From: Macrostomum lignano
Lineage: Eukaryota
Direction of reading: 5' to 3'
Length of the DNA stretch: 64,000 bases
Assembly: GCA_002269645.1 (NCBI GenBank)
Contig: NIVC01000530.1
Span: 310,001-374,000 of the forward strand
A program made the position numbers and the translations under genes. The notes beneath the pieces are model-generated. The model was not told the origin of the DNA. It searched no databases and saw nothing but the letters and a program-made list of their open reading frames with translations. Numbering within the stretch: the first letter of the stretch is position 1; every line of letters starts with the position of its first letter. Positions 1 through 64,000 of the stretch are shown one piece after another.

Positions 1-3000
1 CCAGCTGGGAGGCCTTCAACAGCAGCAGCCGCTGGAGGCAGGTCAAACCTTGCGAAGCGGTAATGCAGGTGCAGCAAATGTTTGATTTTATTGCCGCCTC
101 AAGCCAATCACGTTTCACTCCAGGTTCTGACAACGTTCATCTGGCTACTCAGCGAGAGTTCGCTTGCTTGGCAGGCCATAACCATCTCAGGAAAGTTCGC
201 TTATTTCAATTTTTTATTTCATTCACACTGCTATCTATTGGCAATAAATATTTTCAGGCTGCGATGCCATGATGCGCATCAGCATGAAACTGTCCAGTAA
301 CCTGCTCTTCCATCGGCTCGGCCTCTTCGTCAGCGAAGAAGTTCAACAGTCGAGTTCTCCGTTCAACTTCTTTGTAGACAGCTGCAGCTTCGGCAAGGCG
401 GCCTGCTGGCTGTCCGATTCTTCTGGCAGAGATGTCAACGCAACGCTGGTGAGCCGCCATCAAGGACCTTGGTTTTAAAGCATGTATTCGATTGTGCATT
501 CAGTAGGCTGAGGAAGTTCTCAACTGGCTTCAGGTTGGCTCGTCTCGAGCTGATGAAAGTGGGATTCCGACTCACAAGCTCGAGTTTGGAACTCTTCCTG
601 ATGATCACGGAAAGCTGCTGCAGTGCGGCTTGAGCACTTCTCATGGCGCTGTTCTGCTTGAGAAGCTTCTGTTGTGGGAAGGTGCTCTTCTTTTGCTTTT
701 CTAAACTTACCAGCAGTTAGAATTGCGGATCGTAGCTCGTATTGCTACTGAAGTTTAGGGACAGACTCAGATGTACCCTTGACAGCCTAGTTATTTTAAC
801 TCTATGTTAGATATAATTATTTTTAGTTCCAGTCAAAGCTCTGCACGTCTCAGCTTTGCCAGTCCTGGTTGCTGGGCAGCTGGCAAAGCTCAGCGTGTTC
901 TCAGACTCCCTGCCTGAGGCTCAGCACCGCTGCTTCATCCAGAGGCCGGGGTCGCAGCGAAGAAGAAACCTCACTGTTCTCAGCACTGTAACTTCCTATC
1001 GAATTCGAATGCATTGCGTACGCATTTCCAGGAAATGAACTTTGATTATTGATTTTCAATTTCAGAGCCAGTCAAAAAAAATCGACAACAAGAACAGAAC
1101 ACTCGTCAGAGTGCGCTCAGAGTTCGGCTTTAATGTATCGATGGCTGATAGAAATGCCGACATCGTGTGCAAAGGAACTGCTGGATCAGAAAGGAAGGAA
1201 ACTGCTTGGAATGGAATAATTTCAGAAATCAGTGGTATGCACATCATAACTCTTGGAGAAAATATGATAATGGCGCAAAGAAGAATAAAAAAATTAACAG
1301 GATTTTTTTGTTTATTCGCTGACATTCTTGAGAACCTGGCATACTCCGTGTGGTCCTCATTGGCTCCTAAAGTCCTCTTGACCACCCTGACAAGTCTGAA
1401 AAAAAGTATGTATCATCAGTCTATGCTTCATCTTTCAGAGCCCTGCGAGACAGTCGTGGACTTGGGACCGGAGAAATTCTGGTTGGCGGGGCAGACCAAG
1501 CTGGTTCAGGTGATCTCTAAGCGCTGCAGCATCTGGAATGTGAGCCACAGCTGCTGGCTGAAACTGAATGGCGACTCCCCACCGCTTCAGAAAGTGCAAG
1601 TGAGTGAAAATCACTATTGTTAAATTCTTAATCAACAAACTTCATTCGGGTCTAGAATATGTCAGCTCTGTCTTCATCTGTGCACCAAATTCGAATACAG
1701 CAGGGTGAGTTCAACAGCACCCACGAGCTTCGAGAAGTCGAGGCGATGGCCCGTCAGAATTGGCAGGTTTTGTGCAGCGTCAATCAGTCTGGAGTTGAGT
1801 ATAATGACTCAGAAAGCAGTCTGAGCAGTGCACCAGCTGTCTTTAGTGAGTCATTTTAGCCGCTTTGAGTCTGAGTATGGAATTTGATGTTACTACTATA
1901 CGTGCAGTTTTCCGGGCGTTTTGGAGGTGGGGTGGGTGTCAACCCTCCTCGCCTCTCATTGGCTGGCGACCCGATCACTAGGTGATCGATACGCGTATCG
2001 ATATCGGCGCTCGGCGCGCGCGCGCCGCAGGCGCGTGGCGCCAAGCGCCGCAGGCGCACCCTCCCGATATGTACCCCGATATGTATGCCCTCCCTCCCGA
2101 TATGTATGCCCTCCCGAGTCGCAGGCGCCCATGCAGCAGGCGCCCCCCCCCCTCCCCGCCGCACGCGCCCTCCCCCGACATGTATGCCGCAGGCGCCCTC
2201 CCCGCCTCAGGCGCCCCTCCCGATATGTATGCGCACTCTCCCTATATGTACACCGATATGTATGCAGCAGGCGCCCCGAGTGTACACTCTCCCGATATGT
2301 GTGTACACCGATATGTAGTCATCGATACGGGCCTCTTCCCCTCTCTCACCTACATCTCAACTAGCGAAATCGAACCCAGGTCGCGCCCATACTAGGACAC
2401 TACACGGTTGTGGGGTATAGGGAGCGAGAAGTTTCAACCCTAACGCTGACGCAGCCCTGTACAGTGAGAGTGTACGGGCAGAGAGGGGTGGGGCGGACAG
2501 AGAACCAGCCACTAGGTTGTTATACTGTTGAAGCATAGGGAGCGAGAAGTTTTAACCCCGATGCTGACGCAGCCCTGTACACTGAGCGTGTACGGGCAGA
2601 GGGTGGGTGGAAAGAGATGTGAATAACACAGCCTGCTGCAGGAGCCGGATAGAGAGGCGCATGCTAGGACAGAGAGGTAGTGTGAGTCACACACACCCCA
2701 CAGAGAAAGCCATACAGAGGATAGAGAGCTCCCTCCCCAGTTGCAGGGGACAGAGAGGCAGGCAGGGTATGCAGGGGCATGCGAACCGTCAAGGGGCCAC
2801 GCGAGGATAGAGTGGAGGAGCAGAGATGTGTTTGGACAGAGAGCCAGCCACGTGTGCGTAGTGTGAGGGAACAGAAACATATGGAGCAGGAGGGAGATAG
2901 GAAGCAAACGCGCAGGGTAAGGGAGCCACACAGGGCGGTACAGTGAGACACGGGCAGGGGTGGAGCCGTGCGTGGACAGAGCTGAACGGCACGGTCAGCT

Positions 3001-6000
3001 GCAGGAATAGGATGATAGAGAGGCGCGGAGGGGGACAGAGAGCAGTGTGCAGGGGTAGGCAGCCACGCAGGCTGGGGAACAGAGAGGCGCGTGTCAGCCA
3101 GTTGCAGCCCGGGACAGAGAAGTATGAAGGGGGGCCTGGGACAGAGTTCCGAGCAAGGCACAGAGGTAGGGTCCTGTAGCTATGTATAGGCAGGGAGCCA
3201 CGCGAGGGCAGGACAGGGGAGCAGACATGCAAGTTGCATGCAAGGCCAGAGAGGTGTGCGCGGAGGGAGACAGAGAGCAGTGTGTAGGGGTAGGTAACAG
3301 CAAACTTTAGTAGCGGCGCGTGCGGGGACGGAGAAACCAGTCAGAGCATACAGAGACGTTACAGAGAGGTACACAAGCAGAGACCAAAGCGAGCAGAGCA
3401 CATGTGTAGGGACAGAGACGTGAGGGAGAATCGACCAAAACACGCTATGTATTTTCAAAAGTTGGTTTTAGTGCAACATGTTTAATAGCGGGTAGTATAA
3501 TAGTATGTACATAGTAGGTATAATAGTAGTAATAATAGTAAGCATATTAGCCCAAAAGGTAGACTAAAACAGGCTAAACTGTGTGTACGCATCCTCATCA
3601 CCCCACAAGCCCCCTCTCCCGCCAGACTCACTCTACCAAACCCTCCTGTATTGCTGCATGAAGGAAAATATAGTGTAAAAATACAGATCTTAACCGTCAG
3701 ACCGCTGAAATCAGGGCACACTAGAGGGGGTTTCGGGGTCTGCATGCTCTATGTAAGCTGCTTGAGGAGGTTCCAAGGGCGTTGTGAGGGTTTCCATTAT
3801 GTTTTGAAAAAAAACTAGGGCTTAAATACAACGTTTTATTCAAAAGTAGGTTATTTTAATGAAATAGCTGACACAATCATTGTCGAGAGTAGAAATTTTT
3901 ATAAGAAACCAGGCATTTTAGCAAAAATAAACCTTCAAACCACATAAAATTGAATAAAAAGCAGACATTTTCAATTATAAACCGCAAGTATTTTAATAGA
4001 AAAGTAAGCAAACAAGGCACAAAACCAGCAAATTTTACCTTTTTATTTTAATGTTACTGATAAGGTAGAGAGTAGAAACTTGTGAGCTGTACGGAGTTAG
4101 AAAGTATTAACCATTATGTATCGTATGAATTATTAGTTCAGTACCAGCCATTGGTCAAGCGAGCATTTATGAAGTTATTACGAGTGATGAAGGGATAGAG
4201 AGCTATATACAGGAAGACAGTATCCTTCTAAACCACCACGAACAGATTGCTAATAGAGATAAGCTTTGTCTGTGTGCAGTATGAGTAAGCGAAGGCGGGG
4301 CAAATACTTTTCCACATGCCGGACAGAACAGTATTGTGCTAGGATTTCTCTCGAAATCGCGGTACGTTACTAGTTTTTATCACACCATCCAGATGCGTCA
4401 ACTAGTCAGCAGTAGTCATTTATATGTTATTAGAACTTACAAACCCAGGTCAAGTAAATATTACAAAGAGTATATTACGTACACACGCAACTCCGAATAC
4501 CAAGCCATACTAGTCTACTTGCAGTGCTCCTGGAGGGAAGGGACGGCGGGGTGTACATCCGGCAGGGTGGGCGTCCAGCGAGTGTACATCTGACAGGATG
4601 GGTGTTCAGCAAGTGTACATCTGACAGGGTGGGCGTTCAGCAAGTGTACCTTCAGCGTCGAGTAGGTGTACACCCGTCAGTGGGAACTCAGCCCCTCCCA
4701 CCAATGTCGTGTGCATGCGGTTAGTCAGTATAGTGGTGGGGTAGACGGTGCAGGAAGGAAACCCAGATGCTGACGCTGCCCTGTACAGCGAGCAACCAGC
4801 CCTCCTGTAGCAGGAGGGGGACAGAGAGTGCGTGGAGGCAGTAGGAGATAGAGGACGCTACCCGGCATGTCGCAGCACGCGGCGCGGGACAGAGAGGCAG
4901 TGTGTAAGTCACCCCCAGGGAGAGCTGCCCTGGCAGGAGGCGCGGGACAGAGAGGCGGTGAATCACACCCCACGGAGAGAGCCGTACAGCGAGCTTCCCC
5001 ACCCGAGTCCGGTAAATATTACAGAGTATTACGTGCACACGCCAGCCCTGAATACCAAGCCATACTAGTCTACCTGCAGTGCTCCCAGAGGGAAGGGATG
5101 GTCAGGAGTTACACACCAAGAATGCATTCATACAAAGAGTACACAACTCGAGCCCAGACACCAAGTCACAGTCTACTTACAGTAGAGATGGTAGATTAAT
5201 AGCAAGATTATATTACAATTAGACCTCCCTAGCACATGAGGAGTGAAATTCAATAATAATTGAATTCAATAATAATACAACATTTAGACGTAGTAATTTA
5301 ATTACAAAATACCACTAACACTGAGCCAACGAATTGTAGGTTACAAAGGAGTTGCCACTCATATGGAAAGCCAGTATAATGCAGGTGTATATTATTAAAA
5401 CATAGACAAAAACGATGCAGACGTATATACACACTATTGATTTTGTACATGTACATTTCGGCATATTACCACACATCGCAGGCACATATTATATATCGGG
5501 GGATAGGTTAAAATACACACATCGTAGATGTAGAAGCAGACACAATGCAGGAAAATTATGATACGAGTGTACATATTAGTGCGTAAAAGTATCATATTAT
5601 GACACCCTGTAGCACATATTGACATAATGCAGGGGAAAATATTGACAGAAATAGTACACAATTGTAGAGGTAACAACCCGCCAACTAGTAAGGACATCCA
5701 GCACTTGTTCAGGTTTTTATTATTTCGAGACGAGTGTCATGCCCCCGCAAGAGATCTTATCAGAAATTTGTTGAACTCCACTGCAACTCTCCCCAGAGCC
5801 TCCAAATGTGAGTTTTTAACCCAGGGTCGAGTACAAAGGACCCGCCCACTCTTAACCCCAAGGGGTGATCGTAGCGGAGACCAAGTACAGTGCGGACGGA
5901 GAGGGGTAACAGAAAGCGCTGCATCAGACCGCAGGGCTGCATTCCTCCCCCGAGGTAGGCGCGTCAGCTCCCACTCCTCATTTAACCATCAAGTAAACTA

Positions 6001-9000
6001 AAGAAGTCAAGCAGAAAGCCTTACAATCACCCGCAACCAGCACAAGTAAGAGTACTTTCCACTAGAGAGCCATAGTGCAAGATTCGCGAGCCAAGTTGAA
6101 GAAGCACACCAAATTACACTAAAGACATATGTATTAAAAAGCATACCGGCACCTCTACAAAAACACAGTATGTACCGATTAAAGTTGCTTTTGGTGCAGT
6201 GTATTTAATAAAAAGCAGGTACCTAACACAAAAGTAGGCATCAATGCAGTGCACGGGCTAAACTGTATTTACAAACGCAGGGCAACGAACTACACACAAT
6301 GTAGCGCATAGACATAATTGTACGCATAAATGTACGCAATTTCCGGTATATAGGACCAAATGTACACAATGTACACAAACACACACACACACACACACTC
6401 AGGCGTATTCACAGCAAGAGCTTCCTGACGATGGCGCCATAAATGTACGCAATTTCCGGTATATAGGACCAAATGTACACAATGTACACAAACACACACA
6501 CACACACACACTCAGGCGCATCCTGCAGCGCATCCTGCAGCACCGATCGCCGCAGGCGATGGCGCCATCGTCAGGAAGCTCTTGCTGTGAATACGCCTGA
6601 GTGTGTGTGTGTGTGTGTGTTTGTGTACATTGTGTACATTTGGTCCTATATACCGGAAATTGCGTACATTTATGCGTACAATTATGTCTATGCGCTACAT
6701 TGTGTGTAGTTCGTTGCCCTGCGTTTGTAAATACAGTTTAGCCCGTGCACTGCATTGATGCCTACTTTTGTGTTAGGTACCTGCTTTTTATTAAATACAC
6801 TGCACCAAAAGCAACTTTAATCGGTACATACTGTGTTTTTGTAGAGGTGCCGGTATGCTTTTTAATACATATGTCTTTAGTGTAATTTGGTGTGCTTCTT
6901 CAACTTGGCTCGCGAATCTTGCACTATGGCTCTCTAGTGGAAAGTACTCTTACTTGTGCTGGTTGCGGGTGATTGTAAGGCTTTCTGCTTGACTTCTTTA
7001 GTTTACTTGATGGTTAAATGAGGAGTGGGAGCTGACGCGCCTACCTCGGGGAGGAATGCAGCCCTGCGGTCTGATGCAGCGCTTTCTGTTACCCCTCTCC
7101 GTCCGCACTGTACTTGGTCTCCGCTACGATCACCCCTTGGGGTTAAGAGTGGGCGGGTCCTTTGTACTCGACCCTGGGTTAAAAACTCACATTTGGAGGC
7201 TCTGGGGAGAGTTGCAGTGGAGTTCAACAAATTTCTGATAAGATCTCTTGCGGGGGCATGACACTCGTCTCGAAATAATAAAAACCTGAACAAGTGCTGG
7301 ATGTCCTTACTAGTTGGCGGGTTGTTACCTCTACAATTGTGTACTATTTCTGTCAATATTTTCCCCTGCATTATGTCAATATGTGCTACAGGGTGTCATA
7401 ATATGATACTTTTACGCACTAATATGTACACTCGTATCATAATTTTCCTGCATTGTGTCTGCTTCTACATCTACGATGTGTGTATTTTAACCTATCCCCC
7501 GATATATAATATGTGCCTGCGATGTGTGGTAATATGCCGAAATGTACATGTACAAAATCAATAGTGTGTATATACGTCTGCATCGTTTTTGTCTATGTTT
7601 TAATAATATACACCTGCATTATACTGGCTTTCCATATGAGTGGCAACTCCTTTGTAACCTACAATTCGTTGGCTCAGTGTTAGTGGTATTTTGTAATTAA
7701 ATTACTACGTCTAAATGTTGTATTATTATTGAATTCAATTATTATTGAATTTCACTCCTCATGTGCTAGGGAGGTCTAATTGTAATATAATCTTGCTATT
7801 AATCTACCATCTCTACTGTAAGTAGACTGTGACTTGGTGTCTGGGCTCGAGTTGTGTACTCTTTGTATGAATGCATTCTTGGTGTGTAACTCCTGACCAT
7901 CCCTTCCCTCTGGGAGCACTGCAGGTAGACTAGTATGGCTTGGTATTCAGGGCTGGCGTGTGCACGTAATACTCTGTAATATTTACCGGACTCGGGTGGG
8001 GAAGCTCGCTGTACGGCTCTCTCCGTGGGGTGTGATTCACCGCCTCTCTGTCCCGCGCCTCCTGCCAGGGCAGCTCTCCCTGTGGGGGTGACTTACACAC
8101 TGCCTCTCTGTCCCGCGCCGCGTGCTGCGACATGCCGGGTAGCGTCCTCTATCTCCTACTGCCTCCACGCACTCTCTGTCCCCCTCCTGCTACAGGAGGG
8201 CTGGTTGCTCGCTGTACAGGGCAGCGTCAGCATCTGGGTTTCCTTCCTGCACCGTCTACCCCACCACTATACTGACTAACCGCATGCACACGACATTGGT
8301 GGGAGGGGCTGAGTTCCCACTGACGGGTGTACACCTACTCGACGCTGAAGGTACACTTGCTGAACGCCCACCCTGTCAGATGTACACTTGCTGAACACCC
8401 ATCCTGTCAGATGTACACTCGCTGGACGCCCACCCTGCCGGATGTACACCCCGCCGTCCCTTCCCTCCAGGAGCACTGCAAGTAGACTAGTATGGCTTGG
8501 TATTCGGAGTTAGCGTGTGTACGTAATATACTCTTTGTAATATTTACTTGACCTGGGTTTGTAAGTTCTAATAACATATAAATGACTACTGCTGACTAGT
8601 TGACGCATCTGGATGGTGTGATAAAAACTAGTAACGTACCGCGATTTCGAGAGAAATCCTAGCACAATACTGTTCTGTCCGGCATGTGGAAAAGTATTTG
8701 CCCCGCCTTCGCTTACTCATACTGCACACAGACAAAGCTTATCTCTATTAGCAATCTGTTCGTGGTGGTTTAGAAGGATACTGTCTTCCTGTATATAGCT
8801 CTCTATCCCTTCATCACTCGTAATAATTTCATAAATGCTCGCTTGACCAATGGCTGGTACTGAACTAATAATTCATACGATACATAATGGTTAATACTTT
8901 CTAACTCCGTACAGCTCACAAGTTTCTACTCTCTACCTTATCAGTAACATTAAAATAAAAAGGTAAAATTTGCTGGTTTTGTGCCTTGTTTGCTTACTTT

Positions 9001-11862
9001 TCTATTAAAATACTTGCGGTTTATAATTGAAAATGTCTGCTTTTTATTCAATTTTATGTGGTTTGAAGGTTTATTTTTGCTAAAATGCCTGGTTTCTTAT
9101 AAAAATTTCTACTCTCGACAATGATTGTGTCAGCTATTTCATTAAAATAACCTACTTTTGAATAAAACGTTGTATTTAAGCCCCTAGTTTTTTTTCAAAA
9201 CATAATGGAAACCCTCACAACGCCCTTGGAACCTCCTCAAGCAGCTTACATAGAGCATGCAGACCCCGAAACCCCCTCTAGTGTGCCCTGATTTCAGCGG
9301 TCTGACGGTTAAGATCTGTATTTTTACACTATATTTTCCTTCATGCAGCAATACAGGAGGGTTTGGTAGAGTGAGTCTGGCGGGAGAGGGGGCTTGTGGG
9401 GTGATGAGGATGCGTACACACAGTTTAGCCTGTTTTAGTCTACCTTTTGGGCTAATATGCTTACTATTATTACTACTATTATACCTACTATGTACATACT
9501 ATTATACTACCCGCTATTAAACATGTTGCACTAAAACCAACTTTTGAAAATACATAGCGTGTTTTGGTCGATTCTCCCTCACGTCTCTGTCCCTACACAT
9601 GTGCTCTGCTCGCTTTGGTCTCTGCTTGTGTACCTCTCTGTAACGTCTCTGTATGCTCTGACTGGTTTCTCCGTCCCCGCACGCGCCGCTACTAAAGTTT
9701 GCTGTTACCTACCCCTACACACTGCTCTCTGTCTCCCTCCGCGCACACCTCTCTGGCCTTGCATGCAACTTGCATGTCTGCTCCCCTGTCCTGCCCTCGC
9801 GTGGCTCCCTGCCTATACATAGCTACAGGACCCTACCTCTGTGCCTTGCTCGGAACTCTGTCCCAGGCCCCCCTTCATACTTCTCTGTCCCGGGCTGCAA
9901 CTGGCTGACACGCGCCTCTCTGTTCCCCAGCCTGCGTGGCTGCCTACCCCTGCACACTGCTCTCTGTCCCCCTCCGCGCCTCTCTATCATCCTATTCCTG
10001 CAGCTGACCGTGCCGTTCAGCTCTGTCCACGCACGGCTCCACCCCTGCCCGTGTCTCACTGTACCGCCCTGTGTGGCTCCCTTACCCTGCGCGTTTGCTT
10101 CCTATCTCCCTCCTGCTCCATATGTTTCTGTTCCCTCACACTACGCACACGTGGCTGGCTCTCTGTCCAAACACATCTCTGCTCCTCCACTCTATCCTCG
10201 CGTGGCCCCTTGACGGTTCGCATGCCCCTGCATACCCTGCCTGCCTCTCTGTCCCCTGCAACTGGGGAGGGAGCTCTCTATCCTCTGTATGGCTTTCTCT
10301 GTGGGGTGTGTGTGACTCACACTACCTCTCTGTCCTAGCATGCGCCTCTCTATCCGGCTCCTGCAGCAGGCTGTGTTATTCACATCTCTTTCCACCCACC
10401 CTCTGCCCGTACACGCTCAGTGTACAGGGCTGCGTCAGCATCGGGGTTAAAACTTCTCGCTCCCTATGCTTCAACAGTATAACAACCTAGTGGCTGGTTC
10501 TCTGTCCGCCCCACCCCTCTCTGCCCGTACACTCTCACTGTACAGGGCTGCGTCAGCGTTAGGGTTGAAACTTCTCGCTCCCTATACCCCACAACCGTGT
10601 AGTGTCCTAGTATGGGCGCGACCTGGGTTCGATTTCGCTAGTTGAGATGTAGGTGAGAGAGGGGAAGAGGCCCGTATCGATGACTACATATCGGTGTACA
10701 CACATATCGGGAGAGTGTACACTCGGGGCGCCTGCTGCATACATATCGGTGTACATATAGGGAGAGTGCGCATACATATCGGGAGGGGCGCCTGAGGCGG
10801 GGAGGGCGCCTGCGGCATACATGTCGGGGAGGGCGCGTGCGGCGGGGAGGGGGGGCGCCTGCTGCATGGGCGCCTGCGACTCGGGAGGGCATACATATCG
10901 GGAGGGAGGGCATACATATCGGGGTACATATCGGGAGGGTGCGCCTGCGGCGCTTGGCGCCACGCGCCTGCGGCGCGCGCGCGCCGAGCGCCGATATCGA
11001 TACGCGTATCGATCACCTAGTGATCGGGTCGCCAGCCAATGAGAGGCGAGGAGGGTTGACACCCACCCCACCTCCAAAACGCCCGGAAAACTGCACGTAT
11101 AGTAGTGATGTTGCTACTCAATTAAATTGAAAGAAAATCAAAAGCCGAATCTTTCTTGCCATTGAAAAAACGTCAAGGCGAAGCCAGCAAGTCAACGCTT
11201 GAACTCACGTTATCCTACGTCGGTAACAGCCAGTCTGAAGTGAGCGTGCTTGTAGTTGATCAAAATAAAAACCAAAACCCACTACTTCCGGTCTACAGCA
11301 TCAACTGCTCAGTTGCGGGAGATGAGGCATCGACAGAGCTGAGCAATATCAGAAAGACTGAGTGGCGTGGCTTACTGAAACTGAGATGGAACCGCTCATC
11401 TGTGAACGTCTGCTGCTCCAGTTACCAAACCTACACTGCATTGACTGTCTTTAAGTATCTGCAGTGCGAATCTTTAAACCAACAGCCCGTCGGTAAAGAT
11501 GGTGAGCATTATTTATTGCATTCTTCACCCAAATTTGTAGGAAAGTGGGATCGAATTGCAGTCTTCACTTTAATTTTCTAGAAATCTAAATTCACTTTAA
11601 AAGTCATTGAACTTGAACTTAAACCAGTTTGAAATTTTGAGGGTGGGTTGCAGATGTTCGAGTTTCCGCTCTGCTAGCAGCGGGCCTCACGCTAGCATTT
11701 CTGGTTGCTATCTGCCTCAGCATCTGGGCTTTCGCGGCAACAGCTACAGTCGTGTCATGTGACCGGAAGAACGAGGAATCGTTCGAAACCGTATCAGATT
11801 GTGTCCCAGCGAGCGCTGCTGACGGAGGAACAAGTGAAGCAAGCGATGGCTCTAGTCTACAG
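1..11862 (+). CDS. Multi-exon gene (5' end outside window) for a type I membrane protein with several Ig-like (CD80/nephrin-type C2-set-like) domains; 3' end after the TM exon unresolved
   Basis: Open exons with splice signals, e.g. 258-448, ~504-681 (LEFGTLPDDHGKLLQC), ~829-1017, ~1066-1239 (SEFGFNVSMADRNADIVC), ~1439-1598, ~1682-1845, ~11178-11491 and 11654-11862 (hydrophobic VSALLAAGLTLAFLVAICLSIWAFAA). The D-x-G/N-x-x-hydrophobic-x-C strand-F pattern is typical of C2-set Ig domains. The segment 714-780 could not be fitted in frame. Confidence 0.7.
1971..2330. repeat. Subterminal GC-rich repeat block (CCCGAYATGTATG and GCAGGCGC motifs plus short palindromes); mirrored at ~10670-11030
   Basis: About 8-10 copies of CCGAYATGTRY interleaved with (C/G)CAGGCGC. 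Hairpin CGATCAC-TAG-GTGATCG and palindrome ATCGATACGCGTATCGAT near 1972-2002. Confidence 0.85.
2450..3430. repeat. Purine-rich degenerate repeat region (GGGACAGAGAG motif) in the palindrome arm; mirrored at ~9570-10550
   Basis: Many (G)GACAGAG copies. Near-duplicated ~130-bp block at 2416-2500 and 2536-2610. Confidence 0.7.
6325..6674. repeat. Palindrome centre: 81-bp direct duplication, (CA)n tracts and nested mini-hairpins
   Basis: 6325-6405 is repeated at 6438-6518, and both are complementary to 6594-6674. GCGCATCCTGCA occurs twice. ATCGCC-GCA-GGCGAT hairpin. Perfect palindrome CGATGGCGCCATCG at 6557-6570. Confidence 0.9.
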
Positions 11863-12549
11863 GTAAATTTATCGCAAATGCTTTTACTTTATGGAGCTTG
11901 CCTGGCTTTCAGGATAGTGGAGAGAGCAAAGAGCAAACAGGGCAGTGCAGCGAAGAGATATCGCGTAAGACTTAGTCCTGTATTCGTATCTGCGCGTGGC
12001 CATAATAATTTGAACAGAGAGCGTAGATAAAGTCAAGGCTGCAATACACCCTTGTCTTCGTACGTATTCCTACGCTGTACATGTACTGACGTAGTGTACG
12101 TCTTCGTACTTATCAGGGGTCAGCGAAATGGGGTACGACTGCGTGCCAGTGTACGCTTGCTGCAGTCTGTGACAGTGTTACCTCGTACGAGCGTAACAGC
12201 TACATTTAATGAAGTTGCCTTTAGTGAATTTGAATATGATGCAGAATTTTTACACGTTATTGTCAAAAAATGCTTTCATCTAATTTCTGGCGAAAAGTTT
12301 TATGGTTTTCAGACCAAAGTGAGAGCTGATTTAGACACTGAACTTAACTAGATAGATAAATATAGAAAATACTAGCAGCCTAGTGTCCCCCCTTCAGAGC
12401 GCCATAATGAGAATCCTTTAAAATAAAAGCATGTTTTCTTAAAAGCATTCCTTTTTTCAGTTTAATAACTCACCTTATTTGATTAATTTAAATTTCTTCA
12501 AATATGGAATAAAACTTTTTGAATAAACTACAAGTAGCAATTCTTACCT

Positions 12550-12790
12550 CTCAGCCTTGATATCTTAGCAATTCCTCTAGTAAGCCTCGAGATCTCAGCA
12601 ATTCCCCCAGTAAGCCTCGACATCTCAGCAATTCCCCTAGTAAGCCTCGAGATCTCAGCAATTCCCCCAGTAAGCCTCGAGATCTCAGCAATTCCCCTAG
12701 TAAGCCTCGACATCTCAGCGATTCCCCCAATAAGCCTTGACATCTCAGATATTCCTCCAGTAAGCCTCGACATCTCAGCAATTCCAGACA
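12550..12790. repeat. 30-bp minisatellite, about 8 copies (AGTAAGCCTCGAGATCTCAGCAATTCCCCT-like)
   Basis: Directly visible. It produces the periodic ORF IAEMSRLTGG on the minus strand. Confidence 0.9.
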
Positions 12791-12867
12791 CACAATATAC
12801 ACATAAGTACACATTGAAAAGCATAAGAAGCTGTTGCTTTCTATTTTCTTTATTTGCTTAACGGACA

Positions 12868-13431
12868 ATGTTTTTCTCGCTTCTATTGGCTTCTGTACTG
12901 GCTTCACTAGTTGTGGGCTTTCTTCTGTCTGCAATATACCACAAATTTGATATACTTTTTACTTGCGAGAGAAATTCGGTGAGTCATATAGAAGCATGAA
13001 ATTCAATTTTAAGTCTGCCCCCAAGGGTTCCACGTCACCATTCGTACCATTTTTGTACTATGCTCAAACATAACCCATGTATAGTTCAATTTCCTTAGTA
13101 TGCGTTCTTAGTGCTTCGACAATGACATGGTAATTTTTAATTGATACTTCGGGAACGGATGTATTTTCAGCCACTGAGAGGTCACGCTGGACAATGTCCA
13201 AGTCAGCACAATGCAGGTCAGGCCGTCCCAATGCGAATACGGAACAACTTCGCAGTCCAAAGTGACTCACGCGGCAGCAGTGAATACGACTACCCAATCA
13301 CTGAGCAATCAGGGAGCTGCGAAAATGAGCAGTTGGGTCACGAAGGTGCCTACACGCAGGTGCTGCTGGCTCCTTTACAGGGATTACTGAATGAAGGTCA
13401 ATCAGACTGCAAATGCTACTTGAGTCAGTAG
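12868..13431 (+). CDS. Two-exon 123-aa small membrane protein (N-terminal hydrophobic anchor, Tyr-containing tail)
   Basis: ATG at 12868 follows an in-frame TAA at 12859. Exon 12868-12978 (MFFSLLLASVLASLVVGFLLSAIYHK...) ends at GTGAGT. The acceptor TTTTCAG opens exon 13171-13431 in the same phase 0, with SEYDYP and GAYTQV. Confidence 0.55.
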
Positions 13432-13794
13432 AGTATTCCAGTAAGAACTCGAGAGGCTGTGGGATAGATTTTGACATTGTTGCTTTCTGAGTACACCAGT
13501 GTCAAATATTCAGCCATGCGAGTCATAATTAAACACTTCAAACCGAATCTGACTTGGCCACAAGTCGGTAATTCTGATGCTTAATACTGTCCAGTACTGA
13601 TTTATCACTTTGTGCACTACTTAATAGCTCTGATTCTTATCGTTTTTAGAGTAGTAAAAAGTGAAAAGTAAAAATTAGAATTTTTTGTGGCTATAGAATT
13701 TTACTTTTTTTAAGCGACTTATTGAAGCGGCCCTTCCTCTGGTGCTATTCCAGTTCAAACTTTGCTTCTTTAACAGTAATTAAACTCGATTTTG

Positions 13795-14345
13795 AGTAAC
13801 TCCCTATTTTGATTAATAAAACAATGTACATTATATTTATTTATTCTCAAAAAAATGAATCATAAAAGGTAGGCATAAATGGTAAGTTATCTCTAAAATT
13901 CAATATGTGCCCCAGATCTTTCCACCAGCTGCTGCAAACGTTCAGGAATGGCATCCACTGACTTTCTCAGAAACTCCGCTGGGATGGTGGACATGACTCC
14001 CCTTATTCGATCCTCCAGTTCTTCGAGTGTCGTTGTTTTGGAGCCGTAGACTTCTTCCTTTACCCAACCCCAAAGAAAAAAGTCGCAGGGTGTCAAATCC
14101 GGGCTCCTGGATGGCCATTCATGTGGACCACGACGTCCCAACCAACGCCCCGGAAAGCGAGCATCCAGCGCTCCTGAAGTGTTAACTGCTGAGCCATGTT
14201 ACAGTTTTATCTGAAATAAAAAACAAAACTATCAATAAAATTGTACCCTTTGAGAGAATTAATCATAAAAATATGACAAAGCAGCAACAAATTATATACG
14301 ATTTATAAGTAATTTAAAATAGGGAGTTACTTTCCGCCCACCCTG
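13795..14345 (-). mobile_element. Internally deleted Tc1/mariner DNA transposon (rosa/DD41D-like C-terminus)
   Basis: Minus-strand LDARFPGRWLGRRGPHEWPSRSPDLTPCDFFLWGWVKEEVY...LEELEDRI (13893-~14170), joined out of frame to an N-terminal MAQQLTLQER. The intact end reads TA|CAGGGTGGGCGGAAAGTAACTCCCTATTTT (14347-14316). Only the inner AGTAACTCCCTATTTT remains at 13795-13810. Confidence 0.85.
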
Positions 14346-15170
14346 TATTTATTTTTCCGAGTCAAAATTCAGTCAACCTGTTTGTTTTCTGATGCTAGCT
14401 AACAGTTTAAAGAAGTTTTCGAAGAACAAGTGCAATTCTTTATATATGTAGGCCTTATGTACCTCTGAAATGGTGAATTGATAGATCTGGTCTTTGGTTG
14501 CGGTCGGGTTTTTCGTTAAGAGTAGACTTATTACTCGTAGTAGGCTTAGTGCCAGGTAGGTTGATAATATTGATATTTGTACTTTCAGTAGCAGAGTCCC
14601 TGCAATGAGATTCTGGGAAATAGCTATGTGCTCCAAGGATCATAAGCCAGGCAGTATGTCATAGTCTAGCTGAACAGGTTACTAATACTGGTATCCCAAG
14701 CGGACTGATTCATGATTCATGCTATGCAGTTTCTAGCGATCAACCGAATTCTTGATCGCTTATGTAGATGTAACATTAATCATATTCTACGAGCCATTTT
14801 TTAGATTTGCAAGCGCATGTCGTTACCTTCATACTAGCCGTACAAAAACAATTTGTATTCCGTGTACATGAAAGTCGCTTTGTAGGTTGTTACTATACTC
14901 ACATGGGTTTTTACTTGTATTTTGGCTTTATTCTTATCTCTTTTTTGCTCAGAAATCTGCAGTCTAGAAGTACGCATTTTGCTGAAATTGAGACTGAAGG
15001 GTAGAATTTTTGTATAAATTGCAGGAAAGCCACATACTGATACATGTACTTAAATTAGAAAAAAAGTTAATGGTTAAAAGTTAGTACCAAATAAAAAATT
15101 ACTAAAATTAATTCGATTCAATTACGTTTCTAGTTCTTTAGTATAGCTTCATAGCTTGAATAGTTTTGCA

Positions 15171-18100
15171 ATGTCTGATAAGTTGAACAATGGAAATTTC
15201 AAACTTTCTTTTGCGCTTCTGCATGTGAAAGTCTTCATCTTGTTGTTATTGGTTTCAAAGTAAGTGTGACGGGGGACTTGTGGAAAACTTCATTGTTTTA
15301 CTATCATTTTTACTATCAGTAGACTACTACGTAAGTGTATCATATTTTGTATGAATTCTGTGTACGAGTACATTCATTGAATCGGCTTTTATATGTCAGC
15401 AAGTGATGAATTTTTAACAAATCAATAATTTGCCCAGCGCCCATCGTAACTCTCAGCCTTACAATTCGCTGTATCATCTATCGTTTTATATTAACTGTTC
15501 GTTTTTCGTCGCTACTATAAAAACAAATAAAAAACTTGGCCAACTAAGCAAGCAAAATATATCAATTCAATTGTATATTGGACTGCGCTATGCTTTCATT
15601 TTTCTTCGGTCTTGTTCGGTCTTGTTCTGCCAAGGACTGCCAGATTAAATTCGTCACATTTAATGGAGGGTCCCACCTCGAGATTCGAACCCTGGGTCGA
15701 GACGTGCTACTGCTACACAACTTTCCGATCGGAGGAGGAAGGAGATTGAGGCTGAGCGCAGCGACAATACCCAATTCAGCGCGTTCCTCCCAGTCGTCAT
15801 TCCCCTATGGATCATTTGTGCATCTCGACAATCTAAGTAATGCCATAAATTCAGTCCGCCATCGTATCGCTCGACTCGTATTCTGCATCACCGCAGCAAG
15901 TGGCGGTGGCCTCAAAAGGGCCGTTTTACATTACGTTACACCTCACCTGCCTGCGAAACTCACCATAATCATCTCTATTCGGCGGCGATCATTCAACATT
16001 CAACACTTTCTACATGTTCGTACGTCGTTTCGTCGGTACCCACACGACGTGGCCAGCTCCGACCAACTGCGACCTAAAAGGGCCGTTTCAGTCCATTCAA
16101 CTGTACCGGCTACCCCATTCAGACCTTACCGTCCCGTCAACTGAAAATCTGCAACAGCTGCTCTACACCAAGGTTGATATTTTGCTTGTAAAAATGTAAA
16201 TGCTTCAAATAATTATTGCTTGCACTGTGAAACTAATGTTTTTAATCCAATATCAAAATACATGTACGCATGTATTGTTATAATTCAGTGAGTTTCATCA
16301 TTTTCGCCTTTCATATACATGTCCCTGTCATCTTGTGCTATTAAAATGTTTTTTCTGTTCCATCTTTTGCTTCCGTCTCCTGTCGATCTAGTTTCCTTTT
16401 CCCCAGCAACGGGCCCGTGAGCCGTACCATTTTTTGCTGCGCGGTTCTCGTCAGCCGGGCGCCCTTGGCGTCGTTCAGAGTTCGTTGCGACCTTCTTTGT
16501 GCCTGTCTTTCTCTGCACCTCTGCGTACGTTGGCTGGGAGGCATCTGCGACCCACTGGGGTCGCGCCCGTGCGGTCCATCGGGACCGGCCCAGCGGTGAG
16601 CCGTCTGTTGGCTGGCGCATTCGGCGCGTTGTCTGCTGCATTCTGCAGCGTGATGCTATTCGTACACTAATCTCTACTTTTCTTCTCGCGTGCTGTCGCG
16701 CTCTCTTGTGTGCTTACTAAAAATGTTCCTCAGCTCATTTCGTAATCATTGTCTGCATTTTCACTTATGTTATTCAAATTAATATTGACTACATGTATTC
16801 GAGTGCAAATATCTTTTCTTTTAGAGGAAGGCGAGTGTGACGGGGGACTTGTGGAAAACTTCATTGTTTTACTATCATTTTTACTATCAGTAGACTACTA
16901 CGTAAGTGTATCATATTTTGTATGAATTCTGTGTACGAGTACATTCATTGAATCGGCTTTTATATGTCGGCAAGTGATGAATTTTTAACAAATCAATAAT
17001 TTGCCCAGCGCCCATCGTAACTCTCAGCCTTACAATTCGCTGTATCATCTATCGTTTTATATTAACTGTTCGTTTTTCGTCGCTACTATAAAAACAAATA
17101 AAAAACTTGGCCAACTAAGCAAGCAAAATATATCAATTCAATTGTATATTGGACTGCGCTATGCTTTCATTTTTCTTCGGTCTTGTTCGGTCTTGTTCTG
17201 CCAAGGACTGCCAGATTAATTCGTCACATAAGAACCGAACAAAATACTTTTTTTTTAAATATTGCATCCGATTGGACGTCAAACCTTATTGTGCCGAATT
17301 TCAGACACCATGCCGCAAATCACTATTGTGTGAGCGGACTGACGCTGAGTCTGCGACTCGATGATTTCTACCAAAGAGACGAGCTCATCATTCCGCAACT
17401 GACAGATGAGTCTGAGCGAAGTTTGATAAAGCACAGGACCTGTAAGTGGGCCGTCAAAGCGGACTCCCGAAGGAGGGATCTTCAACTCGTGCTGGAAGGG
17501 CGACCAGCTGGTTCTGGGAAAAACCCTGTCAGTTTAAACATTCGCTACTCGCCGGGTTCAAGAGGATGGGCGGCTGTGTCGCCTGGAATGTTTAGAGTAT
17601 TTCCGTTGGCAAAGGGGCAAGTTTTATTTTGCTGACGTCATACAGTGTTTGCATGTAGCAGGTCATACCTATATAGATAAACGGCATAGCACATGCTAAA
17701 TATAGAGCTTTGCTTTAATTTTGCTTAAAACGCGCGTAACAAAAAGTGAGCTACTAAACACGTCATACAAACAAAAAATGTCTTGCTTGGTGCCTTAGGA
17801 TGATATCGATTCTAATGAAAATTTTCTTTCCAGCAATCAGTTCAATGAGGAGACAAACTGGGATACGAGATACCAGAATAGAAGCACGTCAAACCTGAGG
17901 ATTGTCCTGCCACTTCCCGGGTTCTGCAGCCGGGAAATGCTCAGCTTCAATAGAAAATGCTACGCCGTGAGCTCAGCAAAGCAGAATACTTCAGCCGCAA
18001 TGTCCAGCATTGAAGGCGATGCTCAGCTGGCCAGCTTCTCCAGCATGGCTGAGATCAGCGAGCTCATCGCTGCCAGTGAGTGAGCATCGTCTTAGATTGA

Positions 18101-18826
18101 ACTGTAGGCTATGATTTCGAAATTCAATGACACTTTTTTCATCATTTCAGACGGCGAAAAGCTGCAGGAGTTTCCCTACAGGCGGCCCCTGAGCCTGGGC
18201 CAGCCGGTCCGTCTCGGCATGTTTCTGAACGCATCCGCTGCCACAGTGCTGTCCTTTGTCAGGAGTGACAGCGGTTGCCTGCTGCTACAGCCTGTGACAG
18301 ATTTCAAGGACTTCTTGTAAACTTTTACTGCATTTACTTTGCTCTTGAAATGAAAGAATAACGGAGAGAATATGAATAATTGTTCTTCAGACTATCGGAC
18401 AAAGTGGCGGGACCATGCGTGTCGCTGAGAGTGACTGAGTCAGATACAGCGGTGGTCGAGTTCGTTAACTGCAGCAGCCCGATGCTGTCGCTGCTGAGCT
18501 TCCCGGAGACTGCGCGCTCCTTTCCGAGCTCAGCGAAGTGCAGGGATATAAAGCTTGAGAATCTTATTCGTCTGAACAGCTGTCGTCAAGAAACAGCCTC
18601 AGCTACTTCCACGGTAACTGTCGATGCTCCAATCCAACCTTATTTTTTCGACGAATCCCAAGCCTCAGATTTTAGTTTTCAAATCCTGATTTTGGCCTTG
18701 TGTTTGACTTTCCTGCTGATTTCGGGCATCGCATACTTTGTTGTCGCAAAGTCGGACTCTAGCAATACTCGCGAAGTTCTCAAAGTATTTGTTCGCCGAG
18801 ATCTTAAAGGCATTGAAAATTTATAA
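15171..18826 (+). CDS. Cluster gene A: SP - CUB-like - C-type-lectin-like - TM receptor, 414 aa, intact
   Basis: Exons 15171-15259, 17305-17616, 17834-18075, 18151-18316 and 18391-18826 join in frame (1245 nt). Motifs NHYC, CKWAV, CSREMLSFNRKCY, GDAQLASFSS, PVRLGM, GPCVSL, NCSSPMLSL. TM ILILALCLTFLLISGIAYFVV. Intron 2 needs a GC donor. Confidence 0.75.
15265..17228 (+). mobile_element. Non-autonomous LTR retroelement (TRIM-like) in intron 1 of gene A
   Basis: LTRs 15265-15658 and 16836-17228 (TGTGACG...CGTCACA, about 2 differences). 4-bp TSD TAAG at 15261-15264 and 17229-17232. tRNA-Gln-like PBS TGGAGGGTCCCACCTCGAGATTCGAAC at 15664-15690. PPT AGAGGAAGGCGAG at 16823-16835. No recognisable gag/pol inside. 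Confidence 0.9.
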
Positions 18827-20365
18827 TCTATACGAAGAAGAAACTTGCTGCATTTTTACTAACGGCGTAGCTGTGATGGCTAAATAAATTCAGTAGGTGA
18901 GCCTAGTCGTCCGAGTACTGTAGACTAGAGAATCAAACTTCTACCCGAGATCCCTAGCTCGTCAGCCGCAAAACTAATCTTGTCTAGGTATAGTAGCTCT
19001 ATGCAGCGTCTCTAAAAATATTAAATGTTTTTTTTGCTTCTGAACCTTTATCAATTCACGTGATGATGTATTTTTTAACGATAGCAAGTACGTAAGTAAT
19101 TAATCAAATTGCAAAATTTAAATACAATAAAAAAACGTACATTACATGTTTTTATAATCTAATTTTTAGTATATAGGATGCTTATCCTCACTTGAATTTT
19201 TTGAGGAAACTGTTACCATGAGAGTGCAATGACCCATAGTGTGACATCTGTCTACAACATCAGATATGATTCTCAGCTTTCAAACATGGCCGAGATCAGA
19301 AAGCTGTCAGTATGATAATTAATCCTAAATAGAATATTATTGTTTTTAGACAAGAAAGTTCGTAGACTTTGTAGATCCGTCTTACATGAACCACAAGCCA
19401 CTCTGTCCGTGACCTCAAATGAAGACAGCAGAAGTCAATACTTCAACGGGTTTCATAGAGCAAAGATTTCTAGTTAATGGCCCTTACAATATTCCCCTAG
19501 TTTTGTTGAGTGACAACCAAAAATTGATCATCAGCCGCAGTTGAATTCGATATACCGGTATTAAAATTAAGAAACAAATAAAATGTGCGGCTAGAAACTA
19601 CAGTGTTTTAGCAGAAAAAGTTAAGTATATATAATTGAAAGCCCCTCTGAAGTGCTCCTGCCAACTCTCTAAACTGGTGAAATAAGCGACGATGAGTTAG
19701 GAGAAATAAAAAATAACTGCAGCACAGTCAAGTACATCGAATTATATACTCTCTGGATTGTATTTTCGGTTATCTTCTGAAATTGTCTGTCCAGGTCGGT
19801 GATTACAATTAGTGCAACAGCGAGCGTGAGCGAGGGCGAGAAAGCAAACAATTAGACACTGAATCTTACGTGTCCAGTCCCATTCGTTGTAGAAAATAGC
19901 TAGAAACAACAGGTTAGTCATTGATGCTGTCTGCAGCAGCCACGCTGTTTTACGTCGCAATTAACATTTTCATCTCTCTGTCAGTTTTCTGCATACATTT
20001 TTGTCTCTGCAGTGCATGATAATCTGGATAGCTAGAGTGTTGCGGTCTAATGTACAGATAAAGCATAGAATTGAGTCTTATTTAACTGTGCAAGTACTCA
20101 TTCGTGGCTAACTATCTTAAGTTTAATTATTTTGTCGCACCTACAAACTAAAATTGTCTTCTCAACAGGGCAAGACTGAATCTGGAGCTAAATTTTAACC
20201 GGTGGGAATTCCAAAGACTGGCCAAGGGAATACCATACCAATTTAGATATATATAGAAGGCATAGAAGGCATGTATTACCTTCGAATTGTCTTATCTTTT
20301 CTTCTTTTCTAATTGCACTAGTTGGTTAAATCTCAGAGTTTTGAAAACCCTAACTAGAAAGCGAC

Positions 20366-22307
20366 ATGCCTGAAGAAGTTGGCAGATCACTGTGGTCAGC
20401 ATCAGTTCTACTTCTCTGCTTGTTCTCAGTCTGCAAGCTTAAACCGTAAGTTCAGAAAAGCTCTTTTTCCTTTAACTGTTGCTGAGAAGCTCGAACGAGT
20501 GTATATTTTTTTGAAAGAAAAGAACATAATTCTAGTTATTTATGGTAACATTTTTTATTTACGTCATACGTGATATACGATGTATGACAAATTTGATATA
20601 TGTCATACGTATAGTCTACGTTTGCGCTAGTAGTTTTGATTAAGTTTATTTGAATTGCTGTGACTTCTTAGAATCTGATGTGCATGTAATAATCTGGCGT
20701 ACGCGCTATAACAAAAAGTATTGCATACAATAGCGAACAAAAAAACAGATAAATGCCACAAATTAAGTATCGAATCTTTTTGCAAGTTTGAAAAAAACAA
20801 ACTGCTCGTCAAAAACCTGACAGGTGCCTATCAGAGAATCATTACTGCCCAATGGCCACCGAAGTTACGGTTCTGCTTGACGATTACAGCCACAGAAATG
20901 CGACATTCATTCCGAGAAGTCAAGATGGAATTAACGATGGTCCTATTGTAACGGGGCGCTGCAAGTGGACCGTTAAAATCAAAGCGCCAGAAAATCAGCA
21001 AGTTTTGGTGCAAAGACTTCCCGGAATTCCAGCTAAAAATTCTATCAAGCGAAATTCTAGCCTCCTACAGAATGTACTAATCTCCAACCAAAAAGGACTC
21101 AACGACGAGATACGTAGCGCTTCATTTTCTGTGCATTCAGCGCAAAAAAAGGTAAGCATGTACAAAAAACTCCTATCAAAAAATTTCCTAAATAATTTTT
21201 GCGCATCTTTCTTGTCATAATTTAGAAGCAAGTTTGAAATTTCAATCACCTGGGAGGCGGGCAGCTTAAAATCTTACGGCGACTTAGACAATGTTAGAGT
21301 CATGCTACCAATACCTGGATACTGCAGTCGCACCATGCTGGCCTTCAATGGGAAGTGCTATGCTATGAGTGCAGTTGAAAAAAATGTCACCGACGCCATG
21401 TCCAGCGTCAGGGGCGATGCTCAGCTGGCCAGCTTCTCCAGCATGACTGACATCTGCGAGTTCGTTGCAGCCAGTGAGAAAATGTTTGGTTCAAATGTCA
21501 GAGCCGGTGTTTTATTTTATTTATTGTACACATTGAAAATAAAAAAATAACTTTTTCAGACAAAGCAAGAGCAAATGAGTATCCATACAGACGGCCTCTC
21601 CATCTGAGCCAGCGGGTCCGTCTCGGCATGTTTCTCGATTCAGCCGATGCGACAGTGCTGTCCGTGGTCAGGAGTGACAGCGGCTGCCTGCTGAAGCCTG
21701 TAGCTAACTTGGATGAATTCAGGTGAGACTCAAGCTCAATTATTGATTTACTCGCATACCCGATTGTAATAAAATGTATCTTCGAAACTTTTTCAGAGTA
21801 ACTGGCGGAGTGACAGGTTCATGTCTGTCTCTCAGAGCGACCGGGTCAGACACGGTGATAGTCAAGCTCGGCGACTGCAGCAGCCCGATGCTGTCGCTAC
21901 TGAGCTTCCCGGAGACTGCGCGCTCCGTGCCGAGCTCAGCGCACTGCAATGGCAGCGAGCTGATTGACCGGATCGACCATCTGCTCAGTCCTGCTGCAAG
22001 TCTGTTCTCTAGTTCGATAACTTCTGCTGTCACGACTAGTCCAGATATTAAAGCTGCAGCTATACCATTGGAACCTATAATTGTTTCTGGGTGTGCGGGA
22101 CTTCTAATTTGTGCCGCAGCCGTTTTGATATACTTTTGCTTGAAGCGTCGTTCTGGTCGAAATGCTCAACATTATGGAAACGGAGAACAACCGGCCACCC
22201 AAACTATGCAGGAAAACCAGTTACCACTATTGGAATCACCTCTCGAGAGACGTGAATCAAATCAAGTTGCAGAGTCTACTACAGATCGTCAAGAAAGTTT
22301 AGTGTGA
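20366..22307 (+). CDS. Cluster gene B: CUB-like/CTLD-like TM receptor; apparent +1 frameshift in an A7 run at the end of exon 2
   Basis: Exons 20366-20445 (MPEEVGRSLWSASVLLLCLFSVCKLK), 20824-21151, 21226-21473, 21560-21722 and 21797-22307. Exon 2 is 328 nt where the phase requires 327. The tail ends ESLV. Confidence 0.7.
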
Positions 22308-22874
22308 CATCGAAATTCAGTCGAAATTTGGAAAAGATACTCTCGGTACCGGTATATCAATAGAGAGTAAACAACGAACATTGCTTTCCACTTTAACTGT
22401 TCAGTATATGAAAATTCGCATTTAGTCACATTGTGGAACAATTCTACTTCCGTGCAAACGACGAAAAATAAAAGGTACGTAAATAGAATGCACAGGCGAC
22501 AATATTTTTAGGCAGCTATTTTTAGCTATGACAAAGTTCTATACCTATATGCGAATGTGTCATAAATATATATATAGAAATTACTAAACGCAAGCACGTA
22601 CCATGTACCATGTACTTTTGTATTTTGTTCCTAAAAGAGGGTATCAAACCAATGATATAAATAAGTACCATGATGTTCTAACATCACCCTAGAAAAAATG
22701 CATCAGTGATACTCGGTATGCACTTGTACCGGCAGCATTTGCTTCTTGCTACTTTAACAATACTTTTACCATTGTAAGTACCACTCAAAGAAATAACCAA
22801 ATCAAGCTTATATATGCAAGCGAAACAAGCATACTTGTCCTCATCATGCTTTTTATATTGCATCATTATTTTAG

Positions 22875-24471
22875 AGTCGAGTCAGCCAACCACTACTGCG
22901 TGAACGGACAAACCCTAAGCATTGAACTGGACGATTTCTACCACCGAGACGAGACAATAATTCCTCAGGTTCTGGACTAGCCGAGGCACAAACTGATGAA
23001 GCCAAAGGATTGCAGATGGGAGATCCTACTGATGTCCTCGAATCCAGACCTGCAGTTTGTCCTCGAAGGATTGCACAGCAATGGTAGAAGCAGAGAGATC
23101 AGAGACAAATTCGACAGTAAAAATGCAAGCGCCAGTGTTGTTATGGACTCGAGAACGCGTATTGTTGCAGGCATGTTTCAGGTGCAGCCACTGAATAAGC
23201 GGTGAGTGGCGTAAGACACAAGAAAAATGTTTTGATGGAGAAAGAATTTAATGCAAGTTAACTAATTGATTTCAAACTCTTTCAATTTCAGCAAGCACTT
23301 CTCTCTCACAGCAAGTTGGGATCCTAGAACGCAAAAGCCGCAAGCAGAAAACTTAAGAATATTGTTACCACTGCCTAGATATTGTAGTCGGGACATGCTC
23401 AGCTTCAATGGGAGCTGCTATGCTGTGAGTACAGTTGAGCAAAATTTCACAGAGGTCATGTCCAGCATTGGAGGCGATGCTCAGCTGGCCAGCTTCTCCA
23501 GTCTTGCAGAGATCACTGAGTTCGTTGCTGCTAGTAAGTGCGACATGCATTAATACTGAAAGTTAATTTTAAAATGGTAAAAGCTAATCGGCACTGCTAT
23601 AATCAACCAGATTCCCTAAATCCTTGGCTAACTTGCAGATAACAAAAAGCTGCAGGAGTTCCCGTACAGACGGCCCCTGAGCCTGGGCCAGCCGGTCCGT
23701 CTCGGCATGCTTCTCAACCAATCCAGTGCGTCCGTGATGTCTGCGGTCCGGAGTGACAGTGGCTGTCGGCTGGAGTTGGTTTCAGGCAGCGGTGAATTCA
23801 GGTAAAGTTTGGCTCTGCCATTTTTAATAATAAATGCAAATTAATAACTTGAAGAAGTGATTAATAAAACTTTACTTTTTTACTTTTAAATGCATTTTAG
23901 TGCTTCTGGCGACAGAATAAAAGGTCCGTGCTTGTCTCTTAGGGTTACGAAGTCGAATAGAGTGGTGGTCGAGTTCAGCAACTGCAGCAGCCCGATGCTG
24001 TCGCTGCTGAGCTTCCCGGAAACTGCACGCTCCGTGCCGAGCTCAGCGCACTGCAGCAGCACCGGGATGGCAAATCTGATTGAGCGGCTGGTGAGCCGTT
24101 TATACAAAAATCCGTCAAGTCCAGCTGCTGATGAGGCTGCTACTCCGCCAAAAACAAAAGGACACTCGCCGTGGTGGGCTGTTCGCAGTTTTGCTTTTGT
24201 CGTGGTCGCTATCACCTTGTCGAGCTTAGCATTGGCAGTAGCTGTTTCGGTCTGGCGGAACTGCCGACAGCAGTCGCTGACGAAGTCAATTGACGCCGTG
24301 GAATCTGACAAGTACTCTGACGAGTCACTCATAAATAGTGAAGAAGCTGAGCAACAGACGGTCACTCTTGAAGCTGTAAACAACTCCGTGGACATGCGGA
24401 TCACAGATTGTTGTTTTGCTTTTGTCAGAATATGGCGAAAATTGTGTAATTTACATGTAAGTGACGTTTAA
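22875..24471 (+). pseudogene. Cluster gene C: paralog with premature stop in exon 2
   Basis: Exons 22875-23201, 23292-23533, 23639-23801 and 23901-24471 are phase-correct. In-frame TAG at 22978-22980 (GAG in the relic copy at ~49966). Signal exon not confidently found. Confidence 0.7.
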
Positions 24472-25973
24472 ATGGAAATAATTTTTAACTGACTTTGCAT
24501 AAATATTCAGCTATCCACTTATAACACAGTGGAAAAATCGATGCATATTCCCAGAATCGTACTTCAAAACTTACTATTTTTTAAGAAGCACGCTATCTGC
24601 CCACATGTACGGATGTACCTGATTTATATCTAGTCAATAAATTATTTAATCAATAGTTTCTATTTACAATATGCTCGTTCGTTTTCACAATTTTTAATTA
24701 CTTTATTATTTGTAAATAGTGTATATAAGTACAAAAAATATTACATCTGAAATGAAATTACCAGAAAAAACTGCCGAGAATTTTACCAGACTTTGGCATG
24801 CTTCAAAAGTACTTTTCTGTTGTCTGATCTCATTAGTGTACCTAACGCAATGCATAATGGCTTTTCGTGAATTCCAGAGTGATACAAATTATACTGAATG
24901 TACGAGCTACGAGCTACGTGCTTTATTTTCTTCATTTGAAGTGAGATTTAGATATATGGATTGACTATTAATTTCTCTTGACCTGTTGTCGAGTTTCATT
25001 TCATTATTTACTTTTAATCCTCTTAATACTAAAACTGGTGCGTTGTTTGTCTGTGTGTGTGTGTGTTTGTTGGATAACTCCTCCTAGAATACTTGCAAGT
25101 CAGCGTTGAAACTTATATGGGAAAACTGCAAATTTTCCGAGGATGGCTTTAGGCTATTTTAATCTTTCATTTTCAATTTTTAAGATCCCTAAAAAAGCAG
25201 AAAATGGCGGTCTTGACCTTTGATAATCTTAATTGTCCCCTCTTTCTGCTTGGAGCTGAAAATTTGCATCAATTTTAGTTATTGCGCCATAAAATTTTTC
25301 TATCTTGGCAGTGTATTTTCTCTCAAGTGGGGGGATGGTCGCGTTCTCAGTGGCTGCGTGTGTACACTTGAACCCTGGCTCACTGACTGACTTTATAGAC
25401 AATTGCGCAACTATTTGTGTTCTGTTTTTTAACAGGAAGCCCTGTGTATTTTTTGCACAGTGAAATTCAGTGCATTTTAATGCATAAACTTGCGAGCATC
25501 TTTAGCAGGCAGTGAACGTACACTCGATATTTCAATGCTTAAAATCAGAAAGTTTCAAACACTAACTGTTGCTCGAGTTTTGAACTTAGAGAGGAGAGAC
25601 TTATATTGCTGGAAAGATCTTGCTGCAATGAGTTCGGGGATATAAGTTTTTTTGCTTTAAATATGAAAATTAAATTCACAGCATTCAAGAAAAGATTTTC
25701 ATACTTTTAGCTTTCTGCAAAGATTGTGCTCATTTTGGAGTTCAATGGGGGTTCGACCGACCCCCCAATAGTTGGTGGGGGGGGGTTCAATTTCTAGCTG
25801 CACTGCGTATTGGAAGGGGGGTCGGTTGCTGTGTATTTGAGGGTTGATTTAGATTGCGCAATCTTTTTGTTAACTTTAACTGAGGCTGATACTGACTGCC
25901 TGAGAAATAAGTTGCGCAATTTAATTGGTTCAATGTTTTTACGGCGTCTTTCAACACGCAGCTGTGTGTAGCT

Positions 25974-28900
25974 CTAACCCTAACCCTAACCTTAACCAAT
26001 GAATTCTGAGAGCTGGGCTGTTTGACGTAGAAATTTCGATTTAGTCCAGTTTCACGGAGAGGATTTCTATTTCGCGGAGAATATTTCGATGGTGTTCAGT
26101 TTCACGGAGACGATTTCTGTTGCGCGGAGAGGTGTTGGAAAATGGGATTCCGCTGATGGAGTTCAGGGAATGGAATTCCGCTGATTGGAGTTCTTCCCCT
26201 TTCTTCTCCGAAGGAGGAGTTGGCCTCGTCTCTCTCTCTCTTAATACTAAAACTGGTGCGTTGTTTGTCTGTGTGTGTGTGTGTTTGTTGGATAACTCCT
26301 CCTAGAATACTTGCAAGTCAGCGTTGAAACTTATGTGGGAAAACTGCAAATTTTCCGAGGATGGCTTTAGGCTATTTTAATCTTTCATTTTCAATTTTTA
26401 AGATCCCTAAAAAAGCAGAAAATGGCGGTCTTGACCTTTGATAATCTTAATTGTCCCCTCTTTCTGCTTGGAGCTGAAAATTTGCATCAATTTTAGTTAT
26501 TGCGCCATAAAATTTTTCTATCTTGGCAGTGTATTTTCTCTCAAGTGGGGGGATGGTCGCGTTCTCAGTGGCTGCGTGTGTACACTTGAACCCTGGCTCA
26601 CTGACTGACTTTATAGACAATTGCGCAACTATTTGTGTTCTGTTTTTTAACAGGAAGCCCTGTGTATTTTTTGCACAGTGAAATTCAGTGCATTTTAATG
26701 CATAAACTTGCGAGCATCTTTAGCAGGCAGTGAACGTACACTCGATATTTCAATGCTTAAAATCAGAAAGTTTCAAACACTAACTGTTGCTCGAGTTTTG
26801 AACTTAGAGAGGAGAGACTTATATTGCTGGAAAGATCTTGCTGCAATGAGTTCGGGGATATAAGTTTTTTGCTTTAAATATGAAAATTAAATTCACAGCA
26901 TTCAAGAAAAGATTTTCATACTTTTAGCTTTCTGCAAAGATTGTGCTCATTTTGGAGTTCAATGGGGGTTCGACCGACCCCCCAATAGTTGGTGGGGGGG
27001 GTTCAATTTCTAGCTGCACTGCGTATTGGAAGGGGGTCGGTTGCTGTGTATTTGAGGGTTGATTTAGATTGCGCAATCTTTTTGTTAACTTTAACTGAGG
27101 CTGATACTGACTGCCTGAGAAATAAGTTGCGCAATTTAATTGGTTCAATGTTTTTACGGCGTCTTTCAACACGCAGCTGTGTGTAGCTCTAACCCTAACC
27201 CTAACCTTAACCAATGAATTCTGAGAGCTGGGCTGTTTGACGTAGAAATTTCGATTTAGTCCAGTTTCACGGAGAGGATTTCTATTTCGCGGAGAATATT
27301 TCGATGGTGTTCAGTTTCACGGAGACGATTTCTGTTGCGCGGAGAGGTGTTGGAAAATGGGATTCCGCTGATGGAGTTCAGGGAATGGAATTCCGCTGAT
27401 TGGAGTTCTTCCCCTTTCTTCTCCGAAGGAGGAGTTGGCCTCGTCTCTCTCTCTCTTAATACTAAAACTGGTGCGTTGTTTGTCTGTGTGTGTGTGTGTT
27501 TGTTGGATAACTCCTCCTAGAATACTTGCAAGTCAGCGTTGAAACTTATATGGGAAAACTGCAAATTTTCCGAGGATGGCTTTAGGCTATTTTAATCTTT
27601 CATTTTCAATTTTTAAGATCCCTAAAAAAGCAGAAAATGGCGGTCTTGACCTTTGATAATCTTAATTGTCCCCTCTTTCTGCTTGGAGCTGAAAATTTGC
27701 ATCAATTTTAGTGATTGCGCCATAAAATTTTTCTATCTTGGCAGTGTATTTTCTCTCAAGTGGGGGATGGTCGCGTTCTCAGTGGCTGCGTGTGTACACT
27801 TGAACCCTGGCTCACTGACTAACTTTATAGACAATTGCGCAACTATTTGTGTTCTGTTTTTTAACAGGAAGCCCTGTGTATTTTTTGCACAGTGAAATTC
27901 AGTGCATTTTAATGCATAAACTTGCGAGCATCTTTAGCAGGCAGTGAACGTACACTCGATATTTCAATGCTTAAAATCAGAAAGTTTCAAACACTAACTG
28001 TTGCTCGAGTTTTGAACTTAGAGAGGAGAGACTTATATTGCTGGAAAGATCTTGCTGCAATGAGTTCGGGGATATAAGTTTTTTGCTTTAAATATGAAAA
28101 TTAAATTCACAGCATTCAAGAAAAGATTTTCATACTTTTAGCTTTCTGCAAAGATTGTGCTCATTTTGGAGTTCAATGGGGGTTCGACCGACCCCCCAAT
28201 AGTTGGTGGGGGGGAGTTCAATTTCTAGCTGCACTGCGTATTGGAAGGGGGGTCGGTTGCTGTGTATTTGAGGGTTGATTTAGATTGCGCAATCTTTTTG
28301 TTAACTTTAACTGAGGCTGATACTGACTGCCTGAGAAATAAGTTGCGCAATTTAATTGGTTCAATGTTTTTACGGCGCCTTTCAACACGCAGCTGTCAAC
28401 CCTAACCCTAACCCTAACCAATGAATTCTGAGAGCTGGGCTATTTGACGTAGAAATTTCGATTTAGTCCAGTTTCACGGAGAGGATTTCTATTTCGCGGA
28501 GAATATTTCGATGGTGTTCAGTTTCACGGAGAGGATTTCGATTGTGTTCAGTTTCACGGAGACGATTTCTGTTGCGCGGAGAGGTGTTGGAAAATGGGAT
28601 TCCGCTGATGGAGTTCAGGGAATGGAATTCCGCTGATTGGAGTTCTTCCCCTTTCTTCTCCGAAGGAGGAGTTGGCCTCGTCTCTTAATACTAAAAGTGG
28701 TGCGTTGTTTGTCTGTATGTATGTCAGTTCGATAACTCCTCCTAGAATACTTGCAACTCAGCGTTGAAACTTATATGGGAAAACTGCAAATTTTCCGAGG
28801 ATGGCTTTAGGCTATTTTAATCTTTCATTTTCAATTTTTAAGATCCCTAAAAAAGCAGAAAATGGCGGTCTTGACCTTTGATAATCTTAATTGTCCCCTC

Positions 28901-31900
28901 TTTCTGCTTGGAGCTGAAAATTTGCATCAATTTTAGTGATTGCGCCATAAAATTTTTCTATCTTGGCAGTGTATTTTCTCTCAAGTGGGGGGATGGTCGC
29001 GTTCTCAGTGGCTGCGTGTGTACACTTGAACCCTGGCTCACTGACTGACTTTATAGACAATTGCGCAACTATTTGTGTTCTGTTTTTTAACAGGAAGCCC
29101 TGTGTATTTTTTGCACAGTGAAATTCAGTGCATTTTAATGCATAAACTTGCGAGCATCTTTAGCAGGCAGTGAACGTACACTCGATATTTCAATGCTTAA
29201 AATCAGAAAGTTTCAAACACTAACTGTTGCTCGAGTTTTGAACTTAGAGAGGAGAGACTTATATTGCTGGAAAGATCTTGCTGCAATGAGTTCGGGGATA
29301 TAAGTTTTTTGCTTTAAATATGAAAATTAAATTCACAGCATTCAAGAAAAGATTTTCATACTTTTAGCTTTCTGCAAAGATTGTGCTCATTTTGGAGTTC
29401 AATGGGGGTTCGACCGACCCCCCAATAGTTGGTGGGGGGGAGTTCAATTTCTAGCTGCACTGCGTATTGGAAGGGGGGTCGGTTGCTGTGTATTTGAGGG
29501 TTGATTTAGATTGCGCAATCTTTTTGTTAACTTTAACTGAGGCTGATACTGACTGCCTGAGAAATAAGTTGCGCAATTTAATTGGTTCAATGTTTTTACG
29601 GCGCCTTTCAACACGCAGCTGTCAACCCTAACCCTAACCCTAACCAATGAATTCTGAGAGCTGGGCTGTTTGACGTAGAAATTTCGATTTAGTCCAGTTT
29701 CACGGAGAGGATTTCTATTTCGCGGAGAATATTTCGATGGTGTTCAGTTTCACGGAGAGGATTTCGATAGTGTTCAGTTTCACGGAGACGATTTCTGTTG
29801 CGCGGAGAGGTGTTGGAAAATGGGATTCCGCTGATGGAGTTCAGGGAATGGAATTCCGCTGATTGGAGTTCTTCCCCTTTCTTCTCCGAAGGAGGAGTTG
29901 GCCTCGTTAATACTAAAGTTGGTGCGTTGTTTGTCTGTGTGTGTGTGTGTTTGTTGGATAACTCCTCCTAGAATACTTGCAAGTCAGCGTTGAAACTTAT
30001 ATGGGAAAACTGCAAATTTTCCGAGGATGGCTTTAGGCTATTTTAATCTTTCATTTTCAATTTTTAAGATCCCTAAAAAAGCAGAAAATGGCGGTCTTGA
30101 CCTTTGATAATCTTAATTGTCCCCTCTTTCTGCTTGGAGCTGAAAATTTGCATCAATTTTAGTGATTGCGCCATAAAATTTTTCTATCTTGGCAGTGTAT
30201 TTTCTCTCAAGTGGGGGGATGGTCGCGTTCTCAGTGGCTGCGTGTGTACACTTGAACCCTGGCTCACTGACTGACTTTATAGACAATTGCGCAACTATTT
30301 GTGTTCTGTTTTTTAACAGGAAGCCCTGTGTATTTTTTGCACAGTGAAATTCAGTGCATTTTAATGCATAAACTTGCGAGCATCTTTAGCAGGCAGTGAA
30401 CGTACACTCGATATTTCAATGCTTAAAATCAGAAAGTTTCAAACACTAACTGTTGCTCGAGTTTTGAACTTAGAGAGGAGAGACTTATATTGCTGGAAAG
30501 ATCTTGCTGCAATGAGTTCGGGGATATAAGTTTTTTGCTTTAAATATGAAAATTAAATTCACAGCATTCAAGAAAAGATTTTCATACTTTTAGCTTTCTG
30601 CAAAGATTGTGCTCATTTTGGAGTTCAATGGGGGTTCGACCGACCCCCCAATAGTTGGTGGGGGGGAGTTCAATTTCTAGCTGCACTGCGTATTGGAAGG
30701 GGGGTCGGTTGCTGTGTATTTGAGGGTTGATTTAGATTGCGCAATCTTTTTGTTAACTTTAACTGAGGCTGATACTGACTGCCTGAGAAATAAGTTGCGC
30801 AATTTAATTGGTTCAATGTTTTTACGGCGCCTTTCAACACGCAGCTGTCAACCCTAACCCTAACCCTAACCAATGAATTCTGAGAGCTGGGCTATTTGAC
30901 GTAGAAATTTCGATTTAGTCCAGTTTCACGGAGAGGATTTCTATTTCGCGGAGAATATTTCGATGGTGTTCAGTTTCACGGAGAGGATTTCGATAGTGTT
31001 CAGTTTCACGGAGACGATTTCTGTTGCGCGGAGAGGTGTTGGAAAATGGGATTCCGCTGATGGAGTTCAGGGAATGGAATTCCGCTGATTGGAGTTCTTC
31101 CCCTTTCTTCTCCGAAGGAGGAGTTGGCCTCGTTAATACTAAAGTTGGTGCGTTGTTTGTCTGTGTGTGTGTGTGTTTGTTGGATAACTCCTCCTAGAAT
31201 ACTTGCAAGTCAGCGTTGAAACTTATATGGGAAAACTGCAAATTTTCCGAGGATGGCTTTAGGCTATTTTAATCTTTCATTTTCAATTTTTAAGATCCCT
31301 AAAAAAGCAGAAAATGGCGGTCTTGACCTTTGATAATCTTAATTGTCCCCTCTTTCTGCTTGGAGCTGAAAATTTGCATCAATTTTAGTGATTGCGCCAT
31401 AAAATTTTTCTATCTTGGCAGTGTATTTTCTCTCAAGTGGGGGGATGGTCGCGTTCTCAGTGGCTGCGTGTGTACACTTGAACCCTGGCTCACTGACTGA
31501 CTTTATAGACAATTGCGCAACTATTTGTGTTCTGTTTTTTAACAGGAAGCCCTGTGTATTTTTTGCACAGTGAAATTCAGTGCATTTTAATGCATAAACT
31601 TGCGAGCATCTTTAGCAGGCAGTGAACGTACACTCGATATTTCAATGCTTAAAATCAGAAAGTTTCAAACACTAACTGTTGCTCGAGTTTTGAACTTAGA
31701 GAGGAGAGACTTATATTGCTGGAAAGATCTTGCTGCAATGAGTTCGGGGATATAAGTTTTTTGCTTTAAATATGAAAATTAAATTCACAGCATTCAAGAA
31801 AAGATTTTCATACTTTTAGCTTTCTGCAAAGATTGTGCTCATTTTGGAGTTCAATGGGGGTTCGACCGACCCCCCAATAGTTGGTGGGGGGAGTTCAATT

Positions 31901-34900
31901 TCTAGCTGCACTGCGTATTGGAAGGGGGGTCGGTTGCTGTGTATTTGAGGGTTGATTTAGATTGCGCAATCTTTTTGTTAACTTTAACTGAGGCTGATAC
32001 TGACTGCCTGAGAAATAAGTTGCGCAATTTAATTGGTTCAATGTTTTTACGGCGCCTTTCAACACGCAGCTGTCAACCCTAACCCTAACCCTAACCAATG
32101 AATTCTGAGAGCTGGGCTATTTGACGTAGAAATTTCGATTTAGTCCAGTTTCACGGAGAGGATTTCTATTTCGCGGAGAATATTTCGATGGTGTTCAGTT
32201 TCACGGAGAGGATTTCGATAGTGTTCAGTTTCACGGAGACGATTTCTGTTGCGCGGAGAGGTGTTGGAAAATGGGATTCCGCTGATGGAGTTCAGGGAAT
32301 GGAATTCCGCTGATTGGAGTTCTTCCCCTTTCTTCTCCGAAGGAGGAGTTGGCCTCGTCTCTATCTATCTATATATACTAAAGTTGACGTGTTGTTTGTC
32401 TGTCTGTCTGTGTGTGTGTGTGTCATTTCGACAACTCCTCCTTGAATAGTGGCAACTCAGCGTTGAAACTTATATGGGAAGATTGGAAATTATCCGAGGT
32501 CGGCTATAGGCTATTTTAATTCTGAAATTTTAATTTCTAAGATCCTCAAAAAAGCAGAAAACGGCGGTCTTGACCTTTGATAATCTTAATTGTCCCCTCT
32601 TTCTGCTTGGAGCTGAAAATTTGCATGAATTTCAAGTGATTGCGCCACAACTTTTCCCTATCTCTGCAGTGTATTTTCTCTCCAGTGGGGGGATGGGGCG
32701 TTCTAAATGGCTGCCTGTGTACAATCGGACCCTGGCTCACTGGCTGACTGTATAGACAATTGCGCAAAGATTTGTGTTCTAATTTTCAATAGGCAGCCCT
32801 GTGATTTTGTTGAACCTTGAAATTCAATGCATAAACTTGCGGGCCTCTTTAGCAGGCAGTGAACGTACAATCGATATTTCAATGCTTTAAATCAGAAAGT
32901 TTCAAACGCAAACTGTTGCTCGAGTTTTTAACTTTGAGAGAAAAAATTTATATTGCTGGAAAGAACTTGCAAAGCTGATTTCAGGGATATAAATTGTTTG
33001 CTTCAAATATGAAAACTAAAAGCTCTGCATTGCAAAAACTATTTCCATACTTTAAACTTTCTGCAAAGATTGTACTCATTTTGGCGAGAGGTGAGAGATA
33101 AAGTTGGGGGTTTCGACTTCTAACTGGCGCTGTGTATAGGAAGGGGGTCAGTTGCTTTGTATTGGAGGGTTGATTAGATTGCGCAAACTTTGTGTTAACT
33201 TTAACTGAGACTTATACTGACTAACACAGAAATATATTGCGCAATCAATTGATTCAATTGGTTAGCTTTTTTATTATCGGCCCTGTGTATTAGCTTGGCA
33301 GTGAAATTCAATGTACAAAATTTCGAGCCTCACAGGCAAGCAGTCAGGAAATCGGTAAATTTCAAACGCTAACTGCTCCTTGAGTTTTAAACTTTGAGAG
33401 GAGAGACTTATATTGCTGGAAAGATCTTGCAACGCTGAGTTTAGGGATATAAGTTGTTTGCTTTAAATATGAAAAGAAAAAGCACCGCATTTAAAAAACT
33501 ATTTCCATACTTTTAACTTTCTGCAAAAATTGTACTCAGTTTTGCGAGACGTAATAGATAAAGTTGGGGGAGGGTTCAACTTCTCACTGCTGCTGTGTAT
33601 TGGAGGGTTGATTTAGATTGTGCAATGTTTTTGTTAACTTTAACTGAGACTGATACTGACTGACTGTGAAATCGGTTGCGCAATGAATTGATTCAATTAG
33701 TTCAATAATTTTATCAGTGCCTTTTAACACGAAGCTGTGCGTAGTTCTAACCCTAACCCTAACCCTAACCCTAACCCTAATGAATCTGGCGAGTTGAGTT
33801 GTTTGACGGAAAAAATTCGATTAAGTCAAGTTTAGCGGAGACGATTTCAATGTTTAAATTCTGACGGAGAAGATTTCTGTTTCGTGGAGAGGATTTCGAT
33901 GGTGTTCAGTTTCACGAAAGGATTTCCATGGTGTTCAGTTTCACGGAGAGGATTTCGATCATGTTCAGCTTCACGGAGAGGCTTTCTGTTTCGCGGAGAT
34001 AATTTATGATTGATTTCTGTTTTATGGAAACAATTTTGATGGATTTAAGTTTCAAGGAGAGGATTTCGAAGGAGTCCAGTTTCACTGAGAGGATTTCGAT
34101 GGTTTTTAGTTGCACAGACAGGATTTTTGCTTCGCGGAGAGGATCTTGATGGATTTGGCATCTTCAATCAGTCAGAGAAGAGAGTAAAGAGAAGACTGAG
34201 AAGAGAAGAGAGAAGAGATGATAGAAAACAGAGTATAATTGAGTGGAGAGATTAGACATGACAGATTGGAGATGATAGGAGAGAGAATAAATGAGGGATA
34301 AGAGCGTACAGAGGCAATAGAAGAGAGGGGAGAGTAGAGGAGAAAGAAAGAGTGAGATGAGGAGATGAGGGATGAGAGAGCAGGGGAGAGAGGAGGGAGA
34401 AGAGAGATGGAAGATAGAGATGAGAGAGATAAAAGTGCAGAGAGAAGTAATTAGTGAGGAGAAAGAAGAGAGTAAAAATAAAAATCAGAGCGCAGGCCGC
34501 AAGAGTTGAGAGATGGGAGTTGATAGATTGTAGAGGATTTGGAGATGATTTGGAAGATGGGATTCAATTCATTGAATTTCAGCTGATAGGAGTTCTTCCC
34601 CTTCAGAATTCCGGTGATGGGAGTTCTTCCCCTTCAGAATTCCGGTGATGGGAGTTCTTCCCATTTCTCCTCCAGAGGAGGAGTTCCACTCTATATACTA
34701 AAGTTGACGCGTTGTTTGTCTGTCTGTCTGTCATTTCGACAACTCCTCCTTGAATAGTGCCAACTCAGCGTTGAAACTTATATGGGAAGATTGGAAATTA
34801 TCCGAGGTCGGCTATAGGCTATTTTAATTCTGAAATTTTAATTTCTAAGATCCTCAAAAAAGCAGAAAACTGATTTTTTGACCCCCAATAACCTTCTTTT

Positions 34901-37900
34901 GCCACTCTGCCTGGGGCTGCAGCCAGTTTGTAAAAATAGCCACCCCAACCTCCGCCCGCGGGCCGCTGTGTATTGAGGAGTGGTGGGTGCGCGTGTTCTG
35001 CGTTCAATGCAAATAAAACCCCCCGCGTGTTGGGGGTTGAGTTAAATTTCATGATTCCCCCAGAACGGGGGTAGGGCTTGGGCTGAGTGTACATAGCAGT
35101 TGTACAGTGTAAACAGATAGACTGTGTCGAGATTCAATTGGTTTTATTATCAGCTTGGCAATAAAATTCAATGAACAAACTTGCGAGCCTCTCTAGCAAG
35201 CAGTCGGGAAATCGGTAAATTTCAAACGCTAACTGTTCCTCGAGTTTTAAACTTTGAGAGGAGAAACTTATATTGCTGGAAAGATCTTGCAACGCAGAGT
35301 TCGAGGATATAAGTTGTTTGCTTTATATATGAAAACTAAAAGCTTTTCATTGGGAAAACTATTCCCATACTTTTAACTTTTTGGAAAAATTGTAATCAGT
35401 TTTGCGAGACGTAATAGATAAAGTTGGGGGAGGGTTCAACTTCTCACTGCTGCTGTGTATTGGAGGGTTGATTTAGATTGACTGACTGACTGTGAAATCA
35501 GTTGCGCAATGAATTGATTCAATTAGTTCAATATTTTTATCAGTGCCTTTTAACACAAACCTGTGCGTAGTTCTAACCCTAACCCTAACCCTAACCCTAA
35601 CCCTAACCAATGAATCCGGAGAGTTGAGTTGTTTGACGGAAAAAATTCGATTGAGTCCAGTTTAGCGGAGACGATTTCAATGTTTTAATTTTGACGAAGA
35701 GGATTTCTGTTTCGTGGAGAGGATTTCGATGGTGTTCAGTTTCGTGGAAAGGATTTCGATGATGTTCAGTTTCACAGAGAGGATTTCGATGATGTTCAGC
35801 TTCACGGAGAGGATTTCTGTTTCGCGGAGATAATTTATGATTGATTTCTGTTGTATGGAGACCATTTTGATGGATTTAAGTTTCAAGGAGAGGATTTCGA
35901 TGGTTTTCAGTTTCACGGAGAGGATTTCTGCTTCCGGAGAGGATCTTGATGGATTTGGCATCTTCAATCAGTCAGAGAAGAGAGTAAAGAGAAGAATGAA
36001 AAGAGAAGAGGGATGAGATGATAGAAAACATAGTAGAAATGAGTGGAGAGATTAGACATGACAGATGGGAGAGAAGAAGGGAGTAAGGCGGGAACGAAGG
36101 AGAGAGAAGAGAAGAGGAGAGAGGAGATGAAGGGAGAGGATATGAGAGAGGGGATATGAGATAGCAGAGAGGAGACAGGAGAGAGAAGAAAGGAGGGATA
36201 AGAGCGTACAGAGGCAATAGAAGAGAGGAAAGAGAGGAGAGTGGTGAGAGGTGAGAGAAGAGAGATGAAAGATCAGAGATCAGAGATTTAAGAGAAGAAA
36301 GTAGTGAGGAGAAAGAAGAGGGTAAAGATGAGAGTGCAGAGAGGAGAGAAACGAGAGGAGACAGGTGGTAGAAAGGAGTGTAAAAACAGCAGATAAGAAA
36401 GGGGAGGGTGAGAGTGAGAGCATATAGGAAAGTGTAAAAGGGGAGCAGAGGAGAGAGAATAGATAAGTGAGTAGAGAAGAGATATGAGAGAGGAAAGACG
36501 AGGGGAGAGAGGAGACAGGAGAGAGTAAATTTGAAAGACCTGGGAGAAGAGATAAATAAGATAGTACAGATGAGAGGAGAGAGAGAGGAGAGATGACAGA
36601 TGCAATGAGAAAAGAGATGAGTGAGAAAATAAGAGAGAGAAGAGATTAGAGATTAGAGAAGAGATGAGGGGAGATGAGAGGAGAGAAGAGAGAATGGAGA
36701 GGAGAGAAAAGAGAGGAGAGGAGACAGGTGATGCAGTAGAAAGGAGGGAAGAAAAATGGGAGATAAGAAAGGAGAGGTTGAGAGCGTATAAGAGATACGA
36801 GAAATGAGAGCAGAGAGAAAAGAGAAAAGGGAAGAGAGAAAGTAGAGCGGAGACGATAGATAAGTGATTAGAGATGAGATATGAGAGAGGAGAGAAAAGG
36901 GGAGAGATAAGAAAGAAGATAGGAGAGTAGACAGGAGAGGGAGAAGAGAAAGACGAAAGACGAGGGAGAAGAGATAAATAAGGGAGTAGAGATAAATAAG
37001 AGAGTAGGGGTAGAGATGAGATGAGAGAGAGTAGAGAGAAGCGAGTCACGATAATAGCGAAGAGAGGAGAGAGTAGATATGAGAGACGTAAGAGTCTTTG
37101 AGCTATGGTCTTTGAAAGGTTTGTAAAGAATTTGGAGACGATTTGGAAGATGGGATTCAAGACATGGAATTTCAGTTGATGGATAATTCAGGGAATGGAA
37201 TTCCGGTGATGGGAGTTCTTCCCCTTTCTCCTCCGAAGGAGGAGTTCCACTCGTCTCTTATCTTATATATACTAAAGTTGGTGCGTTGTTTGTCCGTGTG
37301 TGTGTGTGTTTGTTGGATAACTCCTCCTAGAATACTTGCAAGTCAGCGTTGAAACTTATGTGGGAAAACTGCAAATTTTCCGAGGATGGCTTTAGGCTAT
37401 TTTAATCTTTTATTTTTACATTTTAAGATCCCTAAAAAAGCAGAAAACGGCAATTCTGACCTTTGATAATCTTAATTGTACCCTCTTTCTGCTCGGAGCT
37501 GAAAATTTGCATGAATTTTGAGTGATTACGCCACAACTTTTTCCTATGTCGCCAGTGCATTTTCTCTCCTGTGGGGGAATGGGCGCGTTCTCATTGGCGG
37601 CGTGTGTACAATTGGACCCTGGCTCACTGGCTGACTTTATAGACAATTGCGCAACTATTTGTGTTCTGTTTTTTAACAGGAAGCCCTGTGTATTTTTTGC
37701 ACAGTGAAATTCAGTGCATTTTAATGCATAAACTTGCGAGCATCTTTAGCAGGCAGTGAACGTACACTCGATATTTCAATGCTTAAAATCAGAAAGTTTC
37801 AAACACTAACTGTTGCTCGAGTTTTGAACTTAGAGAGGAGAGACTTATATTGCTGGAAAGATCTTGCTGCGATGAGTTCGGGGATATAAGTTTTTTGCTT

Positions 37901-40710
37901 TAAATATGAAAATTAAATTCACAGCATTCAAGAAAAGATTTTCATACTTTTAGCTTTCTGCAAAGATTTTGCTCATTTTGGAGTTCAATGGGGGTTCGAC
38001 CGACCCCCCCCCCCCAATAGTTAGTAGGGGGGGTTCAATTTCTAGCTGCACTGCGTATTGGAAGGGGGTCGGTTGCTGTGTATTGGAGGGCTGATTTAGA
38101 TTGCGCAATCTTTTTGTTAACTTTAACCGACGCTGATACTGACTGCCTGAGAAATAAGTTGCGCAATTTAATTGGTTCAATGTTTTTACGGCGCCTTTCA
38201 ACACGCAGCTGTGTGTAGCTCTAACCCTAACCCTAACCCTAACCAATGAATTCTGAGAGCTAGGCTGTTTGACGTAGAAATTTCGATTTAGTCCAGTTTC
38301 ACGGAGAGGATTTCTATTTCGCGGAGAATATTTCGATGGTGTTCAGTTTCACGGAGAGGATTTCGATAGTGTTCAGTTTCACGGAGACGATTTCTGTTGC
38401 GCGGAGAGGTGTTGGAAAATGGGATTCCGCTGATAGAGTTCAGGGAATGGAATTCCGCTGATTGGAGTTCTTCCCCTTTCTTCTCCGAAGGAGGAGTTGG
38501 CCTCGTATATACTAAAGTTGGTGCGTTGTTTGTCCGTGTGTGTGTGTGTTTGTTGGATAACTCCTCCTAGAATACTTGCAAGTCAGCGTTGAAACTTATG
38601 TGGGAAAACTGCAAATTTTCCGAGGATGGCTTTAGGCTATTTTAATCTTTTATTTTTACATTTTAAGATCCCTAAAAAAGCAGAAAACGGCAATTCTGAC
38701 CTTTGATAATCTTAATTGTACCCTCTTTCTGCTCGGAGCTGAAAATTTGCATGAATTTTGAGTGATTACGCCACAACTTTTTCCTATGTCGCCAGTGCAT
38801 TTTCTCTCCTGTGGGGGAATGGGCGCGTTCTCATTGGCGGCGTGTGTACAATTGGACCCTGGCTCACTGGCTGACTTTATAGACAATTGCGCAACTATTT
38901 GTGTTCTGTTTTTTAACAGGAAGCCCTGTGTATTTTTTGCACAGTGAAATTCAGTGCATTTTAATGCATAAACTTGCGAGCATCTTTAGCAGGCAGTGAA
39001 CGTACACTCGATATTTCAATGCTTAAAATCAGAAAGTTTCAAACACTAACTGTTGCTCGAGTTTTGAACTTAGAGGAGAGACTTATATTGCTGGAAAGAT
39101 CTTGCTGCGATGAGTTCGGGGATATAAGTTTTTTGCTTTAAATATGAAAATTAAATTCACAGCATTCAAGAAAAGATTTTCATACTTTTAGCTTTCTGCA
39201 AAGATTTTGCTCATTTTGGAGTTCAATGGGGGTTCGACCGACCCCCCCCCAATAGTTAGTAGGGGGGGTTCAATTTCTAGCTGCACTGCGTATTGGAAGG
39301 GGGTCGGTTGCTGTGTATTGGAGGGCTGATTTAGATTGCGCAATCTTTTTGTTAACTTTAACCGACGCTGATACTGACTGCCTGAGAAATAAGTTGCGCA
39401 ATTTAATTGGTTCAATGTTTTTACGGCGCCTTTCAACACGCAGCTGTGTGTAGCTCTAACCCTAACCCTAACCCTAACCAATGAATTCTGAGAGCTGGGC
39501 TGTTTGACGGAGAAATTTCGATTTAGTCCAGTTTCACGGAGAGGATTTCTATTTCGCGGAGAATATTTCGATGGTGTTCAGTTTCACGGAGAGGATTTCG
39601 ATAGTGTTCAGTTTCACGGAGACGATTTCTGTTGCGCGGAGAGGTGTTGGAAAATGGGATTCCGCTGATGGAGTTCAGGGAATGGAATTCCGCTGATTGG
39701 AGTTCTTCCCCTTTCTTCTCCGAAGGAGGAGTTGGCCTCGTCCTAATACTAAAACCGACGCGATGTTTGTCTGTCTGTATGTCTGTCTGTCTGTATGTAG
39801 CAAGTGAACTCCTACAATTCTGCCAAGTCAACGTCGAAACTTATATGGGAAAACTGCAAATTTTCCGGAGCAGGCTTTAGGCTATTTTAATTTTTAATTT
39901 TCACATTTTAACATCCCTAAAAAAGCAGAAAACTGCTTTTTTAACCCCCAATAACCTTCTTTGGTCACTCTGCCTGGGGCTTCAGCCAGTTTGTAAAAAT
40001 AGCCACCCCAACCTCCGCCCGCGGGCCGCTGTGTATTGAGGGGTGGTGGGTGCGCGTGTTCTGCGTTCAATGCAAATAAAACCCCCGCGTGTTGGGGGGT
40101 CGAGTTAAATTTAATGCTTCCCCCAGAACGGGGGTTGGGCTTGGGCTGAGTGTACATAGCAGTTGTACAGTGTAAATAGATAGACTGTGTCGAAATTCAT
40201 TTGGTTTTATTATCGGCGCCTTTTTTCTCCATAGGCAGCCAGCCCTGTGTATTAGCTTGGCAGTGAAATTCAATGAATTGCGACTGCGAGCTTCTCTAGC
40301 AAGCAGTCGGGAAATCGGTAAATTTCAAACGCTAACTGTTCCTCGAGTTTTAAACTTTGAGAGGAGAGACTTATATTGCTGGAAAGATCTTGCAACGCTG
40401 AGTTTGGGGATATAAGTTGTTTGCTTTATATATGAAAAGAAAAAGCACAGCATTTGAAAAACTATTTTCATACTTTTAACTTTCTGCAAAGATTGTACTT
40501 AGTTTTGCGAGACGTAATAGATAAAGTTGGGGGAGGGTTCAACTTCTCACTGCTGCTGTGTATTGGAGGGTTGATTTAGATTGCGCAACTGTTTATTTAA
40601 CTTTAAATAAGACTGATACTGTCTGACTGAGAAATGGTTTGCGCAATTAATTGATTCAATTAATTCAACACGCAGCTCTGTGCAGCTCGAACCCTAACCC
40701 TAACCAATGA
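25974..40710. repeat. Short (CCCTAA)2-6 telomere-type tracts, one per array unit
   Basis: At about 25974, 27189, 28397, 29624, 30850, 32075, 33748, 35574, 38222, 39456 and 40689. Confidence 0.9.
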
Positions 40711-41420
40711 ATTCTGAAAGTTAAGTTCTTTTTGACAGAGAAAATTTCGATTGAGTCCAGTTTCACGGAGTATTCTGATGGTTTTCGGTTTCACGGAGAG
40801 GATTTATTTTTCGTGGAGAGAATTTAGATGTATTTCTGTTTTACGGAGACGATTTTGATGGATGTCAGTTTCACTCAGAGGATTTCCATGGAGCCCAGTT
40901 TCACGGAGAGGATTTCTGTTTCGCGGAGAGGATTTCTGTTTCGCGGAGAGGATTTCTGTTTCACGGAGGGATTTTGATGGATTTGGTATCTTCAGTCAGT
41001 CAGTAAAGAGAGTAAAGAGAAGAGTGAAAAGAGAAGAGAGAAAAGATTATAGAAAAGAGAGTAGAGATGAGAGAGGACAGATTAGACATGACAGATGGGA
41101 GAGAAGAGGGGAGTAAGGCGGGAACGAAGAGGGAGAGAGAAGAAAAGAGGAGAGAGGAGATGAGAGGGAATATATGAGATAGCAGAGGGAGACAGGAGAG
41201 ATGAGAGGAGAGAGAAGAGAGGAGCTGAGAGTAGAGGAGAAAGAAATAGTGAGATGAGGCATGAGGGATGAGAGATGAGAGAGGAGAGAAGAGAGGAGAG
41301 AGGAGAAAACAGGGGATAAAGGAGACAGGAGAGAAAGACGAAAGACGAGGGAGAAGAGATAAATAAGGTGGTAGAGATGAGAGACGTGAGAGGAGAGAAA
41401 AGAGAAGAGAGGAGACAGAA
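34175..41420. repeat. GA-rich low-complexity tracts in the three expanded units (~34175-34500, ~35970-37090, ~40990-41420)
   Basis: Almost purine-only top strand. All three begin after a shared TCTTCA(A/G)TCAGTCAG...AGAGAGTAAAGAG sequence. They explain the spurious S/L/P-rich minus-strand ORFs. Confidence 0.85.
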
Positions 41421-42090
41421 GAATCTGAGTCTGGACAATGGCAGTCAGTTTTTGCGAACAGGGAAAACAAGATATGGTATTTGAAAGGCTTTACAGAGGA
41501 TTTGGAGATGATTTGGAAGATGGGATTCAAGTCATGGAATTTCAGCTGATGGATTTCAGGGAATGGAATTCCGGTGATGGGAGTTCTTCCCCTTTCTCCT
41601 CCAGAGGAGGAGTTGGCCTCGTTTAATACTAAAAACGGAAAGTTAGGTAGCCAAAAGTCTCTCTCCACCTAAAATTATGTTAAACATTTTTATTACTGAT
41701 TTTATCACCTAGACTATACGAGCAAACATGTACTTTTACAACTGGTTGATATGTTTCCAAATCTAAAGGAAACAACATCGAGGCAACACAGAAAGCCGCT
41801 AAAGCGTAGGCAGTATGAAGGATGCACAAAAAGATAGAGTAAAAGCCTATTTCTGCGATAGTACGAGTAATCCATGGGCTTCCCGTGGCGTACGCTCAAA
41901 CCTCATTTCTATTTTTAGAAGCGTACACCGCCGAGCTGAAAGTAAAGTACGTTAAGCTTGTTCCTTATAAATTACGCGTATGTATACGCGTGTATAACCT
42001 GGAACCAAGCTAAACAGCTTCCATTCCTTCCCTGGTTTAGCTTCATTGAGGCATCTCACAGAAAAAACAATTGCTAATTATAATTTAATA

Positions 42091-43614
42091 ATGGAGTCGC
42101 ACTATCTTCTTCTTGCTGCCATCGCTCTGGTTTTTTCTAAGTAAGTTAAATTTTTTGATTAGATGATGAAATGTCTTTCATTAGATACACCATTAATTGC
42201 ATGCTTGTACTGTGCCCAGGTGTCACTGCATCACTGAGGATATTGAGCTGAACGACGGCAAGAGAGAGTTACTAATCAGTGTAGATTTGAGGAACCGCAG
42301 ACCACAGAGTTGGGAGGTGAGATTGAGCTCTAGAAGCTCCAATCAACAGGTACTGCTTGAAGGAACTGACCTCACTGACAGCGCCTATGCTGTCAGCTAT
42401 TCTCTGGGAACCGACTCAAGAATAGCGACTCGTGGACTATTTCACATCTTTACTCTCCATCAGCAGTAAGTTTTGAAAAAAAAACTTTTTTTAGCATAGC
42501 AGACAATGTTAAGACGCTGTACATGCAGTATTTGACGTCAACTATTCCAGAATGAAACTGCGCATAGAAGCAAAGCTGATACAAAGCGGCAAATGGCAAC
42601 GCAATGTCGCTTCGATCATCTTGAGACTTCGGCTGATAAGCCCTGGAAAGTGCGCCGCTGACATGCTCAGTTATCGAGGCTGGTGCTATGTTGACAGTTC
42701 AGTACCGCAGAATATTACAGAAGCGATGTTGAGCATTAGAGGCAATGCTCAGCTGGCCAGCTTTTCCAGCCTGAATGAGATGCAAGAGCTTATCCGTGCT
42801 AGTGAGTTTTTAAAATACACAATCATATATCTAAGGGCTACGAGCTACTAATACCCTGCTCATTTTCTTACAGACAATAAGCCATTATTAACTCCTCCAT
42901 ACAAGCGAAAAATCGACCTTAAGCAAGCAGCTCGTATCGGCATGTTCCGAGGCGATTCCAAGGCGTCAATAATGTCTCTAATCAATAGTGGCAGCCACTG
43001 CGAATTGCAGCCAGTTCAGCAGTACAAGGATCTCATGTAAGCATTCAATTGACGTGAAAACGTGAAGATTTTCGGCATTACCATTCTAAATTTTATTTGT
43101 TCTTTTTAGTGTAAACAATAAAACAAATGGTAAATGTTGGTCTATACGGGAGGTAACATCTGATGGCGCTGAGATGGAACTGAATGATTGCAACAGTCCA
43201 ATGCCATCACTGATAAGTTTCCAGCAGACAGCCAATTCTGAATTGCTGCATTTCTCCGACTGTCATAGCGACAGCATTATTCACCTAGTGACCGAACTGG
43301 TCGGTTCTTTTGCGAACAACAGATCAACGGTGCTCACAGGCGGCACAATTCCAACCAATTATGATGACAGAAATGGCAATGGAAGTGCTCAATGGGAAAG
43401 CGGCGCTATTGGTAACTCTACGGCGGAATATAGATCCGAGAAAAATACTCTAGGATTATGGGGAATTTTCATCATCGTAACTGCCTTTGTTTTTTTAGTT
43501 TTACTTATTTCTGTTTTCGTCTATCGCTTTCGCAAAAGATTGTGCACTCAAACACAGGATATTCCTGCTGAGAGTGAGCTGGAGGCAATGCATAATTCGA
43601 GGCAAAGTGAATGA
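42091..43614 (+). CDS. Cluster gene D: most divergent paralog, 404 aa
   Basis: Exons 42091-42140 (MESHYLLLAAIALVFSK), 42220-42465, 42551-42801, 42874-43036 and 43110-43614 join in frame (1215 nt). Motifs CAADMLSYRGWCY, GNAQLASFSS, ARIGM, DCNSPMPSL. TM LWGIFIIVTAFVFLVLLISVFVY. Confidence 0.8.
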
Positions 43615-44752
43615 GACGAAGTTACTCCCCCCGGGCAAGATATTGGTTGTTCCGTTTGGAACGGAACTCCGTCAAGATTTAGTCGCTTCAGAGCAGGAGA
43701 GTGTCCCATTTATTATAAACTCGAATACGCACGATGCATTTTCCCAGTAATTGTCCAGGTTTCACACTGTATTCTTAAAATATCTGCTGAAACGCAGGCT
43801 TGAAATGCAGGCTATAGCAAATTAAAAGCGTAGAAAAACGCTTTTTTAGACTTTCAAGGCACTCTTTATCAGTCTTTATAAAGTGGTCAGTAAAATGCCA
43901 CCCAAATTTGCTCGTCTAGTCATTCACGAATTTTATTTGCAGAAACCGAACGTTCAAATTTAAGTAAGGTAATTTTTACTTCCCAAACTTCAGTATATTT
44001 TTATTCATGCTAGATACTATTTTTCCTACAGTATACGCAAATCCAACTGTTAGTTCATGCTTGAAAAGTTAATCGCCTGCTTAATCGAATCCAGTTTTTC
44101 AACTTTAAAACTAAATATACAGCGTTTAGTCTTTGAGACTACAAAACTCATGTACAAAGTTTGATGTTTAAATGAAATAATCTTTAAAAAACTGCTTCTG
44201 TATATGCTTTTTGCAGGTACTAACCATGCAGAGCCTTAGAATGGGGAATTATTTATCGACATTAGATTGAGCTGGAGAATCAGTGTACTTTTATCTCAGC
44301 TGATTTCCCTGTTTTATGGCTTAGACAACCCTGTAGCTCGTGTACAGTCTGAATGTAATTTCTTACTAGGTACTATCACACTGCTTCACAATGGACACTG
44401 CTATATGATGAACATATGCAAGTGCAACTAGCTATTTTTATCGATGATGTACATTGTTTGCTCGCATTCGTGAGTCACTGGTCTCAGAACTGATGCGAGT
44501 ACGAGTGCATTCGTTATAGTGAAAAAAGCATTGCCATGGAATATACACGGCAGATCCCACAAACCCATGGCAAACCCGAGGCTACTCTACGGTGTTTCCT
44601 GGGATATACCATGGAATAACTGTATTTCATGCATATACCTAAGCAATATTTTCATTAAAACGTTGCCTTACATTTCTGCTTTTGTATCGGGATCTGCAAC
44701 TAGGCCTATATCGCTATATTGGTCAGAAGCGCTCTTAGTAGCTACAAGGAGC

Positions 44753-47700
44753 ATGCTCGATTATTTAAAAAAATTATCAGCAGTCCTTCTTCATGACAAC
44801 CCTTTGACATCATATATACTGCTGATCTTACTAGTGGCTTTCTTCACCCAGCTGTGAGTGATATTTGATACATATATTAAGGTCGAATGTATAGAGTAAG
44901 TGGGGTTTTAGCCTAGTGGTTAGAGCGTCGGACTCACGACTAAAAGGTCGGGGGTTCGATTCTCGCTCCACTCGGAACAATTTGTGTCGCTTGAACAAGC
45001 ACTTAACTCTAATTTGCTTTAGTTCACCCAGCGGTAAAATGGGTGCCAAAATTAGGGTAGGGGGGGGGGGTAATTGGGGGTGTGTGTGTGTTAGGAACCC
45101 CTCAGTCCTTGCACTTTGGGGCTGGGTAGTCATTTATTGTTATTTTTATCAATGTTATAATTATATTGCCGTCTAATTATAGTAATCGTGAGTTGGCATA
45201 TGTACAGTTAGTACTCACCTATTCATGTCTGCAGATGCCAGTCAGACAATCACCACTGCAGCCCACTGGGCCAGCACGTTCTACCACTCGACAATAGAAT
45301 GAACAAAGACGAGACTCTGATACCGGAGCTGCAGGATGCTGACAGTGTGAAACGATTCGATTACAACCGCTGCCGATGGAGATTCGAGAAGAACTCGAGA
45401 CCGCAGACTGGCGTCCAGTTAGTTGTGCAAGGACTGCCTCTGGCCACTGAATTCAGCCGCTGCGTCAACAAGGCCGAAATTCAAATTAAGAGTTCGTTGG
45501 GATGGAAAAAGACAATTGAAGCCGGATCCCTTCACGTGTTTTCGCTATTTAAGAGGTACTGGTAAATTTTTGCAATCGCGTAGATACTAATGTGTTTTAA
45601 AATAGTAAATGTCATTTAAGTGGTGTGAAAATCAAATTTAAATTCATATATCTATTTGCTCACTTCAGACAGTCGTTAGACATCGAAGCGTACTGGAAGG
45701 CCAACACTCCAGCAGTGGACAGATGCGCCATGAAAGTGCGAGTGCTGGTTCCGATTCAACAAGACTGCAGTCCAGACATGCTCGGATTTCGTGGCAACTG
45801 CTTCGCCCTGAGCACACAGAAACAAAATTTAACAGACGCAATGTCCAACATCGGAGGCGATGCTCAGCTGGCCAGCTTCTCCAGCGTGGCTGACATCGCT
45901 GAGCTTATCGCGGCAAGTGAGTAAAATGATGATTTAAACAAATTTGCAACAAAATATTATGATTGCTGGTACACTGGTTTTAGACACAGCCAGGCAGCAC
46001 AATTACCCATACGAGCGGCCCCTGAGCCTGGGTCAACCGGTCCGTCTCGGCATGTTTCTCAACGCAACCGCTGCTGAAGTTCTGTCACTGGTCAGGAGTG
46101 ACAGCAGCTGTCAGATGCAGCCTGTTGCGAAGCTGTCCAATTTTTCGTAAGTTTTGTGTTCTCGTAGCGTCATTTCGTTACAAACCGGTTTGATTGGCCT
46201 TCATAAGCACTTTATAAAATCGCTGTAAATTTCAGAGCGACTGGCATAGTGACAGGTCCGTGCTTGACACTGAGGGTGAATAAGTCCGACGCAGCGGTGA
46301 TCGAGTTCGGTGACTGCAGCAGCCCGATGCTGTCGCTGATGAGCTTCCCGGAGACTGCGCGCTCCGTGCCGAGCTCAGCAGTGCACTGCAGCGGCAGCGA
46401 ACTGGCGACTCTTCTGGATCGGCTTCAGAGTCGCTTTGCGGATGCCGAGTCCAGTCCAGAGTTTTCTGCTCAAGGGAAAAATAATTCGGCTAGAGAAGGA
46501 AATGAGTTATTTTTCCAGAAGAATCAGGATTTTATCTATCCCGCCATTATCGTTGGTGCACTGCTGCTGATTGCTGTCTTTGTGGTGATGGCGTTCGCGA
46601 TGAAGCTTCGACGGTGTCGCAAGCTGAAATACCTGCTGAATTACGAACCCCAAGAATCTAAACAGCTACGAGTAGATCACACGCAAATTGCTGAGCCACC
46701 AAAAAATTTTGGGAATTATGCTGATGATTACGTGGCCAGTACGTTGTTTCAATTGTCATGAAGTCTTTGTTTCAAGTCCTGTTCTCTGAATGAAGTCTTT
46801 GTTCAAGCCCGATGTCTCACAATTTCAGAGCGACACCCTCAAGCTGACGACATCACAGCGCCTGCTCTGCATACCTCGTCCAGCATTGACAGCCTGGACC
46901 TGCTGGCCGCAGCCAACCGGCCGCTGCTTCGTCAGCAAGAGGTCCCCAGCAGTTTGTCATCCACAGCAGACCTTTACTTGGCCGCCAGGCTGGCCGGGGA
47001 TGAGAGCAGCGAAGATTTCTCAGATTTGGTGCCGAATTCGTCGGACAGGTTCGGACACTCCGATTCCGAGTCTTTGTCCTCCTCTCTGTTGGACTCAGCC
47101 GTTGGTGGCGCCTCTGCAGAGGTGAGTTGGTTCCTGGCTTCATCTGCGAGTCTGTCTGAGTAAACTGAGCTATTTGGGACTTTGTCTGTCTCTCCACCTT
47201 CTGTTTACCACTCTGTCTCTCTCTCTAAACCTCTGCCTACCTGTCTATCTCACCCTTTATTTCACTGTCTACCTCTCTGTCTCATACTATACCTCAATCT
47301 CTACTTTTCTATCTCATCCTGTTCCTTGTCTACCTGTATTTCATCATTCGCACCTGTCTACATATACCTCCCTAATCTATGTGTTAAGCTGCTGATGAAA
47401 AGATTTTACCCACACGTTTATTTATAAATCCTGCTGGAAAAAGATGACAGCTTGCAGCAATTTAACTATGCGTTCCCTGTCTGATGAATAACCTTTATTA
47501 GTACCTCTGAATTAGTTTTAGATAAGGTATATTTATTTACGAGCTACAAATTTTATGTTAATGCTGTTAGCTAGATTAGCAATCCAGTTCGTATAATTAT
47601 TTCCCTTAATCCCCTGCATTTCGCACCTGCAGCCCATTAGCAATAGCCAATCGGCATCCAACGTTAGCCGCCCCAAACAAACGGAGCAGCAGCAACGGAA

Positions 47701-47989
47701 TGAGAAGCCTGATGACTCACGAGAGGATCGGAGCGAGCTGCCCCAAGTTAACAACACCAAGTATTTGCGGCGCCTTTACCGCCAAAAAATCGATCAATCT
47801 GGCGCCCGGCATCCTCAGACACCAAAGATCGGCTGCGGTTCGGACATGCAGCGTCCGTTTCGACAACCGAAACTCGAAGCTAGAGAAGACCCAGCTGACA
47901 GCGGCGAGATCGAAGGTCAGCGACTGGATCGGGGAGAACTGCCTCCGGAAGGAACGACAAAACAGTTGCGAGCTCTGTTTAGCAACTGA
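44753..47989 (+). CDS. Cluster gene E: 661 aa, with a long three-exon cytoplasmic tail
   Basis: Exons 44753-44853, 45235-45555, 45669-45916, 45984-46146, 46236-46738, 46829-47121 and 47633-47989 join in frame (1986 nt) with GT-AG sites. Confidence 0.7.
44902..45165 (+). mobile_element. tRNA-derived SINE in intron 1 of gene E
   Basis: Box A TAGCCTAGTGG, box B GGTTCGATTC, then a non-tRNA body GCACTTAACTC...CACCCAGCGGTAAAATGGGTGCC shared with 58360-58610, and an AT-rich tail. Confidence 0.75.
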
Positions 47990-48243
47990 CGGCTGATTGT
48001 GGGACCAGGAATCGAGTTTGGTCCTTTGTAGCCAAGTAATGGACGTCTAGATCTATAGATTGTATTTAGTATATTGGATGGGCTGTGATAATTATATGTA
48101 TTCATATCTCGTCTAATTTATTTTAAATGTAAAATATGGCCCAAAACCTCTAAAGATGGTGTCTGGACTGGAATTGTTCTCAGAGGGAAGTCGTCAAAGG
48201 GATTTTTTGCTAAAACTCTGATCATGGCTTCGTAACGTTTTGG

Positions 48244-48384
48244 TAGGAACCAAGTCAACCTCAAGCCGGCTAGAATGACTGAACAGGGGGTACCCAATGC
48301 AGGGATTCGATAAAAACAGGCTTTCGCATGAACCGAAGACACGCTTACACAAGCTTAACCCGTGTACATTGAAACTGATCTCAC
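48244..48384 (+). promoter_or_regulatory. Conserved non-coding block, homologous to the sequence just upstream of gene G
   Basis: Aligns with 53805-53943. The core ACACAAGCTTAAYCCGTGTRCATTGAAACTGATCTCAC has 2 mismatches. Confidence 0.45.
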
Positions 48385-49233
48385 TATCTCACCTATGCTA
48401 TTCAACAGACTGGGACATTCAGCCAGTTTTCCTCCTCCGTTCACGCGTTTGACATTGAGACAGTTGCCCTATAATTGAATAAATAAAGAATACCTTAATT
48501 TTTTCATTAACTCGTTAAACTTCTTGCGGTTAATTTCTTTATAGCAACACTTTAACAATTGCAATCAAAGCTCGTATCGGTAACTGTCCAAATTTATCCA
48601 TTATTGCAGAAACTTATAAATTGTTCGTCACTCGTTCAGTTGTACCCAAAATGATTCCTGGTAGATACTCGTAGTTGAAGATGTTCTGCTAAAAATCTTG
48701 CATAAGTTTATGAGCAGTTTGAAGTCGAAAACAGGTCGAGCTTGCTAGAATATACTAGTCTGTATTGTTCTGAGACACAGTTTGACCTTGTTTACAGATT
48801 TTGCAAAAATTTTAGTCGGTAGCTACTGAAGCAGCATCTCAAAAAAGAGAACTTGCTCTGAACAGTTGACACGTACGTGCTCTCAAACTATAGTACGAGC
48901 ATAGCTAGATTCTGTGTGCCCGCGTCCCACTGACAATAACAAAACTCTTGGGTTCTGTGTGAGCCGTCTAAAAATAGTCATGAGGCTCGAGTTTTTGTTG
49001 TGCACTAGCAACCGGCGCCCCCCCCGCTGGGTAGCCAACTAAAACTGAATCATGTTTTTGAATAATCTACAGGTAGCTTCTGATCTCTCAGTCTTGACAG
49101 CTCAGAAATTCCCTTCGTAAGCCTTGACATCTCAGCAATTCTCACCAAGAGTCACAGCAGTAAAATAAATTAGCACCCGGGGAGCCTTGATATCTCAGAA
49201 ATTCCCCTCGTAAGCTTTGCAGCAGCTGTACGT

Positions 49234-49500
49234 TTAGCACCGGCTGTGAGCAATACGACTCGGCGCGGCGATATATTGTCCATTGGTGACTTCCTCGTCG
49301 ACGATCTTAAAGGCGGCGAGCAGCAGGCCAGCGTGCGCCAGCGCTACTTGCTGCTCCAGCGAGTCTGTCAGCGTCCAGATCTCAGCGTTGTAAAGCCATA
49401 GACCCAAGCACCAAATTGTCAGAGCAGAGATTTCCAGGTCACTGCTGCACCTCAGCAACTCCGTGGCCGAGCTGTAGGATCTCGGCCTTCAGACGTGCCT
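49234..49500 (-). mobile_element. Degenerate non-LTR retrotransposon (RTE-like) ORF2 fragment
   Basis: Minus-strand LYNAEIWTLTDSLEQQVALAHAGLLLAAFKI...VTNGQY resembles the LYG-ETWTLT...NEELY segment C-terminal to RT in RTE-type LINEs. Confidence 0.5.
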
Positions 49501-49871
49501 GATCACAGCGGATCGCTTCTCCGCTTCCAGCAACTCCTGGTCCAGGTCACCAGTCCCATGGGTCTCTCCTTCCGCCCTGGTGTCGCCGCTCGCCGTCCTC
49601 GTGTCGTCGATCGAACGCCACCTCGGTGAGTTCTTTGTTGTTTCGTAAACTGCCGACGTCTGCATCCTCCATGGAGCCCTGAGCCCTGCGCCTGAGATTT
49701 TGTCAGTCTCTCTTGCAACGCAAGCTTGTCACCAAAACAGAATACATTCGATGTCCTTCGATGCTAAAAATTACGAGCTAAATATTACATATTCTCGTAG
49801 CTCTTACCGTGGCTCTTCAATACCCTTCATTTTCTAGTTGACTTATTTGTACTACTCTTCTCAAAGTCCAG

Positions 49872-50000
49872 TCGGTCAATCACTACTGCGTGACGGGCAA
49901 ACCGAAAGCATTTAACTGGACGATATCCATCGCCGAGACGAGACAATGATTCCTCAGGTTCAGGACGAGCCCAGGCACAAGCTGCACAAACCATTGAAAC
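49872..50000 (+). pseudogene. Relic exon 2 of the receptor family (closest to gene C), frameshifted
   Basis: GTCAATCACTACTGCGTGAC...CGAGACGAGACAATGATTCCTCAGGTT aligns with 22882-22990 but has a 1-nt deletion and a TAA. Confidence 0.7.
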
Positions 50001-50117
50001 CGCCGCCCTTGATACAGACAACACCGCCTACGCAATACAGCCTGATACAGGCCACTGACAGTGCCAGTAGCTCTTGGACTCAGGTCGCTGACCCTGTTCT
50101 TAAAACTGCATCTGACC

Positions 50118-50310
50118 CCTGACACCCCTGACACTGCCGATCCTGACATTGCCAATCCTGACACTGCCAATCCTGACACTGCCAATCCTGACACTGCCAA
50201 TCCTGACACTGCCAATCCTGACACTGCCGATCATGACACTGCCAATCCTGACACTGCCAATCCTGACACTACCCATCCTGACACTGCCCATCCTGACACT
50301 GCCGATCCTC
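50118..50310. repeat. 15-bp minisatellite (CCTGACACTGCCAAT), about 12-13 copies
   Basis: Directly visible. It reads (PDTAN)n in one + frame and is followed by a GTAAG donor-like site at ~50326. Confidence 0.9.
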
Positions 50311-50557
50311 AACTTCAGAAAATTGCGTAAGTTTTGGAAGTCTTAAAATGTCTGCTGCTTTTTATTAAGATTTATTTTCGTAATGCTCACACTCACACTA
50401 ATTTATTTTAGTTCGCAAACTTGGAACCAAAAACAACTGCACATATCATCAGAGTCTCCTTTTCACGGTAGCATTCGCAGTTGAGTTCACTGTACGCTCG
50501 TTGTTGAGTACAAAAATGCTATTTTTATACCCTAACGTCATGCTAAAAAACGACTGG

Positions 50558-50559
<2 letters not shown>

Positions 50560-50597
<38 letters not shown>

Positions 50598-50612
50598 GTT
50601 ATATATATATAT
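50560..50612. repeat. (AT)n microsatellite
   Basis: Run of ATATAT interrupted by GTGGTT. Confidence 0.9.
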
Positions 50613-51017
50613 AAATATCATAACCACACCCTGTTTATGAGCATGCGAGATATATTGAAAACTTTCTTGATACTACACTGATCGTCTTGAACTCGAGAAA
50701 TTCGCGTATCTTTAGTGTCCCAATTATGCTAGGTTTTTAATAAAATTTAATCATCTTTCTGACACTAATTTGTTTTTATTCTTCAAAACGGACCTAAAGG
50801 CTGCACAAAACAGAGTCCCTTTTTACACGGTAGCATTCGCAGTTGAGCAAACTCACCTCGGTACGCTCGATATTGAGTCCCTGCAAATTTTTAGACCTTA
50901 CCGTCATGCCAAAAGACGATTGGTTACTGCATTAAATAGCTCGTATATATCACACCCTTTCTAATAGCCTGCTTGATATTTCGAATTAAGTTTGAGCTCC
51001 TCAGTTTAAAAGGAATC

Positions 51018-53017
51018 ATGGTAAGCCTCACTAAATATTGTCAACCTTATTATTCGAAAAACAATTCAAAGAAATCCAAGCAACTGAAATGCAAAGATAC
51101 TGATAGTTAGATATCAGTATCTTTGCGTCTTGTCTAAGTAGTAAATCTCAAAAATTATACAGACTAATGAAAATGTGATAAAATTTTAGATTACACATCT
51201 GTCGCTTTCGTTGATTGTGTTTTCAATGACGTTCTGTCCGTAAGTGAATCAATAAACGATGAAGATAACTAGATTTCGTAACACTATATATCATGATTTT
51301 TTTATTTCAAATCAAATTGCCCCTTTTTCTTTTTTTGTGACGCAGGTCGACCCAGGAAAACCACTACTGCCTCCATGGAGAGTCGGTCACAGTGCACATA
51401 GACGACTATTACAACCGAAAGGAGACCATCGTTCCCATGATTCTGGGCGAGTCAACTAAAGGCCAACGTAAGCCCAAGCAATGCAGGTGGGACATCCGAT
51501 TAAAGACAGCGAATCCCGGCATGCAACTCGTGATTGCAGCGGTGCCCAGCAAGAAAGACCGATCGACAACTGCCGATGGGGAAGCCAAAATGTCGGTCAA
51601 CTTTTTCAACCGCAATTCTGCGGGATTTAACGTTACGACTGGCATGTTTCAAGTTCTACCAACGACAGAGCAGTGAGTAAAGCTCAAGATGATGCTGTTT
51701 GTCTCGTTAGCGTTCCATGAATCACCGAAAACTTCGCGATTTCATTTCAGTCGGCGCTTCACCGTCGACCTCAAATGGGATCCAGTAATGCAGCAACCGA
51801 GCTCCGACAACCTGAGGATATTGCTGCCGATTCCGGGACAGTGCGGCCGAGACATGCTGTGGTTCAGTGGCAGCTGCTATGCTGTCAGTGCAGTGCGGCA
51901 GAGTATGGCTGACGCTACGGATAGCGTTGGAGGCGATGCTCAGCTGGCCAGCTTCTCCAGCATGGCTGAGATCAGCGAGTTCATCGCTGCCAGTGAGTTA
52001 TCATTAGTTGTCTTTGTAACTGAACTGATCTCAGTTAAACAACTCAAAAACACTTTTCTTTTGTATTGCAGACACGGCAAGGCTGAATGAGTTTCCCTAC
52101 CGAAGTCCTCTGAGCCTGCGCCAGCCGGTCCGTCTCGGCATGTTTCTGAACGCATCCTCTGCCACCGTGCTGACCGCCGTCAGAAGTGACAGCGGCTGCG
52201 TGCTGAAGTCTGAAAAGTTCGAAAACATTACGTAAGTTGTTCAATTTGGATACATCTGGAATCTTCTTTACCAATTTTGCACCACTACTTCTACATCAAT
52301 TTGAAAGCATCGAGTAATTTTCCTGTTCAACAGACAATCTTTTTTGCTCTCATTGATTTTAATTGATTCAGAGCGACTGGTCGAGAGAAAGGTCCGTGCC
52401 TCTCTCTCAGAGTGACCGAGTCCGACAGAGCGGTGGTCGAGTTCGGCGACTGCGGCAGCCCGATGCTGTCGCTGTTGAGCTTCCCGGAGACTGCGCGCTC
52501 CGTGCCGAGCTCAGTAGCGCACTGCAGTGGCAGCGAGGTGGCGACTCTTCTGGATCGGCTTCAGAGTCGCTTTGCGGATGCCGAGTCCAGTCCAGAGTTT
52601 TCTGCTCAGAGGAAAAACTCTTCATCAAGCGGAGGATATGAGTCCTTTTTCCAGAAGAATCAGGCTTTTATCTATCCTGCCATTATCGTTGGTGCACTGT
52701 TGCTGATTGCTGTCTTCGTGGTGCTGGCGTTCGCGGTGAAGCGTCGACGGCGACGGCGTTCTCAGCTGAAAGAATCAAATCCTGAGTCTGTCGTCTTTCA
52801 TCTGCCTGGTGTCCGCCGTTCAGTGTCCACTCGCTCCGATTGCGACGAGGTCACTGACCGAGGCACCTCGGCCGGCGTATTGTTAGAAGATCATCACGGG
52901 AAGGTCGCTATGGAAAAATTACTTTCCAAAGGCAATCAACCTCTGTTAGATGGTCCGCTAAGTTTACGTCGTGAATCGCAGACTTTTGATGTCATTGATT
53001 CTGACATTGCTTTATGA
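51018..53017 (+). CDS. Cluster gene F: 475 aa, apparently chimeric (G-like ectodomain, E-like stalk/TM)
   Basis: Exons 51018-51020 (ATG only, tentative), 51190-51239, 51346-51672, 51751-51992, 52072-52231 and 52372-53017 join in frame (1428 nt). Confidence 0.75.
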
Positions 53018-53804
53018 TTTTTATGGTTTCGCGAGTATGTTCGTTTTGGTTTTGCACCGAGCCTTTTCTGTAAAATTTTTATGTAAAGAACCCAAGTATG
53101 TGACAGAAAATTATATCCAGATTCCTACAGTTTTAATGTTTTTCTTTCATTCGAATTTTTAAATCAATTTTTGGATCCGTAATGTGTTGCTTCAGCCAGA
53201 GTTTTCTGTACAGACTCACCTCTTGACATGCTTCATCCGAAAAGAGTTTTTTAACTACACACATCTGCGCATGTGTCTGAATAAGAATTTCGGATATGAT
53301 ATATTAATATAATTTTCTATGGCAGCTCACTGATGTTTGATAATTCATTTTTTTCAGAAGGATTCTTGAGAGAATGGAAATTTTAAAATGTTACATTTAT
53401 AATGGACAGATTTGCTCTGTCACAGAAATAGAAAAAGACACGGTGGCAGTGCAGTCTAAAGGGATTTGCATTCTACTCATAACTTGCATTGCAATCTTAA
53501 TACAGGTGTAGCTCAGGTCGAACGAACTCAAACCTCAAATTGTGAAAGTTCAATTTCAGGACAGCTGCTAGCAAAATAACAAAAGTGGCTACTGCAGAAA
53601 GATTTGAAGCTATTTTCCAACTTTTCTGCCACTGAGTACACCCACAGGTATAGAAACTGTCGGTAAGTATTAAATGCAGTGCACACATCGTGCGCTACAC
53701 AATATCGTACTTGCTTTGTAACAGTGTACTTTGCATTTTCTCATAACACTTTTTTCTGTCGATCTTCTAAAAATAAAAATGATGGCCGCTCAGTACCTTG
53801 TTAG

Positions 53805-53943
53805 TAGGAAACGAGCCAAATTTCAAGCCTTAGAAAATTCCTGAACAAGGTACTACTCTATGGGCAGGGATGCCATAAAAACAAGCCTTCGCGTGAACAC
53901 CGAATACACAAGCTTAATCCGTGTGCATTGAAACTGATCTCAC
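53805..53943 (+). promoter_or_regulatory. Putative proximal promoter block of gene G
   Basis: Ends ~58 nt before the ATG at 54001 and is conserved with 48244-48384. Confidence 0.4.
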
Positions 53944-54000
53944 CGATTAAATATTATTGGATATTGGACAGCCACTATACGGAAAATGTGTCAATCTGAT

Positions 54001-56464
54001 ATGAGCTGGTTTCTGGTCATTGGCGTGCTTAGTTCACTGGTCTCCAAGTAAGTGCAGCATCTGAACTGATAAAATTGATTGATGCACTAAAATGCACCAA
54101 ATGTATCAATAGCTAATCTTTTTAGCTATTTTTTAGAATGTGGGTGTGAGCAGTTAGTTTATTTAAAAATAGGTTATAATGTTGTGCACTCTTTTAGTAC
54201 CTTCTGGGATGTCAGCGATGTCTATGCTAATATACGCTCGATGAAAACAGTCACTGGCACCTTCTTGATAGAAGTATTGTCGACTTTATGCACATCACTG
54301 AAACTGCTCACTGAAACACTTCACTGAAGATGCTTAGATTGGCATAAAAAGTTCTTACAAAAGTACACGATAGCACGCATAAAATCAAGCAGCATAAGCT
54401 AGGCAGCTAATGAAACCAAAACAAGCACTATGCTTTAGTCGTTGGCGTAGCTCGAACTTTTTTCACTTGTCCCATTGTAAGTGGTACTTTACCCAGCACA
54501 ATGTACAATGAACTAAGATGTCCTTGGTATCCTGGCTATACTCGTAGATACGTACGGTGACACATGCTGTTCACACCTCGCTGAGCGACTGTTCTCTCAC
54601 TTATTAGGTGAGGTGACACACAGTTTGGAATCTAATTTGCAGATCTGTTGGTGAGAACCACTACTGCATCAACGGAGGAATAAGGATGGTGGAATTGGAT
54701 GAAAACCTCAACTGGAATGAGACGATAGTTCCTCAGTTCCTTAGCAAAACTTCACAAGATCAACTAAAAAAGTGCAGGTGGGACATCAAATTGAAGACAG
54801 CGAATTCCGGCACGCAGCTCATGATTGCAGCGGTGCCCAGCAAAAACAATCGATCAACTGCTGATGGGGAGGTTGAAATGTCGGTCGACTTCTTGAACAG
54901 CAATTCCATCAGCGTTACGACCGGCATGTTTCAAGTTCTACAAGCGACAGAGCAGTGAGTACAGCTCAAACTGATTCTTTTTGTCTTGTTAGCGTTCAAT
55001 TAATCAAAAACATTTTGCGACTTTATTTCAGTCGGCGCTTCACCGTCGAAGTCAGCTGGGATCCACGGAGGCAGGCACCGAGCTCCGACAACCTGAGGAT
55101 TTTGCTGCCGATTCCAGGAAAGTGCGGCCGAGACATGCTGCAGTTCAATGGCAGCTGCTATGCTGTCAGTGCAGTGCGGCAGAGTATGACTGACGCTACG
55201 GATAGCGTTGGAGGCGATGCTCAGCTGGCCAGCTTCTCCAGCATGGCTGAGATCAGCGAGTTTATTTCTGCTAGTGAGTCATTATGAGTTGTCTTCGTAA
55301 TTGACTTTTTTAAGTACGTATCAGCGGCCTCAAGCACACTAATCCTGTCTCATGGAATTGCAGACACGGCAAGGCAGGATAAGTTACCCTACCGACGGCC
55401 CCTGGGTCTGAAACAGCCGGTCCGCCTCGGCATGTTCCACAATGCATCAGCTGCTGCCGTGTTGTCCGCGGTCAGGAGTGACAGCGGCTGCCTTCTGCAG
55501 CTTGTGTCGAATTCGTTTAACTTTTCGTAAGGCTTTGAGTCTGTTGGAATTTTGTTTTTAACTGTTTAAATTTCACCTCTGTCTGTCTACGTCTCGCGTG
55601 TAGGGTAAATTGTGGAGCCAGTTCGAAAATTGATGGCCTTTGGCGCTCGCTGATAAGCTGGACCTTCTCCTTGTATCCTTCCATAATTCGTGTTCAAATT
55701 TCCCTGGGCCCTGTATTACTTAAGCCATCCAAACACGCTGTTGATCTATTCAAATCCAAATCTTTTACCCAGTCGGAATTTCAGTTTGGATTCGGGATTT
55801 ACGTCAGGGACGTCATGCTGGCTCATGCGGAATCTTTATCTCGTATGAGCCAAATAAAGCCCATGAATTGCATGCAGCACAATATTAAAATATTTTCAGA
55901 CTGACTGGCCGAGAGAGAGGTCCATGTCTGTCTCTAAGGGTGACTGACGAAGACTCAGCTGTGGTCGAGTTCGTTAATTGCAGCAGCCCGATGCTGTCGC
56001 TGCTGAGCTTTCCTGAGACTGCGCGCCCCGCGCCGAACTCAACAGCGCACTGCAGCGGCAGCGAGCTCATAAAGCTGGTTCAACTGAAGCTGAGCTATCA
56101 AGTCAGCACAACTCTGAGCCCGAGCCAGATTCATTCTCGGAGAACTCGGATAGCGGTTTTCTCTTCCGTTGGCTTGGGTGTCCCCTTGCTGATTGGCGTC
56201 CTTGTCGGCTTGGCGTGCGTGCTGTACCGGCGACAAAGGAGTTTCGATATCCGAGGAAACAATCCGGAAGGAGACCAACAACAAGACCCTGCAAGGGCCG
56301 TTTCAGCAATCTCAGATAACAATCCGGTAAGACAGCGAAACCCAGTAATGTCCGGCTTCAGACGTCTGTCTTCATTCCGTCAAAGTTGCCGAGAAAGAGG
56401 GGACCGTGGAATTGCATTAGCGGAACAAAACGCACCGCTTGACCCCAACGCTAATCAACCATAA
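54001..56464 (+). CDS. Cluster gene G: 442 aa, intact
   Basis: Exons 54001-54047 (MSWFLVIGVLSSLVSK), 54643-54954, 55032-55273, 55364-55526 and 55900-56464 join in frame (1329 nt). TM IAVFSSVGLGVPLLIGVLVGLACVLY. Confidence 0.8.
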
Positions 56465-58359
56465 TTGTCTTCGCGGCGTTCAGATATTCCATCTTCGAAT
56501 TGAATTAGAATATTAAACATGAATAAAGCTATAATAATATAACTGATCGCACTTACTGTAGCTAATATATAAATTAACCTTCTCAATTTATAATTTTTTA
56601 GTGATTATTGCATATCGTTTAACTGTTTACTTAATATGCTTGAATTGCCAAAGCTTGTAATAGACAAAGTCAATGTTTATAACTCGTACATGTATTGAAT
56701 AATTTTTATGGTGCAACACTTCAACGAAAGTATTTACAATGATTTTAAAAATAACATTTATAGCTATTTACTTTCTGCACCACAATGTTTTGGAGTTGCC
56801 TGTTGAACGTGCGAATATGCAGTTTATTTTGTTGGTAAATTTTTAGTTCTAAATATATTAAAAGTATTAGCTAATGCCCTCTGACCCCTCTCTTCTCGTT
56901 TTTATCTTTATACTGCGTACAGCTATATATTATATATCTAACATTTCTTATGCAAGCATGCAGTTTTTTTTATTTTGTATTAGCTTTTGCTGAAAGCAAT
57001 ACCTCCTAGTTTTCCGAAACTTTCCGCCCGTTGTCTTGAAGAGCTTAAAACTGGCTGACAATGTCTACAAATTATGACTTTTTCGCTTTTTTAATTGCAT
57101 GATTTTACTCTAGCCTTAATACAGACTTAATTCAGATTATTACTGATTCTTGGCAGTGTATATTTTTGTTTTTAATATTTTAGCTGACAGTTTTTACCGG
57201 TTTATTAAGCTTATAATTAAAGCATATTATTCGAATTAAGAATTTAAATTATTGATGCGCTTTTATTTTCAGTTATGTATTATTGATGCCTTACTTTTAT
57301 AAACCAAATAAACCTCACTGAAGTAAATGAGTATCACTACATAAGCTACACATTAGCTAACATAATAGTACATTAAATCTGGAGTCAAATTTTTACATTT
57401 TCATGCCAAATTGACCCTAGCTACAGATTTTGTACGCGTTTGGCGAACGCTGCTTGGTACAGTACGTGCAGAGTTATTTTTGGACCAGATAACGGGGGAA
57501 CTTTGATTCAATACAAGCGTCCCCCGTGTTCATGTACATTGCAATGTACATGTTTCTAAAAATAGAAAACGAAAACACAAAAATATTCTTGATTCGAAAT
57601 GTTCCGTATTAGAAAACTTTAGTCTGTCATAATTTGATGCAAAATTCTCATACCTTGATTGGCTGAAACATCTTTGCTTAAAAGGCTGCATATTCAAATA
57701 ATTTTTTGAGAATCTACTCGGTAGTTATCAAAAGAAAAAAGTTGGGCAAAGAAATTTTGCTTTTAACTGTCGCTTTCCTGGTGAGCCACCTATGTGAATC
57801 AGATTTTCTATGTTTTATTGGCACAGCTGCGAGGAAAAAATCAATATAATCCGGCCTACATGTTTTACATTTCAGATGCGTGTTCTACCGTGGCATCTAC
57901 TAATACTCGAACTTACATGCAGTTCGTTAGTTGCATTGTAAGTGTTTTTGGTAAAAAAGTGACTGAAATGTTTTAGCCTATTTGACAATGATTGAATAGT
58001 AGACCTTCTTTTCCTAGTGTGTCAGAACATAATTGATATTTAATCCCAGATTTCAATTAACGTCTTGCGGAATATTTCCTTCCAGCAGATTTTGTTTAGC
58101 TTTGCTGCTTGTAGAAGATTATTAATTACTACAAAGTGTCGGTACTGATAGGTTCAGAACCGGAGGTTATATTTGTTAGCTAACAGACGAAATTGAAGGC
58201 AGCTTAGGCCTACGAGGAACGGGTCTGATATGACCATATAGAAATAAGTTGCTCGTTTGCTCAAAGCAACAAGCCGACTGCACTTATACATGACCCCCTG
58301 AGCTCACAGGGTGCACAACGGTCCTGACTTTCTGATCTTTAGTAACAATAATAAATAAT

Positions 58360-58610
58360 AATACTTGATTATTATTTATTAATTGGGCCAATTGGGCCAG
58401 ATGTGCAACCGACAGCTCAGCCGCAGCTATTGCGCGGCGCATCTGAAGGCTGCGTACGGCTGTTCAGTCCAAGGACTGGGGGGTCACCACACACCCTCAA
58501 TTACCCCAGCTAATGCTGGCACCCACTTTACAGCTGGGCGAACTGAAGCAATGCAGAGTTAAGTGTCTTGCTCAAGGACACAAATTTTTTCCAGTGGGAT
58601 CTGGAATCTT
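58360..58610 (-). mobile_element. 5'-truncated copy of the same SINE family
   Basis: The reverse complement reads TGTGTCCTTGAGCAAGACACTTAACTCTGCATTGCTTCAGTTCGCCCAGCTGTAAAGTGGGTGCC, matching ~44985-45050. Confidence 0.7.
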
Positions 58611-59104
58611 TAGACAAGTGTATATTAGAATATTGATTCTGATGGATTCAGCAAACAGTTTGTATTGGCGTAATGTGTACAGGGACAGCAAAAAACATTT
58701 TTGTAAACATTTTAAGTAAAAAATCAGTTTGTGCAAAAAATATTAAAAATTTATTAATTTTATTAATCCAGCATGCATCTTTGGATGTACGCTCGTAGAA
58801 GTAACGTTCGAAGCTTGCAGCAAAATACACTGAAAATAAGTCTAGCCTACTCAGATTCAGTAGTGTAGAACGCTCTCTATTTTTATCTCAAGTTTTTCCG
58901 GATTTTTTACTACTTAAAAAAATTTTGCCTCGGAGATTTGCCCCCTCATGGGCGATCCTGGGAAAAATTTTTAGACCAAAAATTAAATCATAAATCATAA
59001 ATCACAAATCATAATTCTGCTCTGGTGATTTTTGCACTCATAAATAATGGAAACTGATACAAGTTCCAAGTTATAACTAAGCCTGGCTCTTGTCTCAATT
59101 GCAG

Positions 59105-59795
59105 AACCAACTCAGCTAATCACTACTGCGTGAACCGGCACACACTACGACTAGAAATGGACGACTTCCATCACCGGGACGAGACCATAATTCCCTGGCT
59201 GCCTGACGAGACCGAGCACAGCAGGCTGCTGGAGTCGAAGAGGTGCCGCTGGAATGTCAAGCTCAAATCGCCGAAGCCCAGTCAGCAGCAGGTTGTCCTC
59301 GAAGGAGTGCCTAGCAGCGGAGGAATGGAGGAATGGAGGAGTTCAACCTTGGCAAATCAAACAGAGATACCGCTAGAAATTCTGGGAATCAGTGCTCATG
59401 CTTCCCAGGCTGTAGGCGTTGGCACGTTGCGTGTGATTGCATTGAATAAAATGTAATAATTTTCCTTCATAAAACATGAATACAGACAATTTCACCCGGA
59501 TTCTTAAATTATTACCAAATTTGCTGTTACCTCGCCACACCTTAACCCAACAGGGAGTTCTTCTCCGTCAGAGCAAATTATAATCCTAGGCGGCAAAAAA
59601 TGCAGCTGAAAAAGCTTAGGATTGCCATGCCACTTCCCAGAGTCTGCAGTCGAGGCATGCTCAACTATAACGGCAAATGCTACGCTTTGAGCACGGTTGG
59701 ACAGAATTTAACAGCCGCAATGTCCAGCATCAGAGGCGATGCTCAGCTGGCCAGCTTCTCCAGCATGTCTGAGATCAGCGAGTTCGTTTTTGCCA
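59105..59795 (+). pseudogene. Cluster gene H: exons 2-3 only; exons 4-5 absent from the window
   Basis: Exon 59105-59452 (NHYC...KRCRWNVKL) and ~59572-59795 (CSRGMLNYNGKCY...GDAQLASFSS). No PVRLGM exon precedes the retrotransposon. The gene could be completed beyond 64000. Confidence 0.6.
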
Positions 59796-59901
59796 GTGAG
59801 TTGAGCTCAATGCTATACTCAGCAACAGCTAAGCCTCCCCCAGTGGAGCAGTGTGATAATGTTGAGGCAAGGACAACTAAAGCAACGTATATGCAGGACG
59901 A

Positions 59902-60427
59902 AACACTCGAAATCTATGGAGAAAGTTTTGGGGGCCGCTTTTCGCCAGGAATACACTACGGAGATGGGAAGTTTTCATTTTTTCAGCACCAGAATTGTTA
60001 TTGCTTTTGATAGGAGGCAGGTCCATTGTTCATCTTTTGATATGCTGTGCCTTTCTGTATGTCCTGTGCCTAAAAACCATTAAAATGGCACTGATCGGCT
60101 CAATATATTGGTTTTATGAATCTATTTTGTCATTCTCAGCTGACTGTGTAACAGAGATGATAAAATAGATTCACAAAACCAAAGATTTAAGCTATGCCAT
60201 ACACTTTTATGATTTTGGGTACAGGAAAATTAAAATAGAGTCCTAATTTTCTGAACGAAAAGCTACATGTACATGTATAAGAAAGGCACGACATAGCAAA
60301 CGATGGACATTATTGGGTCGAAAACAGAAACAATTTTTGTCCTGAAAAAATGAATACTTCCTATCTCCGTAGTGTACTTTTTGGCGAAAAGTAGCTTTAA
60401 AAACATTTTCAATAGATTTCGAGTGTT
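59902..60427. repeat. Diverged inverted repeat, arms ~59902-60060 and ~60276-60427
   Basis: Shared AACACTCGAAATCTAT, TTTTCGCCA, TACACTACGGAGAT, TTCATTTTTTCAG and GTGCCTTTCT in opposite orientation. Confidence 0.7.
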
Positions 60428-60644
60428 GCATCTGATGTGGATGGATTCTTACTAGTATATCCATGTCTATGGCCTTGACCTCCACCGCCAACGTGCTAAG
60501 AGGCAGGTCGATTAAATATATTGTTTTAAGCTCCTTGGCTCGCCATCAGAGCAGCCCAAGTTACATTATACCAAAGCATATAACATGGCATCGCAAGCAG
60601 GCACTGAAACCGTGTGCTAAAGCTTCTGGCAAAGAAACCACAAG

Positions 60645-61570
60645 ATGCCCCCAAAGCAGCAGCGCTCTACGTCGGCATCGCCTTCAAGGCAGAAGCCAGA
60701 AAAGTCGGAACGATCAGCAGCAGCATCAGCAGCAGCATCAGCATCAGCAGCAGCATCAGCAGCAGCAAATATCTCACCAACTGGACAAGCTGAGCTGAAA
60801 CTATCTCTGCCTGGTTCGCACATCCCTCGACTAGACCTATCAGTAGATACGATCGATGATTTCGACGCTTGGAGAGCGACTCTTGAGGCATACTTCGATG
60901 CAGTTAACATCCAGCACGAGGAATCAGACAGCATCCACGTAACTCAGAAGAAAATGGCAGCTCGACGAGCTTGCATGTTGAACGCATTTACATCTGCTAC
61001 CTTCTCGAAGTATAAGAATCTACCTCTGACGGATCAACAATTCAAGGACCCAGAGATCGTCATGAATTCCATCAGAGATCACGTACTCGGACAGGTTAAT
61101 ATCATCGTAGAGAGGAACAGGTTCTGGAAACGGCAACAAAATGACGGAGAAAATTTTAACGACTATGTCATGCGATTGAGGGACTTGATGCGAACATGTA
61201 TGTTCTGTAAGCATTCCGACGACTTACTGAGGGATAAAATTGTGCTAGGAGTACGAAATCCGGAGACAATCAAGCGTCTATTAGCACAGCCAGATCTCTC
61301 TCTCTCGCTGACGCGCTGACAATATGTAGATCAGAGGAAGCTTGTGAGATCCAAAAAAATGAAATCTGCACAGCTTCACAGGTGTCCATAGTGCGCAAAC
61401 ACCGAGGAAAAACTCCAGGTGGGGCCCGGTCAAAGACTCCAGAAGCAAAGAAATGCACTGCCTGTGGCAAAGGGCGACATCAGCGCTCAGAATGTCCCGC
61501 CAAGGACAAGAAGTGCTTTAACTGCGGTCGCATTGGACATTTTGGTTCCATGTGCCGGTCCAGTCGCAGC
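60645..61570 (+). pseudogene. gag: Retrotransposon gag with two CCHC knuckles, frameshifted near 61300
   Basis: LRDKIVLGV...IKRLL, CTACGKGRHQRSEC and CFNCGRIGHFGSMC. Confidence 0.85.
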
Positions 61571-61659
61571 ACTGGTCATCCGGATAAAAGGCGACCACCG
61601 AGAATGTCAACTTTGGTTGCTACACTGGAACCCGCAACCCCAACAGTAGTAGTCTCGAT

Positions 61660-64000
61660 AAATGGGGAGCAGCTGGAAATGATGCCCGATACGGGATCCA
61701 ATATCGATGCAATCCGAGAATGCGATTGCAAAAAGCTCCGTATCCGTGTTGCACAACTAAGGCATGACGCCATATTTCCTAAATCAGCCAGTGGACAGTT
61801 CATTAAGAGTGACGGCAATTTCTCCGCCACAATAACGCTGAACGGGAAGCACGCAGCGACAAGGATTTATGTGCTGAAGAACTTGGTCGCGCCAGTGCTG
61901 TCCTGGAAGAGCTGTAGAAAACTGGGAATCATCCCTAAAGAGTTTCCAAGTCAGATAAACCAGATAACTCAGGTTCTGACGAATGACGGAAGAAAACATA
62001 CAGAACTGGATTTGATCCAAGAATTCCCGAGGGTCTTCGACGGAGTAATTCGGCCGATGAAGGGCGAAAAATTTTCGATTGTGCTCAAAGAGGACGCGAT
62101 CCCATTTTTCGTGAAGACGCCACGCCGGCTACCACTGCCACTACATGAAAAACTTAAAAACGAACTCGATGCCTTGGAAAGACAGCAAATTATCTGCAAA
62201 ATAACAGAGCCGACACCCTGGTGCGCTCCAATAGTCGTAGCCCCGAAGAAGGGCACTGACCTAATTCGTCTTTGCGTAGATTTTAGAGAGATAAACAAAT
62301 ACGTTCTGAGACCTCGATACCAATCACCAACACCACTGGAAGTTGTGGCCAGCACCAATGTATCCAACGCAGAATGGTTTACAGTTGTTGATGCATTGAA
62401 AGGATACCATCAAGTACCACTCCACGAGGACAGTATGCCACTGACAACATTTATTACTCCTTATGGAAGATACATGTTCAGAATGGCACCTTTCGGGATC
62501 AGCTCTATCTCAGAATAATACAACAGGAGACTGGATAGTGCTCTATAGGGCTTGAAAGATACTCGCCACATTGTGGATGACTGCATAATCGCAAGCGCCG
62601 ACTACGAAAGCCACATCCAAGCTGTTCGCGAATTTCTTTATCGGTGTGACGAGAGTGGAATATCATTGAATAAGAAAAAATTGTCTTCGCCAAGAAAAAT
62701 GTAAAGTTTGCTGGATTTATGCTTACACCAAAGTGCTATCAGGTGGACCCTGAAATGACAGCAGCCATTGCTCGATTCCCTGAGCCATCAAATATTACAG
62801 AATTACGCGCATTTATGGGCCTAGTGAATCAAATAGGACCATTCACAGATTCGATCGCAGAATGTACCTCGATATTAAGACCTCTACTGAGCGCGAAGAA
62901 TTCATTCATCTGGAACGAGGAGCACCAAAAAGCCTTCGATAAGGCACGAATCCATCTGTCTAAAGTCCCATCATTGGCGTACTACGATCACACGAAGCCA
63001 ACCGCACTGCAAACCGACGCATCAAGGTTGAAGGGACTCGGATTTGTTCTCAAGCAGCAACAACCTGACAGCGCCTGGCGAATGATTCAGGCGGGATCAC
63101 GGTTTCTGGCTGACGCGGAGACGCGATATGCTATGATCGAGCTCTAGTTGCTAGCAATTGTGTGGGCTTCGCAAAAATGTCGTTTGTTTTTAGAAGGACT
63201 CGATTCATTTCAATTCGTGACTGACCACAAGCCACTTATTCCGATATTAAACGGCTACCAACTAGACCAAATCGAAAACCCGAGGTTGCAGCGCCTTCGT
63301 GCCAAGCTTAATCGCTACAACTATGAAGCAAAATGGGTACGAGGTAAAGACAATGTAGATGCCGATGCACTATCAAGAGCTCCGATTGCAAATGCAACTG
63401 AAGAAGATCAGATTGATGAGAATCAAGCTCTAAGTAGTGTGAATTTGTTGACTATGATAATGGAAGATACGGAAATTGACTTTAACATGAAGAGAATACA
63501 AGAACACGTAAAGAAAGACACAGAAATGCAAGAGCTCATCCAAATAATAGAGAATGGATTCCCGAACGATAGAGCTAATCTTCCAGTTATTCTAAGACCC
63601 TAATCTTCCAGTTAATCTAAGACCGTACTGGCACATTAGACATAAGCTTGTCGTCGAAAACGGAGTCGTTCTCAATGGATGCCGGTGTATCATCCCTAAA
63701 GAAATGCGAAAAGAAGTTTTGAGAACACTACATTCAAGTCACCAAGGTGCTACGAGCGTACTAAGACCGAAGCAAGAGCAAGAATGGTCGTCTATTGGCC
63801 CAGCATGGAACGTCAGATCGATGACACAATAAAGCAATGCAAAGCATGCCAAGAAACCCGTCCAAGTCAGGTCAGAGAACCGATGTTGCCGAGAACTACA
63901 CCAGCAAGGTGCTTCCAGGAAGTTCATGCCGACTTTTGTGAACACCGCGGCAGGCAATTCCTAGTGATAGTGGACGGATACTCTGGATGGATCAACGTAT
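61660..64000 (+). pseudogene. pol: Retrotransposon pol (PR, RT, RNase H, start of integrase) with stops and frameshifts
   Basis: MPDTGS; WCAPIVVAPKK...LCVDFREINK; DALKGYHQV; PFGI; IVDDCII; LQTDAS; RYAMIEL; FVTDHKPL; VRGKDNVDADALSR; HSSHQG...C-x2-C; VHADF. Stops at 62516-62518 and 63145-63147, frameshift at ~62690. Confidence 0.92.

Follow-up and report, generated by a model that had tools for sequence, protein, structure and literature searches.

A near-perfect 9.2-kb palindrome in a putative intron of Macrostomum lignano: an unusual foldback-type non-autonomous element

The palindrome and its insertion site

The window analysed here, a stretch of 64,000 nucleotides from Macrostomum lignano (assembly GCA_002269645.1, contig NIVC01000530.1), contains a near-perfect palindrome of 9215 bp (9.2 kb) at positions 1892-11106, as delimited by an inverted-repeat search and global alignment. 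The palindrome is a real insertion of an unusual foldback-type non-autonomous element. The features of the element and of the surrounding locus are listed below in window coordinates.

1659..1845, plus strand: putative upstream host exon, an open reading frame (ORF) that ends before GTGAGT at 1846
1886..1891: left copy of the target site duplication (TSD), GATGTT, an exact repeat of 11107-11112
1892..6440, plus strand: left palindrome arm, 4549 nt, beginning ACTACTATACG, matching the right arm, reverse-complemented, at 99.78% identity
1892..1898, plus strand: end motif (ACT)2A, mirrored by T(AGT)2 at 11100-11106; Maverick-like in form, different in sequence
1985..2027: two perfect local palindromes, an 18-mer (1985-2002) and a 16-mer (2012-2027), which form hairpins in a single-strand fold
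2054..2317, plus strand: subterminal array of nine copies of CGATATGTA interleaved with four of GCAGGCGCC, from repeat counts against shuffled sequence
2407..5101, plus strand: interior of the arm, non-coding, with direct repeats of its own as shown by repeat comparison
6325..6408, plus strand: first copy of block U, 84 nt with a (CA)n run, sharing 98.8% identity with 6438-6521
6431..6440: inner end of the left arm, the self-complementary 10-mer ATGGCGCCAT
6441..6558, plus strand: non-palindromic spacer, 118 nt, its composition taken from repeat comparison
6559..6568: inner end of the right arm, ATGGCGCCAT
6559..11106, minus strand: right arm, 4548 nt, ending CGTATAGTAGT, with the mirror subterminal array at about 10681-10944
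11107..11112: right TSD copy, GATGTT, an exact repeat of the left copy
11145..11581, plus strand: ORF with the putative downstream host exon, following AG at 11143-11144

The arms were compared by global alignment of 1892-6440 with the reverse complement of 6559-11106, and together they make up 98.7% of the element. They differ by a single substitution (4174 G, 8827 A) and by six indel events that involve nine bases in all. Four of these events, and six of the nine bases, are differences in the length of C runs; the remaining three indel bases are accounted for by a single added G, a single added T and an added CA. The original prediction had described mirror arms of these lengths about a 118-bp spacer, with homopolymer indels and a substitution near 4172 and 8827, and the inverted-repeat search and alignment bear it out, with the exact site of the substitution now fixed. 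Either the element is very young or its arms have been kept uniform through exchange, given that gene conversion could stand in for youth as the source of the arm identity.

The element ends in 5'-ACTACTA...TAGTAGT-3', and GATGTT abuts both ends of the palindrome, as had been predicted. The direct repeat in the flanks is exact at a length of six only, and a 7-bp reading, TGATGTT, requires the last T of the element. The probability that an exact 6-bp repeat would abut the exact palindrome ends by chance is about 1/4096.

The left and right flanks are different, unique host sequences that carry a perfect TSD, and therefore a two-ended insertion, at least, is real. The insertion site reads as a probable short intron, and the downstream ORF is in a phase compatible with the putative upstream exon. 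Flanks that differ, are unique and are phase-compatible as exons of one gene are not what an artefact from a fold-back read would give. Judged from the splice signals, the intron without the insertion would measure about 78 nt, rather than the 111 nt or so first proposed. A protein search found no match to the downstream flank ORF or to the ORF that extends across the terminus of the element into flanking sequence. The window holds no paralogue of the host locus, and no Rfam family or tRNA was found at or near the insertion site.

Repeats and coding capacity of the arms

The two local palindromes lie about 95-135 nt from the left end, just outside the subterminal array. Copies of the 9-mer CGATATGTA, counted at no more than one mismatch and in the same orientation, occur nine times at 170-430 nt from each end, in both arms. 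The GCCGCAGGCG motif occurs three times at 2024-2195, and two of its copies lie just outside the array range of 2054..2317. The subterminal repeats are far in excess of the shuffled expectation and are found in the element alone. The internal body has direct repeats of its own (2417-2491 and 2535-2610; 2407-2717 against 4733-4989; 4443-4546 and 5001-5101). In the left arm it also includes a 31-nt tandem repeat (4551-4649), and it is purine-rich over a block from about 2620 to 3450.

A six-frame Pfam scan of the arm and spacer at E<=1 returned nothing credible, with no polymerase or integrase domain and no trace of pPolB, integrase, ATPase, protease or capsid, and the element is therefore described as having no recognisable ORF. 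The alignment and the Pfam scan agree with the earlier description of a non-coding element that is essentially all inverted repeat, without an ORF for a transposase, integrase or polymerase. When the arm ORF at 5627-6001 was compared to 1.84 billion protein representatives, the only match was to P0003, an internally repetitive protein of 1450 aa that aligns in five repeated stretches at 34% identity; this match is taken as spurious. No RNA genes were found in the arm. A match to mir-3149 at the centre of the palindrome is below threshold and merely reflects a (CA)n/(TG)n hairpin.

The centre of the palindrome

The arms are joined through a short asymmetric turn-around that can be accounted for from the element itself. 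The 10-mer ATGGCGCCAT occurs only twice in the whole window, once at each inner arm end, and a random 10-mer is self-complementary with a probability of about 1/1024. In the spacer region, block U recurs in direct orientation (6438-6521), and the remaining 37 nt or so hold a tandem repeat of 12 nt and, at 6549-6558, the GCCGCAGGCG motif of the element itself. Since 84 nt of arm sequence are repeated directly here, together with the GCCGCAGGCG motif, the spacer is not foreign DNA. Both arms derive from the same end, and the central anatomy is consistent with fold-back copying from one end of a progenitor.

Search for other copies and relatives

Within the window, the 24-nt terminus was found nowhere else at three or fewer mismatches (with none expected by chance), the 14-nt terminus has no further copy, and a BLAST search with the whole arm found no arm-like sequence in the remainder. 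In collections that do not include the host genome, the 22-nt terminus has no match among viral, metagenome or genome contigs, and a 20-nt subterminal repeat has none among viral contigs; the contig collection has no entry for the UniRef M. lignano protein P0001. The 20-nt repeat did match one metagenome contig, with only 21 nt shared, which is attributed to chance. There was no match to suggest a plasmid or phage origin, and a literature search found no report of palindromic elements or of Mavericks in Macrostomum. Mobility as a family is unproven, given one insertion and a host genome that lies outside the collections searched, and the length of a family TSD cannot be fixed from a single 6-bp duplication.

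Comparison with known systems

Copy-back or snap-back molecules are exemplified by the incomplete genomes of adenovirus and by hairpin or palindromic derivatives of the linear killer plasmids of yeast. As in the element described here, one end is duplicated in inverted orientation, the terminal origins are identical and there is a small asymmetric turn-around at the centre. Those genomes are extrachromosomal, however, whereas the element is chromosomal and has a TSD. Large palindromes also form at short inverted repeats near breaks, as in Tetrahymena rDNA and in palindromic amplification in yeast and mammals. The likeness is that a short inverted repeat, in this case the two copies of ATGGCGCCAT, flanks a central non-palindromic spacer; the difference is that such palindromes are rearrangements of a host locus without transposon-like ends or a TSD.

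Several families of DNA transposon were considered and set aside. EnSpm/CACTA elements carry CACTA at each terminus, with a TSD of 3 bp. The original prediction had noted that the right end plus one flank base reads CACTAC, as in EnSpm, and this fails on both counts: the motif can be read at one end only, since the left flank base is T, and the TSD is 6 bp. Dada elements have a TSD of 6-7 bp and insert into small-RNA genes, but the site described here reads as an intron, with no Rfam family or tRNA nearby. TSD readings of the hAT, P or MULE type and ends of the LTR type were also rejected. IS3EU/GingerRoot elements have a 6-bp TSD with TA..TA or occasionally TG..CA termini (PMC10045372), such that the TSD length fits and the AC..GT termini of the element do not.

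The element does have inverted repeats that account for most of its length about a small centre, as do foldback transposons. In Drosophila FB, the TSD is 9 bp. In the foldback elements, which include FB and the Galileo, Kepler and Newton elements of the P superfamily, long inverted repeats dominate the element, which is often non-coding, has a TSD and carries short repeats in its terminal regions (PMC4168063). The Galileo TSD is 7 bp in length (PMC4168063), however, as compared to 6 bp here. Furthermore, the repeats of foldback transposons are shorter or consist mainly of tandem subrepeats, whereas the 4.5 kb mirrored almost perfectly about the 118-nt spacer of this element are mostly complex sequence.

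Mavericks, or Polintons, have terminal inverted repeats (TIRs) of about 50-1500 bp that flank a coding body of 13-25 kb. The Mavericks of vertebrates have perfect 6-bp TSDs, TIRs reported at 46-1447 bp, and the end motifs (AGT)2//(ACT)2, (AG)3//(CT)3 and (AC)3A//T(GT)3, which have been interpreted as jump-back repeats (PMC8097293); another figure in the literature for the TIRs is 100-1500 bp. The one insertion described here likewise has a perfect 6-bp TSD, and its inverted repeats agree in form, with a tandem short motif at the end that starts in 5'-A. The likeness to Maverick ends first proposed is sound when set against the published TSDs and reiterated motifs. The motif itself, (ACT)2A//T(AGT)2, is absent from those listed in PMC8097293. 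The arms, at 4549 bp, are three times the length of any reported TIR, the centre is only 118 bp, and the element lacks pPolB, integrase, ATPase, protease and capsid sequence. Given that the Pfam scan found no Maverick domain, the element is at most a non-autonomous dependant of Mavericks. Among published families, the combination of a 6-bp TSD and a twice-repeated trinucleotide end that starts in A is closest to the Maverick/Polinton signature.

Origin of the element

The account favoured here, which we hold at a little short of even confidence, is that a real non-autonomous insertion was made by fold-back copying and was then integrated in trans by enzymes of the Maverick type. A progenitor copy that had kept a single end would have broken or stalled just past the second of two ATGGCGCCAT sites that are 118 nt apart. 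Because ATGGCGCCAT is self-complementary, the 3' end could fold onto the first site, and copying back to the terminus would then generate a loop of 118 nt between inverted ends of identical sequence. This molecule may have been inserted in trans, with a 6-base target stagger, by an integrase or transposase of the DDE type, such that gap repair after the staggered cut would leave GATGTT on both sides. The weakest step is the assignment of these enzymes to the Maverick/Polinton type. End repeats of this sort serve for jump-back in protein-primed replication, and for a linear replicon with origins at its ends, a palindrome of one end twice is the natural form of a defective genome.

The Maverick-like copy-back reading of the original prediction survives in part. 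The anatomy of the centre and the 6-bp duplication speak for it, while the length of the arms and the lack of any remnant of a Maverick gene speak against it. A snap-back derivation from a Maverick is plausible and unproven, and can be proposed only tentatively. The fullest version, an integrated copy-back defective genome of a flatworm Maverick/Polinton-like virus with (ACT)2 ends, which would have originated in free replication and been inserted by the parental integrase, is rather unlikely.

Also rather unlikely, if to be taken seriously, is a foldback-type derivative of a cut-and-paste DNA transposon from an unsampled or atypical superfamily with 6-bp (or 6-7-bp) duplications. Here, a DDE transposase bound to the subterminal CGATATGTA array would be the mover, template switching at ATGGCGCCAT during gap repair or replication would have generated the palindrome, and ACTACT would be coincidental. 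Subterminal arrays of short repeats in the same orientation are typical of transposase binding in cut-and-paste elements, and such arrays are present in both arms. A trinucleotide is found twice at an end by chance with a probability of about 1/64, which is not negligible, and the absence of a Maverick gene remnant is also in keeping with this origin. The TSDs of hAT and P transposons, however, are 7-8 bp. Foldback-like transposons with long inverted repeats and TSDs are known, for instance Galileo of the P superfamily, and defective foldback copies come from abortive repair, slippage or template switching (PMC4168063), but the TSD of Galileo is again 7 bp. The only cut-and-paste group named for 6-bp TSDs in the literature searched, IS3EU/GingerRoot, ends in TA..TA, and a 6-bp TSD with a reiterated end that starts in A is better matched by the Maverick signature.

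Fold-back by a polymerase at short self-complementary sites does occur in vitro, and it is conceivable, if improbable, that a fold-back or chimeric read joined the arms within a real insertion, with the true centre lost in assembly. The published assembly of M. lignano, a genome described as very hard to assemble, was made from PacBio CLR reads with Canu and polished with Pilon (PMC5730564), and the differences between the arms are mostly in homopolymer runs, as would result from residual long-read errors. The perfect TSD between different, unique flanks argues against such an artefact, as does a spacer that is derived from the element and is not adapter-like. Far less probable still is that palindromic extrachromosomal DNA, or DNA folded back at a break, was captured at a break in the intron without any transposon, with GATGTT arising by microhomology. 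Inverted duplications made by fold-back have been described at breaks (PMC11724301 is an example), and a single copy is seen in the window. However, neither the locus around the insertion nor anything else in the window is related to the arm sequence, and the palindrome stops exactly at a reiterated motif and has ordered, transposon-like subterminal repeats; the low chance of a 6-bp duplication abutting its ends also weighs against capture.

Implications

Even on the plainer reading, a near-perfect intronic palindrome of 9.2 kb is noteworthy, as long palindromes usually prove unstable when their spacers are short. Transcription of the host gene, if it occurs, would yield an RNA with a perfect hairpin of 4.5 kb, and hairpins of this kind may give rise to small RNAs that silence related elements; Mu killer of maize is a precedent for such hairpin-derived silencing RNAs. 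The central self-complementary 10-mer, ATGGCGCCAT, offers a concrete and checkable model for the birth of such elements. A palindrome of one end twice would be the product of miscopying by a linear replicon that initiates at its ends. If the Maverick reading is true, the element would therefore be a rare physical trace of the replication of a virus-like element, and, kept in a chromosome, would be structural evidence that Maverick replication includes an extrachromosomal stage, which has so far only been inferred. It would also mean that Maverick-like elements spawn parasites that resemble defective interfering genomes, and would widen both the known end motifs and the host range of the group.

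Structure and insertion site of the palindrome

The segment at 1892-11106 of the window is an almost perfect palindrome, tiled by six contiguous arm pairs in an inverted-repeat search. When 1892-6440 (4549 nt) is globally aligned to the reverse-complemented 6559-11106 (4548 nt), identity is 99.78%. A single substitution (4174 G / 8827 A) and six indel events, which total nine bases, make up the difference between the arms. Variation in the length of C runs accounts for four of the six events and six of the nine bases, including the largest indel, of three bases, in a C run near 2143. The features of the element are as follows.

Features of the palindromic element
1892-6440, left arm
6441-6558, spacer, 118 nt
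6559-11106, right arm, inverted relative to the left
At the terminus, end motif (ACT)2A
95-135 nt from the end, two perfect local palindromes of 18 and 16 nt
About 2054-2317, subterminal array in which CGATATGTA occurs nine times in one orientation, with GCAGGCGCC and GCCGCAGGCG interspersed
About 4 kb, arm body of mixed sequence, containing a purine-rich block and direct repeats internal to the body

The element begins with ACTACTATACG at the left and ends with CGTATAGTAGT at the right, and both ends are directly flanked by GATGTT, which is an exact direct repeat at length 6 only; a 7-bp duplication can be read only by counting the last T of the element as target. The arms, spacer, ends and flanking GATGTT of the original prediction are thereby confirmed. 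Because an exact 6-bp duplication abuts the exact ends of the palindrome, insertion by staggered-cut integration is indicated. The 24-nt terminus is present in the window only at the two ends of the element, with zero occurrences expected by chance. A 22-nt probe of the terminus has no match among viral, metagenome and prokaryote contigs, and a subterminal-repeat probe of contigs gave only one match, of 21 nt, to an unrelated contig. The claim of a mobile family rests on one insertion.

The element sits between two plus-strand ORFs that are phase-compatible: the upstream one is followed by a consensus GTGAGT at 1846, and the downstream one is preceded by an AG at 11143-11144. Given these splice-like signals and the matching phase, the insertion site appears to be intronic, and without the element the intron would measure about 78 nt. 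No relative of a flanking ORF was found in the protein collection.

For the published M. lignano assembly, PacBio CLR reads were assembled in Canu, with Pilon used for polishing (PMC5730564). If the window derives from that assembly, leftover errors may well account for the differing run lengths in the two arms, which may in reality be identical. The identity of the arms may reflect either youth or gene conversion between them. The two-ended insertion is real, since two distinct unique flanks with a target-site duplication are not something that a fold-back read could produce; that the assembly passed over a larger true centre is improbable.

Content of the arms

The absence of a recognizable transposase, integrase or polymerase ORF, noted in the original prediction, is borne out by a Pfam scan of all frames of the arm and spacer, which at E<=1 returned no family except two meaningless 11-bit matches. 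The longest ORFs of the arm, which sit in its 60%-GC part, seem to be products of chance, and two arm ORFs have no credible relative in large protein libraries. No Rfam family or tRNA was found in the element. A match to mir-3149 at 6482-6630, on both strands, reaches 54.7 bits, below the gathering score of 100, and is not credible as a miRNA; it arises because (CA)n and (TG)n stretches flank the palindrome centre as a hairpin.

Despite this lack of coding content, the arm sequence is ordered from the end inwards. The CGATATGTA, GCAGGCGCC and GCCGCAGGCG repeats occur far more often than in shuffled sequence and, within the window, in the element only. The arm shows no resemblance to the remainder of the window, to plasmids or to phages.

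Other features of the window

At 17400-24500 and 42600-59800 lie at least eight tandemly arrayed paralogues of a gene family that is specific to Macrostomum and has a transmembrane exon at the C-terminal end. An ORF of this family matches UniRef proteins of Macrostomum lignano; two of these (P0001 and P0002) align with the array paralogues at 33-96% identity per exon, reaching 96% over one exon (tblastn, window), and their UniRef names (vitellogenin domain, PilZ domain) seem to say little about them. These matches place the origin of the window in M. lignano or a near relative. The stretches 25020-33200 and 37260-40600 hold a satellite repeated in tandem every 1.2 kb or so, with at least nine units, many of them 97-100% identical. 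Low-complexity blocks very rich in purines (GC skew up to 0.83) break it up near 34.1-34.5, 35.9-37.2 and 41.0-41.7 kb. A Ty3/gypsy-type gag-pol region with zinc knuckle, aspartic protease, reverse transcriptase and RNase H runs from 60645 to 63603 and off the window end; its four ORFs within the window imply at least three reading-frame interruptions. Just upstream, 59897-60432 forms a degenerate inverted repeat, foldback/MITE-like and about 540 bp long, whose arms are 78-85% complementary and whose sequence is unrelated to the 9.2-kb element.

Centre of the palindrome

The inner end of each arm is ATGGCGCCAT, whose only two occurrences in the window are at 6431-6440 and 6559-6568. This decamer is its own reverse complement, a property that about one random 10-mer in 1024 would have. 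The element's own sequence, and not foreign DNA, makes up the spacer: 6438-6521 is a direct copy of arm positions 6325-6408 (98.8% identity), and the other 37 nt or so comprise a 12-nt tandem repeat and the subterminal decamer GCCGCAGGCG, which adjoins the right arm. Read on one strand, the inner region consists of two tandem units, each with CGATGGCGCCAT at its end, followed by the mirror arm. The arrangement of GCCGCAGGCG, a gap of 1-2 nt and TGGCGCCA is seen subterminally at 2024-2046 and again at the junction of spacer and right arm (6549-6568), and the pair may be a recurrent candidate protein-binding site.

Large palindromes are known to arise at short inverted repeats by fold-back annealing and synthesis, and the anatomy of the centre suggests fold-back copying as its simplest reading. 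A one-ended progenitor copy would have ended or stalled past the second tandem unit, and its self-complementary 3' end would anneal 118 nt upstream, at the first unit. From there synthesis would proceed outward to the terminus, to yield a molecule with two identical ends.

Comparison with known transposon families

Vertebrate Mavericks make perfect 6-bp duplications and carry the conserved end motifs (AGT)2//(ACT)2, (AG)3//(CT)3 or (AC)3A//T(GT)3, which have been interpreted as jump-back repeats needed in protein-primed replication (PMC8097293). The ends of the element, (ACT)2A//T(AGT)2, are the same in form and likewise start with A, but their trinucleotide differs from the published motifs, and a repeated trinucleotide at an arbitrary end has a chance of about 1/64. 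Unlike reported Maverick terminal inverted repeats, which span 46-1447 bp (PMC8097293), the arms are three times the longest. The Pfam scan of arm and spacer (all frames, E<=1) found no Maverick gene remnant, and a literature search turned up no Mavericks reported from Macrostomum. Of the families compared with the literature, the one whose machinery comes closest in duplication and form of the ends is the Maverick type.

IS3EU/GingerRoot elements also have 6-bp duplications, with TA..TA termini (PMC10045372) that the element lacks. The suggested likeness to EnSpm/CACTA fails on both termini and duplication.

The main rival is a cut-and-paste foldback element. The subterminal repeat arrays recall the transposase-binding arrays of cut-and-paste elements, and by this analogy they would count against a Maverick reading. 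Galileo-type foldback elements make 7-bp duplications (PMC4168063), where the exact repeat here is 6 bp. An origin as a cut-and-paste foldback element is judged rather unlikely. A fold-back origin with integration in trans by an integrase of 6-bp stagger, most likely of Maverick type, is tentatively preferred, at somewhat below even chances.

In short, the element is real and unusual: a non-coding mobile element of foldback type whose ends and target-site duplication carry a Maverick-like signature and whose centre probably records fold-back copying.

What the first reader, a model, noticed from the sequence alone, without database searches (positions are those of the whole stretch)
15171..59795. 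Tandem family of CUB-like + atypical C-type-lectin-like type I receptors with hypervariable tails: candidate undescribed immune or allorecognition complex
Seen: eight same-strand paralogs (A-H) plus relics sharing exon structure and intron phases (2,2,1,2). They have a near-invariant GDAQLASFSS / PVRLGM / CSSPMLSLLSFPE core, a highly divergent N-terminal domain, and unrelated stalks and tails. Known: the N-terminal Cys and CxWxI match the first CUB disulfide, CxxxMLxFxGxCY...AxLAS matches the long-form CTLD start, and clustered, rapidly evolving, variable-tailed receptors typify NK-complex lectins, KIR/LILR and Hydractinia Alr loci. Inferred: a lineage-specific recognition system. I do not recognise it as a named family.
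Basis: partly seen in the sequence, partly recalled or inferred. Interest (0 to 1): 0.82.

Follow-up and report, generated by a model that had tools for sequence, protein, structure and literature searches.

The report
Flatworm-specific CUB-like/lectin-like receptor gene cluster
The window holds a tandem array of eight copies (four clearly intact, the rest damaged or doubtful) of a membrane-receptor gene family found so far only in the flatworm Macrostomum lignano; each protein carries a variable CUB-like head on a conserved, sugar-site-less C-type-lectin-like domain, and nothing yet shows it is an immune or self-recognition system.

Summary
The window is Macrostomum lignano.

**Domains**
[quoted passage not shown] A 27-sequence family profile hits only CTLDs in the PDB (CD69, E 1.4e-5). 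An AlphaFold model (pLDDT 81) matches almost only CTLDs in Foldseek.
- It lacks the C1-C4 disulfide and the EPN/WND calcium and sugar motifs. Pfam sees nothing.
- The N-domain is CUB-like by fold only. Foldseek top hits are mostly CUBs, but hhalign against CUB gives 2% probability and Pfam gives no hit.

**Distribution**
An exhaustive profile search of 1.84 billion proteins found 39 representatives. All 20 I traced are M. lignano. Other contigs carry further tandem arrays.

**State of the copies**
- D, E, G and H are intact.
- B has an unusual splice.
- A has lost its phase-2 donor.
- C has a TAG nonsense codon.
- I stops after exon 3, next to a gypsy-type retrotransposon.

**Evolution**
Synonymous divergence differs 4-5-fold between exons, which indicates gene conversion. 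All estimable dN/dS values are below 1. No ITIM or ITAM was seen.

The immune or allorecognition reading remains untested. This is an undescribed lineage-specific variant of a known kind.

The parts
15171..18826 (+). Copy A. Exons 15171-15259, 17305-17620 (or -17604), 17834-18075, 18151-18316, 18391-18826. Doubtful or pseudogene.
   Evidence: The canonical phase-2 donor of exon 2 is missing, and CAA|gtttta gives a frameshift. Only a weak cryptic donor after 17604 keeps the frame. Intron 1 is enlarged by a 397-bp direct duplication.
19205..19312 (+). Relic of the first CTLD exon (GNCY...SQLSNMAEIRKL)
   Evidence: hmmsearch of six-frame ORFs with the family HMM, E 0.0046, HMM positions 163-200. 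Translation.
20366..22307 (+). Copy B. Exons 20366-20445, 20824-21159, 21226-21473, 21560-21722, 21797-22307. ORF intact; intron 2 is atypical.
   Evidence: Database protein P0020 is 100% identical in exon 2. It uses AAG|gtaagc with a phase-0 acceptor, which skips the last N-domain strand.
22718..24471 (+). Copy C. Exons 22718-22773, 22875-23201, 23292-23533, 23639-23801, 23901-24471. Nonsense codon TAG at 22978-22980.
   Evidence: P0015 (93% identical) has Glu at that codon.
42091..43614 (+). Copy D, the most divergent. Exons 42091-42140, 42220-42465, 42551-42801, 42874-43036, 43110-43614. Intact; lacks the CxW cysteine.
   Evidence: P0016 is 92-94% identical.
44753..46761 (+). Copy E. Exons 44753-44853, 45235-45555, 45669-45916, 45984-46146, 46236-46761. 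Intact. Database model P0045 splices the tail on to further exons (to about 47121, and 47672-47954).
   Evidence: Exon 1 is confirmed by P0017.
49842..50119 (+). Relic of exon 2 (SVNHYCVTG.. / LDDIHRRDETMIPQVQDEPRHKL). Frameshifted; runs into a 15-bp microsatellite.
51346..53017 (+). Copy G. Exons 51346-51672, 51751-51992, 52072-52231, 52372-53017. ORF intact; signal-peptide exon not found.
   Evidence: P0002/3/4 are 86-93% identical.
54001..56464 (+). Copy H. Exons 54001-54047 (or from 53986), 54643-54954, 55032-55273, 55364-55526, 55900-56464. Intact.
   Evidence: The H part of the fused model P0001 is 93-100% identical.
59105..59795 (+). Copy I. Only exons 2 (59105-59452) and 3 (59554-59795). 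No later exons before the window ends; a retrotransposon follows.
   Evidence: The fused model P0001 also ends at ...SEISEFVFA.

Best explanation
This is one tandem array of a multigene family known so far only from Macrostomum lignano. It encodes single-pass type I membrane glycoproteins.

**Shown**
- Each protein has a signal peptide and a roughly 115-residue, highly diverged, all-beta N-domain with one Cys pair (NHYC...CxW).
- Next comes a conserved long-form C-type-lectin-like domain, encoded by three exons.
- That CTLD keeps the N-terminal hairpin cysteines and the C2-C3 pair. It lacks C1-C4 and the EPN/QPD and WND calcium and sugar ligands.
- A helical stalk, one TM helix and a 24-90-residue tail follow.
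- The array changes by birth and death: tandem duplication (G/H), a nonsense codon (C), loss of a splice site (A), truncation beside a retrotransposon (I) and exon relics.
- Exon-scale gene conversion or recombination keeps the CTLD exons alike and reshuffles the 3' halves (E/G).

**Inferred**
- The proteins are cell-surface binding receptors.
- The membrane-distal CUB-like head, and the variable loop between SDSGC and GPC (the CTLD long-loop position), carry ligand specificity.
- The calcium-site-less CTLD serves as a conserved scaffold or common-partner module. It probably binds protein rather than sugar, as NK-type CTLDs do.
- The short, motif-poor tails suggest adhesion, capture or co-receptor roles rather than autonomous signalling.

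The physiological ligand and tissue are unknown. An immune role is one possibility and not the demonstrated one.
For: - **Copies and gene models:**
- **Organism and restriction:** one search gave only M. lignano hits. One search found 39 representatives among 1.84 billion proteins. All 20 I traced are M. lignano.
- **CTLD:** all 39 PDB profile hits are CTLDs, with CD69 at 1.4e-5 (weaker with 9 sequences). The AF2 model has pLDDT 81 and pTM 0.83. In Foldseek, 49 of the 50 best hits are CTLDs, with probability 1.0 and TM 0.5-0.68.
- **CUB-like head:** Foldseek top hits are Neto2, neuropilin, meteorin, PCPE, MASP and spermadhesin CUBs.
- **Topology:** Kyte-Doolittle TM scores of 2.5-3.3 and 4-7 sequons per ectodomain.
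- **Gene conversion, pair E-G:** dS is 0.21 in the first 126 codons of exon 5. It is about 1.0 in exons 3-4 and saturated in exon 2.
- **Gene conversion, pair G-H:** dS is 0.12 in exon 3 and 0.5-0.9 elsewhere.
- **Gene conversion, E versus P0017:** P0017 differs from E by a patch that matches the G/H type.
- **Purifying selection:** dN/dS is 0.13-0.9.
- **Other arrays with the same exon boundaries:**
Against: - No transcript, protein, expression or binding data were available, so receptor function is inferred from architecture only.
- The CUB assignment rests on a model with pLDDT about 55-80 in that domain, and on UniProt's automatic names for eight members.
- Sequence tests for CUB failed.
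- Half of the copies in this window are damaged or doubtful.
- dS is saturated for most N-domain pairs, so selection on the head cannot be judged.
Confidence: 0.65

Rival explanations
1. One reading: a germline-encoded innate immune pattern-recognition or allorecognition complex. The variable heads would recognise microbes or non-self tissue, and the variable tails would signal.
For: - The family is tandemly clustered, lineage-restricted and turns over by birth and death.
- The head domain is divergent.
- By fold, the CTLD resembles NK and myeloid receptors.
- In C. elegans, proteins combining CTLD and CUB domains are pathogen-regulated. [quoted passage not shown]
Against: - No ITIM, ITAM or charged TM residue is visible in the tails or TM (sequences).
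- dN/dS is below 1 wherever it can be estimated.
- There are no calcium or sugar-binding motifs.
- There are no expression or polymorphism data.
- Several dispersed arrays exist rather than one complex.
- Established biology: M. lignano is solitary, so tissue allorecognition has no evident role.
Confidence: 0.2
2. Reproductive recognition. The receptors would sit on sperm, eggs or the female antrum and mediate sperm-partner or sperm-egg interaction in this outcrossing hermaphrodite, diversifying under sexual selection or conflict.
For: - The family is lineage-restricted and diverges quickly between paralogs.
- Spermadhesin CUBs are among the structural matches.
- Macrostomum reproduction-related genes are reported to evolve rapidly (PMC7336406, title and abstract seen).
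Against: - No expression evidence.
- The family's gene identifiers were not found in the supplements of PMC7336406 or PMC5816591.
- dN/dS is below 1.
Confidence: 0.1
3. Co-receptor or auxiliary subunit. The proteins would work together with the neighbouring Ig-like membrane protein family, or with channels as Neto, SOL or LEV-10 type CUB proteins do, rather than binding foreign ligands.
For: - A P0043-like 'Ig-like domain' gene lies directly upstream in the window.
- The same family flanks CUB-CTLD copies on both sides in L003.
- It is fused to family members in model P0029.
- The best Foldseek hits of the head are Neto2 CUBs.
- The tails are short and motif-poor.
Against: - The adjacency may only reflect segmental duplication.
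- Pfam finds no domain in P0043.
- No interaction data exist.
Confidence: 0.07
4. A mostly decaying, functionless array: leftovers of duplication in a repeat-rich, recently polyploid genome.
For: - There are two relics, one nonsense codon, one lost donor and one truncated copy.
- A macrosatellite and a retrotransposon lie inside the array.
Against: - Four copies keep full ORFs with canonical splice sites.
- All cysteines and the hydrophobic core are conserved.
- dN/dS is 0.13-0.45 in the CTLD exons.
- Divergent members on other contigs keep the same architecture.
Confidence: 0.05

Closest known systems
C. elegans CLEC proteins that combine CTLD and CUB domains (for example CLEC-4, CLEC-41, CLEC-42)
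   Same: - Large, lineage-specific invertebrate CTLD families.
- CTLD and CUB-type domains occur in one polypeptide.
- About 288 CTLD proteins exist in C. elegans, half of them with extra domains such as CUB (PMC8051790).
   Different: - Those proteins are secreted, often have two CTLDs and two CUBs, and are recognised by standard domain models.
- Here there is one CUB-like head N-terminal to one CTLD on a type I TM anchor.
- Neither domain passes Pfam.
- No sequence homology beyond the CTLD superfamily level was found.
Vertebrate NK-complex and myeloid C-type lectin-like receptors (CD69, Ly49, CLEC5A, LOX-1, DC-SIGN/DC-SIGNR, BDCA-2)
   Same: - Best sequence and structure matches of the conserved domain.
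- Long-form CTLD.
- Like CD69 and Ly49 it lacks the calcium and sugar motifs.
- The genes are clustered and tandemly duplicated.
   Different: - The vertebrate receptors are type II membrane proteins with the CTLD at the C-terminus, and they keep the C1-C4 disulfide.
- These are type I, lack C1-C4 and carry an extra N-terminal beta-sandwich.
- They show no ITIM, ITAM or adaptor-pairing charged TM residue.
CUB-containing type I membrane proteins (Neto1/2, neuropilins)
   Same: - The head domain's best Foldseek matches.
- Membrane-distal CUB on a single-pass type I protein.
- The first CUB disulfide and the CxWxI stretch are present (one search aligns exactly this stretch).
   Different: - The second CUB disulfide is absent.
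- No Pfam CUB hit.
- hhalign probability is 2%.
- No LDLa, FV/VIII or MAM domains; a CTLD follows instead.
Hydractinia Alr and KIR/LILR-type clusters
   Same: Only the genomic style: tandem arrays of surface receptors with variable membrane-distal domains and variable tails.
   Different: - Those families are built of Ig-like domains and have documented polymorphism or signalling motifs.
- Neither feature is shown here.

Membership tests
[quoted passage not shown] | CTLD double-loop alpha/beta fold | tested here: met
   The AF2 model of P0002 (about 90% identical to copy G) has pLDDT 81, and 85-95 in this domain. In Foldseek PDB, 49 of the 50 best hits are CTLDs, with probability 1.0 and TM 0.5-0.68.
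[quoted passage not shown] | Statistically significant sequence similarity to known CTLDs | tested here: met
   A 27-sequence profile against PDB sequences gave CD69 E 1.4e-5 and CLEC4M 2.9e-4. All 39 hits are CTLDs, aligned in register at the domain start.
[quoted passage not shown] | Match to Pfam Lectin_C (PF00059) by single sequences | tested here: not met
   No hit at E<=10 (2 spliced window proteins and 9 relatives) or at E<=1 (27 relatives).
[quoted passage not shown] | Conserved cysteines: C0-C0' (long form), C1-C4, C2-C3 | tested here: inconclusive
   C0/C0' (PGxC...GxCY) and C2/C3 (GPC...xxC) are conserved. C1 and C4 are both absent: CD69's C1 aligns to M/S, and the domain ends SLLSFPE. 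Two extra conserved Cys are present (SDSGC, AHC). See the alignment.
Calcium-dependent carbohydrate-binding C-type lectins | EPN/QPD and WND calcium-site-2 and sugar ligands | tested here: not met
   The alignment shows no EPN or QPD before GPC. The WND position reads (E/K)(F/L)x(D/N)C. WIGL is degenerate, (V/A)R(L/I)GM.
CUB domain | About 110-residue beta-sandwich of CUB topology | tested here: met
   In the AF2 model of P0006 the N-domain has pLDDT about 55-80 only. Foldseek PDB top hits are Neto2, enteropeptidase, meteorin, neuropilin, PCPE-1, MASP, C1r and spermadhesin CUBs, with E 5e-5 to 1e-2. The C. perfringens enterotoxin C-domain scores similarly, so this is a fold-level result of moderate confidence.
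CUB domain | Sequence or profile similarity to CUB (Pfam PF00431; profile-profile) | tested here: not met
   No Pfam CUB hit. The N-domain profile against PDB gave no CUB; the best hit was PD-1 at E 0.05. hhalign against four Pfam-validated CUBs gave probability 2.1%, with 26 columns around CxWxI. UniProt's automatic name for eight members is 'CUB domain-containing'.
CUB domain | Two disulfides (C1-C2, C3-C4) | tested here: not met
   Only one conserved Cys pair is present (C6, C42 of the alignment). Copy D lacks even the second Cys.
NK-complex-type or paired immune receptor cluster | Type II orientation (NKC), ITIM/ITAM tails or a charged TM residue for adaptor pairing | tested here: not met
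   The proteins are type I, with an N-terminal signal peptide and a C-terminal TM. Reading the tails and TM segments by eye shows no (I/V/L/S)xYxx(I/V/L), no YxxL/I pair and no charged TM residue.
Polymorphic allorecognition locus (Hydractinia Alr, Botryllus fuhc type) | Extreme allelic polymorphism and a fusion/rejection biology | not testable with these tools
   No population data. Near-identical database counterparts are 92-100% identical in both the head and the CTLD, but whether they are alleles, homeologs or assembly differences is unknown.
Taxonomically restricted (Macrostomum) gene family | No detectable homologues outside the lineage | tested here: met
   A word-indexed search of 5.8 billion proteins gave 10 hits, all M. 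lignano. An exhaustive HMM search of 1.84 billion representatives gave 39 hits. All 20 I traced are M. lignano. The other 19 were not traced. Other Macrostomum species may simply be absent from the databases.

The most novel reading that the evidence does not exclude
The array would be part of a macrostomid-specific surface recognition system. A diversifying CUB-like head on a gene-conversion-homogenised, sugar-independent CTLD would work with the recurrently adjacent Ig-like membrane protein family. Together they would form a receptor-ligand or co-receptor pair used for non-self (microbe), mate or gamete discrimination. This would be an independently invented recognition system in flatworms.
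Probability: 0.15. Interest if true: 0.75.

Novelty: new variant of a known kind. Interest (0 to 1): 0.45.

Why it matters
Lineage-specific expansions of CTLD receptors are a recurring way for invertebrates to build recognition repertoires. Flatworms are poorly explored in this respect, and M. lignano is a transgenic, RNAi-tractable model.

This family is invisible to Pfam and is annotated only as 'hypothetical' or under spurious automatic names. Defining its architecture gives a concrete and testable candidate receptor repertoire: a CUB-like head, a calcium-site-less CTLD and a type I anchor.

It also offers a clear case of exon-scale gene conversion. The scaffold stays constant while the heads and tails diverge.

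If the family proves to be immune or reproductive it would be a new recognition system. If not, it remains an ordinary example of birth-and-death evolution of a surface-protein family.

Tried and rejected
- **Pfam.** I scanned two spliced window proteins, then 9 and then 27 relatives. There was no CUB or Lectin_C hit, only noise.
- **N-domain profile against PDB sequences.** No CUB hit. There was a weak PD-1 IgV hit (E 0.05), which I do not consider meaningful.
- **hhalign of the N-domain against CUB.** Probability 2%.
- **Spliced window proteins.** Database relatives were modelled instead.
- **First AF2 run.** With 9 sequences it failed on the CTLD (pLDDT 30-40). A 27-sequence alignment fixed this.
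- **Signal-peptide exons of G and I.** Not found by an ATG...GT phase-2 scan or by DNA similarity to H.
- **Mlig-tuf2.** This is a described M. lignano-specific, intestine-enriched gene with weak IgV and CLECT hits and an RNAi fasting phenotype (PMC12732829). It looked like a possible member. It is a secreted CTLD-plus-Ig protein and scores -1.9 bits against the family HMM.
- **Literature.** Searches for the family or its gene identifiers found nothing in main texts and nothing in the supplements of four papers.
- **Failed call.** One listing of cluster members timed out.
- **Positive selection.** The pairwise Nei-Gojobori method gives dN/dS below 1 everywhere. dS is saturated for most N-domain pairs, so that test is uninformative there.

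Full report
**What is there**

The window is eukaryotic. tblastn with the four domain-coding exons of one copy locates eight copies and two relics between 15.1 and 59.8 kb. hmmsearch of all six-frame ORFs with a family HMM gives the same result, and finds nothing on the - strand or in the first 15 kb.

A protein search identifies the organism. All 10 hits are Macrostomum lignano, and several are 92-100% identical to window copies. For example, B exon 2 matches P0020 at 100/100 residues, and H exons 3-5 match P0001 at 98-100%.

**Gene models**

I read splice sites directly. The plan has five exons:
- exon 1: signal peptide
- exon 2: most of the N-domain
- exon 3: the last N-domain strand plus the first third of the conserved domain
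- exon 4: the middle of the conserved domain
- exon 5: the end of the conserved domain, stalk, TM and tail

Intron phases are 2,2,1,2. Database proteins confirm several junctions and first exons:
- P0005, P0015 and P0017 confirm exon 1 of the H-like, C and E genes.
- ...FISA|N|TARQ confirms the phase-1 junction.

State of each copy:
- **D, E, G and H** have full ORFs and canonical sites. Exon 1 of G was not found.
- **B** has only a weak phase-2 donor. Its 100%-identical database model uses a strong phase-0 donor/acceptor pair that removes the last N-domain strand.
- **A** has no usable phase-2 donor (CAA|gtttta). It is frameshifted unless a weak cryptic site is used.
- **C** has TAG at 22978-22980, where P0015 has Glu.
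- **I** stops after exon 3. A degenerate Ty3/gypsy-like element follows.
- **E** probably continues into additional tail exons, according to P0045.

All seven full-length copies have one strong TM helix, tails of 24-90 residues and 4-7 N-glycosylation sequons. They are therefore type I membrane glycoproteins.

**How variable**

Mean pairwise amino-acid identity:

| Region | Identity |
|---|---|
| N-domain | 29% (range 16-61%) |
| Exon 3 | 52% |
| Exon 4 | 61% |
| C-terminal CTLD part | 70% |
| Stalk, TM and tail | 22% |

Within the conserved domain, the stretch between SDSGC and GPC is the variable one.

The tails are not all unrelated:
- E and G share the stalk and TM (88% nt over 384 nt, starting 5 nt before exon 5).
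- B and G share a C-terminal PLL..PL..RRES motif.

**Gene conversion**

Synonymous divergence is strongly heterogeneous along single gene pairs:
- **E-G:** dS is 0.21 in the first 126 codons of exon 5. It is about 1.0 in exons 3-4 and saturated in exon 2.
- **G-H:** these are a recent duplicate, 82% identical over 741 nt including introns. Their dS is 0.12 in exon 3 and 0.5-0.9 in the other exons.
- **E versus P0017:** the database counterpart of E differs by a patch of four residues that matches the G/H type.

This indicates exon-scale gene conversion or recombination. The CTLD exons are homogenised and the 3' halves are reshuffled.

Every estimable pairwise dN/dS is below 1 (0.13-0.9). dS is saturated for most N-domain pairs. 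The youngest pair, G-H, gives 0.26 in the head. 'Highly diverged' is therefore shown. 'Rapidly or adaptively evolving' is not.

**What the domains are**

Pfam finds neither CUB nor Lectin_C in any of 29 proteins.

*Conserved domain.*
- A 9-sequence family profile against PDB sequences gave only sub-threshold hits, but all nine were CTLDs.
- With 27 diverse members the hits became significant: CD69 at 1.4e-5, CLEC4M/DC-SIGNR at 2.9e-4, then BDCA-2 and DC-SIGN.
- All 39 hits were CTLDs, aligned in register at C0...C0'...alpha1.
- AlphaFold2 with the shallow alignment failed on this domain.
- With 27 sequences it gave pLDDT 81 and pTM 0.83, with 85-95 across the domain.
- In Foldseek, 49 of the 50 best hits were CTLDs, with probability 1.0 and TM 0.5-0.68. 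They include BDCA-2, LOX-1, Reg3, DCIR, mincle, langerin, dectin-2, CLEC5A and Ly49.

The conserved domain is therefore a long-form CTLD. It is atypical in these ways:
- C1 and C4 are both missing.
- WIGL reads VRLGM.
- There is no EPN/QPD or WND, so calcium-dependent sugar binding is unlikely.
- Two extra cysteines are conserved.

*N-domain.*
- Its best Foldseek matches are CUB domains: Neto2, neuropilin, meteorin, PCPE-1, MASP, C1r and spermadhesins.
- The C. perfringens enterotoxin C-domain comes close behind.
- Sequence-level tests fail. The N-domain profile finds no CUB in the PDB.
- hhalign against four Pfam-validated CUBs gives 2% probability, aligning only the CxWxI stretch.
- Only the first CUB disulfide is present.
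- UniProt's automatic name for eight members is 'CUB domain-containing'. This is weak support.

I call the head CUB-like by fold, not a demonstrated CUB family member.

**Distribution**

An exhaustive HMM search of 1.84 billion representative proteins found 39 with E<=1e-3. All 20 that I traced to a source are M. lignano.

Divergent members keep the same architecture: signal peptide, head, CTLD and TM. Examples are P0024, P0025, P0031, P0032 and P0034, at 20-25% identity.

Loci from the Mlig_3_7 assembly carry further same-strand arrays with the same exon boundaries in the HMM:
- four copies or relics on NIVC01000413.1
- one on NIVC01000958.1
- two on NIVC01001089.1
- three on NIVC01000648.1

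The family is therefore multi-locus, not one complex. No paper describing it was found. A described species-specific CTLD gene, Mlig-tuf2, is unrelated.

**Interpretation**

The best-supported account is a Macrostomum-restricted family of type I surface receptors. Each has a diverged CUB-like head on a conserved, sugar-site-less CTLD. The family evolves by tandem birth and death with gene conversion.

Ligand-binding function, and its location in the head and the variable loop, are inferred from architecture.

The immune or allorecognition reading is not excluded, but it has no direct support:
- no signalling motifs
- dN/dS below 1
- no expression or polymorphism data
- a solitary animal

The closest known architecture is that of the C. 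elegans CTLD-plus-CUB CLEC proteins, which are secreted and pathogen-regulated (PMC8051790). The closest structural relatives of the CTLD are NK-complex and myeloid receptors. Those are type II proteins and keep C1-C4.

**Verdict**

The domain calls are largely right. I rate it an undescribed lineage-specific variant of a known kind, with interest about 0.45.

Noticed in passing
window 1892-6440 and 6559-11106: A near-perfect (99-100%) inverted repeat with roughly 4.55-kb arms and a 118-nt spacer. It fills the large gap between exons of the upstream + strand gene. It could be a real palindrome or a long-read hairpin (missed-adapter) assembly artefact.
   Followed up: partly
window 143-1853 and 11180-12027 (+ strand); L003 1299-4001 and 23323-25331: The upstream neighbour is a different membrane-protein gene. 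It matches the fused database model P0043 ('Ig-like domain-containing'; Pfam finds no domain). The same family flanks CUB-CTLD copies on both sides in L003 and is fused to family members in model P0029. The two families are therefore recurrently adjacent.
   Followed up: partly
window ~24970-42000: A macrosatellite of about 1.22-kb units separates copies C and D. Six consecutive units are 91-100% identical in the compared stretches; up to 10 units were detected, and the outer ones are more diverged or rearranged. It shows strong GC skew and contains internal 30-bp and 111-141-bp sub-repeats.
   Followed up: partly
window 60621-64000: A Ty3/gypsy-type LTR retrotransposon lies directly after the truncated copy I. 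It has gag with a zinc knuckle, aspartic protease, RT, RNase H and the integrase zinc domain, on the + strand. The reading frame is broken several times and it runs off the window end.
   Followed up: partly
window 15263-15659 and 16834-17229: A 397-bp direct repeat (99.5% identical) lies inside intron 1 of copy A. It brackets about 1.17 kb of unrelated sequence and enlarges that intron to about 2 kb.
   Followed up: no
window 50127-50309 and 12553-12785: A 15-bp microsatellite (12 copies) lies directly after the relic exon 2. A 30-bp minisatellite (7.8 copies) lies downstream of the upstream gene.
   Followed up: no
window 48346-48384 and 53905-53943: A 39-bp match (95% identical) lies about 60-100 bp upstream of H exon 1, with a second copy about 1.5 kb upstream of the relic exon 2. 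It may be a remnant of a shared promoter or 5' region of a lost copy.
   Followed up: no
window 51930-51999, 59733-59802; L001 11404-11447 and 16779-16848: The 3' end of exon 3, which encodes GDAQLASFSS..EISEF, together with its donor site, is 90-95% identical at the DNA level. This holds even between otherwise 65-70% identical paralogs and between contigs. It could be a gene-conversion hot spot or reflect an extra nucleotide-level constraint.
   Followed up: partly
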